From positions 321,755-385,754 of the forward strand of contig CAVZWR010000019.1 in NCBI GenBank assembly GCA_963779025.1: a stretch of DNA of 64,000 nt, in the 5' to 3' direction. The notes under the pieces are model-generated. The model worked only from the letters and a program-made list of their open reading frames with translations. It was not told where the DNA came from and searched no databases. The position numbers and the translations under genes are program-made. This document shows, in pieces, positions 1 through 64,000 of this stretch; position 1 is the first letter of the stretch; every line of letters starts with the position of its first letter. This DNA is from an uncultured Actinomycetes bacterium (GTDB lineage: Bacteria > Actinomycetota > Thermoleophilia > Gaiellales > Gaiellaceae).

Positions 1-220
1 AGGCGACGATGCGACGGGTCGCCGAGCGGATCGGCATCGACTGGGCGCCGTCGCTCCTCCGGCCGACATTCAACGGCCGCCCGATCGGCGCGAACTCGAG
101 CGACCCGGCGGTGCAGGGCGAGGGGATCCTGCCCGAGCGCGCCGCCGCGTTCTCCGACGACCCCGCGCGATCGCCGAGCTCGCCGGCGACCGCTACGAGC
201 GGGCGGCCGCGCTCGCATGA
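1..220 (+). CDS. sulfotransferase, 3' end only (starts upstream of window; one frame change near 155-165)
   Basis: RIGIDWAPSLLRPTFNGRPIGANSSD..GILPER parallels the C-terminus of the 1622-3152 sulfotransferase (RIGIEMAPDLLVPTFNSRPIRANSSD..GILPER). The tail IAELAGDRYERAAALA* (cf. IERLAGDLYERATP) lies in a neighbouring frame. TGA 218-220 overlaps the next ATG (ATGA). Confidence 0.7.
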   Translation, partial: GDDATGRRADRHRLGAVAPPADIQRPPDRRELERPGGAGRGDPARARRRVLRRPRAIAELAGDRYERAAALA

Positions 221-1621
221 AGATCCTCTTCGTCCTCGAGCACCCGGGCGTCGGGCCGCTCGTGCCCGCGCTGCGGCTGCTCCACGAGCGCGGCCACGAC
301 GATCCACCTCGCCGCACGGCGGGTGAAGTCCGGCCACTCGCACAACGAGCTCCAGGCGCTCGCGGACGAATGCGAGCGGATCACGTACACGAAGCTCCCT
401 TCCGGGGGCGGGTCGAAGCTCGCGCGCGAGGTCCGGCTCGCGCTCGACTACCGCCGCTACCTGGAGCCGCGCTACCGCGACTCGCCGAAGCTGCGCGCGC
501 GGGCGGAGAAGGCCGCGCCGCCGCCGCCTCGCGCGCGTCGCCGGGCTCGCTGCTCCGCGCCGTCGAGCGCTCGCTGCCGCCGCCGGCGACAGTGCTCCGC
601 TACCTGCGCAAGGAGCAGCCGGACCTCGTGCTCGTCACGCCGCTGATCGACCTCGGCTCGCGCCAGGCCGACTGGCTGCGCGGCGGCGAAGCGGCTCGGC
701 ATCCGCACCGGCTTCCCGGTCTTCAGCTGGGACAACCTGACGAACAAGGGGCTCGTCCGCGACGAGCCCGACCTGACGCTCGTCTGGAACGACCTCCAGG
801 CCCGCGAGGCGGAGGAGCTGCACGGCGATCTCGCCCGCGCGGATCCGGATCACGGGCGCGCCGGTCGGCGACCCGTGGTTCGACTGGCGGCCGAGCCGCA
901 GCCGCGAGGAGTTCTGCGCCGAGGTCGGGCTCGACCCGTCGCAGCCGATCGTCCTCTACCTGTGCTCCTCCGAGTTCGTCGCGCCGAACGAGGTCGAGTT
1001 CGTCCCGCGCTGGCTCGAGCGCCTGCGCTCGCGCGGCGGGCTGCTCGCGGAGGCCGGCTACCTGATCCGGCCGTACCCGGACACCGCACAGCGCTGGGTC
1101 GCCGCCGGGCTCGACGGGCCGCAGGTGCGCGTCTGGCCGCGGTTCGGCGAGTCGCCCCACGACGACACCTCACGGCGGGACTACTTCGACTCGATCTACC
1201 ACGCGTCTGCGGTCGTCGGGATCAACACGACGGCGCAGATCGAGAGCGCGATCGTCGGCCGGCCCGTGCACACGATCCTCGCTGAGGAGTTTTCAGAGAC
1301 ACAGCAGGGGACCCTGCACTTCCGCTACCTCGAGGCGGCGGAGTTCGGGCTCCTCCACGTCGGGCGCACCTGGGACGAGCACGCGCGCGCAGCTGGAGGC
1401 CTCGCTCCGCGGCGAGGGCGACGACGGGCGGAACGAGCGGTTCCTGAGGCGCTTCGTCCGGCCGCTCGGGCTCGACCGGCCCGCAACGCCGCTCCTCGCC
1501 GATGCGATCGAGGAGCTCGGCGCAAGGCCCGCCCCGGCGCCGGAACACGAGCCCGGCCTACGCGCCGCTCGTCCGCCGGCTCGCCACGCGGCTCGCGGCC
1601 GACGGCGAGAAGCGGGAGAAA
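217..1621 (+). CDS. uncharacterised GT-B-like 'SWDNLTNKG' family protein, paralog 1; frame-disrupted (at least 6 frame changes), 3' end unresolved
   Basis: Starts MKILFVLEHPG. Segments in three frames align colinearly with the paralogs at 3149, 4694 and 17998 (FSWDNLTNKGL, SAVVGINTTAQIESAIVGRPV, GTLHFRYLE, FVRPLGLDRPATPLLADAIEEL). Frame changes near 300, 515, 680, 830, 1385 and 1545. No stop codon found before the next reading frame. Confidence 0.6.
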
Positions 1622-3152
1622 GTGCGCGAGCCGGAGCCCCGTCGGGGAGCTGCGGCGAACGATCGACCGGCTCGCGAGCGGCGATGCGCCGATCCTCGCG
1701 GGCCCCTGGACCGGCGACGAGATCGGCGAGCTCCTCTACTGGATCCCGTTCCTCCGCTGGGTCCAGACCGCGAACATCGGGCTGCGGGAGCGGCTGTACG
1801 TGCCGCGCGCGCCACAGCACGAGGTCTGGTACGCGGGGATCGGCGCGGGCACTGAAGCGCCCGAGGGCGCGAAGCGGCTCGACCCGCAGCTCGTCCTGGC
1901 CGCGCGCTCCGAGCTCGCCCGCCAGGATCCCGGCCTGCGCATCCAGCACCGTCTGCTCGAGTTCGCGCCGCTCCCCGGGGCCGGCCCGTACGAGGGCCCG
2001 TACGGTGTCGAGGCCTACCTCGCCGTGCTCGCCGGGCAGCCGGCCAGGGCGACCGGCGCAGAGAACGCCGACCCGGACGACCTGCTGGTCGCCGAGTCCT
2101 TCCTCGCGCGACCGCCGTTCGGACGCCTCGAGGTCGACCGGCCCCGCGCCGCCTGGGAGCGCCTGACCGAGCTCGAGGAGTACGAGGCACTGACCGAGAT
2201 GAGGTCGAACCAGCTCGTGCCGGTGCGTGAGCCGCTCGTCCTGATCTCGCAGATCCAGCGCTCGGGCGGGACGCTGCTCAGCCAGCTCTTCGACGGCCAC
2301 CCCGAGGTGCACGCCCACCCGCACGAGATCTGCATCGGCAAGCCGGACAAGTGGGACTGGCCGCCGCTCGACCTCGGCGCGCCCGAGACGTGGTTCGCGA
2401 CCCTGCACGAGCCGCTGCTCGCCGAGTGGATCGAGACGGGCTTCGTCAAGGATCTGACCGAGCTGCGCAAGCAGCGCGACCCGGACGTCTTTCCGTTCGT
2501 CTTCTCGCTCAAGCTCCAGCGCGCGATCTTCGAGCGCTGCGCGGCCGGCGCGACGACCGAGCGCGAGGTGCTCGACGCGTACTTCACCTCGTACTTCAAC
2601 GCCTGGCTCGACAACCACAACCTCTACACGGGCGCCAAGAAGGCCGTGGTCGGCTTCACGCCGCGGCTGGCGATGGAGCTCGACCGGGTCGAGCGGTTCT
2701 TCGCCGCCTACCCGGACGGCCTGCTGGTCTCGATCGTGCGCGACCCGCGCGGCTGGTACGCCTCTGCTCGGCGCCATCGCAAGTACTACGCCGACCTGGA
2801 GCAGTCGCTCGGGCTCTGGCGTGCCTCGACCGAGTCCGCGCTCGAGGCTGCGGACCGCCACGGCGACCGCGTGGTCGTCCTCACCTACGAGGCGCTGCTC
2901 GATGACCCGGAGGCGGCGATGTCGACGCTGGCCGCCCGGATCGGGATCGAAATGGCGCCGGACCTGCTCGTCCCGACCTTCAACAGCCGCCCGATCCGGG
3001 CCAACTCGTCCGATGCGGTCGAGCGCACCGGCATCCTTCCGGAGCGCCGCGACGCCTTTCGTGACGTCCTCACAGCTGACGAACTCGGGCAGATCGAGCG
3101 TCTGGCCGGCGACCTGTACGAACGGGCGACCCCGGTATCGTTCGCCACATGA
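1622..3152 (+). CDS. two-domain sulfotransferase: ~190 aa uncharacterised N-terminal domain plus PAPS-type sulfotransferase domain; start uncertain
   Basis: Open frame to TGA 3150-3152. P-loop-like motif LISQIQRSGGTLLSQL and 3'-phosphate-motif-like SIVRDPRGWYAS. N-domain contains APILAGPWTGDEIGELLYWIPFLRW. The only candidate start is GTG 1622 in a neighbouring frame (indel in the C-run at ~1637-1640); otherwise the ORF is fused to the preceding gene. Confidence 0.75.
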
Positions 3153-4697
3153 GCTCCAGGCCTCGCCTGCGAGTCCTTCTCTTCGCAGGCGGGCCTCGCT
3201 TCTACATGCGCCAGTTCTCCTCGCTCGTCACCGAGCTGTCGGCGCGCGGGCACGAGGTGCACGTCGCCTTTCAGCCGACCAAGGGCGAGCTGGACGAGTC
3301 GGCGAAGCAGCCCGGCGTGACGCACGGGTTCGCGCCGGCGCGGCCCGAGTCCGACGGCTGGCGCTCCGTCGCCTGGCTCGTGCGCGGGCTCGAGGATCTC
3401 GCGCGTTACACGCATCCGCGCTACGAGCGCGCGCCGGAGCTGCGGGAGCGAATGACCACGAAGATCGGCGCCCAGCTGCGGAAGTCGGGCGAGTTCGAGC
3501 CGGTCGTCCGCCGGCTCGCGCTGCGCCTCGTCCGCCGGCTCTCCGCCGGGCCGGACGCGAGGCTCTCGGAGCGCGTCATCCACCGCGCGGCCCGGCTCGA
3601 GCAGGCGATCCCGACGAGCCCGGAGATCGACGCGTACATCCGCGAGCGGGCGCCCGACGTCGTCCTCGCCACGCCGGTCGTCAACCGCGCATCGACCCAG
3701 GTCGAGTTCCTGAAGAGCGCGCGCCGCCTCGGGATCCCGTCCGGCACGCTCGTCGCGAGCTGGGACAACCTGACCAACAAGGGCCTGCTGAAGTGGGCGC
3801 CCGAGCGGGTCTTCGTCTGGAACGAGATCCAGGTGCGCGAGGCGGTCGAGCTGCACGGGATGCCGGCCGACCGCGTCGTCGCGACCGGCGCGCAGCTCTT
3901 CGACCCGTGGTTCGAGCGGCGGCCCTCGACCGAGCGCGGCGAGTTCGTTCGCCGTCTTGGTCTCGATCCGGCCGAGCCCTACGTCCTCTACACCTGCTCG
4001 AACCCGGCGATGACCGACATCGCGGAGTCGGGGTTCGTGACCGGGTGGATCGAGGCGCTTCGCTCGTCCGGCGACGAGCGGCTGCGCCGTGATCGGGATC
4101 GCCGTGCGCCCCCACCCCAACGACCTCGACCACTGGCGCGAGGTCGACCTCGCGCGCTTCGACAACGTCGCCGTCTGGCCCCGCGAGGGAACCTCGGTGG
4201 TCACCGACGACGCCCGCGCCGACTTCTTCGACTCGCTCGCGCACAGCGCGGCGGTCGTCGGGATCAACACGACGGCGATGATCGAGGCGGCGATCGTCGG
4301 CAAGAGCGTGCTCACGGTGCTCGCGCCCGGGTTCGCGCAGGAGAACACCCTCCACTTCGACTACCTGCTCGAGGAGAACGGCGGCTTCCTCCACGTCGCG
4401 CCGTCGCTCGACGAGCACGTCGGCCAGCTCTCGCACGTCCTCGACGAGGACGAGGAGGGCGCGGCGAGACGGCGCGCCTTCGTCGAGTCGTTCGTCCGCC
4501 CGCACGGGCTCGACCGGCCTGCGACGCCGATCCTCGCCGACGCGATCGAGGAGCTCGCCGGGCTGCCGGTGGAGCACTGGCGGCCCTCGGCGCTCCGGCC
4601 GGTGCTCGCGGCGGAGGCGGCGCTCTGCTCGCTCGCGGCCTCCCGGCCGAAGCAGGCCGGGGGCGGAAAGGCGCGGCGCGTCGGCGCCACGGCGTGA
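3149..4697 (+). CDS. uncharacterised GT-B-like 'SWDNLTNKG' family protein, paralog 2; frame-disrupted (1)
   Basis: ATGA overlap with the upstream stop. RVLLFAGGPRFYMRQ..ARGHEVHVAF and VASWDNLTNKGLLKW, then a frame change near 4085 into AVVGINTTAMIEAAIVGKSVLTVL..TLHFDYLLEENGGFLH..FVRPHGLDRPATP. Confidence 0.75.
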
Positions 4698-6282
4698 AGG
4701 TCCTCTTCTTCGTCCGCGAGCTGCCGTACGTGCAGCGGATCTACGCACCGCTCCTCGACGAGCTGATCGACCGCGGGCACACGGTTCATCTCGCCTTCAC
4801 GAAGAAGACGCGCTGGGACCGGATCGAGCGCGGGCTCGCCGGGATCGAGCGCGAGGGGTTGACGTTCGGCTACGCACCGCACCGGCGGCACGCCGACGGC
4901 TGGCGCCGCGTTGCCTGGCTCGTTCGCTCGGTCGCCGACCTCGCGCGCTACGCGCACCCGCGCTACGACAGCGCCCCCCGGCTGCGCAAGCGGGTGACCG
5001 AGAAGGTCCTCCAGCGGATCGAGACCGGGCCGTACCTGGAGCCGATCGGACGCTCGCTGGCGCTGCACATCGGCCGCAGGCTCGCCTCCGCGACCGACGC
5101 CGCGTACTCGGCGCGCGTGATCCGCAGCGCGGCGCGGCTCGAGCAGGCGGTGCCGACGAGCCCGGAGATCGACGCCTTCATCCGCACCCACGCACCCGAC
5201 GCCGTGATGGTCACGCCGGTCGTGAAGTACGGCTCCGACGAGGTCGAGTACCTGAAGAGCGCTCGCGCTCTCGGCGTACCCGCGGCGACCGCGGTCGCGA
5301 GCTGGGACAACCTGACGAACAAGGGCCTGCTCAAGTTCGACCCGGAGCGGGTGTTCGTCTGGAACGAGGCCCAGCGGCGCGAGGCGATCGACCTGCACGG
5401 GATCTCGCCCGAGCATGTCGGTCGCGACCGGCGGGCAGCTCTTCGACAAGTGGTTCGAGCAGCGGCCGAGCCGCTCGCGGGAGGAGTTCATGGCCGAGGT
5501 CGGGCTCGACCCGGCGGAGCCGTACGTGCTCTACCTGTGCTCGAGCCCGTTCGTCGTCCGCAAGCCGCAGGCCGAGATCGAGTTCGTTCTCCGGCTGCTG
5601 CAGGGGATGCGGGCGGGCGACGACGAGCGCTTGCGCGCGCACCGGCCTCGCTGGTGCGCCCGTACCCGCGCGGCTCGCAGTGGCGGAAGGTCGATCTCGC
5701 CTCGCACGGGAACGCAGCGTGGTGGCCGCCGAAGCACGCCTACGCGACCACGGAGCAGGGGATCGCCGACTTCTACGACTCGATCGCGCACAGCGCCGCC
5801 GTGGTCGGGATCAATACGACGGCGATGATCGAAGCGGCGATCGTCGGGAAGCCGGTGCTGACGATCCTGGAGCCGAAGTTCGCCCAGGAAGGGACGCTGC
5901 ACTTCCATCACCTGCTCGAGGAGAACGGCGGCTTCCTGCACACCGCGTCGTCGCTCGAGGAGCACCTCGGCCGGCTGGCCCGCGTGCTCGACGAGGGCGA
6001 GGAGGGCGCCGAGCGGCGGCGGCGGTTTGTCGAGGCGTTCGTCCGCCCGCGCGGGCTCGACCGCCCCGCGACGCCGATCTTCGCGGACGAGGTCGAAGAG
6101 CTTGCGAGCGCCAGGTCAGCCGACTCCGGCACTCGCCGCTGCTTCGCGCGCTGCTCGACGTCGAGGCGGCGGCCTGCACGGCCATGATCGTCGCGACGCC
6201 GCTGGTTCGCCCGCTGCGCCTTCGGCTGGTCGGAGCCGCCCGCAGCCGCGGGCTGGTCGCTCCGCCGACCCGCGTGCGCTAG
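4694..6282 (+). CDS. uncharacterised GT-B-like 'SWDNLTNKG' family protein, paralog 3; frame-disrupted (3)
   Basis: GTGA overlap with the paralog 2 stop. VKVLFFVRELPYVQ..RGHTVHLAF, VASWDNLTNKGLLKF, AVVGINTTAMIEAAIVGKPVLTIL, TLHFHHLLEENGGFLH. Frame changes near 5412, 5640 and 6105. Stop at 6280-6282. Confidence 0.75.
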
Positions 6283-6286
6283 CCGG

Positions 6287-7312
6287 TCAGACCTGCCAGC
6301 CGTAGCCGCCGAGGTCGATTCCGGTCAGCTCGGCCGTGACCCGGTTGCTTTCCACGTAGCGGTCGCCGACGATTTCGGCGGCGACTCGGTGGAGCGACTT
6401 CTCGTTCCGCGCGGCCACGGTCTCCGGGATCGCGACCTCGAAGAAGCGATGGCGCGACAGGCGCTTCAGAGTTCGGTGCTTGTCGAGGTCGACAAGCGGC
6501 GCCGGGTTCACTTCCGAGCGCACGAACCGGTTCAGGTGCCGGAGCACGAGCCGGGACGTCGGCGACAGCGTCCCTTGGACGTGCGTGTCGTACGGCAGCG
6601 AGTCGAGCACGGTCTGCCCGAGCGGCCGCCCGGCGAAGTCGGCGATCGCGGTGACGAACTCGCGCGGCTCGCGGACGAACTGCTCGTACGTCCGTACCAG
6701 CAACGCCTCGGGGCCGAACAGCTCGCTGTAGCGCCGGATCAGGTGGTGGTACTCGAAGTGGCGGAAGTCGAACCACGGCACGCGCAGGTTCGTCGTGAAG
6801 GGCGGATCGAGGAACTCGCGCAGCGACTCGGGCCCGCCTGCCTTCACGTACCGGCTGTAGTTCGAGACGATGGCGCTCCGCTGCTCGCGGATCACGATCA
6901 GCACCTGCCCTTCAGGGAAGACCTGCCGCAGTCGGTCGGCGATCGCTCCGCTGTCGTAGCCGCCCGAGACGGCGTGCCCCGAGAGGCGCTCGAACGAGAC
7001 GACCGGAACGAGACCGTCCGCGAGGATCGGCGCGAACAGGGCGTCGAACTCGGCGCGGGAGGCGCGCGGGTCCCACTCCGACCACCGCGCGAGGATCAGT
7101 TTTCGCACCGGGTGGTCGTCCGCCGCCTTGCCAACCCAGCGGAGACCGGTTCCGTCGCCGGCGAAGAGGAATTTCTGGAGCCAGCTCGACCCCGTGCGGT
7201 GGTAGCCGACGTGGACGAGGATCGCGTCAGGCAACCGGGGACTCCACCGCGTCCCCCCGGGCGCGCGCTCGGCCACGATCCCGAGCGCGGCCCGTTCGAG
7301 CGTGTCGGCCAC
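6287..7312 (-). CDS. sulfotransferase family protein
   Basis: Intact 341 aa ORF. LVHVGYHRTGSSWLQKF resembles the PAPS 5'-phosphosulfate loop and LIVIREQRSAIVSNYS the 3'-phosphate motif. GTG 7312 gives an 86-nt overlap with the upstream gene, so a later start is possible. Confidence 0.8.
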   Translation of the reverse strand: MADTLERAALGIVAERAPGGTRWSPRLPDAILVHVGYHRTGSSWLQKFLFAGDGTGLRWVGKAADDHPVRKLILARWSEWDPRASRAEFDALFAPILADGLVPVVSFERLSGHAVSGGYDSGAIADRLRQVFPEGQVLIVIREQRSAIVSNYSRYVKAGGPESLREFLDPPFTTNLRVPWFDFRHFEYHHLIRRYSELFGPEALLVRTYEQFVREPREFVTAIADFAGRPLGQTVLDSLPYDTHVQGTLSPTSRLVLRHLNRFVRSEVNPAPLVDLDKHRTLKRLSRHRFFEVAIPETVAARNEKSLHRVAAEIVGDRYVESNRVTAELTGIDLGGYGWQV

Positions 7313-8624
7313 CGTGAGCGCGTTCTCCCCGGAACTGGTCGACGAGCAGCGGCTGGCCCGGGTGGCACTGCCGCATTGCCATGTGCAGGAACTGCGCGAT
7401 CCGCTCCGGGTCGGGACGGAAGGCCAGCAGCTCCGGCACCTTCGCGTGGATGTCCGCGAACGAGTGGACGTCGAGCGTGACCCCGAACCCGGCGTAGTAC
7501 GGGTCGCCGAGGGTCAGCACCGGCTTGTCGTAGAGGAGTGCCTCGAGCCCGACGGTCGAGCCGATCACGACCACCCCCTCAGAGCGGCGGATCAGCTCGT
7601 GCGTGCTCGTGTACGGGTTGACCAGCCGGACGTTCGGCCGCCGGCGCAGGCGGTGCAGGAGGCGGAAGGAGTTACGCCCGAGCGACATCGGGTGCTCCTT
7701 CAGCACGAGGTCGTGGCCCTGCGGCAATGCGTCCGCGACCTGCTCGACGAGCGAGGCCTGGTCGGCGCAGTGAGGAACGATGCGCTGGATCTTGTAGTCG
7801 TCGGTGACGTGGAGCGGGAAGTAGACGAACGGCCGTCCCGGGTCGAGCTTGTCGTAGAAGGGCCGCGCCGCCCGAGCCCGCATCCACTCCGAGGCGTTCT
7901 GGTGCAGCAGCCGCCAGGGGCGGAGGTAGTCGTTCTCACGGTCGTCGCCCAGCTTGCGCTCGACGTGCCCGGCGAAGACCTTCGCGCGGCGGGCCTCGAC
8001 GGGGACGCGCCGGAAGTCGCGGATCGGCGTCGCCGCCTGCGTGAACGACGTCCGGAACGCCTCGACCTCCCGGCGCTCCTCCGGGGTCAGCTCGCGCAGC
8101 TCCTCGGGCGGCGCGATCTTCGCGTCGAGCGTGTCGACGTAGACGCGCAGTGGGTTCGGGAAGATCGTGTGCAGGATGAAGAGCACCGGGATCGAGTGCG
8201 CGTTCGCGACCAGGTGCGCGACGATCCGGATCGTCTCGTTCCCGATCTCGGGCAGCGCCACGTCCGGCTTGGTCTCGGCGACGATCCGCTCCAGGGCCCG
8301 GAAGCGGTCGACGGTGCGCCGGATGCACCACTCCTCCGGCCGTCCCGCGCACGCCTTGTCGTTGCGGTAGACGTCGCGGAGGTGCGGGATCGGGTAGGTC
8401 GCCTCGATCCGGCGCACCTGCGCCTCGAGGTCGACCGGCGCGGCGAGCTCGGCGATCACGTCCTGGATCGCGCGCGCGTCGACGCCCCGGGAGCGCAGCT
8501 CCCTGGCAGCGCGCGGCGACTCGGTGAGATGGACGACCGAGTGGCCGCGCCGCTCGAGCTCGCGCCCGACGACGCCGTAGAACTCGCTCTCGTAGGTCTG
8601 GAGGCTGGTGATCAGGAACCGCAT
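7227..8624 (-). CDS. capsule polysaccharide biosynthesis protein, KpsS/KpsC (Capsule_synth)-like
   Basis: 465 aa ORF. RPFVYFPLHVTDDYKIQ, LVLKEHPMS and VVVIGSTVGLEALLYDKPVLTLGDPYYAGFG match the signature blocks I recall for KpsS/KpsC. The last ~35 aa are Arg/Ala-rich and overlap the next gene, so the true C-terminus may be in another frame. Confidence 0.75.
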   Translation of the reverse strand: MRFLITSLQTYESEFYGVVGRELERRGHSVVHLTESPRAARELRSRGVDARAIQDVIAELAAPVDLEAQVRRIEATYPIPHLRDVYRNDKACAGRPEEWCIRRTVDRFRALERIVAETKPDVALPEIGNETIRIVAHLVANAHSIPVLFILHTIFPNPLRVYVDTLDAKIAPPEELRELTPEERREVEAFRTSFTQAATPIRDFRRVPVEARRAKVFAGHVERKLGDDRENDYLRPWRLLHQNASEWMRARAARPFYDKLDPGRPFVYFPLHVTDDYKIQRIVPHCADQASLVEQVADALPQGHDLVLKEHPMSLGRNSFRLLHRLRRRPNVRLVNPYTSTHELIRRSEGVVVIGSTVGLEALLYDKPVLTLGDPYYAGFGVTLDVHSFADIHAKVPELLAFRPDPERIAQFLHMAMRQCHPGQPLLVDQFRGERAHGGRHARTGRARDRGRARARGDAVESPVA

Positions 8625-8638
8625 CGGCCGGGCCCAGC

Positions 8639-9682
8639 CTAGCTCCGGAAGGCGTCGGCCAGCAGCTCGCGGAAGCGCTCGGGAGAGTGTTCACGTTCGA
8701 CGTACTCGCGGCCGCGCCGGCGCATCTCCTCGAGGCGGGGCGGGTCCGCGAGCAGCTCGCGCACGGTCGCGGCGAGCTCCTCGGGCGAGAAGCCCCCGAG
8801 GACGACGCCGCCGCCCGAGTCGCGGACGAGCGCTTCCGGGCCTCCGCTCGGCGTGGTCACGACCGGCAGCCCGGTGGCGAGCGCCTCGGCGGCGGCGATC
8901 CCGAAGCCTTCCTGCCACGAGGGGAGCACGAACAGCGTCGCGCGGCGGAGGTGCCCGGCGACCGACGGCACCGGTCCCGTCGCCTCGACGTGGTCCGGGA
9001 GCTGCGCGGGCGGGGCGCCGATCAAGAGCACCCGCGCATCCGGGATCGCGGGCAGCGCGTCGAGCAGCAGGCGCACGTTCTTGCGTGTGTCGTCGGCGCG
9101 CCCGACGAACGCGAGCACCGGGCGCTCGAGCGTCGCCCGCCACTCCTCGTCCGGCGCCGGCTCGAAGGAGGTGACCGGGATCGGGATCGGGAGGATGCCG
9201 ACCGCGTCCTCGTCGAGGCGGCCGGCACGAGCGACACTTGCGCGGCTCCACGGAGAGGTGGCGTAGACGTGTTGCGCTCCCTGCAGCACCCGCCGCTCGA
9301 GCCGGCGAAGGATCGGTCCATTCACGCGCAGCGCGGCCCGGCGGGACGTTCGCAGCCCCGGCCTGCGGCCCGCCCACTCGTCGGCGAGGCCCGTGCCGAT
9401 CCAGCACGAGTAGGGTCGCCCGCTCCGGACTGCGCCGTAGCCGAATGAAGCCGCTGTGGTCGCGATCCAGATGTCCGACGCCTCCCGCAGCTGCGACGTG
9501 ACCCGGCGGGCGAACGCGAGCTGGTTGCCGGCGTCGAGCCGGCGCACGCCGGACGGCATCCGGCAGTAGAGAAGCTCCGGCTCGCGCCCGAGCTCGACCG
9601 CGGCCGCGAGGAACGCATCCGTCTGCGCCTTCGCGCCGCCTCCGAAGGCGGGATCCATCCCGATCACGGCCAGGTCGGTCAC
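8639..9682 (-). CDS. glycosyltransferase family 4 (GT-B)
   Basis: 347 aa from GTG 9682. GT4 E-x7-E block LFVLPSWQEGFGIAAAEALATGLPVVTTPSGGPEALV. The upstream part of the 524 aa track ORF is Pro/Ser/Arg junk antisense to the FkbM gene. Confidence 0.85.
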   Translation of the reverse strand: MTDLAVIGMDPAFGGGAKAQTDAFLAAAVELGREPELLYCRMPSGVRRLDAGNQLAFARRVTSQLREASDIWIATTAASFGYGAVRSGRPYSCWIGTGLADEWAGRRPGLRTSRRAALRVNGPILRRLERRVLQGAQHVYATSPWSRASVARAGRLDEDAVGILPIPIPVTSFEPAPDEEWRATLERPVLAFVGRADDTRKNVRLLLDALPAIPDARVLLIGAPPAQLPDHVEATGPVPSVAGHLRRATLFVLPSWQEGFGIAAAEALATGLPVVTTPSGGPEALVRDSGGGVVLGGFSPEELAATVRELLADPPRLEEMRRRGREYVEREHSPERFRELLADAFRS

Positions 9683-9688
9683 AGCGGG

Positions 9689-9698
9689 ACGGTAGCCT
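9689..9698. promoter_or_regulatory. back-to-back -10-like boxes for two divergent, probably leaderless genes
   Basis: TAGCCT (plus strand, 9693-9698) lies 6 nt before ATG 9705. TACCGT (minus strand, 9694-9689) lies 6 nt before GTG 9682. The start codons are only 22 bp apart. Confidence 0.4.
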
Positions 9699-9704
9699 CC
9701 CGAT

Positions 9705-10613
9705 ATGAGCGCCGCACGGTCGCGACCGGGAGGTGCGCTCAAACGTCTGATCGGGCGACGGAATCCGATCGCCCGCGAGAAGGCGACGCGCCGGCGGTTT
9801 CTCGAGAGCGCCGAGTCGTTCACTCCGTATGTGGTCGCCGAGCGCCGGGAGGGAACCTTCGTGCTCCCCGTGCACGGCGCCGCGAAGCTCTTCGCGAACC
9901 CCCGGCGGACCGAGTTCGTCGTTCTCGCACGGGCGCTGCAGACGCTGAGGGAGCACGGCAGCGGGACGAACGGCGGGACGATCGTCGACGTCGGGGCAAA
10001 TATCGGAACGACGGTCGTGCCGGCGCTGGTCCTGCATGGGTTCGAACGTGGGGTCGCAATCGAGCCGGATCCCGAGAACCGCAAGGTGCTGCGGGCGTCG
10101 CTTGCACTGAGCGGGGTCGACGAGCAGGTTGCGGTCGTCGGGGCCGCAGCCTCCTCGGGTCCCGGCGAAGCGAGCTTCACCCGGAAACGGTGGAGCGGAG
10201 GGAAGCACCGCATCGGCGCCGGCAGGCTCAGAGACGACCCCGCTCAGGTTTCCGACCTCATCCGCGTCGAGACCGTGTCTCTCGACCAGCTTGCCGAGCA
10301 GGGCGTGATCGACGCCGACACCGTCTCCCTCCTCTGGCTCGACGTCCAAGGGCACGAGGGGGAGGTTCTCGAGGGCGCGTCGTCGCTGCTCCGGCGTCGC
10401 GTACCGGTCGTGTTTGCGCTTCGACCGCGCGAGCTCTCCCGCCCGGAAGTCCTGGCCGAGCTGCTCGGGCGCCACTACGACACCCTCGTCGACCTTCGGC
10501 ATCCGTCACTGAAAGAGGGCTGGACGCCGGAGCTCGAGACGGTCGACGCGCTCGAGCAGCGCTTCGGCCTGCGCTTGACGACTGACATGCTCGCCTTCAA
10601 CCGCGCCGACTAG
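9705..10613 (+). CDS. FkbM-family methyltransferase
   Basis: Intact 302 aa. SAM loop IVDVGANIGTTVV and LLWLDVQGHEGEVLEGA block, typical of Methyltransf_21/FkbM. Confidence 0.85.
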   Translation: MSAARSRPGGALKRLIGRRNPIAREKATRRRFLESAESFTPYVVAERREGTFVLPVHGAAKLFANPRRTEFVVLARALQTLREHGSGTNGGTIVDVGANIGTTVVPALVLHGFERGVAIEPDPENRKVLRASLALSGVDEQVAVVGAAASSGPGEASFTRKRWSGGKHRIGAGRLRDDPAQVSDLIRVETVSLDQLAEQGVIDADTVSLLWLDVQGHEGEVLEGASSLLRRRVPVVFALRPRELSRPEVLAELLGRHYDTLVDLRHPSLKEGWTPELETVDALEQRFGLRLTTDMLAFNRAD

Positions 10614-10625
10614 CCTTGGGGCGTT

Positions 10626-11855
10626 GTGGCGATCGGTGCCAATAACCTCCGGCAGCCACGGCTGCTCGTTCTCAACCAGTACTACTGGCCGGGCATCGAG
10701 GCGACGGCCAACCTTCTGACCGAGCTCTGCGAGGCGCTCGCCGCCACCCACGACGTGACCGTGATCACCGGCGCGTCCCGCGGCCTGCCCCGCCGCCAGG
10801 AGCGCAACGGCGTGAAGATCGTGCGCGTCCGCTCGACCGCCTACGACCGCGCGCACCTCCCGGGCCGGGCGATGAACTACCTCTCGTACGCGCTCGGGGT
10901 GGTCTGGAAGGCGATGCTCTCCCGCCGGCCCGACCTCGTCGTCTGCATGACCGACCCGCCGTTCGTCGGCTCGATCGCGCGCCTCGTCGCCGCGCGCTTC
11001 CGGGCGCCGCTGCTCGTGGTGATGCAGGACGTATTCCCGGAGATCGCAGTCAAGCTCGGCCGACTTCGCAACCCGATCGTCGTCGGCTTCCTGCGCATGC
11101 TGATCGACCCGTCGCTGCGCGCCGCCGACCGCGTGATCGTGATCGGCGAGACGATGAAGCAGCGCGTCGCCGCGAAGGGCGTCTCGCCCGAACGAATCCG
11201 CGTGATTCCGAACTGGGGCGACGCCGCGAGCGTCGTACCGAAGCCGCACGACAACGAGTGGGCGCGCCGGCACAAGCTGGCGAAGAGCTTCGTCGTCATG
11301 CACTCCGGGAACATCGGCCACGCGCAGAACCTCGACGCGCTGATCCGCGCCTCGACCTTCCTCCGCGACCTCGACGACCTCGCCGTGGTCCTGATCGGCT
11401 CCGGCGCACGCCGCGGCGAGCTCGTCGCCCTGACGCGGACGCTGGAGGCGGACAAGGTCGAGATCCTCGGCTACCAGGAGCGCTCGATCCTCTCCGAGTC
11501 GCTCTCGACCGCGGACGTCCACGTCGTCGGGCTCGTGCGCGGGCTGGCCGGCTACGTCGTCCCGAGCCGCGTCTACGGGATCCTCGCCGCCGGCCGGCCG
11601 GTGATCGCCGCCACCGATGTCGAGAGCGAGACGGCGCAGCTCGTCACCGAGGTCGGCTGCGGCGTCGTCGTGCCGCCGGGGAACCCGTTCGCGCTCGCGG
11701 CCGCGATCCGCGCCGCCCACGACGGCGAGTACGACCTCGAGGGGATGGGCCGCCGCGCCCGCGCGTTCGCGGAGCAGGAGGCCGACCGCTCGATCGCGAT
11801 GCGCCGCTACGAGGCGGTCATCGCCGAGCTCGAGGGGGCCGGTGCTCGCGGTTGA
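10626..11855 (+). CDS. glycosyltransferase family 4, WcaI-like
   Basis: Intact 409 aa. LLVLNQYYWPGIEATANLLTELCEAL, VMHSGNIGHAQNL, GYVVPSRVYGILAAGRPVIA. Confidence 0.85.
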   Translation: MAIGANNLRQPRLLVLNQYYWPGIEATANLLTELCEALAATHDVTVITGASRGLPRRQERNGVKIVRVRSTAYDRAHLPGRAMNYLSYALGVVWKAMLSRRPDLVVCMTDPPFVGSIARLVAARFRAPLLVVMQDVFPEIAVKLGRLRNPIVVGFLRMLIDPSLRAADRVIVIGETMKQRVAAKGVSPERIRVIPNWGDAASVVPKPHDNEWARRHKLAKSFVVMHSGNIGHAQNLDALIRASTFLRDLDDLAVVLIGSGARRGELVALTRTLEADKVEILGYQERSILSESLSTADVHVVGLVRGLAGYVVPSRVYGILAAGRPVIAATDVESETAQLVTEVGCGVVVPPGNPFALAAAIRAAHDGEYDLEGMGRRARAFAEQEADRSIAMRRYEAVIAELEGAGARG

Positions 11856-12956
11856 GGTCGTGTTCTGGGCGTCGCTGGCCGCCCTCGTCTGGACGCACGC
11901 CGGTTACCCGCTCGCAGCCGCGGCGGCCGCCCGTGCGCGGCGGCGGGGCGTCCGCGCCGGTGACGTCCTCCCGAGCGTGACGCTGATCGTCGCCGCCCAC
12001 GACGAGGAGGCGGTGATCGAGCGGCGCATCGAGAACCTGCTCGCGCTCGACTACCCGCCTGCGTCGCTGGACATCGTGATCGCGTCCGATGCCTCCGGCG
12101 ACCGCACGGACGAGCTGGTCGAGGCGGTCGCGGCGCGCGAGCCGCGAGTGCGGCTGCTGCGCTGCCCGCGCGGCGGCAAGGTGGCGGCGCAGGACCGGGC
12201 GGTGCGCGAGAGCTCCGCCGAGGTCGTCGCGTTCGGCGACGCGAACGCGATGTGGTCGCCGGACGCGCTCCGCCTGCTCGTCCGCTCCTTCGCCGATCCG
12301 GACGTCGCGTACGTCTGCGGGCGGCTCGTCCTGACCGACGCCGCCGGGGACAACCGCGAAGGCGTCTACTGGCGGTTCGAGACCTGGCTGCGCGAGCAGG
12401 AGTCGGCGCTCGGCTCGGTCACCGGCGGGAACGGGGCGATCTACGCCGTGCGCCGGTCCGACTACGTCGAGGTCGACCCGCGGTTCGGCCACGACCTCTC
12501 CCTGCCGTACGTGATGGTGCAGCGCGGCCGGCGCGCGGTCTACGACCCCGAGGCGATCGCGCGCGAGCGGCCGACGCCGGGGATCGGCACCGAGTACCGG
12601 CGCAAGGTGCGCATGTTCGAGCACTGCTGGCTGATCGTCGCCCGCGGGAAGATGCTCCGCCGGCAGCCGCCGCTCTACTTCGCCGAGATCCTCTCGCACC
12701 GGCACCTGCGGTATGCCTCGGGGCTGCTCCACCTCGTCGCTGCTGGGGACGAACGTCGCGCTCGTCGCCGCCCGCGAGGGCTGGGTCTACGACGTCGCGC
12801 TCGGCCTCCAGGTCGCGTTCGTCGCGGTCGCCTTCGCCCGGCCGTCGATCGCCGCGCTACTACGCCCTCGTCACCTGGGCGACGGTGGTCGCGCTCTGGA
12901 ACTACCTGCGCCGCGGCGTGCCCGCGACGTGGGACGCCGCCGAGGGCACGCGCTGA
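11842..12956 (+). CDS. membrane-embedded GT2 glycosyltransferase (synthase-like architecture); frame-disrupted (2)
   Basis: GTG 11842 overlaps the upstream stop. N-terminal TM segment, then VTLIVAAHDEEAVIERRIENLLALDYP, IVIASDASGDRT, GGNGAIYAVRR, EYRRKVRM. The C-terminal TM region is read in two further frames (changes near 12735 and 12850). Confidence 0.75.
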
Positions 12957-13531
12957 ACCGCGCTCTGGACGTCGCGGGCGCGGGCGCCGTCCTGCTCGTG
13001 ACCAGCCCGCTGATCGGGCTCGCGGCGCTCGCGGTCAAGCTCGAGGACGGCGGCCCGGTCTTCTACCGGCAGGTGCGCGTGGGGAAGGACGGCCGCGACT
13101 TCGAGCTGCTGAAGCTGCGGACGATGATCGTCGGCGCGGAAACGCAGGGGGCCGGCTACGCGGTCGCGGAGGGCGATTCGCGGATCACCCGCGCCGGCCG
13201 GCTCCTCCGCCGCCTCTCGATCGACGAGCTGCCGCAGCTCTGGAACGTCCTCCGCGGCGAGATGAGCCTCGTCGGCCCGCGACCGACGCTCCGCTACCAG
13301 GTCGACCGCTACGACGAGCGCCAGCGCCACCGCCTCGACGTGAAGCCGGGCCTGACCGGCTGGGCGCAGGTGAACGGCCGCGCCGCGCTGCCGTGGGAGG
13401 AGCGCATCGAGCTCGACCTCTGGTACGTCGAGCACCGCTCGACGCGGCTCGACCTGAAGATCCTCGCGCTGACGCCGCTCGCGCTGTTCCGCGGCACCTA
13501 CAAAGGGGCAACGGGCGGCTGGACTCCGTAG
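12929..13531 (+). CDS. small phosphoglycosyl transferase (bacterial sugar transferase, PglC / WcaJ C-domain type)
   Basis: [77 protein letters not shown]. The GTG 12929 start is inferred. Confidence 0.85.
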
Positions 13532-13546
13532 ACGGCCTGCAGCGAT

Positions 13547-14398
13547 CTACCGTCGGAGCACGAGGTTCAGCGACGGCACCTCGCGTGCCCGCTCGAGCAC
13601 CGCCGACCGCGTGCTCGGCTCGAGGCTCGCCGTTCCGGTGCAGCAGGCAGAGCTCGAACCCGAGCGACTCGTAGAACGCGAGCACCTCCTCCGGGGACTC
13701 GCCGCCGACGTGCGGCTCGTTCGCGGAACTCGACGACCGCCGCGAGCACCGGGCTGCGCTCGAGGATCGCCGAGGCGCCGCGCAGGACGAGCGGCTCCGC
13801 GCCCTCGACGTCGATCTTCAGCACGTCCACCTCGCCCTGGGGGACGAGCTCGTCGAGCGTCGCCGCGCGCACCTCGATCCCCGTGCCGCCGATCTGCGCG
13901 CCCGAGCGGTGTGCGGCATCCAGCTCGATCCGCACCGGCCCCGAGCCCGTCGGATGCGGCCGCGGCGACGACCTCGACGTCCGCGCCGTGGCGCCAGACG
14001 TTCGCCCGCAGCAGCTCGAGCGTCCACGGCACCGGCTCGACCGCGACCACGTGCGCGCCGAGCTGCGCGCCGAACACCGCGTGGAAGCCGACGTTCGCGC
14101 CCACGTCCACGAACAACGATCCGGGCCGGAGGAACCGTGCGAGCAGCTTCATCACGTCCGCCTCCCAGACGCCCTGGCTGCGGATCCACGGCGTCAGGTG
14201 CTCGTCGGCGGAGTCGAACCAGAGCGTGCCGATCGCCGTGTCGAGCTCGACTGCCTCCGGGGGCAGCGAGGGAACCGGCCCCTCGGGCAACGGCGTGTGC
14301 TTCCGCATCCGCCGCCGGAAGCCCGCCAGCGCGGGCCGCACGAAGCGCGCGCGCCCCCTCCGGAACACGCTCCCAGACCGCCCACGCAAGCTCCGCAC
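13547..14398 (-). CDS. FkbM-family methyltransferase; frame-disrupted (3)
   Basis: LFVDVGANVGFHAVFG, then VLKIDVEGAEPLVLRGA and LAFYESLGFEL in other frames, returning to the tail SAVLERAREVPSLNLVLRR*. Start is GTG 14398 or ATG 14308. Confidence 0.7.
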   Translation of the reverse strand: MRSLRGRSGSVFRRGRARFVRPALAGFRRRMRKHTPLPEGPVPSLPPEAVELDTAIGTLWFDSADEHLTPWIRSQGVWEADVMKLLARFLRPGSLFVDVGANVGFHAVFGAQLGAHVVAVEPVPWTLELLRANVWRHGADVEVVAAAASDGLGAGADRAGCRTPLGRADRRHGDRGARGDARRARPPGRGGRAEDRRRGRGAARPARRLGDPRAQPGARGGRRVPRTSRTSAASPRRRCSRSTSRSGSSSACCTGTASLEPSTRSAVLERAREVPSLNLVLRR

Positions 14399-14429
14399 GC
14401 CCGGGGTCGTAACACAGCTGGTACGGGGC

Positions 14430-14435
14430 TACCAT
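14430..14435 (+). promoter_or_regulatory. -10-like box, leaderless arrangement
   Basis: TACCAT lies 6 nt upstream of GTG 14442. No Shine-Dalgarno sequence. Confidence 0.35.
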
Positions 14436-14441
14436 CAGGAC

Positions 14442-15449
14442 GTGGCGGAGAACGAAGCGATCCCGGCGAAGGTCGCCGAGAGCGAGGACACGATCGGCGC
14501 CCTCGGCATCGCCGGCAGGAGCGATTACGAGCAGCTGAACGCCTGGCCGCGCAAGCGCTGGCACGCGCTCGGCGCCAATCTCTACCCGAGCGAGCAGGAG
14601 CTCTTCGAGGGCGACCTCGGGCAGCTGATCCGCGAGCACGTGATCACCGGGTGGGCGCCGAAGGAGCCGCTGCTCGGGATCGACGACTCCGTCTACACGC
14701 TGGGCTCGTGCTTCGCGCGCGAGCTGCTCCGCTACCTGACGAAGGCGGGCGTCTCGTCGAAGCGCGTCTGGATCCCGTCCGGCCTGAACAACAGCTTTGC
14801 GATCCTCGACTTCTTCTCGTGGTGCGCGACCGGCCAGGAGACGGGCCGCGGCTTCCGCTACGACCGGCTCGAGACCGGCGAGATCGTCGAGTGGAAGCCC
14901 GAGGGGGAGCGCCAGGCCTACGTGGACGAGTTCGCGAAGGCGGGGGCGTTCGTGTTCACGTTCGGGCTCGCGGAGGTCTGGGAGGACAAGGAGACGGGCG
15001 GCGTCTTCTGGCGCGGCGTCCCCGAGGAGATCTTCGACGCCGACCGGCACGTGTTCCGGCTGAGCTCGGTCGAGGAGAACGCCGCCAACATCAGGCAGAT
15101 CATCGAGCACTGCCGCGCGATGAACCCGGACGCCCCGGTCGTGCTCACGCTGTCGCCGGTGCCGCTGATGGCCACGTTCCGTGACGTTTCCTGCATCACC
15201 GCCGACGCCGTCTCGAAGTCGGTGCTGCGCGTGGCGCTCGACCAGGTGATGCGCGACGAGCGCGAGGGCGTCTACTACTGGCCGTCGTACGAGGTCGTGA
15301 AGTGGGTCGGCCCGCACCTCGACTGGCCGGCGTACGGGCTGCACAACCGCAAGCCCCGCGACGTCTCCAAGAAGCTCGTCGCCGCGATCATCGACGCCTT
15401 CGTCGACTCCTACTACACGCCTGAAGCGGTCGCGCAGCTCCGCCGCTAG
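14442..15449 (+). CDS. GSCFA family protein, copy 1
   Basis: Intact 335 aa from GTG 14442. Eponymous motif YTLGSCFAREL, plus FVFTFGLAEVWEDKETG and VVLTLSPVPL. Confidence 0.85.
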   Translation: MAENEAIPAKVAESEDTIGALGIAGRSDYEQLNAWPRKRWHALGANLYPSEQELFEGDLGQLIREHVITGWAPKEPLLGIDDSVYTLGSCFARELLRYLTKAGVSSKRVWIPSGLNNSFAILDFFSWCATGQETGRGFRYDRLETGEIVEWKPEGERQAYVDEFAKAGAFVFTFGLAEVWEDKETGGVFWRGVPEEIFDADRHVFRLSSVEENAANIRQIIEHCRAMNPDAPVVLTLSPVPLMATFRDVSCITADAVSKSVLRVALDQVMRDEREGVYYWPSYEVVKWVGPHLDWPAYGLHNRKPRDVSKKLVAAIIDAFVDSYYTPEAVAQLRR

Positions 15450-15465
15450 CCCTACCCTCTCGTTC

Positions 15466-15865
15466 GTGACCGCCGTCCTCTTCACCTGCGCCGGGCAGCG
15501 CGTGGACGTGGTCACCGCGTTCTCGCGGGCGGGCGGACACACGATCGCCGTCGACGCGAACCCGCTCGCGCCGGCGATCTACCACGCCGACGTGCACGCG
15601 GTCGTCCCGCGGATCGACGACCCGGCCTACCTGCCTGCGCTCCAGGAGCTGATCGCCGAGCACGACGTGAGGCTCGTCGTGCCACTCACAGACCTCGACA
15701 GCTGCTCCTCGCCGAGCACCGCGACGAGATCGACGCGGTCCTGCTGCTCCCCGACCCCGACGTCGTGCGGCGCACCGCCGACAAGTACCTCGCCCACCTG
15801 TTCTTCGAGGAGCGCGGCATCCCGTCGCCGCCGAGCTGGCTCCCGGAGGAGTTGCCGGACGACGG
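15466..15865 (+). pseudogene. ATP-grasp protein, 5' fragment (truncated duplicate of 16989-17993)
   Basis: About 400 nt nearly identical to 16989-17390 (MTAVLFTCAGQRVDVVTAFSRAGGHT..SWLPEELPDD). One 1-nt deletion near 15700. Homology ends at 15863 and the ATP-binding half is absent. Confidence 0.8.
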
Positions 15866-15868
15866 GCG

Positions 15869-15919
15869 TACTACACGCCCGAGGCCGTTGCGCGCCTCCG
15901 CACCGGCAGCGGAATGTGA
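15869..15919 (+). pseudogene. 3' remnant of a third GSCFA gene
   Basis: Translation YYTPEAVARLRTGSGM* compares with the end of copy 1, YYTPEAVAQLRR*. It abuts the truncated ATP-grasp fragment and is followed by an AT-rich spacer at 15915-15980. Confidence 0.6.
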
Positions 15920-15980
15920 TTCGTAAATAATCTGTTTCGAAAGCAGGAAGCGCCGGTCCCGTAGGTAACCTCGACGCTGG

Positions 15981-16975
15981 ATGCTCGCTCGCGCGCGCAA
16001 CCTCGCCCGGCGAATCCGCAGGCCAGAGGCGAAGAAGCTTCCCTCGACGCGGAGGGCATGGGGCCCGGAACGGTGGTACGGCGAGGGGGTCGTCCTGTAC
16101 CCGGCACGGCGTGAGGCATTCGACGCCGACCTCTCCGAAGTGATCCGTGAGCACGCGCTCGTCGGGCACGTTCCCTCCGAGCCCATACTCGGCGCCGGCG
16201 ACAGCGTGGTCGCGATCGGTTCCTGCTTCGCCGGCGAGCTGCGGAAGTACCTCCGGCTGGCGGGCTTGGAGTCGAAGCGGATCTGGGTGCCGGAGGGGCT
16301 GAACAACACCTATGCCCTGCTCGACTTCCTCACCTGGGCGGTCACGGGCAAGACGACGGGCACCGGCTTCCGCTACGACCGTGACCGCAACGGGAAGATC
16401 CGCGAGTGGCTGCCGGACGAGCCGAAGAGCCGTTACTCCGAGCGCCTGCGCGGAGGCCGGTGCACTCGTCTTCACGATCGGCGTTGCGGAGGTCTGGCAG
16501 GACAAGGAGACGGGAGGGGTCTTCTGGCACGGCGTCCCGCGCCAGGTCTACGAAGCGAACAGGCACGTTCACCGGCTGACCACCGTCGAGGAGAACGCGG
16601 CGAACATCCGCAAGATCGTCGACTTCGTCCGGAGCGTGAATCGCACCGCCCCGATCGTGCTGACGCTCTCACCCGTGCCGCTGAAGGGCACCTTCCGCGG
16701 GATCTCGAGCCTGAGCGCGGACTGCGTCTCGAAGTCGGTGCTGCGGGTGGCGATCGACCAGGTGATGTCGGACGCGCGGCCGGGCGTCTATTACTGGCCG
16801 TCGTTCGAGATCGTCAAGTGGGCGGGCGCCGAACCTGAGGTGGCCCGCCTACGGCCTCGACGACGGGAAGACGCGCCACGTGACCCGGCGGCTGGTCGCC
16901 GCGATCATCGACGCGTTCGTCGAGACGTTCTTCGTGCCGGAGGCGCTCGAGACGATCCGCCGTCGCGCTGCGTAA
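15981..16975 (+). CDS. GSCFA family protein, copy 2; frame-disrupted (2)
   Basis: VVAIGSCFAGELRKYL, LVFTIGVAEVWQDKETGGVFW, IVLTLSPVPL, tail LVAAIIDAFVETFFVPEALETIRRRAA*. Frame changes near 16450 and 16830. Confidence 0.8.
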
Positions 16976-16988
16976 CTACATTCCCCCC

Positions 16989-17993
16989 GTGACAGCCGTC
17001 CTCTTCACCTGCGCCGGGCAGCGCGTGGACGTCGTCACCGCGTTCTCGCGGGCGGGCGGGCACACCGATCGCGGTCGACGCGAACCCGCTCGCGCCGGCG
17101 ATCTACCACGCCGACGTGCCACGCGGTCGTTCCGCGGATCGACGACCCGGCCTACCTGCCGGCGCTCCAGGAGCTGATCGCCGAGCACGACGTGAAGCTC
17201 GTCGTCCCGCTCACCGACCTCGACCAGCTGCTGCTCGCCGAGCACCGCGACGAGATCGAAGCGGTCGTGCTGCTCCCCGATCCCGACGTCGTTCGGCGCA
17301 CCGCGCGACAAGTACCTCGCGCATCTCTTCTTCGAGGAGCGCGGCATCCCGTCGCCGCCGAGCTGGCTCCCCGAGGAGTTGCCGGACGACCTCGAGTTCC
17401 CGGTGCTCGTCAAGGCGCGGTTCGGGTTCGGCTCGCGCGACATCTTCCGCGCGAACGACCGCCGCGAGCTCGAGTTCTTCCTCGGCTACTCGCAGGCCGA
17501 CTCGTTCGTCCAGCGCGTCTGCCCGGGCGAGGAGTTCTCGATCGACGTCTTCTGCGATCTCGACAGCCGCTGCCTGAACTCGATCCCGCGGACGATGATC
17601 GAGTCGAAGGGCGGCGAGTCGATCAAGGGGATGACGATCAAGGACCCGGAGCTGATCGACTTCGGCCGCCTCGTCGCGGAGGAGCTCGGGATCCGCGGGC
17701 CGGCGAACGTGCAGTGCTTCCGCGTCGCTCCCGGCCGCCACGAGGTCACGGACGTCAACCCGCGCTTCGGCGGCGCCTTCCCGCTCCCGCGCGCGGCCGG
17801 CAGCCGCTACCCGGAGCTCGCGCTCGCGCTGGCGCGGGGCGAGCGCCCGGAGCCGCGGCTCGGCGAGTTCCGGGAGGGCGTCGTGATGACCCGCTTCTTC
17901 TCGCACCTCTCGCTGACCGCCGACGGCGGCGGGCGGCTGGAGCCGTTTGCGGAGGAGTTGCCCGAGCCGGTCGCGGGCGAGCCCGCCGCCTAG
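16989..17993 (+). CDS. ATP-grasp domain protein (carboxylate-amine ligase type); frame-disrupted (3)
   Basis: Starts at GTG 16989. Three single-base insertions relative to the 15466 copy (near 17065, 17119, 17305) restore the original frame. FPVLVKARFGFGSRDIF, EEFSIDVFCD, ANVQCF..VTDVNPRFGGAFPL. Confidence 0.8.
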
Positions 17994-17997
17994 AGCG

Positions 17998-19497
17998 GTG
18001 CGGGTCCTCTTCTTCGTCGACCGCCCGGGCGTCCTCCGCCAGTTCGCCTCGCTGGTCACCGAGCTCGCGGCGCGCGGGCCACGACGTCCACCTCGCGCTC
18101 CGCTCGGAGCCGGACGAGGACCAGCAGCCACAGGTCGAGCGGCTCGTCGGCGCGTCGCCGCACGTCACCTCCGGCCCGGCGCCGGCACGCGACCAGCGCG
18201 ACGGCTGGCGGCCGGTCGCGTGGGCTGTTCGGGCGCTCGGCGACCTGGCCCGCTACGCGCAGCCGCGCTACGCGAACGCGCCGATGTTGCGCGCCCGCGT
18301 CACCGGCAAGGTCGTCCGCCGCTTCGAGCGTGCGACGGAGCTCGAGCCCGATCGGGCGGCGGCTTGCGTCTGCGCCTCGCCCGCCGGCTCGCTGCCGGCG
18401 ACTCCCAGCTCGCCGAGAGCGTGATCCGCACGACCGCGAGGCTGGAGCGCGCGATCCCGTCGAGCCCGGCGATCGACCGCTACGTCCGCGAGCAGCAGCC
18501 CGACGTCGTGCTCGCCACCTCCGTCGTCAAGCTCGCCTCGCCGCAGGTGGAGTTCCTGAAGAGCGCCCGCGCGCTCGGCATTCCCGCCGCGACGCTGGTC
18601 GCGAGCTGGGACAACCTGACGAACAAGGGTCTGCTCAAGTGGCAGCCGGAGCAGGTCTTCGTCTGGAACGAGATCCAGCGGCGGGAGGCGATCGAGCTCC
18701 ACGGGATGCCGCCGGACCGCGTGACCGCGACCGGCGCCGGGCTCTTCGACACCTGGTTCGACCGCCGCCCGAGCGGCCCGCGGGACGACTTCGTCCGCGC
18801 CATGGGCCTCGATCCCGAGCGCCCATACGTCCTCTTCCTCGGCTCCAGCCCCTTCGTGACCAACCACTCCGACGAGGAGGTGCGCTTCGTCGAGCGGTGG
18901 ATCGAGGCGCTGCGCGCGTCACCGGACGAGCGCGTCCGCGGCGCGAGCGTGGTCGTGCGCCCGCATCCGGTCGGCAAGGGCTGGCGCGACGCGGACCTCG
19001 CGCGCTTCGAGAACGCCGTCGTCTGGCCGCGCCACTCGGAGCGGCCGGTCTCCGCCGAGGAGCACGACACGTTCTACGACTCGCTCGCCCACAGCGCCGC
19101 GGTGGTCGGGATCAACACGACTGCGATGATCGAGGCGGCCGTGGTCGGCAAGAGCGTCCTCACCGTCCTGGCGCCGGAGTTCGGCCAGGAGAGCACGCTC
19201 CACTTCCACTATCTGCTCGAGGAGAACGGCGGCTTCCTGCACGTCGCCTCCTCGCTCGACGAGCACGCGGAGCAGCTCGGCCGGGTCCTGGAGGACCGCG
19301 CCGAGGACGCCGAGCAGCGCCGCCGCTTCGTCGAGTCGTTCGTCCGGCCGCACGGGCTCGACCGGCCGGCGACGCCGATCTTCGCCGACGCGGTCGAGCA
19401 GCTGGCGTCGGCGCGGGTCGCCGCCACGGGGCGCACGGGCCTGCTCCGTCCAATGCTCGCGATCGAGGCTACTCTGGCGAGGCGGCGGCTCCGCTAG
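17998..19497 (+). CDS. uncharacterised GT-B-like 'SWDNLTNKG' family protein, paralog 4; frame-disrupted (2)
   Basis: VRVLFFVDRPGVLRQFASLVTELAARG / HDVHLAL.. / VASWDNLTNKGLLKW, AVVGINTTAMIEAAVVGKSVLTVL, TLHFHYLLEENGGFLH. Frame changes near 18075 and 18350. Confidence 0.75.
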   Translation: MRVLFFVDRPGVLRQFASLVTELAARGPRRPPRAPLGAGRGPAATGRAARRRVAARHLRPGAGTRPARRLAAGRVGCSGARRPGPLRAAALRERADVARPRHRQGRPPLRACDGARARSGGGLRLRLARRLAAGDSQLAESVIRTTARLERAIPSSPAIDRYVREQQPDVVLATSVVKLASPQVEFLKSARALGIPAATLVASWDNLTNKGLLKWQPEQVFVWNEIQRREAIELHGMPPDRVTATGAGLFDTWFDRRPSGPRDDFVRAMGLDPERPYVLFLGSSPFVTNHSDEEVRFVERWIEALRASPDERVRGASVVVRPHPVGKGWRDADLARFENAVVWPRHSERPVSAEEHDTFYDSLAHSAAVVGINTTAMIEAAVVGKSVLTVLAPEFGQESTLHFHYLLEENGGFLHVASSLDEHAEQLGRVLEDRAEDAEQRRRFVESFVRPHGLDRPATPIFADAVEQLASARVAATGRTGLLRPMLAIEATLARRRLR

Positions 19498-19524
19498 CGC
19501 GTTCCGTCCGGGGGGTCTGGCTTC

Positions 19525-20993
19525 GTGGAGGGAGTGAGGAGGGGTTGCATCGCGCTGTGCCTGGTCGCGGCGTTCCTCGCGGGCTGCGGCGGCAAGCACG
19601 CGGCGCCCCCGCCGCCGACCGTCGTAAAGCCGGTGCACCACCGGCCCGTAGTGAAGCGCCACCGCGTGGTCGTCACCGTCCTCGACGGCGACACGGGCCG
19701 GCGGGTGCACGGCGCCCTCGTCCGCATCGGTCGGCCTCGCCGACCGCGCGAACCCGAAAGGGAACGCCGAGCTCAGCCTGCGGCGGCTCGCCCCGCTCGT
19801 CGTGACGGTCCGCGCGCGCGGCTACGGCGACCTCGAGCTGCGGCTCCCCTTCCAGCGCAAGCGCCGCGTCGTCGTCCGCGTCTACCACGAGAACCTCCAG
19901 TGGCCGATGTACGGCGCGACCCCCGCGCGGACGCAGGCGCACCTGGCAATCCGCGTCAGGCCGCCCTTCCGCGTCGTCTGGAGCCGCGGCCTCGGCACCC
20001 TGATCGAGTTCCCGGCGGTCGTCTCGGACGGCGTCGCGTACATCGGGAACAGCCACGGCACCGTGCGGGCGATCTCGATGCGGAACGGGCGCGTGCTCTG
20101 GCGCCGCGACATCCGCCACGGGAAGATGGCCGCCTCGCCCGCGGTCGTCGGCGACGACCTGGTCGTCCACGGGATGGACGGCGTCGTCCGCGTGCTCGAC
20201 CGGCGCACCGGGCGCCGGCCGTTGGCGCGTTCCACGTCGGCTCGCCGATCGAGTCGTCACCGCTCGTCCGCGACCGGATCGACTACTTCGGCGCCTGGAA
20301 CGGCAACGTCTACGCGCTCGACCTGCGCACGCGAAAGCTGCGCTGGGTCTACGGCTCCGGCTGGAAGATCACCTCCAGCGCCGCGATCGCCGACCGGACG
20401 CTCTACATCGGCAACTACGGCGGCAGGCTGCTCGCCCTCGCGCCCGGGAGCGGGCGGCTGCGCTGGTCGGCCGGCGTCAACGGGCGGATCTACGGGACGC
20501 CCGCGGTCTGGGCCGGCCGCGTGTTCGTGCCCTCCTCCGACGGCGGCTCGCTGACCGCCTTCACGACGCGCGGCGCGCTACCTCTGGCGCGATCCACACG
20601 GGCGGCTACGTCTACTCCTCACCGGCCGTCTGGGCGCGGTCACGTCTACTTCGGCTCCTACAACGGACGGCTGTACAGCGCCTCGGCGCGCACCGGGAGC
20701 GTCCGCTGGTCGGTGCAGACCGGCGGGCCGGTCTCGGGCGCCCCGGCGGTCGTCGACGGGGTCGCCTACGCCGGCAGCTTCGCGAACCGGATCGTCGGCG
20801 TCGACGCCGACAGCGGCCGCACCTGCTCCGCTTCCCGCACGGCGAGTACGTGCCCGTCTCCGGGAGCGGCGGCCGGCTGCTCCTGCACGGCTATTCGCGT
20901 GTGTACGCGGTGGAGCCATCGCAATCCCGGTCGAAATCACTCGTTCGAGTGACAGCCGCGCGTCGAGCCGTATTTGCAGGGAAATCTCCTTGA
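19525..20993 (+). CDS. PQQ-like beta-propeller repeat lipoprotein with N-terminal Ig-like region; frame-disrupted (~7)
   Basis: Lipobox LVAAFLAGC. Propeller blades (AVVSDGVAYIGNSHGTVRAISMRNGRVLW, YFGAWNGNVYALDLRTRKLRW, GHVYFGSYNGRLYSASARTGSVRW, APAVVDGVAYAGSF) are spread over three frames. End is 20952 or 20993. Confidence 0.7.
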
Positions 20994-21043
20994 CCGCGCC
21001 CGCGTTCCGTGGTACGAACCGTACGTACCGGGAAATTTCTAGA

Positions 21044-21050
21044 GGGAGGA
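21044..21050 (+). promoter_or_regulatory. Shine-Dalgarno sequence
   Basis: GGGAGGA lies 7 nt upstream of ATG 21058. It is one of the few clear SD sites in the window. Confidence 0.5.
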
Positions 21051-21057
21051 ACAATTG

Positions 21058-21541
21058 ATGAATCGCAAGCGGATTGGCGGGTTCGGTGCGCTCGCGCTCG
21101 CCGGGGTCGTCGTGGTTGTGCTCGCGGTCACGCCGCTCGGGGGGCGCGGCGGTCCGCCACGTCTCGCGAGTTGATCGCGCCGACGTCGAAGTCGGCGGTC
21201 GCCGACGTGAACGCTCGACAACTGGGTTCTGGACACCGTCGACGTTCTCGAGGGACGGCTTTTCGAAGGTGACGAACCCGGAGTTCGGGGTCTACTGCCT
21301 GTCCGGCCGGACGAATCCGGACAAGCAGCATGCTGCAGTTGACGGTCGACGCGCAGCACAGCGATGTCGGCGGGGGTACCGCCGATGTGGGACCGCGTCG
21401 GCACCGACCTGCGGGCCGGGCGTCGTACGAGGTCGTCACGTACTGCCCGGCATCCAGCTCAGCGGACGGAGGCTCCGACTCCGAAGTCAGCCGGAGGGGC
21501 CCCTGTGTGACGACTGGTCGCCTTCTACGCGGAGGCATTAG
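21058..21541 (+). CDS. small secreted or membrane-anchored hypothetical protein, tandem paralog 1; reading frame not uniquely resolvable
   Basis: SD plus ATG, N-terminal MNRKRIGGFGALALAGVVVVVLAVTPLGG. Nucleotide-level homology to 21550-22053 over the whole length, with several indels. No family recognised. Confidence 0.5.
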
Positions 21542-21549
21542 GCGGTGAG

Positions 21550-22053
21550 ATGAATCGGCAAGCGGATTGCGGGGCTTGGTGCGCTCGCATCGTCGCCAGT
21601 GGTCGTCGCCGTGCTCGCCGTCACACCGCTCGGCGGCGCGGCGGTCCGCCACGTTTCGCAGTTGATCGCGCCGACGTCGAAGTCGGCGGTGGCCGACGTG
21701 AACGCGTTCCGGCTGGGTTCTGGACGACCGCTCGACGTTCTCGAGGGACGGCTGTTCGAAGTCGGTGACGAACCCGGAGCACGGGCATCTACTGCCTGCC
21801 TCGCCGACCGGGCGAACCCGGACAAGAGCATGCTGCAGGTGACGGTCGACGCGCAGCACAGCGCTGTCGGCGGGGGACCGTCACGTGGGACCGCTCGTCA
21901 CCGAACTGCGGGCCGGGTGTCCTACGAGGTCGTACACGTACTGCCCCGGTGGCAGTCATCAGATGGCCGGCATCGAGGCTCCGACTCCGAAGGCCGCCGA
22001 GGGGAATCCTGTGTGACGACGTCGCCTTCTACGCGGAGGCGTACGTCCGGTAG
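21550..22053 (+). CDS. small secreted or membrane-anchored hypothetical protein, tandem paralog 2; frame-disrupted
   Basis: ATG 21550. Longest consistent frame gives ..VVVAVLAVTPLGGAAVRHVSQLIAPTSKSAVADVNAFRLGSGRPLDVLEGRLFE... Shared blocks with paralog 1: GV/IYCL, NPDK.MLQ.TVDAQHS.VGGG, CDD..FYAEA. Stop at 22051-22053. Confidence 0.5.
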
Positions 22054-22078
22054 ACCGAAGCGCGATCGGTTCGACAGC

Positions 22079-22099
22079 GGGGCGGCCCAGGGCCGCCCC
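22079..22099. terminator. GC-rich hairpin between convergent genes
   Basis: GGGGCGGCC-CAG-GGCCGCCCC forms a perfect 9-bp stem with a 3-nt loop. It sits 26 nt after stop 22053 and 10 nt before the convergent stop at 22109. No clear T-tract. Confidence 0.5.
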
Positions 22100-22108
22100 G
22101 CGCTCGTT

Positions 22109-23009
22109 CTACGGCGCGTTCGCTGCGACCCGTGCGAACGCCGGCCGACCGGCGACGTCGAGCGGGCGGAACCGCCGGGTCACGACGGCGCCCAGCCGCC
22201 GGCTGATCATCCGCACCACGCGCCCGTTCGCCACGCCGTAGAGCCGGTACTCGCGGACCGCCGGGCTCCAGAGCGCGGACGGGCTCCCCGGGGACAGGTG
22301 GGCGACACAGCCGTCCTTGTACTTGCCGCGCAGGTCACGCCCCGTGAGGAGGTGGAGGCAGCCTGCCGGCCCGCGGAGGAGCGCCGCCCAGCCGGTCGCG
22401 GTGCGGAAGAGCGCGGGCGGGCCGAGCGTGGCCGCGGGAGCGACGCTGATCACGACGCGGTTGCCGGGGTCGCCCGCGAAGGCCGTGCCGTCGCTGCCCG
22501 GGCACCTCGGTCGCGGTGCGGAGCTTGACGCAGGACCTGCCCGGCGGCCGGGCAGGCGTTCGTCGCCGGCTCGAACCGCAGGCTGTACAGCAGGACGAGC
22601 GCGCCGTTCTCGTCGACGGCGAAGCTCGGCGCGAAGCTGCCGGCGGTCGCGCGTGCCGCGTCCTCCGGCGAGCCGAGCTGGACGGTGTAGGGGACGGCTG
22701 CCTTCTCGGCCAGGGAGCCGCCGGCGCCGACCGCGAAGCGATGCACCGTTCCGGAGAGGCCGTCGGCGTTCAGCGTCGGCTGGTCGTAGACGTAGAGGAT
22801 CGACCCGCGGCGGACGGGGGCCGGCTGCGAGCCCGCCCAGGAGGCGACCGGAGCGCTGAAGCGGACGCCGTCGCTCGAGGTGAGCAGGGACGAGGTTCCG
22901 TCGCCGGAAACGGCGAGCAGGATACGCGACCGGCCGCGTGGCCGGCTCGGCCGCCGGGAACCGCCAGTGCGAGTGCGCACAAGGCCAGGAGCAGGACTTT
23001 TCCGCTCAT
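22109..23009 (-). CDS. secreted hypothetical protein; frame-disrupted (2)
   Basis: ATG 23009 with signal peptide MSGKVLLLALCALALAVPG. One Asp-box-like SSDGVRF. Three track fragments join colinearly (frame changes near 22930 and 22535). Confidence 0.6.
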
Positions 23010-23041
23010 CGGCGCTAACCTTGCCCGAGGCATCGGTCGCC

Positions 23042-24351
23042 ATGCGCCTCGTCTTCGTCGCATCTGCCACCGTCGCGCTCCTCGCCGTTTCCGCCGCCGG
23101 ATCGGCCGTGCGCCCCACCTCCCGCTGCGCTGATCGCGAAGGGAATTGCCCGCGCCGACCTGACGCCGGCGGAGAAGGCGGAGTACGCCGCCGTGCTCGC
23201 GCGCGCGCGCTCGGAGGTCAAGCGGCTGCCGAAGGCCCGCGCCGATCTGCTGCGGAAGGTGATCGCGGACGTCGCCGCGCAATGGCGCTCCTACACGAGC
23301 CCGCGCGCTCTCGCTCTCTTCTCGACGCTCGCCTTCAACGAGCGCTGGCTCGCCGGGCACGCGGTCGAGGGGAGCCACCCCGACCTGACCGGCGACGACG
23401 GCGTCGTCTACCGGTTCTTCTGGTCGCACGGCTACGTCTTCCACCCGCTCGCGAACTTCGCGAAGCTGAACGAGCTCGCGGCGCGAGGCGACGACGAAGG
23501 TGCCGTCCGGCTCGCGCAGGCACTGCTCGCGCGGGCGATCCCGCGCGGCGACGGGCTCGTCTGGGAGTACGAGTTCCCGTTCGCGTCCGGCCGCGCGCCG
23601 TGGACGTCCGGCATGGTGCAGGCCGTCGCCGCCCAGGCGCTCGCCCGCGCCGGCGACCATGCTCAGCGACCAGACGCTGCTCGACGCGGCCGACGCCGCC
23701 TACGCCGCGGTGCCCGGGCTGCTCTCGTCGGGCTCGCCCGCCAGGCCGTGGGTCGCGCTCTACAGCTTCGACCGCGTTCCGGTTCTGAACGCGCAGCTCC
23801 AGGCGGCGCTTTCCCTGGGCGACTACGCCGAGCTCACCGGCGACCCTGACGCGCAGGCCTTCGCCGATCGCCTGACCACGTCCGCGCAGACCCTGCTGCC
23901 GCGCTTCGACACCGGCTACTGGTCACGCTATTCGCTCCATGGTGACGATTCGCCCCTCCACTACCATGACTACGTGATCGCGCTGCTCCGCAAGCTCGCC
24001 GCCCGCACGGGCGACGCGGCTTGGAGCGACACGGCCGACCGCTTCCTGGCCTACGAGACGCAGCCGCCGGTGCTCAAGCTGGGCGGCACCCCGGCGACGC
24101 TCCGTCGTCACGCGAGCGCGAAGTTCAGGTTCTGGCTCTCGAAGACCTCGACGGTGACGCTCCGGGTCGGGAAGGCGGTGCTCAGCGGGACGCTCGGCCA
24201 CGGCTCGCACACCTTCGTCTGGGAGCCGAAGAACGCCGTCCCGGGCACGTACCACCCGCGGCTGACCGCCGTCCCGGTGATGGGCCCATCGATTCAGAAG
24301 GCTCTTCCGCCGGTCAAGATCGCCCACGGCAAGGCCCTGAAGCCTCGATGA
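23042..24351 (+). CDS. secreted D-glucuronyl C5-epimerase-like protein (C5-epim_C type) with C-terminal beta-sandwich; frame-disrupted (2)
   Basis: Signal peptide MRLVFVASATVALLAVSAAGSA. Blocks YVFHPLANFAKLN, RAPWTSGMVQAVAAQALARA, VLNAQLQAALSLGDY and FDTGYWSRYSL..HYHDYVIALLRKL parallel the heparan-sulfate C5-epimerase C-domain. Frame changes near 23120 and 23655. Confidence 0.75.
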
Positions 24352-25093
24352 GGCTCGTCGGGCCGGCCGCCCTGGCGGCGGTGCTCGTGCTCGCGCTGCC
24401 GGCGCAGAGCGCGAACCGCCTCCAGCCGGTCCCGATCCTCATGTATCACGTCGTCACGAATGCCGCCGGCGAACGCGCCGTACCCGGAGCTCTACGTGCC
24501 GCGGGCGAACTTCGCGGCGCAGGTCGGCTGGCTCGCGCGCCACGGCTACCACGCGGTGACGCTCCAGCGGGTCTTCGACTCCTGGCGCGGGGTCCGGAAG
24601 CTGCCTTCGAGACCGATCGTCTTCTCGTTCGACGACGGCTACCTCAGCCAGGTGAGGAATGCGCTGCCGCTGCTCCAGGCGCGCCACTGGGCCGGCGTCC
24701 TCAATCTCGAGGTCCGGAACCTCGAGCCGGTGTGGGGGATCCGCCCGCCCGGGGTCCGCAAGCTGATCAAGGCCGGGTGGGAGATCGACGCGCACACGCT
24801 CACCCATCCCGACCTGACCGCCGTCGGCGCCGCCCAGCTCCACGACGAGGTCGCCGGGTCGCGCGATGCGATTCGCAAGAAGTTCCACGTCCCGGTGAAC
24901 TTCTTCTGCTACCCGGCCGGGCGCTACGACGACACGGTGGTCGCGGCCGTCCAGGCGGCGGGCTACCTCGGCGCGACGACGACGAACTACGGGCTCGCGC
25001 GCGCCGGGTGACCTGTACACGCTGAACCGTGTGCGCATCAACGGCACGGACAGCATCTCCGCGTTCGCCCAGAAGATCGAGGCGCTCCACTGA
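24348..25093 (+). CDS. secreted polysaccharide deacetylase (NodB homology / CE4); frame-disrupted (2)
   Basis: ATGA overlap with the upstream stop. Signal peptide MRLVGPAALAAVLVLALPAQSA. PILMYHVV, IVFSFDDGYLSQ, IDAHTLTHPDL, FFCYPAGRY. Frame changes near 24465 and 25005. Confidence 0.8.
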
Positions 25094-25104
25094 GCTGGAG
25101 ATGG

Positions 25105-26405
25105 GTGCTCGCGGGCGCGGGGGTGTTCCTGCTGCTCCTGGTCGGCGCCGGGCTCGGCTACTACTTCTACGTCCAGGGCAAGTCGGGCGACATCCGCGGC
25201 TCCTCGACGGTCGAGTTCGTCCCGACCGAGGCGCCGCCGACGCCGCCCCCGCCGCCGGCGACGCGGGAGACGAACCCGGTCACGCACCGAGCCGGAGGCG
25301 CTGACCCGCGTCGACTGGCCGACGTTCGGCTACGACGATCGCCGGCTGCGGTACCTGCCGAGCAGGCTGGCGCCGCCGTTCCGAATCGCCTGGGTCTTCC
25401 ACGGGCGGCACCTGCTCGAGTTCCCGCCGGCGGTCGCCTACGGGCGCGCCTACATCGCGAACAACCCGGGAGTGCTCTATGCGGTGCAGGCCGCCACCGG
25501 GCGCACGAGTTGGCTCTACAAGTCGGGCCGCTGCGCCGCCGCCTCGCCGGCGGTCGCGGGGGAGCTCGTCTACATGGCGTTCCTGAACCTCCGCCGCAAG
25601 GGGCAGGACGCCTGTAACGCGGAGCCGTCCACGCCGGGCCTGAACGGCCAGGTGGTCGCGCTCGACGCGCGCACGGGCCGGGTTCGCTGGCGGCGGACGA
25701 TCGGCGCGAGCGAGACCTCGCCGCTCGTCGCGAACGGACGCGTCTACGTCGGCGACTGGCACGGCGACGTCTTCGCGCTCGACGCGAAGACCGGGAAGGT
25801 GATCTGGCGCTACCGCACCGGCGGCCAGGTGAAGGGAGCGCTTGCGCTCTCCGGCCGGCGCCTCTACGTCGGCTCATACGACCACCACCTCTACGCGCTG
25901 CGCGCCGGGAACGGGCCGGCTGATCTGGAAGGCGTCGTCCCAGGAGCGCTTCGGCGGCCGCGGGACGTTCTACTCGACGCCCGGCCGCCGCCTACGGCCG
26001 CGTCTACATCGGCTCGACCGACCAGAAGGTCTACTCGTTCGGAGCGACGAGCGGCCGAGGTGCGCTGGTCGCAGTCCACCGGCGGCTACGTCTACGGCTC
26101 ACCCGCGATCTGGAACAAGCTCGTCCTCGATCGGCTCCTACTCGAAGCGCTTCTACGCGCTCGACGCTGCGACCGGCGACATCAAGTGGCAGTTCAAGGC
26201 GAACGGCCCGATCTCCGGCTCGGCGACGGTGCTCGGGAACATCGTCTACTTCTCGACGCTGGAGGGGCGGACGTACGGGCTCGACGCGAAGACCGGGAAG
26301 CAGGTCTGGAGCTTCCCGGACGGCAAGTACTCGCCGCTCGTCGCCGGGCCGGAGCGCGTCTACCTCGTCGGGTACACGAAGATGTACGGCCTGGTCACCA
26401 GCTAG
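25105..26405 (+). CDS. PQQ-like beta-propeller repeat protein with N-terminal TM anchor; frame-disrupted (at least 5)
   Basis: TM segment AGAGVFLLLLVGAGLGYYFYV and a Pro-rich linker. Blades: AYGRAYIANNPGVLYAVQAATGRTSW, NGRVYVGDWHGDVFALDAKTGKVIW, RRLYVGSYDHHLYAL, GRVYIGSTDQKVYSF, NIVYFSTLEGRTYGLDAKTGKQVW. Confidence 0.7.
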
Positions 26406-26484
26406 GGTTGCCGAGCATGAGCCGTAGGCTTGACGGAGACTCCGGGGAGCGCAGGCGGCGGCTCTGCCGGCGCCGGAGCGGGGC

Positions 26485-27382
26485 GTGAGCACGGCGCCTC
26501 CCCCTGACGTCGACGCCGAGCAGGAAGTCGATTTCGGCCGCTACTGGCGGGCGATCGCCGCGCGCTGGTGGCTCCCCGTCGGCGGCCTCGTCATCGGCCT
26601 GATCGTCGGCTACCTCGTTTCCCTCGGGACGAACTCCACGAACTACAAGGCGACGGCGCTGGTCTACCTCGGGCAGCCGCTCGCCCCTGACAGCGCGGCG
26701 CCCGTCTCGAGCTCGCCGACGACGCTCGGGCTCGTCTCCAACCTGGTCACGAACTCGACCACGACGCGCAAGGTCGCGAGGAAGGTCGGCCTGAAGGAGG
26801 GGAGGCTCAGCCACCACATCACGACGAAGCCGGTGCTCGGCGTGACCGCGACGAAGGTCGGGACGCCCGCGCCGCTACTCGCCATCACCGTCAGCGGAAC
26901 GCCGGCGAAGAAGGTCAGGAACGCCGCCAACGCGCTCGCCGACGTCGCGATCAAGGCCGTGGGCGGCTACTCGGACGTCAAGATCGCGAAGCTCCGCGAG
27001 CAGATCGACTTCGACGACAAGAGCATCGCCCGCAACAACGACCGCTTCGCGCTCGCGCAGGAGCAGCAGAAGGCGATCCTCGGCGACAAGTCGCTCTCGC
27101 CGACCGAGAAGCTGCTCCTGCTCGCGAACATCAACACGACCCTCGTCACGGTCGAGCAGCGGCTCGGCCAGCTCGAGACCGACCGGCTCTCGCGCGCAGC
27201 AGTTCCTCTCGCTGGCGGAGAACGTCGAGCGGCCGTCGGTGCGCTCGCATGCGGTCGCGGTCAAGTCCGCCGGGCCGAACAGCCGCACCGGCGCCGCCGT
27301 CGGCGGGCTGATCGGGCTGATCATCGGCGTCCTCGTCGCGCTGCTCTGGGACCCGGTCGCCGCGCGCCGCACCACGGCCTGA
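26485..27382 (+). CDS. polysaccharide co-polymerase / chain-length determinant (Wzz type, no kinase domain); frame-disrupted (1)
   Basis: N-terminal TM WWLPVGGLVIGLIVGYLV. Coiled-coil-like middle region KIAKLREQIDFDDKSIARNNDRFALAQEQQKAILGD. C-terminal TM AAVGGLIGLIIGVLVALLW follows a frame change near 27195. The stop abuts the next ATG. Confidence 0.6.
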
Positions 27383-28329
27383 TGCTCGAGGGCAAACGCT
27401 TGGGGGTGGTCGTACCGGCCCACGACGAGGAGGCCCTGCTTCCGCAGACGCTGGCGGGGATCCCCGGGTTCGTCGACCGGATCTACGTGGTCGACGACGC
27501 CTCCCGCGACGCGACCCGGGAACGGGCGGAGGCTGCGGCCGCAGGCGATCCGCGGGTCGAGGTGCTCACGCACGACAAGAACCGCGGGGTCGGCGCGGCG
27601 ATCGTGACCGGCTACCGGCGCGCGCTCGAGGAGCGCGTCGACGTGACCTGCGTGATGGCGGCCGACAACCAGATGGACCCGGACGACCTCCAGGCGATCG
27701 CCGAGCCGGTCGCCCGCGGCGAGGTCGACTACGCGAAGGCGAACCGGCTCATCACGGGGCAGGCCTGGGAGCTGATCCCGAGGCACCGCTACCTCGGCAA
27801 CGCCGTCCTCTCGCTGCTGACGAAGATCGCCTCCGGCTACTGGCACGTCGCCGACTCGCAGTCGGGCTACACGGCGCTCGGGCTCGACACGCTCGAGAAG
27901 CTCGACCTCGACCGCATCTACCCGCGCTACGGGTTCCCGAACGACATGCTCGTCCACCTGAACATCGTCAACGCGCGGGTGCGCGACGTACCCTCCCGGC
28001 CGATCTACGGCGTCGGCGAGCGGTCGGGGATCAAGCTCCACTCGGTCGTCCCGAAGATCTCGTGGCTGCTCGTGAAGGCGTTCTTCTGGCGGCTGCGGGA
28101 GAAGTACGTGATCCGCGACTTCCACCCGCTCGTCTTCTTCTACACGTTCGGGATCGTGATGAGCCTCGCGGGCCTCGGGCTCGGGATCGCGCTCGTCGTG
28201 CTCCGCGCCCTCGGGCACGACATCACGGCGGCGACCGGCGTGCTCGTCGCGCTGCTGCTGATCTTCGGCTCGCAGTTCACGCTGTTCGCGATGTGGTTCG
28301 ACATGGAGTCGAACAAGGACCTGCGCTAG
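27382..28329 (+). CDS. GT2 polyprenyl-phosphate glycosyltransferase (GtrB/ArnC/DPM1-like)
   Basis: Intact 315 aa. VVVPAHDEEALL, YVVDDASRDAT, VMAADNQMDP, and two C-terminal TM helices. Confidence 0.8.
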   Translation: MLEGKRLGVVVPAHDEEALLPQTLAGIPGFVDRIYVVDDASRDATRERAEAAAAGDPRVEVLTHDKNRGVGAAIVTGYRRALEERVDVTCVMAADNQMDPDDLQAIAEPVARGEVDYAKANRLITGQAWELIPRHRYLGNAVLSLLTKIASGYWHVADSQSGYTALGLDTLEKLDLDRIYPRYGFPNDMLVHLNIVNARVRDVPSRPIYGVGERSGIKLHSVVPKISWLLVKAFFWRLREKYVIRDFHPLVFFYTFGIVMSLAGLGLGIALVVLRALGHDITAATGVLVALLLIFGSQFTLFAMWFDMESNKDLR

Positions 28330-28338
28330 GGGCTCGAG

Positions 28339-28773
28339 ATGACGACGAATCGCTCAGCGCCGCCGGCCACCGTCACGCCGGTGCTCCACTACCCGGACGT
28401 GCGGGCTGCGGTCGCGTGGCTCGAGGCGGCGTTCGGGTTCGAGGAGAAGGTCCGGATCGGAGACGCGCACCGTGCGCAGTTGCGGGTCGGGACCGACGGC
28501 GCCGTCGTCGTCGGCGATACCGGCCGCGACCGGGCCGCGCCGACCGCCGGCGCAGTCACGCACGTCGTCAAGGTGCGGGTGCCCGACGTCGACGCCGCGT
28601 TCGCCCGGGCCGTTGACGCCGGCGCGCTGGTCGTCGAGGAGCTGACGACGTGGGAGTACGGAGAGCGCTCGGGGATACTCGAGGACATCGGCGGGCATCG
28701 CTGGGAGCTGACCCAGACCGTGCGCGACGTCGCACCCGAGGAGTGGGGCGGGACGACGGTCGCGCCGTGGTGA
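28339..28773 (+). CDS. VOC (glyoxalase/bleomycin-resistance) family protein
   Basis: Intact 144 aa. VTPVLHYPDVRAAVAWLEAAFGF .. YGERSGILEDIGGHRWEL is typical of small VOC-fold proteins. Confidence 0.7.
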   Translation: MTTNRSAPPATVTPVLHYPDVRAAVAWLEAAFGFEEKVRIGDAHRAQLRVGTDGAVVVGDTGRDRAAPTAGAVTHVVKVRVPDVDAAFARAVDAGALVVEELTTWEYGERSGILEDIGGHRWELTQTVRDVAPEEWGGTTVAPW

Positions 28774-28807
28774 AGGGCGGCGCTACCACGTCGCCGCCGG
28801 TGTTCGC

Positions 28808-29594
28808 TCAGTCGCTCCAGGTCGGCTCTCGCTTCTCGAGGAACGCGCTCATCCCCTCCTGCGCGTCCACCGTCTGCGAGTTCGAGGCCATCACGCCCTT
28901 CGTCAAGTCGTAGGCGCCGTCCTCGTCGAGGTCGATCTGCTCGTAGAACGCGCGCTTGCCGATCGAGATCGTGTCCGCGCTCGAGCGCGCGATCGCCGCG
29001 ACGAGCTCCGCGACTGCCCCGTCCAGCTGCTCCGCGGGGACGACGCGGTTGATCAGGCCCCAGTCGAGCGCCGTCTGCGCATCGATCGGCTCGCCGGTCA
29101 GCAGCAGCTCGAGCGCGCGCTTGCGGCCGACCGCACGTGACACGGGCACCATCGGCGTCGAGCAGAAGAGGCCGATCTTCACGCCCGGGGTCGCGAAGCG
29201 CGTGCCCTCGGCGGCCACGGCGAGGTCGCAGGCGGCGACGAGCTGGCACCCCGCGGCCGTGGCGATCCCGTGCACCTTCGCGATCACCGGCTGTCGCAGG
29301 CGATGGATCGTCTCCATCATCACCGTGCAGACGTCGAACAGCTCCTGGTAGAAGCCGGGCTCGCGGCCGATCATCTCGCCGAGGTCGTGGCCGGCGGAGA
29401 ACGCCGGGCCTGCGCCCTCGATCACGATCGCGCGCGCTCTGCTCTCGCCGGCGGCGCTGCAGCGCTTCGATCAGCTCCTGCATCAGCTCGAGGCTGAGCG
29501 CATTGCGCTTCTCCGGCCGGTCGAGCGTGATCCACGCGGCCGGCCCCTCCTCGCGGAGCCGAACCGCGCTGAAGCCCGTTTCCGGCACGGCCAT
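28808..29594 (-). CDS. enoyl-CoA hydratase/isomerase (crotonase) family protein; frame-disrupted (1)
   Basis: ITLDRPEKRNALS, GAGPAFSAGHDL, AKVHGIATAAGCQLVAACDLAVA, GLINRVV. Frame change near 29430. Confidence 0.85.
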
Positions 29595-31159
29595 GCGCCG
29601 TACAGTACCGCCACTCTGGCCGTCCACCTGAGCCGTCTGACCCCGCTCTCGTTCCTCGAGCGCAGTGCGCTCGCCTTCCCCGAGCGCCCGGCGGTCGTCG
29701 ACGGCGAGACGCGGCTGACCTGGGCGGAGTTCCGCGAGCGGACGAGGCGGCTCGCCCTGCGCGCTTCAGGAGGACGGGATCGAGCGCGGCGACCGGGTCG
29801 CGTTCCTCGCCCCGAACGTGACCCCGCTGCTCGATGCGCACTTCGGCGTGCCGGGCGCCGGCGCCGTCCTGGTCGCGATCAACACGCGGCTGATGCCGGA
29901 GGAGATCGCCTACATCCTCGAGCACTCGGGGTCACGGACGCTCGTCGTCCACGAGTCACTCGCGCACCTCGTCGAGGGTGCGCCGGTCGAGCGGCTGCTC
30001 GTCTGCGGCGAGGGCGGCGACTACGAGGACTTCCTGGCCTCGGCCGGCCCGGGCGAGCCGGAGCCGCAGGCTCGAGGACGAGGACGACCCGATCTCGATC
30101 AACTACACGAGCGGGACGACCGGCCGGCCGAAAGGCGTCGTCTACACGCATCGCGGCGGGTACCTGAACGCCCTCTCGGAGGCGCTGCACGCCGGGCTCG
30201 ACTCCCGCTCGGTCTACCTCTGGACGCTGCCGATGTTCCACTGCAACGGCTGGTGCTTCCCCTGGGCGGTGACGGCGGTCGGGGGGACGCACGTCTGCCT
30301 GCCGAAGGTCGACCCCGGCCTGATCTGGCAGCTGATCGAGGAGGAGGGGGTCACGCACCTGAACGGCGCGCCGACCGTGCTCGTCATGCTCCTGCACGAC
30401 CCGGCGGCGAAGCCGCTGGCGAAGCCGGTGCGGATCACGACCGCGGCCGCGCCGCCGTCGCCGGCCGTGATCGAGCGCACCGAGGCGCTCGGCTTCCTGG
30501 TCAACCACGTCTACGGCCTGACCGAGACGTACGGCCCGATCACGATCTGCGAGTGGCACCCCGAGTGGGACGGCCTCGACGTCCACCGGCGGGCGCGGCT
30601 GAAGGCGCGGCAGGGCGTGAACATGATCACCGCCGACACACTCCGCGTCGTCGACGCGGAGCTGAACGACGTGCCCGCCGACGGCCAGACGATCGGCGAG
30701 GTCGTGATGAGGGGCAACAACGTGATGAAGGGCTACTTCGCCGACGAGGCGGCGACGGCGGAGGCGTTCCGCGGCGGGTGGTTCCACTCGGGCGACCTCG
30801 GCGTCATGCACCCCGACGGATACATCGAGCTCCGCGACCGGATGAAGGACATCATCATCTCGGGCGGCGAGAACATCTCGACGATCGAGGTCGAGCAGGC
30901 GCTCGTCCGCCACCCGGACGTGCTCGAGGCCGCCGTGATCGCGATTCCGCACGAGAAGTGGGGCGAGCGCCCGAAGGCCTTCGTGACGCTGCGGCCCGGG
31001 GCAACGCTCGACGCGGAGGAGCTGATCGCCTTCGCCCGCGAGACCCTGCCCGGCTTCAAGGCCCCCGACGAGATCGAGTTCTGCGAGCTCCCGAAGACCT
31101 CGACCGGCAAGGTCAAGAAGTACGAGCTGCGTGACCGGGAGCGGGAGCGCCGGGCCTAG
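29593..31159 (+). CDS. acyl-CoA synthetase / AMP-dependent ligase; frame-disrupted (2-3), start uncertain
   Basis: INYTSGTTGRPKGVVYTHRG, YGLTETYGP, WFHSGDLG, ISGGENIS, KTSTGKVKKYELR. N-terminal region LTPLSFLERSALAFPERPAVV. Frame changes near 29755 and 30070. ATG 29593 needs one more indel at ~29620; the alternative start is CTG 29616. Confidence 0.85.
29602..29607 (-). promoter_or_regulatory. -10-like box, leaderless arrangement
   Basis: TACTGT (minus strand) lies 7 nt upstream of ATG 29594. Confidence 0.35.
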
Positions 31160-31947
31160 GAACGGCGGCAGGCGAGCAGGTCGGTCGACCGGCCCTGGTA
31201 CTCCTCGATCAGCCGCGCCACCTCGGCGACCGGGAGCGAGCTCCGCTCCGCTGCGGCCGCAGGTCGAGCACGTGCGTGTAGTGCTGCGCGAGCACGGCGG
31301 GCAGCTCGTCGATCCGGCCGGCGAGCTCGAGCAGCTTCGGGTTCAGCTCGAGAACCAGCGGGACGCCGGTCGAGAGCACGCGCGCGCCGCCGGAGAGCAC
31401 CTGCACCTCGTGGCCCTCGGCGTCGACCAGGAGGAAGTCCACCTCTCCCTCGACGACGTCGTCGAGGCGCGCGACCTCGACCTCCTCGCCGCCCGTTGCG
31501 TCGAGGCGCGCCTTCCGCGACCCGGCCGCGACGTCCATGCGCATCGTCCCCGGCTCGTCCGAGAGCGCGAGCTGGAGCGGCCGCACCGCATCCTCGGCGC
31601 CGTTCAGCGCCAGGTTCGCGCGCAGCAACCGGAACGTCCTCGGCACCGGCTCGATCGCGATCACCCGCTCGAACCCTGCGCCCAGAGCGGCGAACGCCGC
31701 CGTGCCGACGTTCGCGCCCACGTCCACGAACGTCCCGCGCCGTAGGTCGGGCAGCCGCTCGAGCGCGCGCAGCAGCACCGACGCGCTCCTTGTGCTTCTC
31801 GCGCCGGACGAAGAGCTTCCCGAGCGTCGGGTCGTCGGTGGGGACGACGAACAGCAGCCCCTCGCGCTCGGCGACGACGTAGGGGACGAAGTCGCCCGCA
31901 AGCTCGAGGAAGCGCTCGCGCGACGCGCGGAGCTCGTCGGTGCTCAA
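31156..31947 (-). CDS. FkbM-family methyltransferase; frame-disrupted (2), start uncertain
   Basis: FVPYVVAEREGLLFVVP (cf. the 9705 gene), TFVDVGANVGTAAFAA, FLLVDAEGHEVQVLSGG, tail LIEEYQGRSTDLLACRRS*. TTG 31947 is the first start after the upstream stop at 31964. Confidence 0.7.
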   Translation of the reverse strand: MSTDELRASRERFLELAGDFVPYVVAEREGLLFVVPTDDPTLGKLFVRREKHKERVGAAARARAAARPTARDVRGRGRERRHGGVRRSGRRVRAGDRDRAGAEDVPVAAREPGAERRRGCGAAAPARALGRAGDDAHGRRGRVAEGAPRRNGRRGGRGRAPRRRRRGRGGLPPGRRRGPRGAGALRRRARALDRRPAGSRAEPEAARARRPDRRAARRARAALHARARPAAAAERSSLPVAEVARLIEEYQGRSTDLLACRRS

Positions 31948-31963
31948 GCGAAGAATCGTACGG

Positions 31964-34217
31964 TCAGCGAACGGCCGCGACGATCGAGAGCGTTCCGCGC
32001 AGGCCAGAGAGGTCGACCGTCGCCGTCTTGCGGTCGAACGGCCGCCGCTTCCCGTCCACGCGGACACCGAGGACGCGGTGGCCGGCGGGCACGCGCAGCC
32101 GTAGCTTCATCGTCAGCGGCGGCCGACGCGCCGGCACGTCCACAGTCGCCGTGATCTGGCCGAAGCCGGCGTCGATCTCGTACGACAGCGGGCCGAAGCT
32201 CGTCGGCGACTCGCGGACGGCGACCGACTTGCCCGGGGCGAGCCAGCCGCGCGGCGTCGCGAAGGCGAGCTCGAGGCCGACCGGCCGCCCGTTCGGCGCC
32301 GTCGTCTCGTGCACGAGCATCAGCCGCAGCGTCTCGAGGAATGCCGAGTTCGAGGCGGCGTTCGGCGGCAGGTACATCGAGCGGAAGCGCCGCGCCCTCG
32401 AGCGGAGCGACCGTCGCGGCCTCGCCGGAGACGAACGTCCCGGGCGTCATTGCCGCGCCGAGCATTCCGTAGAGGCTGAGCACGAGCTGGTTCGGCTCGT
32501 CGTTGTCGGCGAGGAATCGCGCGACCGCCAGCCCGTAGACCTGGTCTGTGCCGGTGACCGGGTAGCGCGTCTTCCCGCCGTAGAGCGAGTAGGCGCCGGC
32601 GCGCACGAGCCCGAGCAGCCGCGAGCCGTGGGCGAGCATGTAGCGGAGGATCTCGTTCGCTTGCCTGCCGTGCGGCTCGAAGAATCCGGACGCCAGGGCA
32701 TACGGCATCACCAGGTTCCAGTAGCTGCCGAGCCGGGAGCGCGTGACCGCGTCGAACGGCTTGTGCTTGGCGAGCAGCACCGCCGGCACGAAGAGCGAGC
32801 CGTCCTTCAACCGATGCGAGGACGCCGCGACCGCGCGCTGCAGCCCGGCCCGCAGCCGGTTCGCGAGCCCGCGCGCGCGGGCGGCGTGGGCCGCGTGTCC
32901 GGTCTCCGCCCAGACCGCGCCGATCGCGTTCAGCCCTTCCCAGACCGTTGTCTGCGAGTGCAGCCCGTAGACACGTTCGGGGATGTCCGAGGAGAACCGC
33001 TCCTGCCGCAGCAGGCCGTGCGGGTCGTTCCGCATCTGCCGCCCGACCACCGTCATGAACCAGTCGATCCGCTTCGTCGACCCAGTTCAGGTAGGCGCGG
33101 TCGCCGGTCAGCTCGTAGTAGCGCGCGCTGGCGATCATCAGCTCGCCCATCCGCCAGTTCGACGGGGCGAGCGAGAAGCGCCCGAACGACGTGCGCAGGA
33201 TCTGGCGCATCACGTTCGTGAAGCCGTAGCTGCCCATCACCTCGGCCACGTCGAGGCTCTCCGCGGAGGAGAACTCCTCGTACGGGTTCCCGACGCTGTA
33301 GCGCCAGGTCAGCGCGAGATCCTGCTCGAGCAGGCTCTTCTGCGCGTCCATCGACGACGGACTCGGGGACGTCGTACTTGACGGCCTCGCCGAGGCGCGC
33401 GTTCCAGAACTCGACCAGCCGGTCGCGCGCGAGCTGGTACGTGTCCGCGTCGATCACGACGGGGCGAAGGTCGCCGGGAAGCCAGGCGACGTAGAGGGTC
33501 GCGGTCTGGCCGGGCTCGACGCGGTAGTGGAGCGCGGAGTCCTCGCGGCCTGCCTGGGCCGACCGGACGCCTCGCTTGGTCGAGTGGACGAGTCGCACGA
33601 GGGCTCCGCTCTTGGCGGCGCTCGCGGTGACGCTGACGAAGCTGATCAGGACGCCGGTGCCGAGCCCGCGGACCGCGAAGGACTCCTGCTCGTAGCGGAC
33701 GCCGGCAGAGTCCCTGTACCTCGTCTCGAGGATCGGCAGGTAGCCCTCTGCGAGCGCGGCTGCCGAGAGCCTCGAAAGGCAAGAGCCGAAGGGCTCGTGC
33801 CCGCCCGGCCCGACGAGGACGCGCAGGCTCGCGCCTGCCGTCGTGCGCGCGAGGATCTGGCTGCCGTCGGCGACGTGGAGGGCGATGTCGAGTGCGCCGT
33901 GGACTTCCGAGCGGCTGCGCGAACGGGAGGTAGTAGACGCCGGACGCGGTGAGCGGCTTGGAGCGCGCCCGTGCGAACAGGAGCGGCTTCAGCAGCCGGC
34001 GGACGGCTGCGTAGGTCGGGCCGCCCGGACGGCGGATCAGCTGCTCGCCCCAGAGGTCGCGCTTGGAGCGCAGCGCGCGCAGCACGCTGCCGGCGTACGC
34101 CGGGGTCGCGCGGTCCTGCGCGCAGCGCGGAGCGGCCTCCGCGGGGGAGGCAGGGAGGACGACGGCCGCAACGACCAGGGCCGTCGCGAGCGCGGCAAGG
34201 GGGAACCGCATCGGCAT
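31964..34217 (-). CDS. large secreted protein (~750 aa), family not recognised, possible polysaccharide hydrolase/lyase; frame-disrupted (at least 5)
   Basis: ATG 34217 with signal peptide MPMRFPLAALATALVVAAVVLPASPAEA. Five track fragments on this strand (33309-34487, 33053-33598, 32320-33351, 31944-33056, 31964-32377) join colinearly into non-low-complexity sequence. Confidence 0.55.
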
Positions 34218-34313
34218 GACATTCTCGCTCGAACCCCGGTGGCCTTCTACCCCGTCGGTCGGCCGCCGGTGCCCCTGAAGTAAGCATCCGGTAAGGCCGC
34301 CAGGGGCGCCGTC

Positions 34314-34319
34314 TACACT
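34314..34319 (+). promoter_or_regulatory. -10-like box, leaderless arrangement
   Basis: TACACT lies 7 nt upstream of GTG 34327. No SD sequence. Confidence 0.4.
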
Positions 34320-34326
34320 TTCCTTC

Positions 34327-35258
<932 letters not shown>

Positions 35259-35266
<8 letters not shown>

Positions 35267-36414
35267 GCGGTTCGGGGTCTGGGCGGCGATCCTCGTGGCC
35301 GCCGCCGGTCTCGCCGTGCCCGCGGCGACGGCGCGCCTCGAACATGAAGGTCGGGATCTACGACGAGGGCGCGACCTTCTTCGACGACCAGGCGAAGGTC
35401 TTCGGCGCGTACCGCTCGCTCGGCACGCAGATCCTCCGCGTCAACCTGTACTGGGGCGGCAAGCTCGGCGTCGCGAAGTACCGGCCGTTCGACGGCTCGG
35501 ACCCCCGGGACGCCGCCTACGACTGGGCGCTCTACGACCGCGTCGTCCAGTACGCGGGCGCGTACAAGCTGAAGGTGCTCTTCTCGATCACCGGGACGCC
35601 GCGGTGGGCGAACGGCGGCCAGAGCAGCAACCGCCCGCCGAAGAACTTCCAGGACCTCTACAAGTTCGCCTACGCGGCCGCCGCGCGCTACAGCGGCTCG
35701 TACACGGGCACCGACGGTCGGACGCTCCCGGCGGTGCGGCTGTGGGCGGCGTGGAACGAGCCGAACAACCCGGTCTTCCTCCGGCCGCAGTTCGTCAAGG
35801 CCGGCGGGAAGTGGGTGATCCAGAGCGCGAAGGACTACGCGAAGATCTGCAACGCGATCTACGGCGGGATCCACGCGACGATGTACAAGGACGAGAAGGT
35901 CGCCTGCGGGGTCACCGCCCCGCGCGGGAACAACAACCCGCACAGCGCCCGCCCTTCGGTATCGCCGGTCGCCTTCCTGGTCGCGGCGAAGAAGGCGGGG
36001 ATGAAGACCTTCGACGCCTACGCGCACAACCCGTACTACGGCGTGCCCACGGAGACTCCGACCACGAGGCCGCCATCGCTCCGTCCCGGCGCGGCGCCGA
36101 CGGCGATCACGCTCGCGAACATCAACGTGCTGCTCGCGTCGATCTCGCGGCTGTACGGGCCGCGGCACCTCTGGATCACCGAGTACGGCTACCAGACGAA
36201 GCCGCCTGACCCGGTGTTCGGCGTCTCCTGGTCGAACCAGGCGCGTTACCTGACGCAGGCGTTCGCGATCGCCCGCAAGAACCCGCGCATCGACATGATG
36301 ATCTGGTTCCTGCTCAAGGACCAGCCCGATCTCTCCGGCTGGCAGTCCGGGCTCATGACGGTGGACGGCCGGCTGAAGCCGTCGTTTGCGGCGTACGCAC
36401 GGGTGCCGAAGTAA
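35259..36414 (+). CDS. secreted clan GH-A (TIM-barrel) glycoside hydrolase-like protein; frame-disrupted (1)
   Basis: Signal peptide [31 protein letters not shown] (acid/base NEP) and LWITEYGYQ (nucleophile Glu). Frame change near 35335. Confidence 0.7.
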
Positions 36415-37610
36415 CGGCGACGCCCTTCCGGGCGAGCAGCGAGCGGTAGAGCCCGTCCACGTCGTCGATCAGGCGCTCGACCGCGTACCGCGGTAGCACG
36501 CGCTCGCGGCCGGCGGCGCCCATCCGTGCGCGGAGCTCCGGATCGGCGGCGAGGCGCCCGAGCCGGTCGGCGATCGCCTCCAGGTCGCCGGGCTCGACCA
36601 TGAAGCCGTCGACGCCCTCCTCGACGACGTCAGGCACGCCGCCGACGCGCGTCGCGACGACGGGGCAGCCGCTCGCGAGCGACTCGATCGCCGTCACCGG
36701 CGTGCCCTCGTTCGCAGAGGGGAGGACGAACGCGTCGAATGCGGCGAAGAACGGCCCGACGTCCTCCTGGTAGCCGGGGAACAGGCAGTCGTGCATCAGG
36801 TGGAGCTCGCTCGCGAGCGTCTCGAGCTGCTCGCGCTCGGGCCCGTCGCCGACCATGCACAGCGTCGCGTCGACGCCGTGGTCGCGCAGGAGGCGGAACG
36901 CGCGGAGCACGTCGGCGCCCCGCTTCACCCCGGTCATACGGCCGATCCAGCCGACCAGGAAGCGGTGGTCGGGGACGCCCATCACCTTGCGCGTGCGCTC
37001 TCGCTCCTCCTGGGCGGCGGCGACGCGCTCGTCGAGCTCGATCCCGAGGCGGATGACGGTGAACTTCTCGGGCGGCGCGACCTTCAGCGCGACCAGGTCG
37101 TCGCGGACTTCCGGGCTGACGGCGATCAGCGTGTCGGCGACGCGCGCGAGCCAGCGCTCGAGGCTGCGGAAGATCGCCGTGCGGAAGCGGCCGAAGTAGC
37201 CGCGCAGCACGTGGCCGTGGAACGTGTGCACGACGATCGGCGGCCGTGACTTGCCGGCGAGCACCGCTGCGACCCGGCCGATCGCGCCCGCCTTGGCCGT
37301 GTGCGTGTGGAGGATGTGCGGGCGCTGCTCGCGGATCATCCGCGCGAGGCGGAAGGTGGCGAGGATGTCCTGGATCGGGGAGATCTCCCGGTGGAGGTGC
37401 GGGATCAGGTGGACCGGGACGCCCTGCTCCTCGGCGACGTAGGCCATCGACTGCTCTCCGGGGCTGACGCTGCCGGCGACCAGCGTCGTCTCGTAGCCGC
37501 GCTCGATCGAGGCCGGCGGAGAGGTAGGAGACGTGGAGCGCGGGCCCGCCCATGTTCAGGCGGGCGATGACCCTGAGGATGCGGATGGGCTCAGGCCTGG
37601 AGGAACTCAA
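36353..37610 (-). CDS. glycosyltransferase family 4; frame-disrupted (1)
   Basis: [63 protein letters not shown] (E-x7-E). Frame change near 37490. TTG 37610 start is inferred. The 3' end overlaps the convergent gene by ~60 nt. Confidence 0.8.
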
Positions 37611-38519
37611 TGGTCCTGCGCAGGCCTTCCTCCAGCTCGACCTGCGGCTCGTAGCCGAGCGTCTCCCGCGCGGCGGAGAGGTCGGCGTACGAGTCGCGGA
37701 TGTCTCCGGCGCGGGGCGGCTGGAGGTTCCGCTCGACCGGCTTGCCGAGCAGGCGGCCGATCGTGTCGGCGACGTCGTTCACGCTCGGCGGGCTTCCCGC
37801 CCGCGACGTTGAACGCCCGGCCGCTCGCGCCCTCGGCGGCCCCGGCGGCGATCGTCGCGGCGACCGCGTCGTCCACGTAGGTGAAGTCGCGCGACTGCTC
37901 GCCGTCGCCGTAGATCGTCACCGGCTCGCCCGCGGCGATCGCGGCGATGAAGAGCGGGATCACGGCCGCGTACTGCGAGAAGGGGCTCTGCCGCGGCCCG
38001 TAGACGTTGAAGTAGCGCAGCACGACGGTCTCGAAGGCCTCGTAGACGCGGCTGAAGGCGCCGCAGTAGCGCTCGGCGGCCAGCTTCGCGACGCCGTAGG
38101 GCGAGATCGGGTCGAGCAGCGCGTCCTCGGGCGTCGGCAGCGGCGGGTTCGTGCCCGTAGACCGACGTGCTGGAGGCGAAGACGACGCGCCTGACCTTCT
38201 CGTCCCGGGCCGCGAGCAGGACGTTCAGCGTCCCCTCGACGTTGACCGCGTTCGAGGTCAGCGGGTCCTGGACGGAGCGGGGGACCGAGCCGAGCGCGCC
38301 CAGGTGGTAGACGACCTCGGTGCCGCGGACGGCGTTGTGGACGCGCTCGTAGCTGCGCAGCTCGCCCTCGACGATCTCCAGGTCGAGGTCCTCGAGGTTG
38401 GCGCGGAAGCCGGTCGAGAAGTTGTCGAGCACGCGGACGTCGTCGCCGCGCTCCTGGAGCGCGCGGACCAGGTTGGAGCCGATGAACCCCGCGCCCCCGG
38501 TGACGAGCACTTTGGCCAC
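37591..38519 (-). CDS. NAD-dependent NDP-sugar 4-epimerase (WbpP/TviC-like extended SDR); frame-disrupted (2)
   Basis: VLVTGGAGFIGSNLV, VLDNFSTGFRANL, SPYGVAKLAAERY, RYFNVYGPRQ, YGDGEQSRDFTYVDD. Frame changes near 38150 and 37790. Confidence 0.8.
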
Positions 38520-38531
38520 GCAGGGATAGTG

Positions 38532-39937
38532 TCAGACACTTGTTGCGGAACCAGTTGGGTTGCGGGAGCGGGTGTCTGACGCTTGCGCCGCCGCTGCGGC
38601 CGCGAGCCCGAGCGCGAGCCAGGTCAGGGCGTCCATCGGGATCCCGGCGATGATCCCGAGCGCGTTCCAGACGCCGAGGCAGACGAGCAGCCAGAGGACG
38701 GCCAGCAGCCCGACCTCGGGCGGGCCGCGCAGCGCTACGCGCCCGGCGGTCGCCAGGCCGCTGACGAACAGCCCGGCGAGGAGCAGGAAGCCGATCACAC
38801 CCGTTTCGGCGAGCGCCTGCACGTAGAGGTTCTGCACGCCCCACGGGTGCTCGGGCGAGGGGAAGGCGCGCGGCGGCGAGCTCGGGGAACTTCGCGCGGG
38901 CGTCGTCGAGGTACGGCGAGTAGACCGACTGCTCGAGCGAGCTCTCGAAGCCCGCCCCGGCGACCGGGTGGTCGAGGAAGATCCGCCAGCCGATGTAGAT
39001 CAGCAGCGTCCGCTGGACGAGCGTCTCGACGTTGCGTTGCGTCTCCTTCGGCCCGATCCCGAAGTAGCGGAGCAGGTGGCCGACGTCGCCGCTGCGCAGC
39101 GGGACGAGCCCGGCGACGACGACGAGCGGGAGGCACAGGATCGCCGCGAGGCGGCGCCGCGAGACGTGCGACCGCGACAGCCCGAAGACGAAGGCGACGA
39201 TCGCGGCGAGCCCGAAGCCGATCGCGCCCGCGGTCGAGCCGGAGAGGATCAGCCCGATGCAGCCCGAGACGGCGGCGGCGATCCCCCAGCGGGCGTAGCG
39301 TCCCGCCTGCACCGCCAGCAGGAGCAGCGCCACGCACGCGACGGCGCCCGACAGCCCGGCGAGGTCGTGGTGGCCGAGGAAGGAAGGCTGCCGCCAGCCG
39401 CTCGGCCAGCCGGCCAGGATCCGCCAGCCGAAGAACTGCACGACCGCGACCGCGCTCGCGCACACGCTCCAGGCGATCAGCACAGCGAGGATCAGCTCGA
39501 GGTCGGCGCGCCGCCGGACGAGGACGACGACGGCGGGCGCGAGCAGCGCGTACTCGGCGAACTTCCCCGCGGTGACGAGGTGGGTGTGCGAGTCGTACGA
39601 CTCGTCCAACCAGCGCGGGTAGACGACCGCCGCGAAGTTCCAGACGAGCAAGGCCGACGGACGCGATCCAGACCCAGCGCCCGGCGCCGAGCGACGGGCG
39701 GTCCCGGACCCAGACCCACAGCGCGACGGCCGCGACGGCGAGCACCGCGAGGTCCGAGAGCACCACGTGCACGCTCGTCGATCCGACCGTGACGGTAAAC
39801 CCAGGCTGGAAGCGAACGTGCAGGAACAGGATCGGCAAAGCCGCCGCAAGCACGAGCGTTCCCGGCGAGGAGAGCGAGTCGAGAACGGCAGTCGCGCGAG
39901 CCCGGTGGGAGGATCCTCCGAGCGTTCTGACGGCCAC
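38532..39937 (-). CDS. O-antigen polymerase/ligase family membrane protein (Wzy-like); frame-disrupted (2-3)
   Basis: Nine or more hydrophobic segments. C-terminal NLYVQALAETGVIGFLLLAGLF block is typical of the O-antigen ligase/Wzy_C family. Fragments in three frames join colinearly. Confidence 0.65.
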
Positions 39938-39945
39938 CGGCGGCC

Positions 39946-39953
39946 ACTATAGT
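39946..39953. promoter_or_regulatory. palindromic -10 element shared by the divergent Wzy-like and Wzx genes
   Basis: ACTATAGT reads TATAGT on both strands. It lies 8 nt before GTG 39937 (minus strand) and 10 nt before ATG 39964 (plus strand). The plus-strand gene also has GGAGG at 39954-39958. Confidence 0.4.
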
Positions 39954-39963
39954 GGAGGCCCGA

Positions 39964-41251
39964 ATGCAGACGCGCCTCCTGTGGCGGCGCTCGGCCACGG
40001 CGATCGGCCTGTACGGGAGTGTCGCCCTCGGGCTTCTCGGAGGCCTCGTGGCGGCGCGCGAGCTCCACCCCGATCGCTACGGCCTGTACTCCCTCGCCGT
40101 CTTCGGCGCCGGGTTCTTTCAGGTGCTGCTCGACCTCACCGTCGAGGAGGCGATGATCAAGTACGGCTTCCGCTACACGACGGCCGGGGAGTGGGGCAAG
40201 CTGCGCCGCCTCTACCGCCGGTCGATGATGCTGAAGACCGCCGGCGCGGTGCTCGCCTCGCTCGTTCTGCTGGCGATCGCGCCGTTCGCCGACCAGCTCT
40301 TCAGCGCCGACGGCCTCACCGGGCCGTTCCTGCTCGCCGCCCTGCTGCCGATCTCGTTCATCCCGGAGGCCCCGGCCGGGGCGGCGCTCGTCCTCGACGG
40401 GCGCTACGAGGTGCGCGCCGTCTACAACTTCCTGACCGCGCTGCTGCGGACGATCGGGCTCGTGATCGGCGCCCACTACGGTGTCGCGGAGGCGATCCTG
40501 GGGCTGGTCCTGGGGCAGTTCGCCGGCTCGGCGCTCGTCAGCGCGGCGGCGCTCCGGGCATTCAGCCGCTTCCCGCACGCGCCTCCCGAGCCGCTCGGCG
40601 AAGACCGCCGCGAGATCGTCCAGTTCGTGATCCGCTCGAGCATCGGGTCGACGATCGTCTCGGCCCGGGCCGCGGTCGTGCCCTTGCTCCTCGGCCTCGT
40701 CTCCGTGCCGCGCGAGGTCGGCTACTTCCGGGCGAGCCAGGCGCCGCAGACCGGCCTGACGGCGCTGACCGCGCCCGCGCGACTGATCCTGGTCACGGAG
40801 CAGACGCGCGACTGGGAAGCCGGGGCCACGCAGCGCGTCTTCAGCGGCCTCCGGCGCTACAGCACGGCGGCGCTGATCACGATGGCGATCACCGTGCCCG
40901 TTCCTCTACTGGTTCATGCCGGACATCATCGCGCTCGCCTTCGGCGAGGAGTACCGGCCGGCCTCCGACGCTGCGCGGCTGATGCTGATCGCGGGCGCCG
41001 TCGGGCTGGTCTTCGCGTGGACGAAGTCGCTGCCGGTCTCGGTCGGGCGGCCCGAGCTGCGGATCGTCACCCACGGGATCGAGACGATCGTGCTGATCCC
41101 GCTCGTGCTGGTCCTCGGCGAGATCTGGGACGCGACCGGGGCGGCTGCCGCGGTGCTGATCTCGACCTGCGTCTTCGCCCTCGCGTGGATGGTCGCGGTC
41201 GCGCGCCTGCACCGGGCGCAAGAGCCGACCGAGGCCGTCGCCTCGTCGTGA
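39964..41251 (+). CDS. wzx: Wzx-type polysaccharide flippase (MOP superfamily); frame-disrupted (1)
   Basis: About 12 hydrophobic helices. N-terminus LYGSVALGLLGGLVAARELHPDRYGLYSLAVFGAGFFQVLLDL is typical of Polysacc_synt proteins. Frame change near 40910. Confidence 0.7.
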
Positions 41252-42353
41252 AGGTCGTGATCGTCTCCGGGATCTGGCCGCCCGACGTCGGCGGGCCGGC
41301 CAGCCACGCGCCCGAGCTCGCGGACTTCCTCCACGGGCGCGGGCACGAGGTGCGCGTGGTCACGACTGCCGATGCGCCCCCCGCCCCGCGGCCCTACCCG
41401 GTCGACTGGACGCCTCGGCGCTACCCGCCGGGTGTGCGCCACTTCCTCGGGGCGGGGCTCGTGCACCGGGCGGCTTCGGGCGCCGACGTCGTCTACTCGA
41501 CCGGGATGCTCGGGCGCAGCTCGCTCGGGTCGCGGATCGCGGGCGTGCCGCTCGTGCAGCGCCTCGCAGGCGACCCGGCCTACGAGCGCGCGCTGCGCCG
41601 CGGGCTGACCTCGGCGCCGCTCGACCGGTTCCAGCAGGAGACGGGGGCGCAGATCTCGGTGCTGCGGCGCACCCGCGACCGCGCGCTTCGCCGGGCGAGC
41701 CGCATCGTCGTTCCGTCCCAGGCGTTCGCGGAGATCGTCGCCGGCTGGGGCTTCGAGGCCGAAGTGGTGCCGCACGCCGTGGCGGCTCCCGAGCTGCCCG
41801 GGCGCGAGGAGCTTCGCGCCCGGCACGGCCTGAACGGGCCGACGCTCCTCTTCGCGGGGAGGCTGGTGCCGCAGAAGGCGCTCGGGATCGCATTCGAGGC
41901 GGTGCGGCGCAACGAGGGCGTGACGCTGCTCGTCGCGGGCGACGGCCCGGAGCGGCCGCGGATCGAGTCGCAGGCCGGCGGGCTGAAGGCCCGCTTCCTC
42001 GGCGCACAGCCGCGAGCGAGCGGTCTTCGAGCTGATGCGGGCCGCAGACGCAACGCTCCTCTCCTCGAACTGGGAGAGCTTCGGCCTCGTCGTCGCCGAG
42101 TCGCTGGCGGTCGGGACACCCGTGGTCGCGGCCGGGGCAGGCGGGGTCGGCGAGGTGCTCGAGGACGGCCGGAACGGGCTGCTCGTTCCGGCCGGCGACG
42201 TCGACGGGCTTGCCGGCGGCGATCGGCCGCTTCTTCGCCGACGCAGCACTCCAGGCGCGCCTGCGCAACGCTGCGGCGGACTCGGTGCGCCGCCTCGATC
42301 CGAGCCAGGTCTACCCGCGCTACGAGGCGATCCTCGACGAGGCGGCGCGGTGA
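41248..42353 (+). CDS. glycosyltransferase family 4; frame-disrupted (2)
   Basis: GTGA overlap with the upstream stop. VKVVIVSGIWPPDVGGPASHAPELADFLHGRGHEV, LLSSNWESFGLVVAESLAVGTPVVAAGAGGVGEVL (E-x7-E). Frame changes near 42015 and 42215. Confidence 0.8.
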
Positions 42354-43424
42354 AGCGGCGGGTCGTGATCGTCGGCCCGACGCGCTACCGGCTGCCTCTG
42401 AACGAAAGCCTCGCCAAGAAGTTCGAGGCGCTCGAGGAGCATTTCGAGCTGCGCGTGCTCGCGCGCGGGGAGGGCGAGGACGACCGCTTCCGCCTGCTGC
42501 CCGGCGGCTACCGCTTCTACGCCGAGCTGCCCGCACGGCTCGCCGCCGAGCTGCGCGAGCTTCCAGCCGGACGCCGTGCTCGCCCAGGATCCGCACACGG
42601 CGGCCGGGGTGCTGGCCGCGCGCAAGCTCGCGCGGCGCAAGACGCCGCTGATCCTCGAGGTGCACGGCAACTGGCGGACCGCAGCCCGCATGTACGGCTC
42701 GCCCGCGCGGAAGCTGCTCGGCCCCGCCTCGGACGTCGTCGCCGCCCAGGCGGTGAGGCGCGCGGACGGCGTCCGCACGATCTCGCCGTACACGACGCGG
42801 CTCGTCCGCGAGCTGGGGGTCGAGCCGGACGGCGTGCTCCCGACCTTCACCGATCTCGACCCGTTCCTCGTCCCGCCGGTGCCGCTGCCCGAGCGGCCGG
42901 TCGCGCTCTTCGTCGGGGTGCTCGAGCACTACAAGGGGATCGACGAGCTCGCCGCCGCGTGGCGCGCCGCCGCGCCCCGTGTCCCCGGTGCCACGCTCCA
43001 CGTGATCGGCAAGGGCTCGCGCCGGCACGTCGTCGAGGGCATCCGCGAGCAGATCGTCTGGGACGAGCAGGTCGACTCGGCCGGTGTCGCCGAGGCGCTC
43101 GATCGGGCGTGGACGCTGGTGCTCCCGTCGCGCAACGAGGGGATGGGCCGCGTGATCCTGGAGGCGTTCTGTCGCAACCGGCCGGTGGTGGGCACCGACG
43201 TCGGCGGGATCGCCGACCTCGTTCGCGACGGCGAGAACGGGCTGCTCGTGCCGCCGCAGGATCCCGACGCGCTGGCCGAGGCGCTCGTGCGGATGCTCTC
43301 CGACCGCGAGCTCGCGGAGCGTCTCGGTGCCGGAGCACGCGAGGGCGTCGAGCCGCTGCTGGCCACGCCGGAGCAATACGCGCGCAAGCTCCGCGAGATC
43401 GTCGACGCGGTCGTCCAGCAGTGA
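42350..43424 (+). CDS. glycosyltransferase family 4; frame-disrupted (1)
   Basis: GTGA overlap with the upstream stop. VLPSRNEGMGRVILEAFCRNRPVVGTDVGGIADLV (E-x7-E). Frame change near 42560. Confidence 0.8.
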
Positions 43425-44462
43425 GGATCGTCTTCGTCACGCAACAGGTCGACCCCGGGCACCCGGCCCTCGCCGCGACCGTGCCGATGATCAGGGCGCT
43501 GGCGGCAGCAGGTGGACGAGGTCGTGGTGCTGGCCGACCGCGCGCTGCCCGGCGTGCTGCCGGAGAACTGCCGCACGCGCAGCTTCGCCGCGCGCTCGAA
43601 AGCGGGGCGCGGGCTGCGCTTCGAGGCGGCGATCCTCTCCGAGCTCGCGCACCGGCCGAAGCCCGCCGCGGTCGTGGCCCACATGTGCCCGATCTACGCG
43701 GTGCTCGCGGCGCCGTTCGCCCGGCCGCTCGGCACGCGCGTCCTGCTCTGGTACACGCACTGGCGCGCCTCGCGGCTGCTCCAGGCGGCCGAGCGGGCAT
43801 CGAACGTCGTGTTGACCGTCGACCGGAGGACATTCCCCCTCTCGTCGGCGAAGGTGCGGCCGATCGGGCACGGGATCGACCTGGAAGAGTTCTCTTGCTC
43901 CGACGGCGGCGGCTCACCGGACCTGCGCGCGGTCGCGCTCGGGCGGTACTCGGAGGCCAAGGGGCTGGAAGTCGTGCTGCGGGCCGTCCGGCTCGCGCTC
44001 GACGACGGCCTCGACCTGCGGCTGGAGATCCACGGTCCGGCGCTGACGCCGCAGGAGCGCGAGCACCGCGCGCGGCTCGAGGGACTCGTCGGCGAGCTCG
44101 ACCTCGACAAGCGTGTTCGCCTGGGTCACGCGCTGTTGCGCAGCGAGGTGCCCGAGCTGTTCGCGCGCGCCGACGTGCTCGTCAACAACATGCGCGCGGG
44201 GGCGACCGACAAGGTCGTCTACGAGGCGTGCGCCAGCTGCGTGCCGGCGGTCGCCTCGAACCCTGCCTTCGACACGCTGCTCCCGGACGCGCTCCGCTTC
44301 GACCGCGACGACCCGCGCTCGCTCGCCGACAGGCTCACCGGGCTCGCGCGGCTCTCGCCGGAGGAGCGGCAAGCACTCGGCCGGATGCTGCGCGAGCGCG
44401 TCGAGGCGGGCCACTCCGTCCAGTCCTGGGCTGCGGCGGTCGTCGAGGCGGCACGCGGTTGA
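43421..44462 (+). CDS. GT-B glycosyltransferase, GT4-like; frame-disrupted (1)
   Basis: GTGA overlap with the upstream stop. VRIVFVTQQVDPGHPALAATVPMIRALA, LLWYTHWRAS, VLVNNMRAGATDKVVYEACASCVPAVASN. Frame change near 43505. Confidence 0.7.
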
Positions 44463-45520
44463 CCAGCGTCCTGCACATCCAGAAGGTGAAGGGCATCTCG
44501 GGCTCGGAGAACCACCTGCTCTCGCTGCTCCCCGGCCTGCGCGAGCGCGGCTTCGACGCGCGGATGCTCGTCCTGCACGAGCGCGAGCCCGAGGCGGCGG
44601 ACTTCATGCGCGAGCTGCGGGCGCGGGACGTGCCGGTCGACGAGCTCGTGGTGAAGCTCGACGTCGACCCGATGGCGTTCGGCCGCCTCACGCGCCGGCT
44701 GGCGGCGCTGCGGCCGGAGATCGTGCACACGCACCTCGTCCACGGGGACGCGTACGGGCTCCCGGCCGGCGTGCTGACGCGGGTGCGGCACCGGTTCTCG
44801 ACGAAGCACGGCTTCAACGAGTTCCGCGACAGCCGGCTCTTCGCCTGGGGCGACCGTGCGGTGTCGAGCCTCGCGCACGTCCAGATCGCGATCTCGCGCG
44901 GCCTGGCGGAGTACCTGGCCGAGCGGGAGGGATTCGCTGCGGACGCGTTCGAGGTCGTCCACTACGGCATCGCCGCCGGCCCGGAGCCGCCTCCGCCCCC
45001 GCCGACACCGCGGCTGCTCTGCATCGGCCGGCTGATCCCGATCAAGGGCCACCGGGTGCTGCTCGAGGCGTTCGCGGCCGCGCGCGAGGAGGTGCCGGAG
45101 CTGACGCTCGACCTCGCCGGCACCGGCCCGCTCGAGCGGGAGTTGCGCGCCGCGGCCGGCGAGGGCGTCAGCTTCCTCGGCCACGTCGCGCCGGTGCAGC
45201 CGCTGATCGAGCAAGCCGCGATCGTCATCGTCCCGTCGCTCGGCGAGGGCTTCGGGATGGTCGCGCTGGAGGCGATGGAGCGAGGCCGCGCCGTGATCGC
45301 CGCCTCGGTCGGCGGGCTCCCGGAGATCATCGGCAGCGCCGGCGTGCTCGTCCCGTCGGGCGAGGTCGAGCCGCTGCGCGCCGCGCTCGTCGAGCTCGCG
45401 CCTGACCTGCCGCGGATCGAGGCGCTCGGCGCCGCCGGCCGCAAGCGGGCGCTCGCCGTGTTCTCGGAGGAGCGCTGCATCGAGCGAACCGAGGCCCTCT
45501 ACCGGAGGGCGCTCGGGTGA
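44459..45520 (+). CDS. glycosyltransferase family 4
   Basis: TTGA overlap with the upstream stop. Intact 353 aa. VHTHLVHGDAYG, IVPSLGEGFGMVALEAMERGRAVIAASVGGLPEII (E-x7-E). Confidence 0.85.
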   Translation: MTSVLHIQKVKGISGSENHLLSLLPGLRERGFDARMLVLHEREPEAADFMRELRARDVPVDELVVKLDVDPMAFGRLTRRLAALRPEIVHTHLVHGDAYGLPAGVLTRVRHRFSTKHGFNEFRDSRLFAWGDRAVSSLAHVQIAISRGLAEYLAEREGFAADAFEVVHYGIAAGPEPPPPPPTPRLLCIGRLIPIKGHRVLLEAFAAAREEVPELTLDLAGTGPLERELRAAAGEGVSFLGHVAPVQPLIEQAAIVIVPSLGEGFGMVALEAMERGRAVIAASVGGLPEIIGSAGVLVPSGEVEPLRAALVELAPDLPRIEALGAAGRKRALAVFSEERCIERTEALYRRALG

Positions 45521-46221
45521 AGGTCGCGACCGTCTCGTGCCACGTCGAGCGTCCGCTCGACGACCGCACCTGGGCCGCGTTCTCGGAGTTCCAGGCCCGG
45601 CGCCCGGGCGGCTTCGCGATCGCGGCGCTGATGCGCCCGCCCGACACGGACGAGAGCGAGACGCTCTGGCTCGCCCGGGCGCGGATCGCTGCCACGCGCG
45701 GACCCCTCGGTCACCACACGCACTGGGGCGGGGCGAACCAGGCGCGGCCGGTCGGCGGCGACCCGGCCGAGCGCGTCCGCAGAGAGGCGGAGTGGCTGCG
45801 GGACCGCGGCCTCGAGCCGAAGCTCTTCTGCGGCGGCGGCTGGTACATGGACGCAGGCGTCGCGGCCGCGCTCGCCGAGCTGGGCTACACCGACTGCACC
45901 GCGACCGCGTTCCGCCCGGACTACCTCGCGGCGGGCGCTCCGCGGCTCGAGCTCGCCGAGCCCTCCTGGCTGCGGGTCGGAGACGCCCGCCTGCTCGAGC
46001 TGCCGGCGACGCACTCGCTCGGGATGGCCGCGCGCGCCGGGGTCGGGCGCCTGCCTGCGTACGTCCACGTCTACTTCCACGACACGGACCTGCTCGACGA
46101 GCGCCGCCGGCGCGCGTTGACGACCGCGCTGCGGCTGATCGGCCGGCGGCGGCGCCCAACGGCGCTCGACGCCGTCTCGGCCGAGGCCGAAATGGCGTTT
46201 TCGCGCCAGATGCGGGAGTAA
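45517..46221 (+). CDS. hypothetical protein (weak resemblance to deacetylase-type beta/alpha-barrel proteins)
   Basis: GTGA overlap with the upstream stop. Intact 234 aa with balanced composition. VSCHVERP, GHHTHWGG and VHVYFHDTDL are His/Asp-rich blocks. Confidence 0.6.
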   Translation: MKVATVSCHVERPLDDRTWAAFSEFQARRPGGFAIAALMRPPDTDESETLWLARARIAATRGPLGHHTHWGGANQARPVGGDPAERVRREAEWLRDRGLEPKLFCGGGWYMDAGVAAALAELGYTDCTATAFRPDYLAAGAPRLELAEPSWLRVGDARLLELPATHSLGMAARAGVGRLPAYVHVYFHDTDLLDERRRRALTTALRLIGRRRRPTALDAVSAEAEMAFSRQMRE

Positions 46222-46222
46222 C

Positions 46223-47754
46223 ATGAATCGACTCGTGGCCACGAAGGAAGCACCTTCCGCCGCGCCCGAGAGCAGCTCACCGCTCTTTCCCGGCGCAGAC
46301 ATCCGGCGCAGCAAGCCGTACCTGCTCACTCGCACGCCGATCCGCAGCCTGGTCGTTCCGGGCTCTCAGCCTCTGCTGCCTGATCGCGCTCGACCTGCTC
46401 GCCGTCGGGCTCGGCCTCTACGGCGGGCTCGTCGCTCCGCGAGGTCTACTACGGCCACCACCCGATCTTCTGGGGGATCCTCTGGCGGGACGCAGAGGCC
46501 GACTACTTCCCGTTCGTCGCGCTGGTCACGGTGCTCGTCTTCTGGCAGGCGGGCCTGTACGCGCAGCGCGAGCGGCGTGCAGGCTACGGCCGGATCGTCT
46601 CGTCGCTCGTCGTGGTCGCGCTGCTCGTGCTCGCCTTCGGCGTCGGCACCGGGCACGACTTCAGGACCTTCGGGCTGATCCCGACCGCGTTCGTGATCAC
46701 GGCCGTCGCTCGCGGGCGTCTTCCGCGCGAGCTACGACGTGCTCAGCCGCGAGGCGCTGCACGCGCTCGGCGTCCGCCGCCGCGCGATCGTCGTCGGCGA
46801 GGGCGAGCACCTCGACCACCTGCTGCGCTCGCTCGGCCCCGTCCGCGGCGGGATCGACTACGACTTCATCGGCGTCGTCAGCCGTGACCCGACCGCTGAC
46901 CTGCGACCTGCCGCGGCTCGGCGCCTTCGAGAACCTGCGCTCGGTGCTCGCCGAGCACCCGACCGACGAGCTGATCGTCACCGACTCGGACTACAGCGAG
47001 CGCGACCTGCTCCAGATGGTCGAGGACGCGCACCGCAGCGGCGTGAAGGTCCGCGTCGCGCCGAAGACGACCGAGCTGCTGGTCCAGCGCGGGGAGTACG
47101 TGCCGGGCCAGGGACTGCCGCTCTTCGAGCTGCGCCCGCCGGTCTTCGCCGGAACCGACTGGGCGATCAAGCGCGCGTTCGACCTCGCCGTCAGCTCGCT
47201 CGTCGTCGTCGCCGGGCTGCCGGTCTGGCTCGTGATCGCGGCGCTGATCAAGCTGACCTCCAACGGGCCGGTCTTCTACCGCGACCCGCGCATCGGGCTC
47301 GGGGAGCGGACGTTCCACATGTTCAAGTTCCGGACGATGCACGCGGACGCCGCCGAGCGGCGCAGCGAGCTCGGCGAGCTGAACGAGGCGGAGGGGGCGC
47401 TGTTCAAGATCCGCGGCGACCCGCGGATCACGCGCGTCGGCGCCTTCCTGCGGCGCTTCTCGATCGACGAGCTGCCGAACATGCTCAACGTCCTGCGCGG
47501 CGAGATGAGCCTCGTCGGCCCGCGCCCGCTGCCGGCCGCGCGACTACGCGCTGCTCGAGGAGTGGCACCGCAAGCGGTCGTTCGTGCTCCCGGGGATGAC
47601 GGGGCTCTGGCAGATCTCCGGCCGCTCCGACCTCTCCTTCGACGACCTCGTGCGGCTCGACTTCTACTACCTCGAGAACTGGTCGATCTGGCTCGACATC
47701 ACGATCCTCGCCAGGACGATCCCGGCCGTCCTCTCGAGCCGCGGGGCCTACTGA
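46223..47754 (+). CDS. polyprenyl glycosylphosphotransferase, full-length WbaP/CpsE type; frame-disrupted (at least 5)
   Basis: N-terminal TM region. C-terminal [95 protein letters not shown]. Confidence 0.85.
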
Positions 47755-48512
47755 AGCACGACCGTACTTCGGCCGCGGCGTTCGCGAAGGTCGCGGAGAG
47801 CTACGAGCGCCGCCGGCCCGGGTACCCGCCCGAGCTCGTGTCGTGGGTGGCCGAGCAGCTCGGGATCGGACCGGGGACGACCGTGGCCGACGTCGCGGCG
47901 GGGACCGGCAAGCTGACGCGCGAGCTGGTGCCGACGGGAGCGCGCGTGATCGCGATCGAGCCGCTCGCCGAGATGCGCGAGCAGCTCGAAGCCGTGCTGC
48001 CCGGGCGTCGACGCCCGCGCGGGCACCGCCGAGGAGCTGCCGCTCGAGAGCGGCTCCGTCGATGCGATCACGGTCGCCGCGGCGATGCACTGGTTCGACA
48101 TCGACCGGGCCGTGGACGAGTTCATCCGGGTGCTGAAGCCCGGTGGCGCAATCGCAGTGCTCGGCCCCGGCCGCGACCTCGAGCAGCCGCTCCAGCGCGC
48201 GGTGCAGGAGGCGATCGGCGACGTACCTCCCCGAGCTCTCCGAGATCGCCGGCTGGCGGGACGGCGTCGCTCGCAACGGGCGGTTCCGCCTGGCGGAGAC
48301 GAACGAGGTGCCGTTCGAGCAGCTGCTGGACGCCGAGGGGCTCGCCGAGCGGATCGGGACGATCAGCTACATCGCCAGGCTGCCCGACGAGGAACGCGAC
48401 CGCGGTGCTGGCAAAGGTGCGCGCGCTCGGCGAACAGCAGCCGCAGACCCCGTTTCCGTTCAGATATCGGATGGGCGCGACGATCCTGCGGCAGACCCCT
48501 TCGCAATACTGA
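47751..48512 (+). CDS. class I SAM-dependent methyltransferase; frame-disrupted (3), start uncertain
   Basis: [15 protein letters not shown] (motif I), [27 protein letters not shown]. No ATG or GTG near the 5' end (CTG 47751). Confidence 0.7.
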
Positions 48513-48517
48513 AGGCG

Positions 48518-49726
48518 GTGAAGGCCCCGAAGATCCTCGCGGTCGCCTCTGCGGTCGACCTCGACTTCCGCTACGGCTGCACGCCGGCGTGGTGGCAGCT
48601 CTGGAAGGGCCTCCACGAGGCCGGCTGCGACCTGATCGTCACGCCGTACCGCGGGCGCCCGGTCGAGTCGCCCTGGTGGAGGACTGCGCCGAACCCCTGC
48701 TACCGGGAGGGCGAGGCGTTCGCGAAGGTGCGCGACCTCGTCGCCCGGATCAAGGGCGACCGGCACATCAGACGTGCCGAGAGCGACCCGGGGGACACCG
48801 ACCGCTGGGTGCGCGAGGCGATCTGGCGCTGGGTGACGCCGCGCTGGCACCGGCACATCGAGGGGATCCTCGAGCGGGAGCGGGACGTGGACGCGATCGT
48901 CGTCTTCACCGTCCCGATGAGCCATCTGCGCGGGATCCCGACTGCGCTCCGCGAGCGCTTCGGCGTCCCGGTCGTCTTCTACGACGGCGACGTGCCGATG
49001 AGCCTGCCGGAGTTCGGCGGGATGGACACCGGCTTCAACTACTACTTCGGCGCCGACCCGGGCGAGTACGACCTCGTCGTCTCCAACTCCGAGGGCGGGC
49101 TCGAGCGGCTGCGCGAGCTCGGCGCGCGCCGCGCGGAGGCGGTCTTCTGGGGCGCCGACCCGGAACTCTTCCAGCCACACCCGGTCGAGAAGGAGACCGA
49201 CGTCTTCTTCTACGGCTTCGGCGACAAGTTCCGCCAGGAGTGGACCGAAGTGATGGTCGGCGAGCCGTCGCGCCGTCTCCCCGAGGTCGACTTCTCGCTC
49301 GGCGGCGAGGACTTCCGCGGCGACATCGGCCGTGCGCGCCTGGTCGGGAACATCCCGATCAACGTCTTCTCGCGCGCGATCTCGGCGGCGCGGATCAACC
49401 TCAACGTCACGCGGCGCGCGCACGCGACCGTCTACGCGTCGTCCACCTCGCGGCCGTTCGAGCTCGGCATGTCCGGCGCGACGATCGTCTCCAACCCGCA
49501 CGAGGGGATCGAGCGCTGGTTCGAGCCGGGGCGTGAGGTGCTGGTCGTGAGCGACGCCGACGAGGCCACCGCCGCCTACCGCGAGCTCCTCGACGATCCG
49601 GGCCGCGCCGAGGAGATGGGCCGCGCCGCCCGCGAGCGGGCGCTCGACGAGCACACGTACCTCCACCGCGCGCGGCGCCTGCTCGAGCTGCTCGGCGTCG
49701 GGGTTCCGGAGGCCGTTCGTGGCTGA
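48518..49726 (+). CDS. CgeB-family / Glyco_trans_1_2-type glycosyltransferase
   Basis: Intact 402 aa from GTG 48518. The C-terminal block INLNVTRRAHATVYASSTSRPFELGMSGATIVSN..HTYLHRARRLLELL matches what I recall of the CgeB-like domain. Confidence 0.7.
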   Translation: MKAPKILAVASAVDLDFRYGCTPAWWQLWKGLHEAGCDLIVTPYRGRPVESPWWRTAPNPCYREGEAFAKVRDLVARIKGDRHIRRAESDPGDTDRWVREAIWRWVTPRWHRHIEGILERERDVDAIVVFTVPMSHLRGIPTALRERFGVPVVFYDGDVPMSLPEFGGMDTGFNYYFGADPGEYDLVVSNSEGGLERLRELGARRAEAVFWGADPELFQPHPVEKETDVFFYGFGDKFRQEWTEVMVGEPSRRLPEVDFSLGGEDFRGDIGRARLVGNIPINVFSRAISAARINLNVTRRAHATVYASSTSRPFELGMSGATIVSNPHEGIERWFEPGREVLVVSDADEATAAYRELLDDPGRAEEMGRAARERALDEHTYLHRARRLLELLGVGVPEAVRG

Positions 49727-50491
49727 GGTCGCCGAGGCCGCCCCGCGCGCGCTCGACCCGCGGCTGACCGCGCTGCGGCGGGTCGCGATCGTCCCGGCGC
49801 TGAACGAGCAGGAGAGCATCGCGCGCGTGATCGACGAGATCCGCGCGTTCGACCCCGGCCTCGAGATCGTCGTCATCGACGACGGCTCGGTCGACCGCAC
49901 CGCGGCCGTCGCGGAGCAGAAGGGCGCCCACGTCGATCCGCCTGCCCTTACAACCTCGGGATCGGCGGATCGGTGCAGACGGGCTTCCGCTACGCGTTCG
50001 ACAACGGCTTCCGGCTCGCCGTGCGGCTGGACGGCGACGGCCAGCACGACGCCTCGGAGCTCGGGAAGCTGCTCGAGCCGGTGCTGGACGACGAGGCCGA
50101 CATCGCCGTCGGCTCGCGCTTCCTCGCGCCGTCGGCCTATCGCTCGTCGGCGCCGAGACGCGCCGGGATCACGATCCTGGCGAAGACGGTCTCGATGCTC
50201 GTCGGCCGCAAGGTCACAGATCCGACCTCCGGCTTCCAGGCGCTCAACCGCCACGCGATCGCGCTCTTCGCCGCCGACTACCCGCACGACATCCCCGAGG
50301 TGGAGGCGGTGCTGATGACCCACAAGCACCGGCTGCGGATGATCGAGGTCCCGGTCGAGATGCGAGAGCGGGCAGGCGGCCGCTCCTCGATCGGCTCGCT
50401 CTTCGCCGTCTACTACATGGTCAAGGTGCTGCTCGCCCTGTTCGTCGGGCTCTTCCGCAAGAACGTCACGCCACTGGAGGATGTGCAATGA
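49719..50491 (+). CDS. GT2 polyprenyl-phosphate sugar synthase-like (DPM1/Ppm1-like); frame-disrupted (2)
   Basis: VAIVPALNEQESIARVIDEI, IVVIDDGSVDRT, IRLPYNLGIGGSVQTGFRYA, LDGDGQHD, DPTSGFQALNR. Single-base insertions near 49936 and 49949. Confidence 0.8.
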
Positions 50492-50855
50492 CCCCACTCG
50501 CCGTCTCGATCGTCGCCGCCATCGCGTCGGTCGGCCTGCTGCTCGTCGTGCTCGACCTGATCCGCCGGCGGAGGCTCCGCGAGCGCTACGCGCTGCTGTG
50601 GCTCGCGACCGGCGTCGTGCTGCTCGTGCTCTCGCTCTGGCGCAGCGGCCTGAACACGATCGCCGACTGGGTCGGCGTCACCGGCTACCCGCCGGCGGTG
50701 CTGTTCGCGGTCGCGGTGCTCTTCATCCTGCTCGTGCTGCTCGACTACTCGACCGTGATCTCGAAGTCTCGTCCGACCAGAACACCGTGCTCGCCCAGCG
50801 GATCGGGCTGCTCGAGCAGCGGCTCCGCGAAGCGACCCGCTCCGCCGCCGACTAG
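50488..50855 (+). CDS. DUF2304-type small membrane protein; frame-disrupted (1)
   Basis: ATGA overlap with the upstream stop. Three hydrophobic helices, then an amphipathic tail LAQRIGLLEQRLREA in another frame (change near 50765). Sits directly downstream of a GT2, as is usual for DUF2304. Confidence 0.6.
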
Positions 50856-51673
50856 CGCGACCAGGAAACTGCGAACTCGGCCTCGGGCGAGAGCCCGTTG
50901 CCGGCCGACCAGTCGACCTCGAAGCGCGGCTCCAGCCGGAACCTCGTCGATACGTACGAGGAGTAGGAGAGGATCCGCGGCTTCGCGCGCGTCCAGCCGC
51001 CGCGATGGAAGCCGCTCGTGTCGGCGAAGACCATCGTCCCGGGCAGGCCCGTGCAGGTGAGCACGTCCTCGGCGGGCGCCTTCGCCTCGAACTCGTCCTG
51101 GGGCGGGTAGAGGCCGTGCTTGTCGTAGACGTCGTCGCCCTCCCACGGCCAGAGGTGCGCGTTCCGGCCGCCCTCGGGCGTCCCGCGCAGGTACTCGAAC
51201 GGCCCCGCGTCCTCGTCCACGTCCGAGAAGTAGGTGAAGACCTTGACGATGTGGTTGTCCCACGGGTCGCGGTGCCAGCGCTGTGACGCGATCCGGTCCT
51301 CGGCCTCCGGGTCGGGGATCGTGTACCAGTTGTCGACGTCGATCAGCAGCGTGCCCTCGCCGCGGTAGGCGTTGACGATGTCGAGCACGCGGTTCGAGAG
51401 CCCGAACTGAAGCCACGGGTCGTCGAGCGTGAACGGCCGGCCGCTCTTCAGGAAGCGCCGGATCAGATACGACTTCTTCTTCTGCTGCGCCTGGAGCTCG
51501 GTGAGGTTGGCCTCGGTGTCGGCGGTGAACTCGCCGATGTCGTGGCGCAGCTCGTCCCACATCGCCTCGTCGCCGAAGAGCTCGTGGAAGGAGACGAGCG
51601 CGATCCCGTCGTCGCGCATCGAGTCGAGCACGCGCTGCTGGACCTGGTCGAGCACGGCGGCGACTTTAGCCAA
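50852..51673 (-). CDS. phytanoyl-CoA dioxygenase (PhyH)-family Fe(II)/2-oxoglutarate oxygenase
   Basis: Intact 273 aa. QRWHRDPWD (H-x-D) and FADTSGFHRGG (distal His). Confidence 0.7.
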   Translation of the reverse strand: MAKVAAVLDQVQQRVLDSMRDDGIALVSFHELFGDEAMWDELRHDIGEFTADTEANLTELQAQQKKKSYLIRRFLKSGRPFTLDDPWLQFGLSNRVLDIVNAYRGEGTLLIDVDNWYTIPDPEAEDRIASQRWHRDPWDNHIVKVFTYFSDVDEDAGPFEYLRGTPEGGRNAHLWPWEGDDVYDKHGLYPPQDEFEAKAPAEDVLTCTGLPGTMVFADTSGFHRGGWTRAKPRILSYSSYVSTRFRLEPRFEVDWSAGNGLSPEAEFAVSWSR

Positions 51674-53409
51674 CCTCGGCCCGGACGGGCTCGCTGATCA
51701 GGAGCACGTCGCCGCGGGTCGGGTCGTTCAGCCAGTTCGCGGCGAGGCCGATCCGGTACGACCAGTTCCCGCGCGGCGGGTGGTCGACCCAGGTCAGGGC
51801 CTTCGTCGCCTTGATCCGTCGCATGTACAGGTGGCAGTCCCTCGCGGCGCCGCTCCGCTGCTCGCGGCAGACGACGCCGTCCTTCACCTTGCGTTTCTCG
51901 GGGTTCGTCGGATCGGGGAACTTCTTCGGCGACCGGAGGACGACGTAGAAGACGCCGACCGGGCCGCCGTAGGGCCGTTTCCAGGAGAGGCCGACCTCCT
52001 TCCCCCGCCGCACGGCCTTGAGACCCAGCGCGCCGGTGACCGGCACGAGCGTGTGCTGTGCGTCGTTCCGCACGGTTCTCGCGCTCGTCTGCACCCGCGT
52101 CGCGCCCAGGACGACCGCGGGCAGCGCGACGAGCAGGACGGCGGCGACGATGATCGGCCGGGTCAGACGGCTCGGGTTCGCCCTGTTCGGGCGGGTAGCG
52201 CTCGGCGAGCCGTCTCCCGAGCTTGCGGCACGAGTAGCGGCACGCCCGCGAGCAGCAGCACGAAGGCCGGGAAGCTCGGCATCAGGAGCCGGAAGAAGCT
52301 CGCGTCCTCGACGCGGGCGTGGCCGGAGGTGCCCTTGACGATGAGGAACGCGTAGAACCAGACGGCGACCAGCGCTCCCTTCGCCCACGAGCGCCGCAGC
52401 AGCCCGATCACGCCGGCGAGCGCAACCCACTGGAGGGGCCTGACCGCCCAGAAGAACTCCCGCAGCGAGTCCTTGTTGTCCTGGAGGTGCTGCCAGTCGA
52501 TGTTCACGTAGCGCCCGATCCCGGCGGCGAGCACGCCGAAGGCGAGCGGGATGGCCAGCGTCGCGAGCGTGCCGTCGGTGCCGGCGGCGAAGAGGGGCTG
52601 CGTGCCCGAGCCCGCGCTGCTTCCAGAGCACCACGAGCAGCAGTCCCGGGAGCACCGCGGCCCCGAAGTAGAGGACCTGGCGCCAGCGCCGCGCGATCAG
52701 GAACGCAGCCAGGGGTGCCGCGAAGAAGACCGCGTTCGAGGGCTTCACGCAGAAGGCGAAGCCGACGACGAGCCCGGCGAGCACCGCCTCGCGCCAGTCG
52801 CGCGTGTCGAGGCCACGGACGACGAGGTACGCGGCGACGATCAGCAGCACCATCGACGGGAAGTCGGCGAGCGGCGTCAGCCCGAACGTCTGCGGCAGCG
52901 TCTGCTCGATGTACTTGCCGTGGTAGCGCTGGACGAAGAGCGGGATCGCGATGTACGGCAGCGCGATCCAGAGCCCTGCCGTCCAGTAGCCGAACATGCG
53001 CCCGGCGATCCGGGCGCCGATTCCGTACATCCCGAGCAGCGCAACCGGGAGCAGCACGAGCGTGTCGACGAGGATGATCCCCGGCAGGCCGGAGAGGACG
53101 GTGTTGCCGGCGACCCCGGCCAGCGGGCTGAGCAGATACGACCAGCCCCAGCCGACCTCCGCGGTCGGCAGGCGCCAGTGCGCGAACGACCAGCCGGTGC
53201 GTCCAGTAGAAGGTCTCGTCGCCGCCCTGGTAGTAGAGCCACGAGTTGTGGCGGACGGTGACCATGAACACGATCAGCGCCAGCCACTGGACGAGGATCA
53301 GCGGGCCGAGGACGATCCACGGCTCGCGGCCGAACGGTCCGAGCCAGGAGGGCGGAGTGAGCGAGTGCGTGCGGGCCCAGACCGCCCGCGCGCCGTCAGT
53401 GAGCCGCAT
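51666..53409 (-). CDS. GT-C-like integral membrane glycosyltransferase candidate (ArnT/PMT-like) with C-terminal extracytoplasmic domain; frame-disrupted (at least 3)
   Basis: More than 10 hydrophobic segments across three frames ([20 protein letters not shown].., [18 protein letters not shown].., [20 protein letters not shown].., [15 protein letters not shown]..). Soluble tail [21 protein letters not shown]... ATG 53409 overlaps the fcl stop. Confidence 0.55.
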
Positions 53410-54319
53410 GCATCGGGGCCTGCGCGCGGTACCAGGCGATCGTCCGCTCGAGGCCCTCGCGTAGCGACGTCCGCGCCTCGAACCCGAACAGCTCCTGCGC
53501 GCGCGAGGCGTCGAGGCTGCGCCGCGGCTGGCCGTTCGGCATCGACTCGTCCCAGGTGATCTCGCCGGTGAATCCGGTCAGCTCGGCGATCAGCTCGGCC
53601 AGCTCGCGGATCGAGATCTCCTTGCCGGCGCCGATGTTGACGGGCTCCTCGCCGTCGTAGCGCTCGGCGGCGAGCAGGAACGCCTCGGCCGCGTCCTCGA
53701 CGTAGAGGAACTCGCGCGTCGGCGAGCCGTCACCCCAGAGCACGACCTCCTCCGGCGACTCGTGCATCTTCCGGATCAGGTCCGCGATCACGTGTGCGTT
53801 CGTCGGGTGGAAGTTGTCGCGCGGCCCGTAGAGGTTCGCCGGCAGGAGGAAGATCGCGTTCGTCCCGTACTGCTCGCGGTAGGACTGCGCGCCGACGAGG
53901 ATCGACTTCTTGGCGACGCCGTAAGGCGCGTTCGTCTCCTCCGGGTAGCCGTTCCAGAGCTCGTCCTCGTGGAAGGGCACCGGCGTGTGCTTCGGGTACG
54001 CGCAGACCGTGCCGGCGAGGACGACCTTGCCGACGTCGTGCCGGCGCGCCAGCTCGAGCACGTGCGCGCCCATGATCAGGTTCGCGTACCAGTAGCGCCC
54101 AGGGTTCGCGCGGTTCGCGCCGATCCCGCCGACCTCGGCGGCGAGGTGGAAGACGACGTCGGGCTCGGCGTCCTCGAACAGGCGCTCGGCGTCGTCCCAG
54201 CGGGTCAGGTCGTAGTCGGTCTTGCGCGCGACGAAGACGTCATGGCCGACTGCCTGGAGCCGCTCGACGAGGTGCGAGCCGAGAAAGCCCCCTCCGCCCG
54301 TGACGAGGGCTCGCGTCAT
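53396..54319 (-). CDS. fcl: GDP-L-fucose synthase (GDP-4-keto-6-deoxymannose 3,5-epimerase/4-reductase)
   Basis: Intact 307 aa. [61 protein letters not shown] overlap with the upstream gene. Confidence 0.85.
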
Positions 54320-55452
54320 GCCTTGGCGGAGGCGGCGCGCGTCAGCCAGTCGACCCGGCCGATCCAGCGGTCCCGGTTCTCCGCGTACCAGCGGATCGTG
54401 TGCAGGACCCCTTCCTCCCAGCTCACCTTCGGCTCCCAGCCGGTCTCGCGCGTCAGCTTCTCGTGGCCGACGCGGAGCGCCATCACCTCGCTCGCGCCGG
54501 GGCGGTAGCGCGCGGCGGTCGAGACGACGTGCCGGCCGGCGGGCCAGAAGCCGTTCTCCTCGCCGACCTTGATGATCAGCGCCGACCAGTCCGCCATCGA
54601 GATGTTCTCGCCCTGGCCGTACACGTAGACGTCTCCCGGGATGCCCTGCGCGGCGACGGTCAGGTGGCCGCGCACGCCGTCGGTGCAGAAGCAGAAGTCC
54701 CGCAGCGGGTCGAGCTGGCCGAGCTCGATCTCCTCGCGCTCGAGCGCCTGCGTGATGATCGTGCCGGTCACGTAGCGCGGGTTCTGGCGCGGCCCGTAGT
54801 TGTTGAACATCCGCGTGACGACCCCGGGGAGGCCGAACGCGTCGTGGTAGTTCATCGTCAGGAAGTCGGCGGCGACCTTCGAGGTCGCGTAGATCGACTT
54901 CGGGTTGATCGGCGAGCGCTCGTGCAGGATCAGGGCGCCCGCCTCGTCCCAGTCGTGGTGGTGGGCGACCGACTCGCGCGGATTGCCGTACTCCTCGGAG
55001 GTGCCGGCGGTGTCGAACTTCTCGACGTCGAGGCCGTGGTCGACGATCGACTGGAGCAGATTGAGGGTCCCGATGGTGTTCGCCATCATCGTCTCGTAGG
55101 GGCGGTGCCACGACTCGCCCACATGCGCCTGCGCGCCGAGGTGGAAGACGTACGGCCGGTCTGGCACCTTCGCGAGCTCCCGGACCAGATAGTCGATCGA
55201 GGTCTTGTCGGTCAGGTCGGCGAAGTGGACGCGCAACCGGTCGCGGAGCGGGCCGATGTTGTTCAGCGCGCCGCTCGAAGTCGCACGGACGAAGGCATTG
55301 ACGTCCGCGCCGAGGTGGACGAGCGCGTCGGTCAGGTGCGAGCCCATGAAGCCGTCCGCGCCGGTGACGAGCACGGTCCGGCCCTCGTAGACGCCGCCGA
55401 ATTCCCTGGTCAGGTCGGCGAGCGCTTCCTCGGTCCACGCGGTGTCCGTCAT
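54316..55452 (-). CDS. extended-SDR NDP-sugar dehydratase/epimerase
   Basis: Intact 378 aa. [36 protein letters not shown] (YxxxK), [10 protein letters not shown]. Confidence 0.75.
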
Positions 55453-55462
55453 CGCAAGGAGG

Positions 55463-56158
55463 TTAGCCCGCCTTCGGGCCGGAACGGCCGATGAAGGGAC
55501 GGATCACCTCGACCGTCTTCAGGCCCAGCCGGGTGCTGAAGAACCGCTGCCGCGCCGAGGCGACGGCTCGCTGGCCGGGCGGGAGGTAGCGGAAGTTCAT
55601 CCGGCCGCCGGAGCGCTCGCCTTTCCACTCGCCGTCCGGCACCTCGTCGGCGAGCTTACGGACGACGGCGGTGCGGAAGCTGGCGGGAGTCTCGAGCCGC
55701 CACGCCTCCGAGTTCTGCAGGTGGTCGACGACGGCAGAGACGGGAGGCATGTACGCGTCGTCCAGCAGCATCAGCCCGCCGATCTTCACGTGCGGCTGGA
55801 GGTACCACCAGTCGAGCGTCGGGTACGGGAACGCGTGCCCGCCGTCGATCAGGACGACGTCGAGCGGACGCGGATCCCAGTCGCGGAGGACGTCCGCGGA
55901 GGACCCGATCCGGAAGGTGAGCTTCTCCGTCGAGATCCCGCGGCGCTCGCACTCGCGGGTGATCCGCTCCGCCTCGCCGGCCGAGGGCGTGACCGCCTCG
56001 TGCTCGGCGCCGCGCGCGGCGAAGACCATCGTGCTCGCGCCGGCGCCGGTCTCCAGGGTCGCCATCCCGGGCTGGACGCTGCGCTCGATGTAGGCGAGTG
56101 CAGCCCACGCGAGCCCCCACAGCTGAGCCTCGCCGTGCAGGCTCGGCTGCTCGTGCAT
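55463..56158 (-). CDS. class I SAM-dependent methyltransferase (Methyltransf_24-like)
   Basis: 231 aa from ATG 56158. LETGAGASTMVFAARGA, VVLIDGGHAF, GGLMLLDD. The 844 aa track ORF upstream of this is out-of-frame shadow. Confidence 0.7.
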   Translation of the reverse strand: MHEQPSLHGEAQLWGLAWAALAYIERSVQPGMATLETGAGASTMVFAARGAEHEAVTPSAGEAERITRECERRGISTEKLTFRIGSSADVLRDWDPRPLDVVLIDGGHAFPYPTLDWWYLQPHVKIGGLMLLDDAYMPPVSAVVDHLQNSEAWRLETPASFRTAVVRKLADEVPDGEWKGERSGGRMNFRYLPPGQRAVASARQRFFSTRLGLKTVEVIRPFIGRSGPKAG

Positions 56159-56181
56159 CAGCTGCTCGGTGAGGCTCCCGC

Positions 56182-56891
56182 TCAAGCTTCCGCGACCACG
56201 TGGTAGTTGACGAAGAGGGCACCCGGGCGCTGCTCGCGCAGCATCCCGACGTGGCCGTCGACGAACGGCGCGAACCGGTTGATCATCCGGACGCCCAGCT
56301 TGCCGAGGAAGCCGACGTGGAGCCGGCGGGAGAGGAGGTCGACGTACGTGGCGCTCAGCTTGCCGAGGCAGGCGGTCGCCCCGCCGACGGGCGTCACGGT
56401 GAGGGCGCTCCACTCGGCCGTGCGAAACAGCCGCTCGAGCCCGGTATGCGTCCAGCGCCAGTTGTCCTCGGGGGAGGGGTGGTAGACCTCGACGCCGTGG
56501 GTCGAGGCGAGCACGCGGCCGCCGGGAGCGGTGACGCGGCGCAGCTCGCGGATCGCCTGCTGCGGGTCGATCGTGTGCTCGAGCACCTGGGTGCAGAGGA
56601 TCACGTCGAAGCTCGCGTCGGGCACGGGCAGGGACTCGACCGAGCCGTGGACGTCTGCGGCCGGGTTCTCGACCACGTCGACGCCGACGTACTCGGAGGC
56701 GCCGTCGCGGAAGAAGGGGTAGTACGGCTTCACGCCGCAGCCGACGTCGAGGACGCGATAGCTGCCGTACCGCTCGGCTGCGCGGCGTGCCTCGTCCCGG
56801 AGCCACGCCGAGAGCGGCGCACGGAGCAGAAAGGTCGGCGAAGAACGCGGTGGGTTGCGCCGAAGCTCCCCGGGCCACGCTCGCCTTCCAT
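56182..56891 (-). CDS. class I SAM-dependent methyltransferase; 1-2 frame changes in the N-terminal ~45 codons
   Basis: YRVLDVGCGVKPYYPFF (motif I), FDVILCTQVLEH, RVTAPGGRVLAST. ATG 56891 is supported by the upstream -10-like box. Confidence 0.7.
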
Positions 56892-56898
56892 CGGTCGG

Positions 56899-56918
56899 AC
56901 ACTACCCCCTCGTACAAT
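56899..56918. promoter_or_regulatory. back-to-back -10-like boxes for divergent leaderless genes
   Basis: TAGTGT (minus strand, 56904-56899) lies 7 nt before ATG 56891. TACAAT (plus strand, 56913-56918) lies 8 nt before GTG 56927. Confidence 0.4.
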
Positions 56919-56926
56919 CGGTTTTC

Positions 56927-57916
56927 GTGGACGCCCGCCGCGCGCTCATCACCGGTATCGCCGGGCAGGACGGATCCCTGCTCGCCGAGCTCCTGCTCGA
57001 GAACGGCTACGAGGTCTTCGGCGTCGTGCGCCGCGCGACCTCGGAGCAGTTCGACAACCTCGAGGCGGTTCGCGACCGGATCGAGCTCGTGCAGGCCGAC
57101 CTGCTGGACGAGCTCTCGCTCGTCGATGCGCTGAAGACGATGAAGCCGCACGAGGTCTACAACCTCGCCTCGCCGTCGTTCGTGCCGATGTCGTGGCGCC
57201 AGCCGGTGCTCACCGCGGAGTTCGCGGCCGTGGGCGTGACGGCGCTGCTGGAGTCGATTCGGCTCGTCGATCCGGAGGTGCGCTTCTACCAGGCCTCTTC
57301 GAGCGAGATCTTCGGCGAGCCGCGCGAGGTGCCGCAGACCGAGGAGACCGCTCTGGCGCCGGTGACGCCGTACGGCGTCGCGAAGGCGTACGGCCACCTG
57401 ATCGTCCGCAGCTACCGGAAGCGCTACGGCCTGTTCGCGTGCTCCGGGATCCTCTTCAACCACGAGTCGGCCCGGCGGCCGACGGACTTCGTGCCGCGGA
57501 AGGTCGCGCGCGCGGCGGCGGCGATCTCGCTCGGACTGGAAAGCGACCTCTGGCTCGGGAACCTCGACGCCAGGCGCGACTGGGGCTACGCCGGCGACTA
57601 CGTGCGCGCGATGTGGCTGATGCTCCAGCAGGAGGAGGCGGACGACTACGTGATCGCGACCGGCGTTCCGCACAGCGTCCGCGAGCTCGTCGAGCTCGCG
57701 TTCGGGCGCGTCGGGCTCGACTGGCAGGAGTACGTCCACATCGACGAGTCGCTCGTCCGCGGGGCCGCCGAGCTGCACGACCTGGTCGGTGATGCCTCGA
57801 AGGCGCAGGCGCGGCTGGGCTGGCAGACGACGCTCGACTTCGAGGGGCTCGTACGCCTGCTCGTCGACGCAGACCTCGAACGCCTGCGGCGCGAGCAGGC
57901 TACGGTCGAGGCGTGA
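56927..57916 (+). CDS. gmd: GDP-mannose 4,6-dehydratase
   Basis: ALITGIAGQDGSLLAELLLENGYEVFGVVRR, FYQASSSEIFG, TPYGVAKAYG, ILFNHESARRPTDFVPRKV, RDWGYAGDYV. Confidence 0.92.
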   Translation: MDARRALITGIAGQDGSLLAELLLENGYEVFGVVRRATSEQFDNLEAVRDRIELVQADLLDELSLVDALKTMKPHEVYNLASPSFVPMSWRQPVLTAEFAAVGVTALLESIRLVDPEVRFYQASSSEIFGEPREVPQTEETALAPVTPYGVAKAYGHLIVRSYRKRYGLFACSGILFNHESARRPTDFVPRKVARAAAAISLGLESDLWLGNLDARRDWGYAGDYVRAMWLMLQQEEADDYVIATGVPHSVRELVELAFGRVGLDWQEYVHIDESLVRGAAELHDLVGDASKAQARLGWQTTLDFEGLVRLLVDADLERLRREQATVEA

Positions 57917-58683
57917 AGCGGCTCGGCCTCGTGCTCGTCGCCGCGGCCGCTCTCGCAGCCGGCGGCGCGACCGTATCCGAGGCTCAGGCTCCGGCAAACG
58001 GACACTTCGTCGTGCAGTTCGCGCCGCCGCGCAACGCCGACGAGCGCTTCCTCGTCCAGCTGCTCCGGGCCGCGCAGCTCCCGCAGGTCTTTACCGAGCT
58101 CGGCAAGCACCTGAAGCTGCCCCACAACATCATCATCCGCGTCCAGGGCGGCAACAACGGGCCGTACTACAACCCGGCCACCCGGACGATCATCCTCAAC
58201 CACCCGTTCTCGGCGCTCGTCCTGAACGTCTTCCAGCAGGAGTACCCGAAGATCACGGCGCACCGGCTCGGCGAGCTCTTCGCCGAGCTCGAGTACTTCG
58301 TGCTGTTCCACGAGGTCGGGCACGCGCTCGTCGACCAGTGGGACCTGCCCGTCGTCGGCCGCGAGGAGGACGCGGTCGACGCGTTCTCGACGATCTTCAT
58401 GACCGAGTTCGTCAAGGAGGGCGAGTTCGCGCTCGCGGGCGCCGACTTCTTCTACTACCTCGCCGGCACGCATCAGCTCTCCGAGGTCGACTTCGCCGAC
58501 GAGCACTCGTTCGACAAGCAGCGCTCGTACTCGATCGCCTGCTGGGTGTACGGCAGCAACGCGCAGCGCTACGGCTTCCTGCGCAGCGTCCTGCCGGCCG
58601 AGCGGCGCGTGCGCTGCCCCGACGAGTACCGGAGGCTGAAGAAGGCGTGGTTCAGCTTCCTGCGCCCGCACATCAGGGCGTAA
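57913..58683 (+). CDS. secreted DUF4344-type putative zinc metallopeptidase
   Basis: GTGA overlap with the gmd stop. Signal peptide MKRLGLVLVAAAALAAGGATVSEAQA. HExxH as LFHEVGHALV, with EEDAVDAFS downstream. Confidence 0.7.
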   Translation: MKRLGLVLVAAAALAAGGATVSEAQAPANGHFVVQFAPPRNADERFLVQLLRAAQLPQVFTELGKHLKLPHNIIIRVQGGNNGPYYNPATRTIILNHPFSALVLNVFQQEYPKITAHRLGELFAELEYFVLFHEVGHALVDQWDLPVVGREEDAVDAFSTIFMTEFVKEGEFALAGADFFYYLAGTHQLSEVDFADEHSFDKQRSYSIACWVYGSNAQRYGFLRSVLPAERRVRCPDEYRRLKKAWFSFLRPHIRA

Positions 58684-59729
58684 GCGTCCGGTAGACCTCG
58701 TCGTGCTGCCTGGCGCAGTGGTCCCAGGTGAACTTCGCCGCCTGCTCGATCCCGCCTGAGGGAGGGTCGTCCAGCACGCGCCGGATCGCGTCGGCGATCG
58801 ACTCGACCGAGGTCGGGTCGAGGTAGACCGCGGCGTCACCGCACACCTCCGGCAGTGACGCGACGTTCGAGGCTGCGACCGGCGCGCCGCACGCCATCGC
58901 CTCCAGGCACGGCATCCCGAAGCCCTCGTACAGGCTCGGGTAGACCACGGCCGCGGTGGTGCGGTAGAGGTCGACCAGCTCGGCCAGCGGCACGTGCCCG
59001 CGTGACTCGGCGCCGTCGGGGAGCGTCAGGGCGTCGTGCCCGGCGCCGGTGAGCACCAGCCGCAGCTCCGGGCGCTCGCGCCGCACCAGTGCGAACGCCT
59101 CGAACAGGCGCGGGTGGTTCTTGTGCGGCCAGGCGTTGGCGGGGTAGAGGAGGAAGCTCTCGCGCGCCTGCCCGTCCGGCGTGAAGGTTCCGTGGTCGAC
59201 GGCGAGGTGGATCGCGCGGACGCGATCAGGCTCCAGCGGATAGCGGTCGAGGATCGTTCGCCGCGCGTGCTCGCTGATCGTGATCACGAAGTCGCTCTCC
59301 AGGAGCGGCCGGCGGTAGAAGCGCCGCCGGTAGAGGAGCTGGGTGCGAGAGAAGAACTCCGGGTGCTCCTCGTGCTGGAGATCGAGGATGGTCGTCGCCG
59401 CGGGCACCTCGCCCGGCGGGGGCAGCATCACGGTGAACGGGAAGTGGATCGCGTCGAGCTCGCCGAGCCGCATGGCCTCGCGCAGCCGCCCCGGCGCCAG
59501 CGCCGCCCGCGCCATCGCCGCCGTACGGCCGGCGGCCGAGCGGGTCGCCCGGTACTCCACGACGGCCTGAGTCGGGGAGGCCGCCGCCTGCGTCCTCTGC
59601 CCCCGGCGGCACGAAGACCCGGTACTCGAGCCGGCCGACCCGCGCCAGCGCCTTCGTCAGCTCGCGGGCGTACGTTTCCGACCCGCCCATCACGCCGGGG
59701 ACGAGCGTCAGCATCGAGAGCCCGATCAC
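58673..59729 (-). CDS. glycosyltransferase family 4; frame-disrupted (1)
   Basis: [62 protein letters not shown] (E-x7-E). Frame change near 59575. Confidence 0.8.
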
Positions 59730-59735
59730 GCGGCC

Positions 59736-59741
59736 ACCTTA
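59736..59741 (-). promoter_or_regulatory. -10-like box, leaderless arrangement
   Basis: TAAGGT (minus strand) lies 6 nt upstream of GTG 59729. Confidence 0.35.
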
Positions 59742-59747
59742 CAAGCC

Positions 59748-59860
59748 GCTCTTAACGGTGCCAGGCACTGTAAAGAACCTGCTCGGTGCGGATCTTTCCG
59801 GTTGCTCTTAACTGTGCCTGGCACGATCAAGAGCCCCTGCGTGTCAAAACATTTCGTTGC
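59748..59860 (+). repeat. two tandem ~57-nt direct repeat units, each carrying an 11-nt palindrome GTGCCNGGCAC
   Basis: Core GCTCTTAACGGTGCCAGGCAC (59748-59768) versus GCTCTTAACTGTGCCTGGCAC (59804-59824), 19 of 21 identical. Weaker similarity continues (..AAGA.CC.CTGC.. and ..TTTC.GTTGC). Confidence 0.7.
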
Positions 59861-59900
59861 GGCTGCCGGGCGAGCTTACAGAGCCGTAATGCCCCGGCGA

Positions 59901-59906
59901 TAAAAT
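59901..59906 (+). promoter_or_regulatory. -10-like box, leaderless arrangement
   Basis: TAAAAT lies 6 nt upstream of ATG 59913. No SD sequence. Confidence 0.4.
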
Positions 59907-59912
59907 GTCCTC

Positions 59913-60996
59913 ATGGCCGGGAGCGGTACCAAAACCCCTGCAGATGCAGGGACTTCCGTCGATGTGGCTGCGCTCGTCGAGCAGCTCCGCGAGGAGCTCG
60001 CAGGCGGCAAGAACGGAGCCGGCCGCGGTCAGCTGCTCGCCGCACGTCATCGGGCCGAACGGCTGTGGGCGGTCAGCGCCGACCGGCCGCTCGAGCGCCG
60101 GCCCGGACTGAAGGGCTGGGTCGCCTATCCGGTCAAGAAGGTGCTCCGGCCGCTGCTGCGCTGGTACGTCGAGCCGCTCGCGCACGAGCAGCGGATGTTC
60201 AACGACGTCGTCCTGAAGATGGTCGACGGGATCCTCGAGGAGGTCGACCGCGGCGAGCGCTCGCGCGAGGACGCGCTGCGCACGCTCGGCGAGCTCGAGG
60301 AACGGCTGACGCGCGTCGAGCGGCGCGGCGCGGGTCGGCGCGCCCGCAGACGGTCGCCGCACAGCCCGCCGCCGGCCGCTGTCCCCGACTACTTCGCCTT
60401 CGAGGCCCGCATGCGCGGCTCGACCGCCGACGTCCGCGAGCGGCAGCGGCCCTACGTCGACGACTTCCGCGACGCGGCGCCGGTGCTCGACGTCGGCTGC
60501 GGGCGCGGCGAGTTCCTCTCGCTGCTCCGCGACGCCGGGGTCGAGGCTCGCGGCGTCGACGCCGACGCCGACATGGTCGCCTACGCGCGCGGCGAAGGGC
60601 TCGAGGTCGAGCAGGCCGACGCGCTCGCGTACCTGGAGGCGCAGCCGGAGGGCTCGCTGGGCGGGATCTTCATGGCCCAGGTCGTCGAGCACCTCCCGCC
60701 GCCCCAGCTCTTCCGGCTGCTCGAGCTCTCGGCGCGGGCGCTCCGCCCCGGCGGCGTCCTCGTCGCGGAGACGATCAACCCACTCTCGCCGCTCGCGCTT
60801 CGCTCCTACTTCGCCGATCTGACGCACGCCCAGCCCCTCGTCCCCGAGACACTCGCGCTGCTCGCGAAGCAGGCGGGCTTCCGCGAGCGTCGACACCCGC
60901 TACCTGAACGCGCCGCGCCACGCGGACGACGTGGACGAGCGGATCCGCGAGGTGCTCTTCGCGCCGCTCGACTACGCGATCGTCGCCAGAACTTGA
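59913..60996 (+). CDS. class I SAM-dependent methyltransferase with N-terminal coiled-coil region; frame-disrupted (1)
   Basis: PVLDVGCGRGEFLSLL (motif I), GIFMAQVVEHLPP, LRPGGVLVAE. Frame change near 60890. Tail LFAPLDYAIVART*. Confidence 0.8.
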
Positions 60997-61994
60997 GAAT
61001 CGCCGTCTGCCGCCCTCAGGTGCCGTTCGCCCGCGGCGGCGTCGAGATCTTCACGGACGACCTCGTCGCCGAGCTCGCCAAGCGCGGGCACGACGCCGAG
61101 CTCGTCACCGTTCCCTTCAAGTGGTATCCGGGCGAGCGCGTGCTGACCCAGGCGTTCCTCTGGCGGCTGCTCGACCTCGACGAGGCGGACGGGCGGCGGA
61201 TCGAGCTGGTGATCGCGACAAAGTTCCCCAGCTACGCCATCCGGCATCCGAACAAGGTCGTCTGGCTCGTCCACCAGTTCCGGCAGGCGTACGAGCTCGA
61301 CCGGACCGAGCTCGGGCAGTTCGGCGAGTCACCCGAGGAGCGCGCGATCCGTCGTCGCGTCCAGGAGCTCGACCGGGTCGCGCTGGGAGAGGCGAAGAAG
61401 GTCTTCGCTACCTCCCGCAACGTCGCCGACCGGCTCGAGCGCTCGACCGGGATCGCCGCAGAGGTGATGCCGCATCCGCCGCAGGAGCTTCCGTACCACT
61501 GCGACGAGTACGGCGACTTCGTCCTCTCGGTCGGCCGGCTCGACCGCGCCAAGCGGATCGACCTGCTGCTCGAGGCCGCCAAGCGCGGCGGGTTCCAGGT
61601 CGTCGTCGCCGGCGACGGGCCCGACCGCGAGCGGCTCGAGTCGCTCGCGAACGGCAGCGCGCGCTTCCTCGGCCGCGTCTCGGAGGAGGAGCTCGCCGAC
61701 CTGTACGCACGCTGCCTCGCCGTCTACTACGCGCCGGTGGACGAGGACTTCGGGATGGTGCCGTACGAGGCATTCCTGTCCGAGAAGCCGGTGGTGACGA
61801 CGACCGACGCGGGCGGGCCGCTCGAGGTCGTCACCGACCGTGTCACGGGCCTCGTGACCGAGCCCCGCGCCGAGGCGCTTGCCTCGGCATTCGCGAGCCT
61901 GAACCGCGACGACGCCGCTGCCTGGGGCCGCGCCGGCCGCGCGCTCGCGGAGCGCGTCTCGTGGGACGCGACGATCGAGCGTCTCGTTTCGTGA
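60993..61994 (+). CDS. glycosyltransferase family 4
   Basis: TTGA overlap with the upstream stop. Intact 333 aa. VEIFTDDLVAELAKRGHDAELV, YYAPVDEDFGMVPYEAFLSEKPVVTTTDAGGPLEVV (E-x7-E). Confidence 0.85.
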   Translation: MRIAVCRPQVPFARGGVEIFTDDLVAELAKRGHDAELVTVPFKWYPGERVLTQAFLWRLLDLDEADGRRIELVIATKFPSYAIRHPNKVVWLVHQFRQAYELDRTELGQFGESPEERAIRRRVQELDRVALGEAKKVFATSRNVADRLERSTGIAAEVMPHPPQELPYHCDEYGDFVLSVGRLDRAKRIDLLLEAAKRGGFQVVVAGDGPDRERLESLANGSARFLGRVSEEELADLYARCLAVYYAPVDEDFGMVPYEAFLSEKPVVTTTDAGGPLEVVTDRVTGLVTEPRAEALASAFASLNRDDAAAWGRAGRALAERVSWDATIERLVS

Positions 61995-63094
61995 AGGTCG
62001 CCTACTACTCGCCGCTGCCGCCGTCCCGCTCGGGGATCGCCGACTACTCCGCGCTGCTGATCCCGGCGCTCGAAGAACGGATGGAGGTCGTGGTCGCGAA
62101 GCCGGGCCGCTTCCGCCGAGAGCCCGACGCCGACGTCGCGCTCTACCACGTCGGCAACGACCCGGCCGAGCACGGCTGGATCGTCGAGGCGCTGCGCCGT
62201 CGACCGGGGATCGTCGTGCTGCACGAGTTCGTCCTCCACCACCTCGTCTCCGGGATCACGCTCGCCCGCGGCGACCTCGAGGGATACGCGGACGCGCTCG
62301 AGCGCGACGCCGGGCCCGAGGGCCGAAAGCTCGCGCGGGCGGTAGCGGACGGCCAGATCAGGCCGCTCTGGGAAACGCGCCCGACCGACTACCCCCTCGC
62401 CGGCGAGGTGCTCGACCTCGCGTCCGGGTTGGTCGTCCACTCGCGCTACGTCGAGGAGCGCGCCCGAGCCGCCGGCTACAGCGGGCCGGTCTGGCAGGTG
62501 CCGATGCCCGCCTGGCCGGTGCCCGACATCGAGCCTGCGGAGCTGGAGGGGAGCCCGCTGCTCGGTACGTTCGGGCACGTGAACGAGAGCAAGCGGATGC
62601 CGCAGCTGTTCGAGGCGTTCGACCGACTGCGTGCCCGCCGGCCGGACGCACGGCTGCTCGTCGTCGGCGCCTGGTCGCCCCGCTACGCCGATCTTGCCGT
62701 CCCCGAGGGCGTGATTCGCAGGGACTACGTGCCCGAGGACGAGCTCTGGCGTCTGCTCGACGCCTGCGACGCGGTTGTCTCGCTACGCTGGCCGACCATG
62801 GGCGAGACCTCCGCGGCGGCGATCCGCGCGCTCTCGCTCGGCAAGCCTCTCGTCGTCAGCGACGTCGGTTGGTTCGCGGAGCTGCCGGGCTCCGTGGCCG
62901 CCAAGGTGCCGGTCGGCGAGGGCGAGATCGAGCAGTTGGAGCGCGCCCTCGAGCAGGCGGTGACGAGCCCGGAGATGGGTGCCGCCGCGCTCGAGCTTGC
63001 CAGGACGGAGCATTCGCTCGACCGTGTGGCAGACCTCTACGCCGAAGCGCTCTCGATCGGGACCGGCTCGAGCCTGTCCCTCGACGCCGCATGA
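61991..63094 (+). CDS. GT4-like glycosyltransferase, tandem paralog A
   Basis: GTGA overlap with the upstream stop. Intact 367 aa. VKVAYYSPLPPSRSGIADYSALLIPAL, VVSLRWPTMGETSAAAIRALSLGKPLVVSDVGWFAELP. Confidence 0.75.
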   Translation: MKVAYYSPLPPSRSGIADYSALLIPALEERMEVVVAKPGRFRREPDADVALYHVGNDPAEHGWIVEALRRRPGIVVLHEFVLHHLVSGITLARGDLEGYADALERDAGPEGRKLARAVADGQIRPLWETRPTDYPLAGEVLDLASGLVVHSRYVEERARAAGYSGPVWQVPMPAWPVPDIEPAELEGSPLLGTFGHVNESKRMPQLFEAFDRLRARRPDARLLVVGAWSPRYADLAVPEGVIRRDYVPEDELWRLLDACDAVVSLRWPTMGETSAAAIRALSLGKPLVVSDVGWFAELPGSVAAKVPVGEGEIEQLERALEQAVTSPEMGAAALELARTEHSLDRVADLYAEALSIGTGSSLSLDAA

Positions 63095-64000
63095 AGGTCG
63101 CCTACTACTCACCGATGCCGCCGTCGCGCTCCGGGATCGCCGACTACTCGGCGCTGCTCCTGCCGGAGCTCAGCACGCGGATCGACGTCGTTGTCGCGCG
63201 GCCCGGACGCTTCCGGCGTGATCCCGCCGCCGACGTCGCGCTCTACCACATTGGCAATGACGCGGAGGCGCACGGCTGGATCGTCGAGGCGCTCCGCCGC
63301 CGGCCGGGTGTCGTCGTCCTGCACGACTTCGTCCTCCACCACCTCGTCGTCGGCCTGACGTTCTCGCGCGGCGACGCGGCCGGCTACCTCGCCGCGATGG
63401 AGCGCGAGGGCGGCCTCGTCGGGCGCCTGCTCGCCTACGCCGTGCTCGACAACAAGCTGCCCCCGCTCTGGGAGACGCGGCCCGAGGACTACCCGCTCGC
63501 CGGCGAGATCCTCCGCGACGCGACCGGCCTGATCGTCCATTCGCACTACGTCGAGGATCGCGCCCGCGCGACCGGCTACGACGGGCCGATCGTGAGGATC
63601 CCGCACCCTGCCTGGCCGATCCCGGAGCTCGCGGCCGCGCAGTTCGACGGCGACCCGCTCTTCGGCTGCTTCGGCCACCTGAACGAGACGAAGCGCATCG
63701 AGGAGCTCGTGCACGCGTTTGCCCGTGTCCGGGAGCGCCACCCGAACGCGCGGCTCCTGCTCGTCGGCTCGCTCGCCGTGCGGCTCGCGCGGCTCGAGCT
63801 CCCCGAGGGCGTCGAACACCGTGACTACGTGCCCGAGGACGAGCTCTGGTCGCTGATGGCCGCGTGCGACGCGATCGTCAGCCTGCGCTCGCCGACCATG
63901 GGCGAGACCTCCGGGAGCGCGATCCGCGCGCTCTCGCTCGGCAAGCCGCTCGTCGTCTCGGACGTCGGCTGGTTCGCCGAGCTGCCGGACGAGGCCGTGA
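63091..64000 (+). CDS. GT4-like glycosyltransferase, tandem paralog B (3' end beyond window)
   Basis: ATGA overlap with the upstream stop. MKVAYYSPMPPSRSGIADYSALLLPEL.. is colinear with paralog A at roughly two-thirds identity by eye. The frame is open to the window end. Confidence 0.75.
   Translation, partial: MKVAYYSPMPPSRSGIADYSALLLPELSTRIDVVVARPGRFRRDPAADVALYHIGNDAEAHGWIVEALRRRPGVVVLHDFVLHHLVVGLTFSRGDAAGYLAAMEREGGLVGRLLAYAVLDNKLPPLWETRPEDYPLAGEILRDATGLIVHSHYVEDRARATGYDGPIVRIPHPAWPIPELAAAQFDGDPLFGCFGHLNETKRIEELVHAFARVRERHPNARLLLVGSLAVRLARLELPEGVEHRDYVPEDELWSLMAACDAIVSLRSPTMGETSGSAIRALSLGKPLVVSDVGWFAELPDEAV

Follow-up and report, generated by a model that had tools for sequence, protein, structure and literature searches.

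The window analysed here, a 64 kb stretch of DNA (positions 1 to 64,000), does not form a single contiguous glycan locus. It contains two separate sets of glycan genes: set A, a sulfotransferase-bearing module that runs from position 1 to about 19.5 kb and extends past the left edge, and set B (31-64 kb), a cluster with Wzx/Wzy, UDP-xylose synthase (UXS) and gmd/fcl genes and without a sulfotransferase. Between the two, Pfam matches show genes unrelated to glycans, for a glyoxalase, an enoyl-CoA hydratase and an acyl-CoA synthetase (28339-31159). Profile searches of the window found 17 recognisable glycosyltransferases (11 GT4-like, three GT2, one Glyco_trans_1_2, one Capsule_synth and one GT-C PMT_2), seven methyltransferases (three FkbM and four class I) and two phosphoglycosyl transferases (Bac_transf, 213 and 210 bits). 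These counts agree with the sequence-only reading, which had proposed at least 14, 7-8 and two, respectively; four GT-B-like proteins described below are additional to the 17. Closest to the source is an uncultured Actinomycetes MAG (L002) with 95% identity; Gaiellaceae and other Thermoleophilia come after it. The source is best explained as a Thermoleophilia (Gaiellales-like) soil MAG whose assembly carries many single-base errors.

About 50 single-base frameshifts (some 54 frame hops) were found in the window, and many genes are broken by them. These are most likely assembly errors. The alternative, that the locus is decaying through real, pseudogenising frameshifts and makes no product, would account for the many interrupted genes and for the truncated 675-aa ORF in the NCBI protein set, but we give it hardly any credence. 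Housekeeping genes are hit too, such as the AMP-binding synthetase of the 28339-31159 region, whose domain is spread over three reading frames; the hops are single-base insertions relative to the 95%-identical MAG; orthologues are intact at 85-95% identity; and coding-type GC3 is maintained on either side of every hop. This pattern fits consensus errors of the assembly, and function in this strain is accordingly assumed from the intact orthologues.

One gene of set A (217-3152, plus strand) is a fusion that encodes about 980 aa in three parts. Its N-terminal part (217-1640) is a GT-B-like domain, paralogue 1 of an unannotated family that we name after its 'SWDNLTNKG' motif. It is broken by about eight one-base insertions (compared with L002, there is a 1-bp insertion at each of the frame hops at 300, 524/540, 684, 826, 1386, 1552 and 1633), gave no match in a Pfam search and matches Gaiellaceae proteins of 759-790 aa. 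The middle domain (1641-2141, 'GPWTGDEIGELLYWIPFLRW'), placed by tblastn with the long forms of locus L001, corresponds to the beginning of the C-terminal extension of long-form family members (consensus of 46 long forms); in its AlphaFold model, pLDDT values are below 50 for residues 14-112, and from about residue 113 onwards they are moderate to good. The C-terminal part (about 2142-3152) is a sulfotransferase domain that covers positions 4-215 of the 216 of Pfam Sulfotransfer_3 (55.8 bits; cut-off, 27). The gene had earlier been read as 1622-3152; the sulfotransferase assignment holds, whereas the boundaries become those of the longer fusion. The fusion is natural, since a protein from an independent metagenome contig (P0003) reads through GT-B-like domain, middle domain and sulfotransferase as one uninterrupted ORF of 809 aa.

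Upstream of the fusion, the stretch 3-203 (plus strand) encodes the C-terminal end (~65 residues) of a sulfotransferase paralogue whose gene begins left of the window. Residues 286-350 of a 362-aa Gaiellaceae sulfotransferase align to 6-203 at 48% identity (tblastn), the fragment shares 92% identity with the syntenic stretch of L002, and the corresponding upstream gene of another relative (L075) carries Sulfotransfer_3. Three sulfotransferases with P-loops, one of them at 1-220, had been proposed. Profiles and motifs support two of them, and a fold model one of these; since only the C-terminal ~65 residues of the third are present, its N-terminal P-loop cannot be inside the window.

The second sulfotransferase type (315 aa; 6287-7234, minus strand) matches both Sulfotransfer_3 (36.0 bits; cut-off, 27) and Sulfotransfer_1 (34.3 bits; cut-off, 22) and is 100% identical to a 315-aa protein on record (P0241). 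Its end had been set 78 nt too far, at 7312. T14 of the 'GYH(K/R)TGS-WLQ' loop does not vary among 38 homologues, and neither does the pair R116...S124. The gene overlaps by 8 nt the stop of the upstream gene, an overlap also found in L076, and it is missing from L002. That upstream gene (7227-8624, minus strand) encodes a KpsS/KpsC-like GT-B protein of the Capsule_synth family (PF05159, 72.3 bits), 54-96% identical across 20 related loci, which scores 32.8 bits with the KpsS equivalog model against a cut-off of 600.

In the sulfotransferase domain of the fusion, R207-S-G-G-T211, E229, R367 and S375 are invariant among 40 homologues; there is no variation at the positions of the 5'-PSB, the 3'-PB and the Glu. 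The best PDB matches of its AlphaFold model are all PAPS sulfotransferases (CurM and OLS sulfotransferases, TPST1/2 and Stf9; 4gbm, 4gox and TPSTs are among the top matches). The check proposed earlier, by Pfam profile and structure, thus came out in favour of PAPS-type sulfotransferases, and their presence among glycan-assembly genes of a high-GC actinobacterial genome is confirmed. Carbohydrate sulfation in bacteria had been called uncommon, which is right for characterised chemistry but not for gene content, with at least 1,791 homologues of this sulfotransferase family spread over many phyla. The enzymes could instead act on non-carbohydrate acceptors (tyrosines of peptides or proteins, or a small metabolite), their proximity to glycan genes being incidental, given that CurM and OLS sulfotransferases, along with tyrosylprotein sulfotransferases, are nearest in structure. 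This is very doubtful: one sulfotransferase is fused to a GT-B-fold enzyme, sulfotransferase genes are recurrently interleaved with glycosyltransferase genes across phyla, and profile searches of the window showed no precursor-peptide or PKS genes. The acceptor is more probably a sugar.

Set A holds four paralogues of the GT-B-like family, one being that of the fusion. Paralogue 2 (3149-4697, plus strand) has one frameshift at about 4090; once corrected, it matches the intact P0121 (514 aa) along 100% of its length, at 95% identity, and the model of P0121 has a GT-B fold (pLDDT 87.5). Paralogue 3 (4694-6187, plus strand; DNA-level paralogy, 75%), with frameshifts at about 5420 and 5640 and indels relative to L002, was delimited with L001 proteins by tblastn, as was paralogue 4 (17995-19497, plus strand), whose DNA-level paralogy is 74-77% by self-blastn and which had no match in a Pfam search. 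In other members of the family, the fusion partner is an FkbM, TylF or class-I methyltransferase, or a GT2. Structure matches are generic for the fold only, and the profile link to Capsule_synth is weak (24% probability). The family may represent novel glycosyltransferase-like enzymes, with a putative activity.

Pfam matches place five further genes in the module: a GT4 (8639-9682, minus strand) and, on the plus strand, an FkbM methyltransferase (9705-10613), a GT4 (10626-11855), a membrane GT2 (11836 to about 12950) and a small PglC-type phosphoglycosyl transferase (12944-13531). They lie in the same order in L002, with amino-acid identities of 91-98% (set A as a whole is collinear with L002), and reappear beside sulfotransferase homologues in 7-18 loci. 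Next to them, 13626-17993 encodes a third, frameshifted FkbM methyltransferase (minus strand; Pfam and translation), two GSCFA-family proteins and an ATP-grasp protein with a duplicated N-terminal copy; 14744-15863 and 16259-17390 are a segmental duplication (81% identical by self-blastn).

The stretch 19549-28329 (plus strand, Pfam) encodes extracytoplasmic proteins: two PQQ-type beta-propellers, a C5-epim_C protein with a signal peptide (about 23040-24342), a polysaccharide deacetylase (24354-25090), a PCP-like protein (26485 to about 27380) and a GT2 (27385-28329). A minus-strand gene without assigned function is inside it (22151-22923). None of these genes, the epimerase, deacetylase and PCP-like genes included, was found near sulfotransferase homologues in 74 loci. 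The PCP proposed at 26485 had no profile support: the 614-aa ORF is a frameshift artefact that merges a gene for a protein of about 295 aa, PCP-like by its two transmembrane segments and coiled coil only, with the GT2 gene.

Set B (31209-64000) begins with an FkbM gene and a gene for a secreted protein of about 750 aa with no assigned function. UXS (34324-35266) was corroborated by its match to human UXS1 (E = 1e-107); a GH-like protein, a GT4 and an epimerase follow, and then the Wzy (38532-39832, minus strand), upheld by Wzy_C at 59.5 bits. The Wzx proposed at 39964 (39964-41251) is borderline, below the cut-off of Polysacc_synt (25.8 against 28.2 bits) and just above that of Polysacc_synt_3 (23.3 against 23). 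Four GT4/GT1 genes (41242-45520), a gene without assigned function (45517-46221) and a large phosphoglycosyl transferase (46380-47754) come next, followed by a methyltransferase, a Glyco_trans_1_2, a GT2 with DUF2304, a PhyH-like protein and the GT-C PMT_2. The genes called fcl (53396-54319, minus strand; 288 bits) and gmd (56927-57916; 355 bits) have these as their best NCBIfam matches, both below trusted cut-offs; between them lie an SDR dehydratase-like gene and two methyltransferases, and after gmd a DUF4344 gene, a GT4, a methyltransferase-GT4 fusion and two GT4-like genes. Judged from its gene content, set B is best explained as an ordinary Wzx/Wzy heteropolysaccharide cluster with its own priming enzyme and xylose and fucose nucleotide-sugar genes. 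No sulfotransferase was found in it, and the sulfated fucose/xylose/uronate composition proposed earlier is unsupported.

Regarding conservation, 74 loci homologous to the sulfotransferase were surveyed, each with up to 10 kb of flanking sequence. The GT-B-like family occurs in 44 of them (149 copies), Capsule_synth in 20, the second sulfotransferase type in 19 and the small phosphoglycosyl transferase in 18; Wzx was found in two and Wzy in one. Conservation of the module extends across MAGs of Gaiellales and other Thermoleophilia, with the same gene order in Gaiellaceae and MFD MAGs. PAPS-synthesis genes were found neither in the window nor in 77 related loci of other genomes, the exception being L055, where an APS-kinase gene is directly upstream of the sulfotransferase homologue; in the actinobacterial loci surveyed, no PAPS pathway was seen.

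The single super-locus making one polymer, as first proposed, is not borne out. It could still be that the set A enzymes act in trans on the lipid-linked repeat unit of set B and in this way decorate its methylated fucose/xylose/uronate heteropolysaccharide. The sets are only about 12 kb apart (19.5 kb to 31.2 kb), no flippase is recognisable in set A, and repeat-unit sulfation with Wzx/Wzy is established for synechan (PMC8205485). Moreover, set B orthologues in two related MAGs (L030 and L048) bear an extra sulfotransferase of the same family and a GT4, inserted between the homologues of 44468-45502 and 45517-46218, so the family serves Wzx/Wzy clusters in this lineage, but not in cis here: the set B of the window is empty at that exact site. 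Also against decoration in trans, Wzx, Wzy, UXS and gmd almost never adjoin sulfotransferase homologues, set A includes a priming transferase of its own and no fewer than nine transferases, and unrelated genes stand between the sets. We consider decoration in trans unlikely, and infer that the two sets yield different products.

Several known systems invite comparison. As between set A and synechan, the product of xss in Synechocystis PCC 6803 (PMC8205485), sulfate is chemically proven only for the latter. Like set A, xss has two sulfotransferases of different subfamilies (PF13469/PF00685-type) beside many glycosyltransferases, and sulfation is presumed to take place on the lipid-linked unit, prior to export. 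However, its sulfotransferases are inside a Wzx/Wzy/PCP cluster, an arrangement found in the lineage of the window only in related MAGs, while those of the window stand in a separate module without Wzx/Wzy; set A is also dominated by the unannotated GT-B family, has the glycosyltransferase-sulfotransferase fusion and belongs to another phylum. The wps-1 cluster of Actinoplanes missouriensis (PMC13390465, 2026) likewise combines two sulfotransferases with a methyltransferase and a glycoside hydrolase in a glycan cluster of an actinobacterium, and its sulfated EPS is only predicted. It differs in being a compact Wzx/Wzy/Wzz cluster of the class Actinomycetes rather than Thermoleophilia, with sulfotransferases annotated as Gal/GlcNAc-type and heparan-sulfate-type and without the 'SWDNLTNKG' family and Capsule_synth. 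The CurM/OLS domains, Stf0/Stf9, NodH and RaxST/TPST share the PAPS-binding fold and the 5'-PSB and 3'-PB motifs with the sulfotransferases of the window, but at identities of at most 19% and with acceptors not matched to theirs, and none is fused to a GT-B-fold enzyme. The nearest structural relatives, CurM sulfotransferase and TPST, act on non-sugar acceptors, which weighs against the reading favoured below.

The KpsS/KpsC beta-Kdo transferases of ABC-transporter capsules resemble the 7227-8624 protein through PF05159, and their 'HP' motif region aligns weakly with the GT-B-like family; searches of the window detected no genes for KpsMT, KpsDE or Kdo synthesis. A lipid product would have precedents in mycobacterial sulfolipids and in glycolipid anchors primed by KpsS/KpsC, and set A could make a sulfated glycolipid or lipid-anchored oligosaccharide rather than a long polysaccharide. 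The Capsule_synth homologue, the weak match of the membrane GT2 to Glyco_transf_21 (ceramide/lipid glucosyltransferase type; 26 bits, cut-off 21.7) and a conserved module in which no polymerase, chain-length regulator or exporter was found agree with this. On the other hand, the 4-8 GT-B-like paralogues and 2-4 GT4s per locus suggest a long or complex glycan, the phosphoglycosyl transferase of set A is of the polyprenyl-phosphate type and the Capsule_synth homologue falls far short of the KpsS equivalog cut-off, which makes a lipid product quite unlikely.

The reading we favour, with slightly better than even confidence, is that the set A module directs a sulfated cell-envelope glycoconjugate and that set B is separate, ordinary and without a sulfotransferase. 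The set A enzymes would most likely build up a glycan on a lipid carrier, on the cytoplasmic side of the membrane, where sulfate (and methyl) groups would be put on residue by residue, ahead of export. Neither sulfotransferase has a signal peptide or transmembrane segment, and sulfation would probably be cytoplasmic. No flippase or ABC transporter was found in set A or in the flanks (up to 10 kb) of relatives with precomputed gene calls; for export, set A might conceivably share the Wzx of set B. Since the sulfotransferases are tied to set A and not demonstrably to the Wzx/Wzy cluster, a sulfated surface glycan is plausible only. Nevertheless, with genuine PAPS-type sulfotransferases among glycan-assembly genes, a sulfated glycoconjugate is the most economical reading and a likely product.

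The GC content is 69-75% across the whole window and, because of this high GC (~72%), the raw ORF lists were swamped by shadow ORFs. Plain ORF lists were of no use at 72% GC, and the gene calls from two simple GC3 methods had wide gaps until frame hops were permitted. Genes were called with a codon log-odds model trained on the window, in which local segments were allowed in any frame. All coding segments, joined per gene, were scanned with Pfam and selected segments with NCBIfam; no RNA genes were revealed when the window was searched with Rfam and for tRNAs.

The codon model showed that the coding signal switches frame within evident single genes. Four lines of evidence from sequence comparison indicate that these hops are single-base errors and not gene boundaries. 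Pfam domains continue unbroken over pieces in different frames, as in the AMP-binding domain, whose profile positions 1-384 are spread over three frames. Once frame-corrected, the gene at 3149-4697 matches an intact 514-aa metagenome protein from end to end with 95% identity, and the orthologue of the gene at 217-3152 is a single open frame on an independent contig. Finally, where the frames change, the window carries 1-bp insertions with respect to L002, a 95%-identical locus from another genome (300, 524/540, 684, 826, 1386, 1552, 1633, 4090 and 5420). Over the whole window ~54 junctions have no nearby stop codon and genes of every kind are broken; these junctions are probable frameshifts. 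Single-base hops, such as those at 300, 684, 826, 1386, 4090, 5420, 30069, 34506 and 40896, probably reflect consensus errors of a long-read MAG assembly, and as a result of such errors the public protein sets of this genome hold truncated or chimeric ORFs (e.g., the 675-aa P0001). Methylation-linked errors at GATC were rejected as their source, since 14 of 79 junctions are near GATC vs 18.8 expected at random, which is no enrichment. True pseudogenisation of the locus, with real frameshifts, is unlikely considering the domain continuity over frames, the intact orthologues and the 1-bp insertions against L002. The nearest genome is 'uncultured Actinomycetes bacterium MFD07639.bin.2.20', and the next-nearest relatives carry the labels Gaiellaceae, Thermoleophilia and Solirubrobacterales, Gaiellaceae being a family of the class Thermoleophilia, phylum Actinomycetota.

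The sequence-only reading had proposed three PAPS-type sulfotransferases (STs) in the window, and two of them are supported by profile searches and PAPS-binding residues. The first ST domain (~2142-3152) covers the whole Sulfotransfer_3 profile with 55.8 bits against a Pfam gathering cut-off of 27, and the second ST (6287-7234, reverse strand; 315 aa, identical to the database protein P0241) exceeds the cut-offs of both Sulfotransfer_3 (36.0 vs 27) and Sulfotransfer_1 (34.3 vs 22). In an alignment of 40 homologues of the first ST, the 5'-phosphosulfate-binding loop R207-S-G-G-T211, the 3'-phosphate-binding pair R367...S375 and a Glu located 22 residues past the loop, which coincides in position with the 'PE' Glu in the OLS sulfotransferase, are invariant. 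Regarding the second ST, T14, W18 and L19 of the loop 'GYHRTGSSWLQ' and the 3'-phosphate-binding pair R116...S124 are invariant in 38 homologues. The phosphosulfate-binding loop aligns with the loops of TPST, OLS and SULT1C2. The AlphaFold model of the 2142-3152 domain (pLDDT mostly 75-95 except for two loops) has the ST fold: its top 20 Foldseek matches consist entirely of PAPS sulfotransferases and the ST-fold, PAPS-dependent retinol dehydratase, and the leading PDB matches are CurM ST, OLS ST, TPST1/2, Stf9 and 3rnl. The third candidate, the partial gene at 1-220, comprises the C-terminal ~65 residues of a first-ST paralogue; the part inside the window corresponds only to positions 286-350 of a 362-aa homologue, and the P-loop ascribed to this gene lies outside that part.

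The STs are found among genes of a GT-B-like family, here called 'SWDNLTNKG', with four paralogues in the window (217-1640, 3149-4697, 4694-6187 and 17995-19497) that present 74-77% DNA identity among them and have in common motifs such as SWDNLTNKG, RPHP and GINTTAMIEAAIVGK. The Pfam scan assigned no family to these proteins, and with NCBIfam the BFO_1060 model scored 32.8 bits, with a cut-off of 200. The family is large: it has at least 2,499 matches, for which the only name given by any source is 'hypothetical protein', and an exhaustive search yielded 1,910 clusters at 50% identity (E<=1e-30). The model of the 95%-identical orthologue of the 3149-4697 paralogue (pLDDT 87.5) displays a two-Rossmann GT-B fold. 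At E<=1e-3 the PDB gives 381 matches, with UDP-GlcNAc 2-epimerases, GT1 enzymes and WaaG at the top and target-normalised TM-scores of 0.50-0.64 in the top 50 matches; the likeness to these enzymes is generic only. The search for solved relatives was unproductive: a profile search against PDB sequences gave no match, the structure matches are generic, and hhalign against the neighbouring Capsule_synth family was weak (24% probability), although it aligned the 'HP' motif and the next glycine-rich helix.

The first ST is joined to a member of this family. A Gaiellaceae MAG encodes longer members of the family, of 759-790 aa, with an extra C-terminal domain, and the window segment 1641-2141 corresponds to the first part of that domain, which directly precedes the ST in the window and in its close relatives. 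The 809-aa database protein P0003 carries the GT-B-like domain, this middle domain and Sulfotransfer_3 in a single ORF, which implies that the real gene in the window is a ~980-aa fusion spanning 217-3152. The other long forms (n = 46) include a single ST fusion, four proteins joined to FkbM, TylF or class-I methyltransferases and one joined to a GT2. This pattern is what a sugar-building family coupled to modifying enzymes would give.

To place these genes in context, 74 loci with ST homologues were surveyed, each including up to 10 kb of flanking sequence. The GT-B-like family is the dominant ST neighbour, with up to 8 copies per locus, followed by Capsule_synth, the second ST type, a small phosphoglycosyl transferase (PGT) and an adjacent GT4 (14 loci). 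Wzx and Wzy are nearly missing, and no locus has the PCP-like protein. Four independent contigs present a common gene order, in which GT-B-like and ST genes are interleaved and are followed by a HAD hydrolase (3/4 contigs), Capsule_synth, two or three GT4s and a GT2; no exporter appears in the gene lists of these four contigs. Positions 1-13.9 kb of the window are collinear with L002 at 91-98% amino-acid identity, with the sole exception of the second ST, which L002 lacks (L002:14447-14685). Hence, the sulfation gene set differs between very close strains. In L002 and L075, the latter another 95%-identical locus where Capsule_synth and the GT4s are fragmented or uncalled, the cluster extends leftward beyond the window with more GT-B-like genes and a full-length first ST. 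Beyond these relatives, the first-ST family is found at 41-60% identity in Planctomycetota, Chloroflexota, Verrucomicrobiota, Acidobacteriota, Proteobacteria and Obscuribacterales.

Some local rearrangements were also observed. In one related MAG, a MazE/PIN toxin-antitoxin pair is inserted into the otherwise conserved ST/GT-B-like module (L078:5793-6441). In the window, a ~1.1-kb segmental duplication (14744-15863 vs 16259-17390, 81% identical) covers the 3' portion of a GSCFA-family gene plus the 5' portion of an ATP-grasp (PylC-like N) gene, and has left a truncated ATP-grasp copy at 15454-15866.

These results are best accounted for by the STs belonging to a conserved, uncharacterised glycoconjugate module that occupies the window from 1 to ~19.5 kb. 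In this module, the STs and the GT-B-like enzymes would act jointly on a carrier-linked glycan in the cytoplasm, which is the sole compartment with PAPS. Sulfation is placed there because of this availability and because neither ST carries an export signal. When the window and 77 related loci were searched with CysC and CysD sequences, neither the window nor the actinobacterial loci yielded PAPS-synthesis genes; this absence is weak evidence. The sole PAPS-pathway match among the 77 loci was a cysC-like gene in L055. In this Deltaproteobacteria MAG, the APS-kinase (CysC-like) gene (L055:9249-9707) lies immediately upstream of the first-ST homologue. A glycolipid as the product of the module is a reasonable variant, given that its membrane GT2 weakly resembles lipid glucosyltransferases. 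STs acting on non-sugar acceptors are unlikely in view of the GT-ST fusion and the recurring gene context. A KpsS/KpsC-type ABC capsule was also considered and rejected: one window protein has PF05159 (72 bits) but scores only 32.8 vs 600 with the KpsS equivalog model, which is no match at equivalog level, and neither the window proteins nor the neighbour genes of the relatives include ABC-transporter or Kdo-pathway Pfam families.

Between 19.5 and 28.3 kb, the gene products are mostly secreted or membrane proteins: two PQQ-type propellers, a C5-epim_C protein, a PgaB/IcaB-like deacetylase, a PCP-like protein and a GT2. They are followed by Pfam-recognised glyoxalase, enoyl-CoA hydratase and acyl-CoA synthetase genes (28.3-31.2 kb). 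The secreted D-glucuronyl C5-epimerase-domain protein has a C-terminal Ig-like tail and adjoins the secreted deacetylase (the two together at ~23040-25090, forward strand), and PQQ-type beta-propeller proteins flank the pair. This setting suggests that the two carry out an extracellular modification at the polymer level with no relation to the STs. The PF06662 domain of the epimerase reaches 55.5 bits and aligns to profile positions 6-186 of 188, and it has no sequence match to solved GLCE structures. A heparan-sulfate-like pathway combining C5-epimerase, deacetylase and STs was rejected, as the epimerase and the deacetylase occur in 0 of the 74 ST loci and the predicted compartments differ, with signal peptides on the epimerase and the deacetylase and none on the STs. 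The 614-aa apparent PCP-GT2 fusion ORF (26485-28329, forward strand) is a frameshift artefact, and correcting the hops at 27189 and ~27370 gives a ~295-aa PCP-like protein, with the expected topology of two TM segments, that stops before a distinct GT2 gene. The same region includes a tandem repeat (21057-21536/21549-22040) of two ~490-bp units, 84-88% identical and with weak coding signal. Each unit begins with a Shine-Dalgarno-like GGAGG and an ATG, and then has a signal-peptide-like sequence, and neither has a Pfam or Rfam match.

Judging by its gene content, the stretch at 31.2-64 kb would be a Wzx/Wzy heteropolysaccharide cluster of the usual type, with a large PGT, many GT4s, UXS, gmd, fcl, an extra dehydratase-like SDR and four methyltransferases. 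Most of the inventory predicted beforehand for the window holds: HMMs confirm Wzy (Wzy_C, 59.5 bits) and both PGTs (210 bits for the one in this cluster), comparison with human UXS1 confirms the UDP-xylose synthase, 17 glycosyltransferases are recognisable where at least 14 had been counted, and the methyltransferases, estimated at 7-8, are seven. Other assignments are softer. Wzx is borderline (25.8 vs 28.2 and 23.3 vs 23), gmd and fcl are the best matches for their genes but score under the trusted cut-offs, and the support for the PCP comes from topology alone.

Several other genes of this cluster should be mentioned. A three-part set at 49716-53409 comprises a GT2 similar to polyprenyl-phosphate-sugar synthases, a small membrane DUF2304 protein and a GT-C of the PMT_2 type, with a PhyH-like dioxygenase gene (50852-51673, reverse strand) between the last two. 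These three look like a three-component extracytoplasmic glycosylation system that would add side branches. A ~750-aa secreted protein in five frame pieces (31964-34226, reverse strand), located between an FkbM methyltransferase and UXS, has a signal peptide but matches nothing in Pfam or NCBIfam, and its role could be in glycan processing. At the right end, two tandem GT4-like paralogues (61992-62888 vs 63092-63988) present 77% DNA identity, the second one crossing the window edge.

The Pfam scan found no ST between 31 and 64 kb. Two related MAG loci, L030 and L048, are syntenic with the window at 38.6-54 kb, and both carry a first-family ST and an extra GT4 between the homologues of 44468-45502 and 45517-46218, genes that are only 15 nt apart in the window. 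This lineage does, therefore, put the first ST family into Wzx/Wzy clusters, and the copy in the window is without it. The sequence-only reading had assigned the whole window to one sulfated, methylated fucose/xylose/uronate polysaccharide; in such a model the STs of the left-hand module would act on the Wzx/Wzy polymer. The lack of a visible exporter in the ST module would fit such a model, but it has no positive support, and the best-supported interpretation is that the fucose/xylose Wzx/Wzy cluster is a system separate from the ST module.

Among characterised systems, the closest is the synechan xss cluster, in which two STs and eight GTs lie within a Wzx/Wzy cluster and the sulfate has been chemically shown. 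The nearest actinobacterial precedent is wps-1 of Actinoplanes missouriensis, a predicted sulfated EPS cluster. Unlike both, the present module lacks Wzx and Wzy, is built around a new GT-B-fold family, includes a GT-ST fusion and is conserved over a class rich in uncultured members. The synechan-type arrangement, with an ST inside the Wzx/Wzy cluster, is present in the orthologous clusters of L030 and L048 and not in the window. Two papers (PMC8205485, PMC13390465) state that cyanobacteria are the only bacteria with known sulfated polysaccharides. In actinomycetes, a sulfated polysaccharide is so far a prediction only, and no paper in the library searched connects sulfotransferases with Gaiellales or Thermoleophilia.

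The analysis defines a large unannotated GT-B-fold family whose fusions to STs and O-methyltransferases offer a handle for biochemical characterisation, and these fusions could possibly be useful for the enzymatic synthesis of sulfated glycans. As a tentative proposal, which we regard as rather doubtful at this stage, the arrays of 'SWDNLTNKG' enzymes interleaved with or fused to STs might constitute an unrecognised, widespread pathway for heavily sulfated envelope polymers in abundant soil Thermoleophilia and some other phyla. Apart from those of cyanobacteria, it would then be the first sulfated-polysaccharide system to have a new glycosyltransferase family of its own. Gaiellales, Solirubrobacterales and other Thermoleophilia rank with the most common soil bacteria and also with those most rarely cultured. 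If the module does make a sulfated glycan, sulfate-bearing polyanionic polymers on the cell surface would be an ordinary feature of these groups, and they would matter for how soils aggregate, bind metals and water, and cycle sulfur.

Follow-up and report, generated by a model that had tools for sequence, protein, structure and literature searches.

A multi-copy family of predicted GT-B-fold proteins, fused to and interleaved with sulfotransferases in an actinobacterial locus: candidate transferases for cytidine-activated donors

The stretch of DNA analysed here, a 64-kb window from an uncultured Actinomycetes bacterium, carries within its first ~28 kb a locus containing four copies (A to D) of a protein family that we call F. 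It opens with the 3' end (1..220, + strand) of a sulfotransferase gene that starts further upstream, recognised by three-frame translation, an HMM match (3-323) and the complete gene in locus L026, with one frame change near 181-185; its stop codon (TGA, 218-220) overlaps the ATG at 217 of the gene that follows. Family F extends upstream of the window start, where the 96%-identical locus L026 adds two modules, each consisting of F joined to a further domain, X, plus a sulfotransferase.

The gene that follows (217..3152, + strand) had been read in the first-pass annotation as a separate copy A ending at 1621, but that position is not a gene end; with inserted bases removed, copy A continues in frame into the sulfotransferase, so that 217-3152 constitutes a single gene of ~975 amino acids. 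It comprises domain F (~217-1600, motif RPYP), an N-terminal remnant of domain X (GPWTGDEIGELLYWIPFLRW, 1686-1850) plus linker, assigned by HMM, and a Sulfotransfer_3 domain at 2223-3146 (PF13469; 55.5 bits vs a cut-off of 27, over residues 229-466 of the product of 1560-3149), homologs of which are named sulfotransferase or LPS sulfotransferase NodH by their sources. In three short-read MAGs (L009, L032 and L033) the same fusion runs through a single ORF without a break, and in L001-L003 it is called as a 975-aa gene.

Copy B (3149..4697, + strand; ~515 aa, RPHP), a stand-alone F gene with an intact 510-aa ortholog in L001, begins at an ATG that overlaps the fusion-gene stop, and copy C (4694..6282, + strand; stand-alone, ~530 aa, RPYP) begins at a GTG overlapping the stop of B; copy C is missing from the 87%-identical locus L001 (a synteny gap), its ortholog being L011_4852. 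All three 4-nt overlaps remarked upon earlier are present (ATGA at 217, ATGA at 3149, GTGA at 4694), but the accompanying statement that three of the four copies alternate with sulfotransferases is only partly right, because copy A is fused to its sulfotransferase and the actual order is sulfotransferase, A-sulfotransferase fusion, B, C. Sulfotransferase and F-X genes do alternate on the syntenic contig L082-L084.

Convergent with copy C lies a further sulfotransferase gene (6290..7351, - strand; Pfam Sulfotransfer_3 35.9 bits and Sulfotransfer_1 34.2 bits, both above cut-off), and beside it a Capsule_synth (KpsC/KpsS-like) gene (7227..8624, - strand), assigned from PF05159 matches to the L001 and L082 orthologs. 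Copy D (17998..19497, + strand; stand-alone, 498 aa, RPHP), defined by translation and by intact orthologs, sits directly 3' of an ATP-grasp (PylC-like) gene (16953..17993, + strand), an adjacency kept in every relative examined (gene tables of L001, L004, L005 and L082). Further along the same locus are C5-epim_C (glucuronyl C5-epimerase-like) and Polysacc_deac_1 genes (23009..25008, + strand; Pfam matches on syntenic L001 and L082 genes, mapped by blastn), which are polymer-modifying enzymes accompanying the sulfotransferases. A Bac_transf gene and a Wzz-like gene also belong to the locus, as do NDP-sugar enzymes (GDP-mannose dehydratase and epimerases).

In the window all four copies are interrupted as ORFs, each by one to seven one-base insertions, as seen in a GC3 plot and by three-frame translation. 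There are ~7 frame changes in 217-3152 (approximately 275-324, 532-540, 665-717, 840-868, 1363-1412, 1538-1566 and 1620-1660), one in B (~4053-4102), three in C (~5385-5440, 5624-5669 and 6097-6154) and three in D, where comparison with the 95%-identical contig L005 puts one-base insertions at 18079, 18350 and 18367. Against this same contig, insertions recur every ~400 nt in all genes, and the whole window holds 76 frame changes. Since the insertions affect all genes of the window the frameshifts are assembly errors, and copies A to D are thus presumably functional genes.

After frame repair, translation and BLASTP bear out the earlier recognition of four + strand paralogs (~217-1600, 3149-4697, 4694-6282 and 17998-19497). 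Identities are 62% for B/D, 57% for B/C and 57-58% for C/D, with copy A at 40-41% to each of the others, and E-values between the four copies (1e-95 to 0) lie far beyond chance. The shared motif blocks described previously are all present, strict in B, C and D but looser in A. Orthologs P0001-P0006 of copy D are intact, 498 aa long and 94-96% identical to it over 100% coverage. That the copies could not be placed in a named family still holds: no Pfam or NCBIfam model claims F above cut-off, and a profile search of the PDB with the family returned no sequence relative. At 50% identity family F falls into more than 6,000 clusters, in which every source name is ‘hypothetical protein’, and ~25 polar or aromatic residues are invariant and conserved across phyla.

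An AlphaFold2 model of F (pLDDT 89.5, pTM 0.89) has two Rossmann-like lobes, each with the strand/helix order typical of the corresponding GT-B lobe, and a ~95-residue helical insertion in the N-lobe. Foldseek gave 197 PDB matches at E<=1e-3; every one of the first 50 is a GT-B protein, with UDP-GlcNAc 2-epimerases, GT1 enzymes and WaaG among the best. The suggestion, offered earlier as a weak one, that these proteins are distant GT-B relatives is therefore upheld, and on its predicted two-lobe fold F is a member of the GT-B superfamily. The best superpositions, on UDP-GlcNAc 2-epimerases (PF02350) and GT1 (E 5e-9, TM ~0.65 on the target), nevertheless come with only ~14% identity, and F is unlike the epimerases in its multi-copy arrays and fusions; its motif is R-x-H-P. 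Neither sialyltransferases nor Kdo transferases appear in the Foldseek top 50 for the F or F-X model.

At the level of sequence profiles, the likeness previously noted between the C-terminal block and the KpsS/KpsC-like gene at 7227-8624 proves to be a profile-profile match across the whole C-terminal lobe (hhalign against the Capsule_synth-like family: 89.8% probability, E 1.8e-6, 164 columns), in which RPHP is aligned to KEHP. By this comparison the Capsule_synth-like gene is the closest named sequence relative of the F C-terminal lobe. Members of Capsule_synth (PF05159) include the KpsC/KpsS retaining beta-Kdo transferases (GT107) and the pseudaminyltransferase KpsS1 (GT118); like F, they have a GT-B-type architecture, an alignable C-terminal lobe including (K/R)XHP, a G-x-[ST]-[ST] loop followed by a helix, a ‘GKPVLT’ strand and C-terminal helices, and they occur in loci of the ABC-transporter type for polysaccharides, one such gene adjoining copy C. 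F differs in having an unrelated N-lobe sequence, the N-lobes of the two families failing to align, and in carrying the ~95-residue insertion and a Q-x-G-T-L-H-F insert; PF05159 itself gave no match at E<=1 in 46 diverse members, nor in copies B and D.

A second remote relationship concerns the N-lobe. NF046086, the BFO_1060 / Tanf_01245 family, matches 45 of the 46 diverse members weakly (best E 2.6e-10; 27-35 bits vs a 200-bit cut-off). The match takes in only a third of the model (positions 41-180 of 365) and falls on residues ~160-293 of F, the latter half of the N-lobe, in which the S-W-D-N segment lies. Because 45 of 46 members match, we regard the homology as real but remote; all matches to named families lie far below curated cut-offs (<=35 bits vs 200 for NF046086). 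Genetic evidence supports BFO_1060 homologs as Pse/Leg transferases of Tannerella forsythia (PMC5420450), putatively acting on its O-glycan, and they share with F the HP motif and adjacent nonulosonic-acid genes, whereas F shows no D/E-D/E-G motif of the kind reported for them, is multi-copy and occurs in soil phyla.

In the alignment of family F, R320, P321 and H322 are invariant and P323 is at least 90% conserved, with RPHP in 60 of 68 copies; copies A, C and their orthologs have RPYP. The motif (K/R)XHP is described as common to sialyltransferases and retaining Kdo transferases, its K/R contacting cytosine (PMC12887879). Like F, the GT38/52/80 sialyltransferases and GT99/GT140 Kdo transferases combine a GT-B-like fold and this motif with NeuABC association, but F has no detectable sequence similarity to them and the D/E-D/E-G tripeptide is absent from its conserved N-lobe columns, the invariant Asp of F being that of S-W-D-N.

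Across genomes, we surveyed 76 GTDB loci carrying F. At least two F copies are found in 62 of these, with a median of four in loci of at least 18 kb; arrays reach nine copies per 21 kb, F-F-F fusions exist, and among 148 cluster representatives there are 41 F-X, 29 F-F and one F-sulfotransferase fusions. Partners in the 76 loci are domain X (47), an ABC-2 permease/exporter (31), NeuA/B/C (26, as a raw count), sulfotransferase (23) and Kps-like genes (16). NeuA/B/C lie within 10 kb in 18 of 36 long, well-covered loci; in locus L046 NeuA-NeuB-NeuC sit directly between F genes, a reciprocal search starting from NeuB found four F copies, one X and an ABC-2 permease around NeuABC in L086, and on a plasmid of Rhizobium sp. 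WL3 a distant F homolog (E 2e-21) directly follows NeuB-KpsF-GT-NeuC-NeuA. This link to nonulosonic-acid genes lies outside the window and did not figure in the first-pass annotation. Neither the window nor ~41 kb of the syntenic contig L082-L084 contains NeuA/B/C, Kdo-pathway or CDP-polyol genes, so that the local context does not support a donor for the window copies.

Family F is a large, so far unmodelled GT-B-fold family, with paralogous copies, remote homologs and conserved motifs. Synthesising these findings, we propose on balance, and with a little better than even confidence, that it is a new GT-B family whose members take cytidine-activated donors and serve to assemble surface polysaccharides. 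The family's motifs and neighbours point to sialic-acid-like or Kdo donors.

We consider it unlikely, if by no means fanciful, that F is instead an ordinary NDP-hexose glycosyltransferase of the GT1/GT4/GT28 kind, with the R-x-H-P motif and the NeuABC association coincidental. A weak Glyco_transf_4 match on the N-terminal lobe (20 of 46 members), the GT1 enzymes and WaaG among the top structural matches, and the window's own locus, with NDP-sugar enzymes and no CMP-sugar pathway, would all sit comfortably with such an activity; set against them are the consistent remote homology to CMP-donor families at both the Capsule_synth C-lobe and BFO_1060, an invariant motif of the kind tied to cytosine binding, and NeuABC genes nearby in half of the well-covered loci.

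Donors of the CDP type also carry cytosine, which makes R-x-H-P compatible with a TagF/TagB-like polyol- or glycosyl-phosphate transferase that would use CDP-glycerol or CDP-ribitol to build a teichoic-acid-like polymer. This corresponds to the ‘phosphoglycosyl’ option of the first-pass annotation. When the F-X model is searched with Foldseek, TagF (3l7l) and the TagF-like capsule polymerase 8qoy rank among the first 50 matches; BFO_1060 relatives have been described as TagB-like (PMC5420450), locus L086 contains a TagD-like cytidylyltransferase, and single members match Glyphos_transf (PF04464) below threshold (P0149, 17.1 bits vs a cut-off of 22.1). Such matches are, however, rare (one of 46 members and one of 10 long members), and it is NeuA/B/C rather than CDP-polyol genes, of which the window has none, that recur as neighbours; we hold this reading to be improbable.

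We give still less credence to a non-transferase role, either as a nucleotide-sugar 2-epimerase-like enzyme or as a non-catalytic GT-B scaffold that would place sulfotransferases and X on the polymer, despite the rank of UDP-GlcNAc 2-epimerases among structural matches, weak PF02350 (Epimerase_2) matches in four of 46 members (best E 0.0013, none reaching the 30.6-bit cut-off) and the replacement of His by Tyr in the signature motif of two window copies; the long arrays and triple fusions fit linkage-specific transferases better, F loci already carry a bona fide NeuC epimerase, and the residues invariant across phyla argue for catalysis. That the window copies are decaying pseudogenes with real frameshifts, as the interruption of every copy might suggest, is scarcely credible given an insertion density equal in all genes of the window, a GC3 of 0.9-0.99 maintained in each shifted segment, the lack of in-path stop codons and the 94-96%-identical intact orthologs.

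Returning to F as a transferase for cytidine-activated donors, we suggest that the C-terminal Rossmann lobe would bind the nucleotide-activated donor, with the R-x-H-P motif, the GINTT loop and a helix glutamate holding the nucleotide and its phosphate, whilst the N-terminal lobe (S-W-D-N Asp and helical insertion) may provide acceptor binding and the catalytic carboxylate. The donor would most likely be a CMP-nonulosonic acid or CMP-Kdo and, less likely, a CDP-polyol. We infer not only this transferase activity and donor type but also an order of action, in which several specialised F copies might act one after another on a lipid-linked glycan on the cytoplasmic side of the membrane, in the setting of an ABC-transporter-type pathway and often with X as a second Rossmann-type domain.

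In this actinobacterial lineage, we further infer that F products may then be sulfated, one F copy being fused to a PAPS-type sulfotransferase and others alternating with sulfotransferases through 4-nt overlaps that would couple their translation. The pairing of transfer and sulfation steps envisaged earlier is only partly supported. In this lineage the two are linked as closely as a gene fusion allows, but the link does not extend across the family: the survey places a sulfotransferase within 10 kb in only 23 of 76 genome loci, and domain X, ABC-2 and NeuA/B/C are commoner partners. Sulfation is best read as a lineage-specific add-on. Synechan (xss) and other sulfated-polysaccharide loci likewise combine glycosyltransferases with several sulfotransferases, a likeness by description only, whereas across genomes F keeps recurring with ABC-2, Kps-like and NeuABC genes. 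If our reading is true, the F copies would be candidates for the enzymes with which soil bacteria build sulfated, acidic surface polysaccharides.

Family F, the group of GT-B-like proteins of which the window carries four copies, is most likely a new family of GT-B proteins, within the (K/R)XHP clan, that uses cytidine-activated donors in surface-polysaccharide assembly of the ABC-transporter type. The four paralogs had been read from the sequence in the first-pass annotation and they stand, with corrections. At a G+C content of 70-75%, an ORF listing alone is uninformative because all frames of the window are open over long stretches; from a codon-position GC plot and three-frame translation we place copies A (approximately 217-1600), B (3149-4697), C (4694-6282) and D (17998-19497) on the plus strand, each switching reading frame along its length. 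Once the frames are joined by hand the proteins align end to end (BLASTP E from 1e-95 to 0), with identities of 62% for B/D, 57% for B/C, 57-58% for C/D and 40-41% for A against the rest. All of the motif blocks previously listed were found, strictly kept in B-D and more loosely in A, and the 4-nt gene overlaps are genuine (ATGA at 217 and 3149, GTGA at 4694). In a neighbour-joining tree, A clusters with orthologs fused to a sulfotransferase, within a clade of copies fused to a second domain, X; each of B, C and D falls with orthologs carried by other MAGs, and the duplications are therefore older than these lineages. A promoter and terminator scan of window 1-20 kb gave nothing above shuffled expectation.

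The frameshifts in the window are errors, not biology. Set against L005, a 95%-identical metagenome contig, the 16.4-20.6 kb segment carries a one-base insertion per ~400 nt, in every gene, paralogs included (e.g. at 16451, 16827, 17068, 18079, 18350 and 20574), the inserted base often being a C in a G run, such that GG becomes GCG. Over the full 64 kb there are 76 frame changes between overlapping same-strand coding fragments supported by GC3 (0.9-0.99 in each frame-shifted piece), and nearly every gene is broken; the intervals were taken from these fragments, tblastn placement being imprecise as it merges frames. For repaired copy D there are intact 498-aa orthologs (identity 94-96%, coverage 100%). 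Programmed frameshifting or pseudogenes can be dismissed, because the indels hit all genes and do so as one-base insertions relative to close relatives; the pattern looks like that of an unpolished long-read assembly. The closest genome is the MAG 'uncultured Actinomycetes bacterium MFD07639.bin.2.20' (95-96% nucleotide identity), with more distant matches in Gaiellales, Gaiellaceae and Thermoleophilia.

Copy A is not a gene of its own but a domain, 217-3152 being one gene that joins F, a remnant of X and a sulfotransferase. This follows because the frame path of A runs stop-free via a basic linker into the sulfotransferase, because three MAG loci with unbroken ORFs (L009, L032 and L033) hold an F domain, a 56-residue N-terminal X remnant and a sulfotransferase in one ORF, and because a 975-aa gene is called on JGI contigs L001-L003, its end matching window 3152. 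The 975-aa ORF of a further related locus, L026, was discarded as proof of the fusion, its start being in the wrong frame and L026 itself frameshifted; the proof lies in L009, L032 and L033. The Sulfotransfer_3 domain of the fusion gene (2223-3146, plus strand) reaches 55.5 bits (cut-off 27). The window opens inside another sulfotransferase gene, of which the 3' part lies at 1-220 (plus strand), and a third is found at 6290-7351 on the minus strand. L026 has two further modules of F-X plus sulfotransferase immediately upstream of the position matching the window start; the 87%-identical L001 is without copy C and without the minus-strand sulfotransferase.

Family F lies outside all named families, since every curated threshold tested was missed. 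Sequence searches of Pfam, NCBIfam and PDB, with single proteins and with profiles, returned no family above threshold, those of PDB being empty; Pfam gave a borderline Glyco_transf_4 match to residues 11-87 and nothing more, and none of 46 diverse members passed its thresholds. Homologs are named 'hypothetical protein' by their sources, and the F profile, run against 1.84 billion cluster representatives, retrieved 6,356 clusters at E<=1e-3 (1,900 of them at E<=1e-30), such that >6,000 clusters at 50% identity are covered by no curated model. An AlphaFold2 model built from a 30-sequence alignment (pLDDT 89.5, pTM 0.89) shows a pair of Rossmann-like lobes; residues 70-165 form a helical insertion, and a helix closes the C-terminus. 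Foldseek matched this model to GT-B proteins only, led by UDP-GlcNAc 2-epimerases and followed by GT1 enzymes and WaaG (TM ~0.65, ~14% identity); the matches to an F-X protein also comprise TagF and a TagF-like capsule polymerase. The GT-B relationship that had been put forward as a weak inference is thus supported, and we regard the predicted GT-B fold as solid, this being an assignment of fold only, as the structure does not fix the sub-class.

Domain X (~300 aa) is the commonest fusion partner of F and also exists as stand-alone genes. It carries the motif GPWxSEVGFELLYWIPFLRW and a C-terminal FVGTYGGLSYLAP, and is seen as a remnant at window 1686-1850 and in full at residues ~600-890 of a homologous protein, P0151; its structure model has two small Rossmann-like halves. 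A relationship to F was rejected, as hhalign shows none. Searches of Pfam, NCBIfam and PDB found no relative of X above threshold, with faint hints of heptosyltransferase I (E 0.013) and TIGR04372 (E 0.051), each from one of 15 members, and a Foldseek search with the F-X model, aimed at identifying X, gave a list dominated by matches to the F lobes.

As to the sub-class of F, the likeness of its C-terminal block to the Kps-like gene at 7227-8624 on the minus strand, already remarked upon in the first-pass annotation, is borne out by hhalign: the Capsule_synth-like family (PF05159) seeded from that gene aligns with F over the entire C-terminal lobe (89.8% probability, E 1.8e-6), setting RPHP of F opposite KEHP, and 'AVVGINTT...GKPVLT' opposite 'VVVIGST...DKPVLT'. 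NCBIfam NF046086 (the BFO_1060 family) gives a weak, consistent match in 45 of 46 F members (best E 2.6e-10, far under the 200-bit cut-off). Tanf_01245 and TFUB4_00887, both homologous to BFO_1060, have HP motifs, and their deletion leads to loss of the terminal pseudaminic or legionaminic acid from the Tannerella O-glycan (PMC5420450). In F, R320-P321-H322 is invariant and P323 nearly so; (K/R)XHP is conserved among sialyltransferases of GT29/38/42/52/80 and retaining Kdo transferases of GT99/107, its Lys/Arg bonding to cytosine (PMC12887879, a structural paper of 2026). R-P-H-P is present in 60 of 68 F copies, and R-P-Y-P in copies A and C; the latter is kept in their orthologs from unbroken loci (L032_7038, L009_6961, L033_1344 and L011_4852), and the His to Tyr change is, judging by this conservation, a real subfamily feature. 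Other invariant positions would fit a catalytic enzyme: Asp in S-W-D-N, N372 of the G-I-N-T-T loop, E378 from the helix after that loop, and H401.

We scanned six-frame ORFs of 76 loci from GTDB species representatives with purpose-built HMMs for F, X and sulfotransferase, clustering neighbours without prior labels and counting features up to 10 kb from the query F gene. At least two F copies are present in 62 of the 76 loci and at least three in 48, with up to 9 in 21 kb and a median of 4 in loci of at least 18 kb. Domain X occurs in 47 loci, an ABC-2 (KpsM/Wzm-like) permease in 31, the nonulosonic-acid genes NeuA, NeuB or NeuC in 26 (18/36 among loci of at least 18 kb) and a Kps-like gene in 16. 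The architectures of 148 representatives comprise F alone (78), F-X (41), tandem F-F(-F) (29, of which 28 are direct tandems and one is F-X-F) and F-sulfotransferase (1). The pairing of F with sulfotransferases first noticed in the window is genuine but lineage-specific: a sulfotransferase of the window's subfamily is found in 23 of the 76 loci, and together with Neu genes in 7. One locus (L046) has NeuA-NeuB-NeuC between F genes, adjoining a module of F-X plus sulfotransferase; in another (L086), reached from NeuB, the NeuA-NeuB-NeuC genes have four F copies on their flanks, together with one X and an ABC-2 permease. On the Rhizobium sp. WL3 plasmid NZ_CP042825 (L085, 621533-633976) NeuB-KpsF-GT-NeuC-NeuA is followed immediately by a distant homolog of F (E 2e-21). 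This homolog is one of five 'hypothetical' proteins (449-513 aa, HP-type motifs) around the Rhizobium cluster; the other four precede the cluster and have no match to the F HMM.

The window's own F genes belong to a locus at 1-28 kb that reads, in order, sulfotransferase, the F-sulfotransferase fusion, F, F, sulfotransferase (minus strand), Capsule_synth (minus), GT4 (minus), FkbM methyltransferase, GT4, GT2, Bac_transf, FkbM methyltransferase (minus), two GSCFA genes, ATP-grasp, F, PQQ-propeller, C5-epim_C, Polysacc_deac_1, PQQ-propeller, a Wzz-like protein and GT2. A syntenic 124.7-kb contig extends the locus upstream with an ABC-2 permease, another two F genes and three alternations of F-X with sulfotransferase. 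Unrelated genes fill 28-31 kb, and a second, separate polysaccharide locus (31212-64000) holds a Wzy_C polymerase/ligase, a Wzx-like flippase, a second Bac_transf, many GT4 genes, 6-deoxyhexose enzymes (including GDP-mannose 4,6-dehydratase), epimerases and a GT-C (PMT_2-like) membrane protein, with tandem paralogs at 61967-63091 and 63058-63999.

Several other features of the first locus deserve mention. A glucuronyl C5-epimerase-like gene (C5-epim_C) and a polysaccharide deacetylase (23009-25008) share it with the three sulfotransferases, giving this actinobacterial MAG a set of C5-epimerase, deacetylase and sulfotransferases of the kind by which animals modify heparan sulfate. A PylC-like ATP-grasp gene always lies 3-7 nt upstream of the D-type copy (window 16953-19497; L001, L004, L005, L082), which suggests a coupled step in which, e.g., an acidic sugar is amidated or acylated. 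The 5' part of the ATP-grasp gene is duplicated over ~390 nt (15464-15857 against 16967-17360); the duplicate and the tandem GSCFA-family genes (14337-15446 and 15975-16972) fall within a 2.5-kb segment that L001 lacks, and which looks like a local duplication or insertion. PQQ-type beta-propeller proteins (19525-20952 and 25078-26402) are kept inside the locus in all syntenic relatives.

Taking these findings together, we consider F very probably a glycosyl or ulosonyl transferase of some kind, and its donor, by a modest preference, CMP- or CDP-activated; that this donor is specifically a nonulosonic acid or Kdo is a tentative proposal. For the window's copies a nonulosonic acid or Kdo donor is doubtful, and here lies the main weakness of the donor inference, because no NeuABC, Kdo or CDP-polyol genes were found in the 64-kb window nor in ~41 kb of the syntenic contig. 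With a related NeuB as query, the best 120 of >7,500 matches include no entry from the window's 481,853-bp contig, where a NeuB could rank lower. We also speculate, whilst regarding the full model as rather unlikely, that F (often with X) might be a new family of nonulosonic-acid (legionaminic/sialic-acid type) or Kdo transferases/polymerases, widespread in soil Actinomycetota, Acidobacteriota, Planctomycetota and Verrucomicrobiota, in which modules of F, X and sulfotransferase would couple each ulosonic-acid transfer to a dedicated sulfation, giving a sulfated sialic-acid-like polymer.

Sulfated and sialic-acid-type glycoconjugates have been chemically detected in many environmental biofilms and granular sludges, and we know of no biosynthetic genes for the sulfated sialic-acid-like polymers of environmental biofilms. 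Families of CMP-ulosonic-acid transferases are still being added singly, e.g. GT118 and GT140 (PMC12887879). Family F is very large and without a curated model, and it combines a cytidine-donor motif with arrays near NeuABC, ABC exporters and sulfotransferases, to which it is sometimes fused. The idea of its activity is directly testable, because Svornostia abyssi J379, which carries F, is in culture; its locus L067 brings F, X, sulfotransferase, NeuB, a Kps-like gene and an ABC-2 permease together in 21 kb. If that activity proves true, F would provide candidate genes for sulfated and sialic-acid-type polymers in abundant, poorly cultured soil phyla, and would lead to new enzymes for the synthesis of sulfated or sialylated glycans.

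Follow-up and report, generated by a model that had tools for sequence, protein, structure and literature searches.

A conserved Gaiellales operon for a secreted GLCE-fold protein, a CE4 deacetylase and a beta-propeller, likely to modify a surface polysaccharide after export

The alginate epimerases AlgG and AlgE carry out C5-epimerisation at the polymer level after export, beside other periplasmic or extracellular tailoring enzymes. In the animal D-glucuronyl C5-epimerase (GLCE), Glu499 is one of two acid/base residues, the proton donor/acceptor on the opposite face of C5 (PMC12834895, PMC13308652). Bacterial candidates of the same family (PF06662) were catalogued in 2011, among them two proteins of Conexibacter woesei (Thermoleophilia) (Raedts et al. 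2011, PMC3068255). The enzyme of Bermanella marisrubri is cited as assayed (Raedts 2013, cited in PMC12834895), and is said to share the GLCE mechanism on the basis of sequence alignment (PMC13308652).

The window analysed here is the whole stretch of 64,000 nucleotides from an uncultured Actinomycetes bacterium (GCA_963779025.1, CAVZWR010000019.1:321755-385754). Positions 23042-26405 are part of a conserved operon of a soil actinobacterium of the order Gaiellales; its products are, judged from their sequences, likely to be secreted enzymes that modify a cell-surface polysaccharide after export. In our best explanation, to which we give a probability of about 0.45, 23042-28329 would form the 'late', extracytoplasmic part of a conserved Gaiellales (Thermoleophilia, Actinomycetota) locus for a surface polysaccharide, and its GLCE-fold enzyme, CE4 deacetylase and partners would tailor an exported hexuronate polymer, with epimerisation as the favoured outcome.

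Organisation, conservation and reading frames of the operon

Three proteins are encoded by 23042-26405 (a secreted PF06662 protein, a CE4 deacetylase and a membrane-anchored PQQ-like beta-propeller), followed downstream by a Wzz-like co-polymerase and then a polyprenyl-phosphate GT2. The features of the window are given below; signal peptides, anchors and transmembrane (TM) segments were called by a hydropathy heuristic on intact orthologues, and L numbers denote related loci.

2238..3053, + strand, second sulfotransferase (PF13469; Pfam 4.1e-14; homologue at the edge of L015)
6290..7327, - strand, cytoplasmic sulfotransferase (PF13469/PF00685; Pfam), downstream of Capsule_synth and GT4 genes
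11842..13528, + strand, membrane GT2 (GT2a; PF00535 1.1e-21), then a small Bac_transf initiating phosphoglycosyl transferase (PF02397 2.4e-64)
16989..17987, + strand, ATP-grasp ligase (PylC-like N, ATP-grasp_3; Pfam; NCBIfam PRK12767-like 5e-76, below cutoff)
19666..20969, + strand, first PQQ-like beta-propeller (PQQ1), upstream of the epimerase-like gene (PQQ_2, Beta-prop_ACSF4, tblastn)
22112..23007, - strand, divergent gene for a secreted protein, about 297 aa (91% to a 297-aa protein of L001 by tblastn, two frames)
23042..24351, + strand, secreted GLCE-fold protein (PF06662 C5-epim_C; Pfam, tblastn, AF2, Foldseek)
24348..25090, + strand, secreted CE4 polysaccharide deacetylase, PgaB/IcaB/PplD type (PF01522, NCBIfam, PDB matches)
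25105..26405, + strand, membrane-anchored PQQ-like (BamB-like) beta-propeller with N-terminal TM helix and Pro-rich linker (Pfam, NCBIfam)
26485..27385, + strand, Wzz-like polysaccharide co-polymerase, about 304 aa, two terminal TM helices (tblastn, Wzz, TM)
27382..28329, + strand, GT2 with C-terminal TM helices, AglJ/PpgS/ArnC-like (PF00535 2.8e-22)

The ATGA overlap of the epimerase-like and CE4 genes, pointed out in an earlier note on this DNA, is present (...CGATGAGG..., with ATG at 24348-24350 and TGA at 24349-24351); the domain identities, operon coupling and extracytoplasmic location described there were borne out, the last by the hydropathy heuristic, and a Wzz-like co-polymerase gene adjoins. 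The locus is kept in about 35 Gaiellales/Thermoleophilia MAGs. Synteny of the epimerase-like gene, propeller, Wzz-like gene, GT2, ATP-grasp and Bac_transf genes is preserved in about 33 loci (GT2 in 32; ATP-grasp, among the commonest conserved neighbours of the epimerase-like gene, in 33), the 27382-28329 GT2 being the operon's last conserved gene. CE4 is kept in 27 syntenic loci and is missing in L022-L029; it is dispensable in this part of the clade. The 22112-23007 protein, with an N-terminal hydrophobic segment and no Pfam or NCBIfam match, is kept in the closest relatives only.

No intact ORF is left for any of the three genes in 23042-26405; all have 1-nt frameshifts. The epimerase-like gene runs through three frames, changing near 23117-23129 and again near 23657-23659. 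In CE4 the frame shifts twice, at about 24465 and about 25003, and the propeller has at least 3-4 shifts; one each is found in the co-polymerase (near 27193) and in the 22112-23007 gene, and three in PQQ1 (tblastn in four frames). Shifts occur over the whole window, at about one per kb in this locus. Because orthologues up to 97% identical are intact, they are taken as assembly errors, almost certainly so on the sequence comparisons: the window's frameshifts are absent from L001, L004, L006 and L010, and the 96%-identical L005 assembly is shifted at other positions, with its epimerase-like gene intact. That the shifts are real and the operon consists here of decaying pseudogenes is the least probable of the readings considered, with only a slight chance of being right. 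It would account for the number of frame changes, at least 16 over about 17.7 kb of locus, and for the 23657-23659 shift, whose CATG context lies outside a homopolymer. Yet shifts also affect genes elsewhere in the window, among them one for an AMP-binding ligase with a Pfam match that continues through the junctions; the codon-position GC signal is strong on both sides of each shift; and the frame-shifted segments are free of premature stops and deletions. Two apparent fusions in related proteins, P0116 (propeller and C5-epim_C) and P0111 (C5-epim_C and CE4), were rejected as natural: in both, the parts are separated by out-of-frame junk and a signal peptide lies internally, so they are frameshift read-through calls that provide no Rosetta-stone link between the partners.

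The secreted GLCE-fold protein and its active site

The stitched 23042-24351 translation matches PF06662 with E=5.4e-19 (68.9 bits, cutoff 23.3), and PF06662 was the sole Pfam match in 40/40 family members tested. An intact homologue (P0001, 435 aa, 97% identical) spans the three frames of the window gene (tblastn). The signal peptide proposed earlier corresponds to an N-terminal hydrophobic segment in the intact orthologues, as called by hydropathy heuristic only. Three blocks previously likened to animal GLCE align to the human protein as proposed (PDB profile search, 6HZZ E=2.4e-6; hhalign); phmmer of the stitched protein directly against PDB returned nothing relevant, the GLCE match coming with the profile. 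Behind the signal peptide the protein is predicted to form an (alpha/alpha)6-type barrel followed by a C-terminal beta-sandwich (AF2 model, pLDDT 87.6). Human and zebrafish GLCE make up the model's seven best PDB matches by Foldseek (6I02, 6HZZ, 6I01, 4PXQ; E ~1e-5), over 211 columns at 22-23% identity in the helical domain only; where GLCE has its N-terminal beta-hairpin/beta-barrel region, the model has N-terminal helices and short hairpins. The gene is under purifying selection (dN/dS 0.15 against L001).

The residue pattern of the window protein is H134 L239 Y240 D243 N249 Y296 Y307 H308. Of the five catalytic residues of GLCE, four are kept (Tyr240=Y500, Asn249=N510, Tyr296=Y560, Tyr307=Y578); Y307, Y240, Y296 and N249 were aligned by three methods and are present in at least 243/268 family proteins, the rest being gaps. 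The three tyrosines, the asparagine, the DTG motif, W187/S189/Q193 and other cleft-type residues are near-absolutely invariant among the 268 sequences. The earlier note had proposed a check of the catalytic Tyr/Glu residues and counted their absence as a refutation. The equivalents of Tyr500, Tyr560 and Tyr578 stand, and that of Glu499 does not, being Leu239 in the window and in 83/83 related loci; the residues whose absence would have spoken against an epimerase are thus missing in part, with the Tyr/Asn set retained. Glu499 is present in 121/121 canonical GLCEs, a set retrieved with the catalytic fragment of human GLCE as query; that query returned almost exclusively eukaryotic fragments and no labelled Bermanella sequence. 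Within the otherwise highly conserved 268-protein family position 239 is variable (L 217, E 29, I 8, H 5, Q 1). In a rough NJ tree, on which no conclusion here is built, the Glu-type proteins form one clade, and Leu as a simple derived loss is not evident. Every family member has at least one of His134, Glu239 and His308, where about 2.6 proteins with none of them would be expected under independence with kinship ignored; that these residues might compensate for one another is a lead, not evidence.

The loss of one of two epimerase acid/base residues, with the Tyr/Asn/His set retained, could also mean a changed reaction. The protein might be a polysaccharide lyase or depolymerase in which Tyr307 takes the C5 proton and the enolate collapses by beta-elimination; Leu in place of Glu499 would leave no opposite-face acid, and the enzyme would trim or release polymer, like AlgL, BcsZ, PssZ and PelA in other exopolysaccharide operons. 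We regard this as unlikely. The predicted helical barrel followed by a beta-sandwich resembles the architecture of (alpha/alpha)n-toroid lyases, the operon-encoded glycanases BcsZ/CMCax and PssZ appear further down among the structural matches, and the conserved core encodes no other glycanase recognisable by Pfam/NCBIfam. However, GLCE is clearly the best match, no polysaccharide-lyase structure is found in the top 50 Foldseek matches, no lyase family appears in a relaxed Pfam scan even at E<=1, and the variability of position 239 (L/E/H/I) fits a flexible partner residue equally well.

More doubtful still is a protein that is inert, or catalytically different, toward uronates: a carbohydrate-binding or scaffold subunit of the export machinery, or an enzyme for a non-uronate sugar, that has retained the GLCE fold. 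The missing catalytic Glu would suit it, as would a conserved locus without a dehydrogenase for uronic-acid precursors, the constant adjacency to non-enzymatic-looking propeller and co-polymerase proteins, and a fold common to neutral-sugar 2-epimerases and GH8/GH76 enzymes. Against it, the near-absolute residue invariance over 268 sequences and the low dN/dS indicate a conserved active site, and what is invariant is the catalytic set of GLCE with a single residue missing.

Partner proteins, sulfation and the nature of the polymer

The expected PF01522 match of the CE4 protein was obtained (24348-25090, E=3.7e-21), and its proposed secretion is consistent with an N-terminal hydrophobic segment of signal-peptide type in intact orthologues (hydropathy heuristic). 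It matches the N-terminal region of NCBIfam PgaB (2.5e-25, 88.8 bits, equivalog cutoff 321.9) and IcaB (36.9 bits, cutoff 248) below equivalog level. Best PDB matches are 6DQ3, 4HD5/4V33 and PgaB 3VUS/4F9D; the metal/catalytic motifs MYH, FDDG, HxxxH (HTLTH) and YPxGR (YPAGR) align with those of 6DQ3 and PgaB.

The 25105-26405 propeller matches PQQ_2 (1.5e-45), Beta-prop_ACSF4 (5.4e-50) and NCBIfam BamB (1.4e-44, below cutoff); its membrane anchoring agrees with a signal anchor (TM segment 1-22 in an orthologue, hydropathy heuristic). The gene after it had been read as a polysaccharide co-polymerase: the topology fits (TM 27-54, 270-298), the Wzz PF02706 match is sub-threshold (E=7e-4, 20.3 bits, cutoff 25.5), and no NCBIfam match was found. 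It is 93% identical to the L001 304-aa protein across two frames (tblastn). The 27382-28329 GT2 is a probable polyprenyl-phosphate sugar synthase by its NCBIfam matches (AglJ 6.5e-19, PpgS 9e-10, both below cutoffs). Upstream, 11842-13528 gave weak NCBIfam matches to PgaC/NodC/MftF and an EPS_sugtrans match of 1.4e-78.

Two cytoplasmic PF13469 sulfotransferases were identified in the window by Pfam, in line with the earlier note. Homologues of the 6290-7327 gene lie inside the operon in L010, L017 and L020 (tblastn, about 48% identity), where ATP-grasp and PQQ1 flank them at locus positions 7521-8879. The proposed analogy of deacetylation, sulfation and epimerisation holds for co-location of the three gene types in the window and is not supported for a GlcA/GlcNAc heparosan-like backbone. 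As logic it is reasonable, since the animal NDST deacetylase domain is a metal-dependent (beta/alpha)7 domain.

A heparan-sulfate-like glycosaminoglycan in the strict sense (GlcA-GlcNAc backbone, N-deacetylated, sulfated, GlcA converted to IdoA), along the lines of the earlier note, is very improbable. A PF06662 protein, a deacetylase and sulfotransferases do share one locus, with a Capsule_synth (KpsC/S-like) gene near by. But Pfam/NCBIfam scans of the window found no named heparosan synthase; the canonical Glu is absent; and members of the clade differ in whether they have CE4 and sulfotransferases. A regex search for the active-site motifs of UDP-glucose and UDP-ManNAc dehydrogenases, covering the window and +/-10 kb around 83 related loci, gave two spurious matches only. 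UDP-GlcA is indicated only by an orthologue of UXS1 encoded in the window (E=2e-88), which implies that the organism makes this precursor. The many GT4, GT2, FkbM-methyltransferase and ATP-grasp genes and initiation by the Bac_transf phosphoglycosyl transferase also speak against a heparan backbone, and point to a complex heteropolysaccharide. For an ATP-grasp enzyme that amidates GlcA in a capsule there is a documented precedent (PMC11800379).

The module probably acts on uronic acid that is bound in a polymer and lies outside the membrane. In the tailoring mechanism that we prefer, a lipid-linked glycan would be assembled in the cytoplasm by the Bac_transf enzyme and the GT4/GT2 glycosyltransferases, and decorated there by methyltransferases, the ATP-grasp ligase and PAPS-dependent sulfotransferases, the last in some lineages, of which this is one. 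Outside, the Sec-secreted GLCE-fold enzyme would bind the polymer and Tyr307 (GLCE Tyr578) would take the hexuronate C5 proton; re-protonation from the other face would most likely amount to epimerisation. Because the canonical Glu499 is Leu, re-protonation would need a non-canonical partner, for which the conserved His134 and His308 are candidates. The PgaB/IcaB/PplD-type CE4 would strip N-acetyl groups, the membrane-anchored propeller and the Wzz-like co-polymerase may organise the machinery, and the polyprenyl-phosphate GT2 could provide a lipid-linked sugar for extracytoplasmic decoration. A more specific version, in which the Gaiellales polysaccharide is sulfated, partly N-deacetylated and its uronate C5-epimerised (IdoA/GulA) extracellularly by a Glu-less Tyr/His branch of GLCE, would make a mechanistically distinct counterpart of heparan-sulfate maturation with sulfation before export; so complete a picture is improbable.

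Comparison with known systems

The finding is sound as an annotation and unsurprising; bacterial PF06662 candidates, Thermoleophilia among them, have been catalogued since 2011. If the Leu-type proteins are active epimerases, the GLCE scaffold can run C5-epimerisation with a different acid/base partner, and soluble secreted bacterial enzymes would become available for screening for chemo-enzymatic synthesis of heparin and GAG analogues, which the field has declared as an aim (PMC3068255, PMC12834895). Should they prove to be lyases or binders, the name 'D-glucuronyl C5-epimerase family protein' would mislead; it is in wide use (over 1,100 clusters at 90% identity; 2,761 representatives at 50% identity are related at E<=1e-3). 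Whichever holds, this is an envelope-polysaccharide operon conserved in an abundant, poorly cultured soil lineage.

With animal GLCE (6HZZ, 6I01, 4PXQ), the best structural match, the bacterial protein has in common the PF06662 domain, the equivalents of Tyr500, Asn510, Tyr560, Tyr578 and His579, the DTG motif and a predicted extracytoplasmic location. It differs in having Leu for Glu499. In the model it also has a C-terminal beta-sandwich and additional N-terminal helices, with which the barrel would reach 12 helices, where GLCE has N-terminal beta-hairpin and beta-barrel domains that serve dimerisation and the substrate cleft; it is predicted to be Sec-secreted in a monoderm, whereas GLCE is a Golgi type II membrane protein. 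The candidates of 2011 (PMC3068255) are, as here, prokaryotic PF06662 proteins with predicted signal peptides in polysaccharide gene clusters. From the Bermanella enzyme the Gaiellales clade is set apart by its lack of Glu, going by the published description of that enzyme.

'E-type' bacterial PF06662 paralogues belong to the same HMM family as the operon protein, and in one motif they align without gaps to it and to GLCE (E-type W-x-R-E-Y, operon protein W-V-A-L-Y, GLCE W-Y-E-E-Y). They retain Glu, carry an N-terminal PG_binding_1 domain (L084, L085), lie outside this operon type and form a separate clade in the rough NJ tree. The CE4 protein aligns over its full length with 6DQ3, BA0330/BC0361 and the N-terminal domain of PgaB, and is, by prediction, extracytoplasmic like PgaB, IcaB and PplD; it is a single 248-aa domain without the PgaB C-terminal domain, and falls below every NCBIfam equivalog cutoff. 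The alginate epimerases AlgG/AlgE have an unrelated fold (right-handed beta-helix) and a different catalytic set, and belong to synthase-dependent Gram-negative systems; the likeness is one of functional logic, that of a polymer-level uronate C5-epimerase acting after export.

Coding structure and sequence quality

Stitched translations covering most of the window were scanned against Pfam and NCBIfam; the genes are listed in the order so obtained.

Gene content and order across the window
First in order: two PF13469 sulfotransferases, a Capsule_synth gene and GT4s
Second block: FkbM methyltransferases, membrane GT2, small Bac_transf initiating transferase, GSCFA proteins, ATP-grasp ligase (16989-17987), first propeller
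23042-24351 (+): third block, secreted epimerase-like protein
24348-25090: third block, CE4 deacetylase
25105-26405: third block, second propeller, TM-anchored
26485-27385: two-TM protein 3' of the second propeller, sub-threshold Wzz match
27382-28329: GT2 with C-terminal TM helices, resembling AglJ/PpgS/ArnC, alongside the Wzz-like protein
28.4-31.1 kb: unrelated metabolic genes
Thereafter: second glycan region with UXS1 orthologue, Wzy_C, Wzx-like flippase, second Bac_transf and GDP-sugar enzymes
36419-47751: glycan-assembly genes of this second region, including several GT4s
38604-39838 (-): Wzy_C polymerase/ligase of that region
39964-41239: Wzx-like flippase of that region
46435-47751: WbaP-like Bac_transf with CoA_binding_3 domain, same region

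No single ORF spans the epimerase-like gene (23042-24351). At a window G+C of ~72%, the codon-position GC plot gave one unbroken + strand coding signal with frame switches near 23100 and 23620, and additional switches within the CE4 and second propeller genes; tblastn with P0001, an intact metagenomic homologue (435 aa, 97% identical) used as reference for residue numbering, placed the three frames at 23042-23122, 23103-23672 and 23662-24348. Stitched translations matched PF06662 (C5-epim_C) at E=5.4e-19 for the epimerase-like gene, PF01522 at 3.7e-21 for CE4, and PQQ_2/beta-propeller families at 1e-45 to 1e-50 for the second propeller; the CE4 start overlaps the epimerase-like stop (ATGA at 24348-24351). 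The earlier note's assignment of C5-epimerase-like, CE4 and beta-propeller genes, and its ATGA coupling of the first to the second, are thus borne out.

The frameshifts are almost certainly assembly errors. Frame switches were found all along the 64 kb, non-glycan genes included (in an AMP-binding ligase, the Pfam alignment passes straight over the frameshift junctions), with at least 16 in the checkable 17.7 kb of the locus (10.6-28.3 kb), where intact orthologous proteins served as guides. A 96%-identical MAG contig (L005, 'MFD07639.bin.2.20') is also frameshifted, with other genes hit and the epimerase-like gene intact; the related loci L001, L004, L006 and L010 are free of frameshifts, and dN/dS between the window gene and its L001 orthologue is 0.15. 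The window has the look of an unpolished long-read assembly, and annotation of the record by ORFs will therefore come out in fragments.

Apparent 1-nt frameshifts occur throughout the window, for example in 29616-31147, 32009-34499 and 36419-38510. The second one in the epimerase-like gene (23655-23662) is an apparent single-base insertion making CATG, where relatives read GAC-CAG/CTG-CTC; it is not a homopolymer error, and may reflect systematic miscalling of bases at a methylation motif. Two database proteins, P0116 (propeller plus epimerase-like) and P0111 (epimerase-like plus CE4), were rejected as fusions, the real parts being separated by Arg/Pro-rich out-of-frame junk; these chimeric ORFs in public protein collections arise artefactually, by read-through in frameshifted long-read MAGs.

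Fold and active site compared with GLCE

The three motif pairs given in the earlier note aligned with GLCE, the animal heparosan-N-sulfate-glucuronate 5-epimerase, exactly as proposed (PDB profile search; hhalign). The AlphaFold2 model of P0001 is confident (40-sequence alignment; pLDDT 87.6, pTM 0.83) and has 12 helices with a beta-sandwich after them. Human and zebrafish GLCE account for the top seven PDB matches of the model (E ~1e-5, 211 columns, 22-23% identity), and GH76, GH8 and AGE-family barrels rank after these. No Pfam family other than PF06662 was matched by the epimerase-like protein at E<=1.

The catalytic residues of human GLCE are E499, Y500, N510, Y560 and Y578 (PMC13308652), with Tyr578 acting as base and Glu499 donating a proton from the opposite face (PMC12834895). 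They were mapped by three alignment methods.

Human GLCE residues and their P0001 equivalents
Y578: Y307
Y560: Y296
Y500: Y240
N510: N249
E499: L239

The first four P0001 residues are essentially invariant among 268 family proteins; position 239 in the same set is L (217), E (29), I (8), H (5) or Q (1). Leu239 is present in the window and in 83/83 fetched loci, and the Glu499 equivalent in 121/121 canonical GLCE-like sequences. Positional homology of the two is secure, since the motifs align ungapped: W-x-R-E-Y in Glu-bearing bacterial paralogues, W-V-A-L-Y in the window clade, W-Y-E-E-Y in GLCE. Two Glu-type paralogues examined for context, in L084 (635-2200) and L085 (1646-3184), carry an N-terminal peptidoglycan-binding domain (PG_binding_1), suggesting that this branch of the family is associated with the cell wall; the latter adjoins another C5-epim_C gene.

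With four catalytic positions kept and Glu499 replaced by Leu, the family is GLCE-related and retains most of the active site, yet one defining feature of the catalysis is missing. The probable target of the GLCE-fold enzyme is C5 of a uronate in the polymer; the favoured reaction is epimerisation in which a residue other than the canonical one would be the partner, His134 or His308 being candidates. A lyase-type outcome is a serious rival, as is a non-uronate or non-catalytic role.

Distribution and gene neighbourhood

The 90%-identity clustered database contains more than 1,100 relatives of the epimerase-like protein, some under the NCBI name 'D-glucuronyl C5-epimerase family protein [Gaiellaceae bacterium]'; with clustering at 50%, the matches at E<=1e-3 number 2,761 representatives, and the species-representative genome scan gave 165 loci. 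The loci listed are all from MAGs, for most of which the label is Gaiellaceae, Gaiellales, Thermoleophilia or Actinomycetota. Orthologues sharing at least ~46% identity keep the gene order ATP-grasp, (propeller), epimerase-like, (CE4), propeller, Wzz-like, GT2 in ~33 loci, with CE4 in 27 and absent from one sub-clade (L022-L029); more distant paralogues lie in other gene contexts. Three loci (L010, L017, L020) have a sulfotransferase homologue within the operon. No recognisable flippase or polymerase of its own was seen in the conserved epimerase operon.

Several further features were observed. Segments 14740-15863 and 16259-17380 form a ~1.5 kb tandem duplication of the C-terminal GSCFA (SGNH-like) part and the first ~130 ATP-grasp codons; L005 has one copy only, and the duplication could be a real recent event or an assembly artefact. 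Between the first propeller and a divergent 297-aa gene lie tandem ~490-nt copies (21057-21536 and 21549-22040; 83.6% identical), of lower G+C and weak codon signal, each opening with a small signal-peptide-like ORF (MNRKRIGGFGALALAGVVVVVLAVTPLGG...); the repeat is found in L005, not in L001. At 32009-34499 (-), with an FkbM methyltransferase and the UXS1 orthologue as neighbours, a ~824-aa secreted protein with ~4 frameshifts gave no match in the Pfam scan and may be an uncharacterised glycan-active enzyme. The translation of 61988-63999 (+) showed a pair of adjacent paralogous genes of high similarity, starting KVAYYSP(L/M)PPSRSGIADYSALL...

Substrate and comparison with known systems

The operon is best read as a module that tailors a Gaiellales surface polysaccharide outside the cytoplasm and serves its export. 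CE4 aligns full length with PDB 6DQ3 and Bacillus BA0330/BC0361 and through its N-terminal part with PgaB; the MYH, FDDG, HxxxH and YPxGR motifs are kept. The prediction for CE4 is an active polysaccharide de-N-acetylase of extracytoplasmic location. The deacetylase domain of animal NDST1 is likewise a (beta/alpha)7 His-His-Asp domain (bioRxiv 10.1101/2023.08.30.555497), so the analogy with glycosaminoglycan maturation drawn in the earlier note holds as logic; there is little positive support for a heparan-sulfate-like product, though it is possible.

The UDP-glucose/UDP-ManNAc dehydrogenase active-site motif is absent from the window and within 10 kb of the 83 related loci. Indirect support for a putative uronic acid comes from 34327-35257 (+), which is clearly orthologous to the human UDP-glucuronate decarboxylase UXS1 (4GLL/2B69, E=2e-88). 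This enzyme consumes UDP-GlcA, and its presence implies UDP-GlcA and UDP-xylose metabolism in the organism. The ATP-grasp ligase, tightly linked to the epimerase-like gene, adds further indirect support by analogy only: in the Campylobacter capsule the GlcA carboxylate is amidated by an ATP-grasp domain (PMC11800379), and in Vibrio VPS glycine is joined through an amide to an amino-uronic acid that is C5-epimerised (PMC3901696).

The PF06662 family is routinely annotated, and a 2011 catalogue lists prokaryotic candidates that have signal peptides and lie in polysaccharide clusters, two of them from Conexibacter woesei, a member of the Thermoleophilia (PMC3068255). New here are the conserved link to propeller, Wzz-like, GT2 and ATP-grasp genes, variably with CE4 and sulfotransferase genes, and an invariant Glu-to-Leu replacement documented in this large clade. 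The window clade resembles GLCE in keeping the Y578, Y560, Y500 and N510 equivalents, and differs from it in having Leu in place of Glu499.
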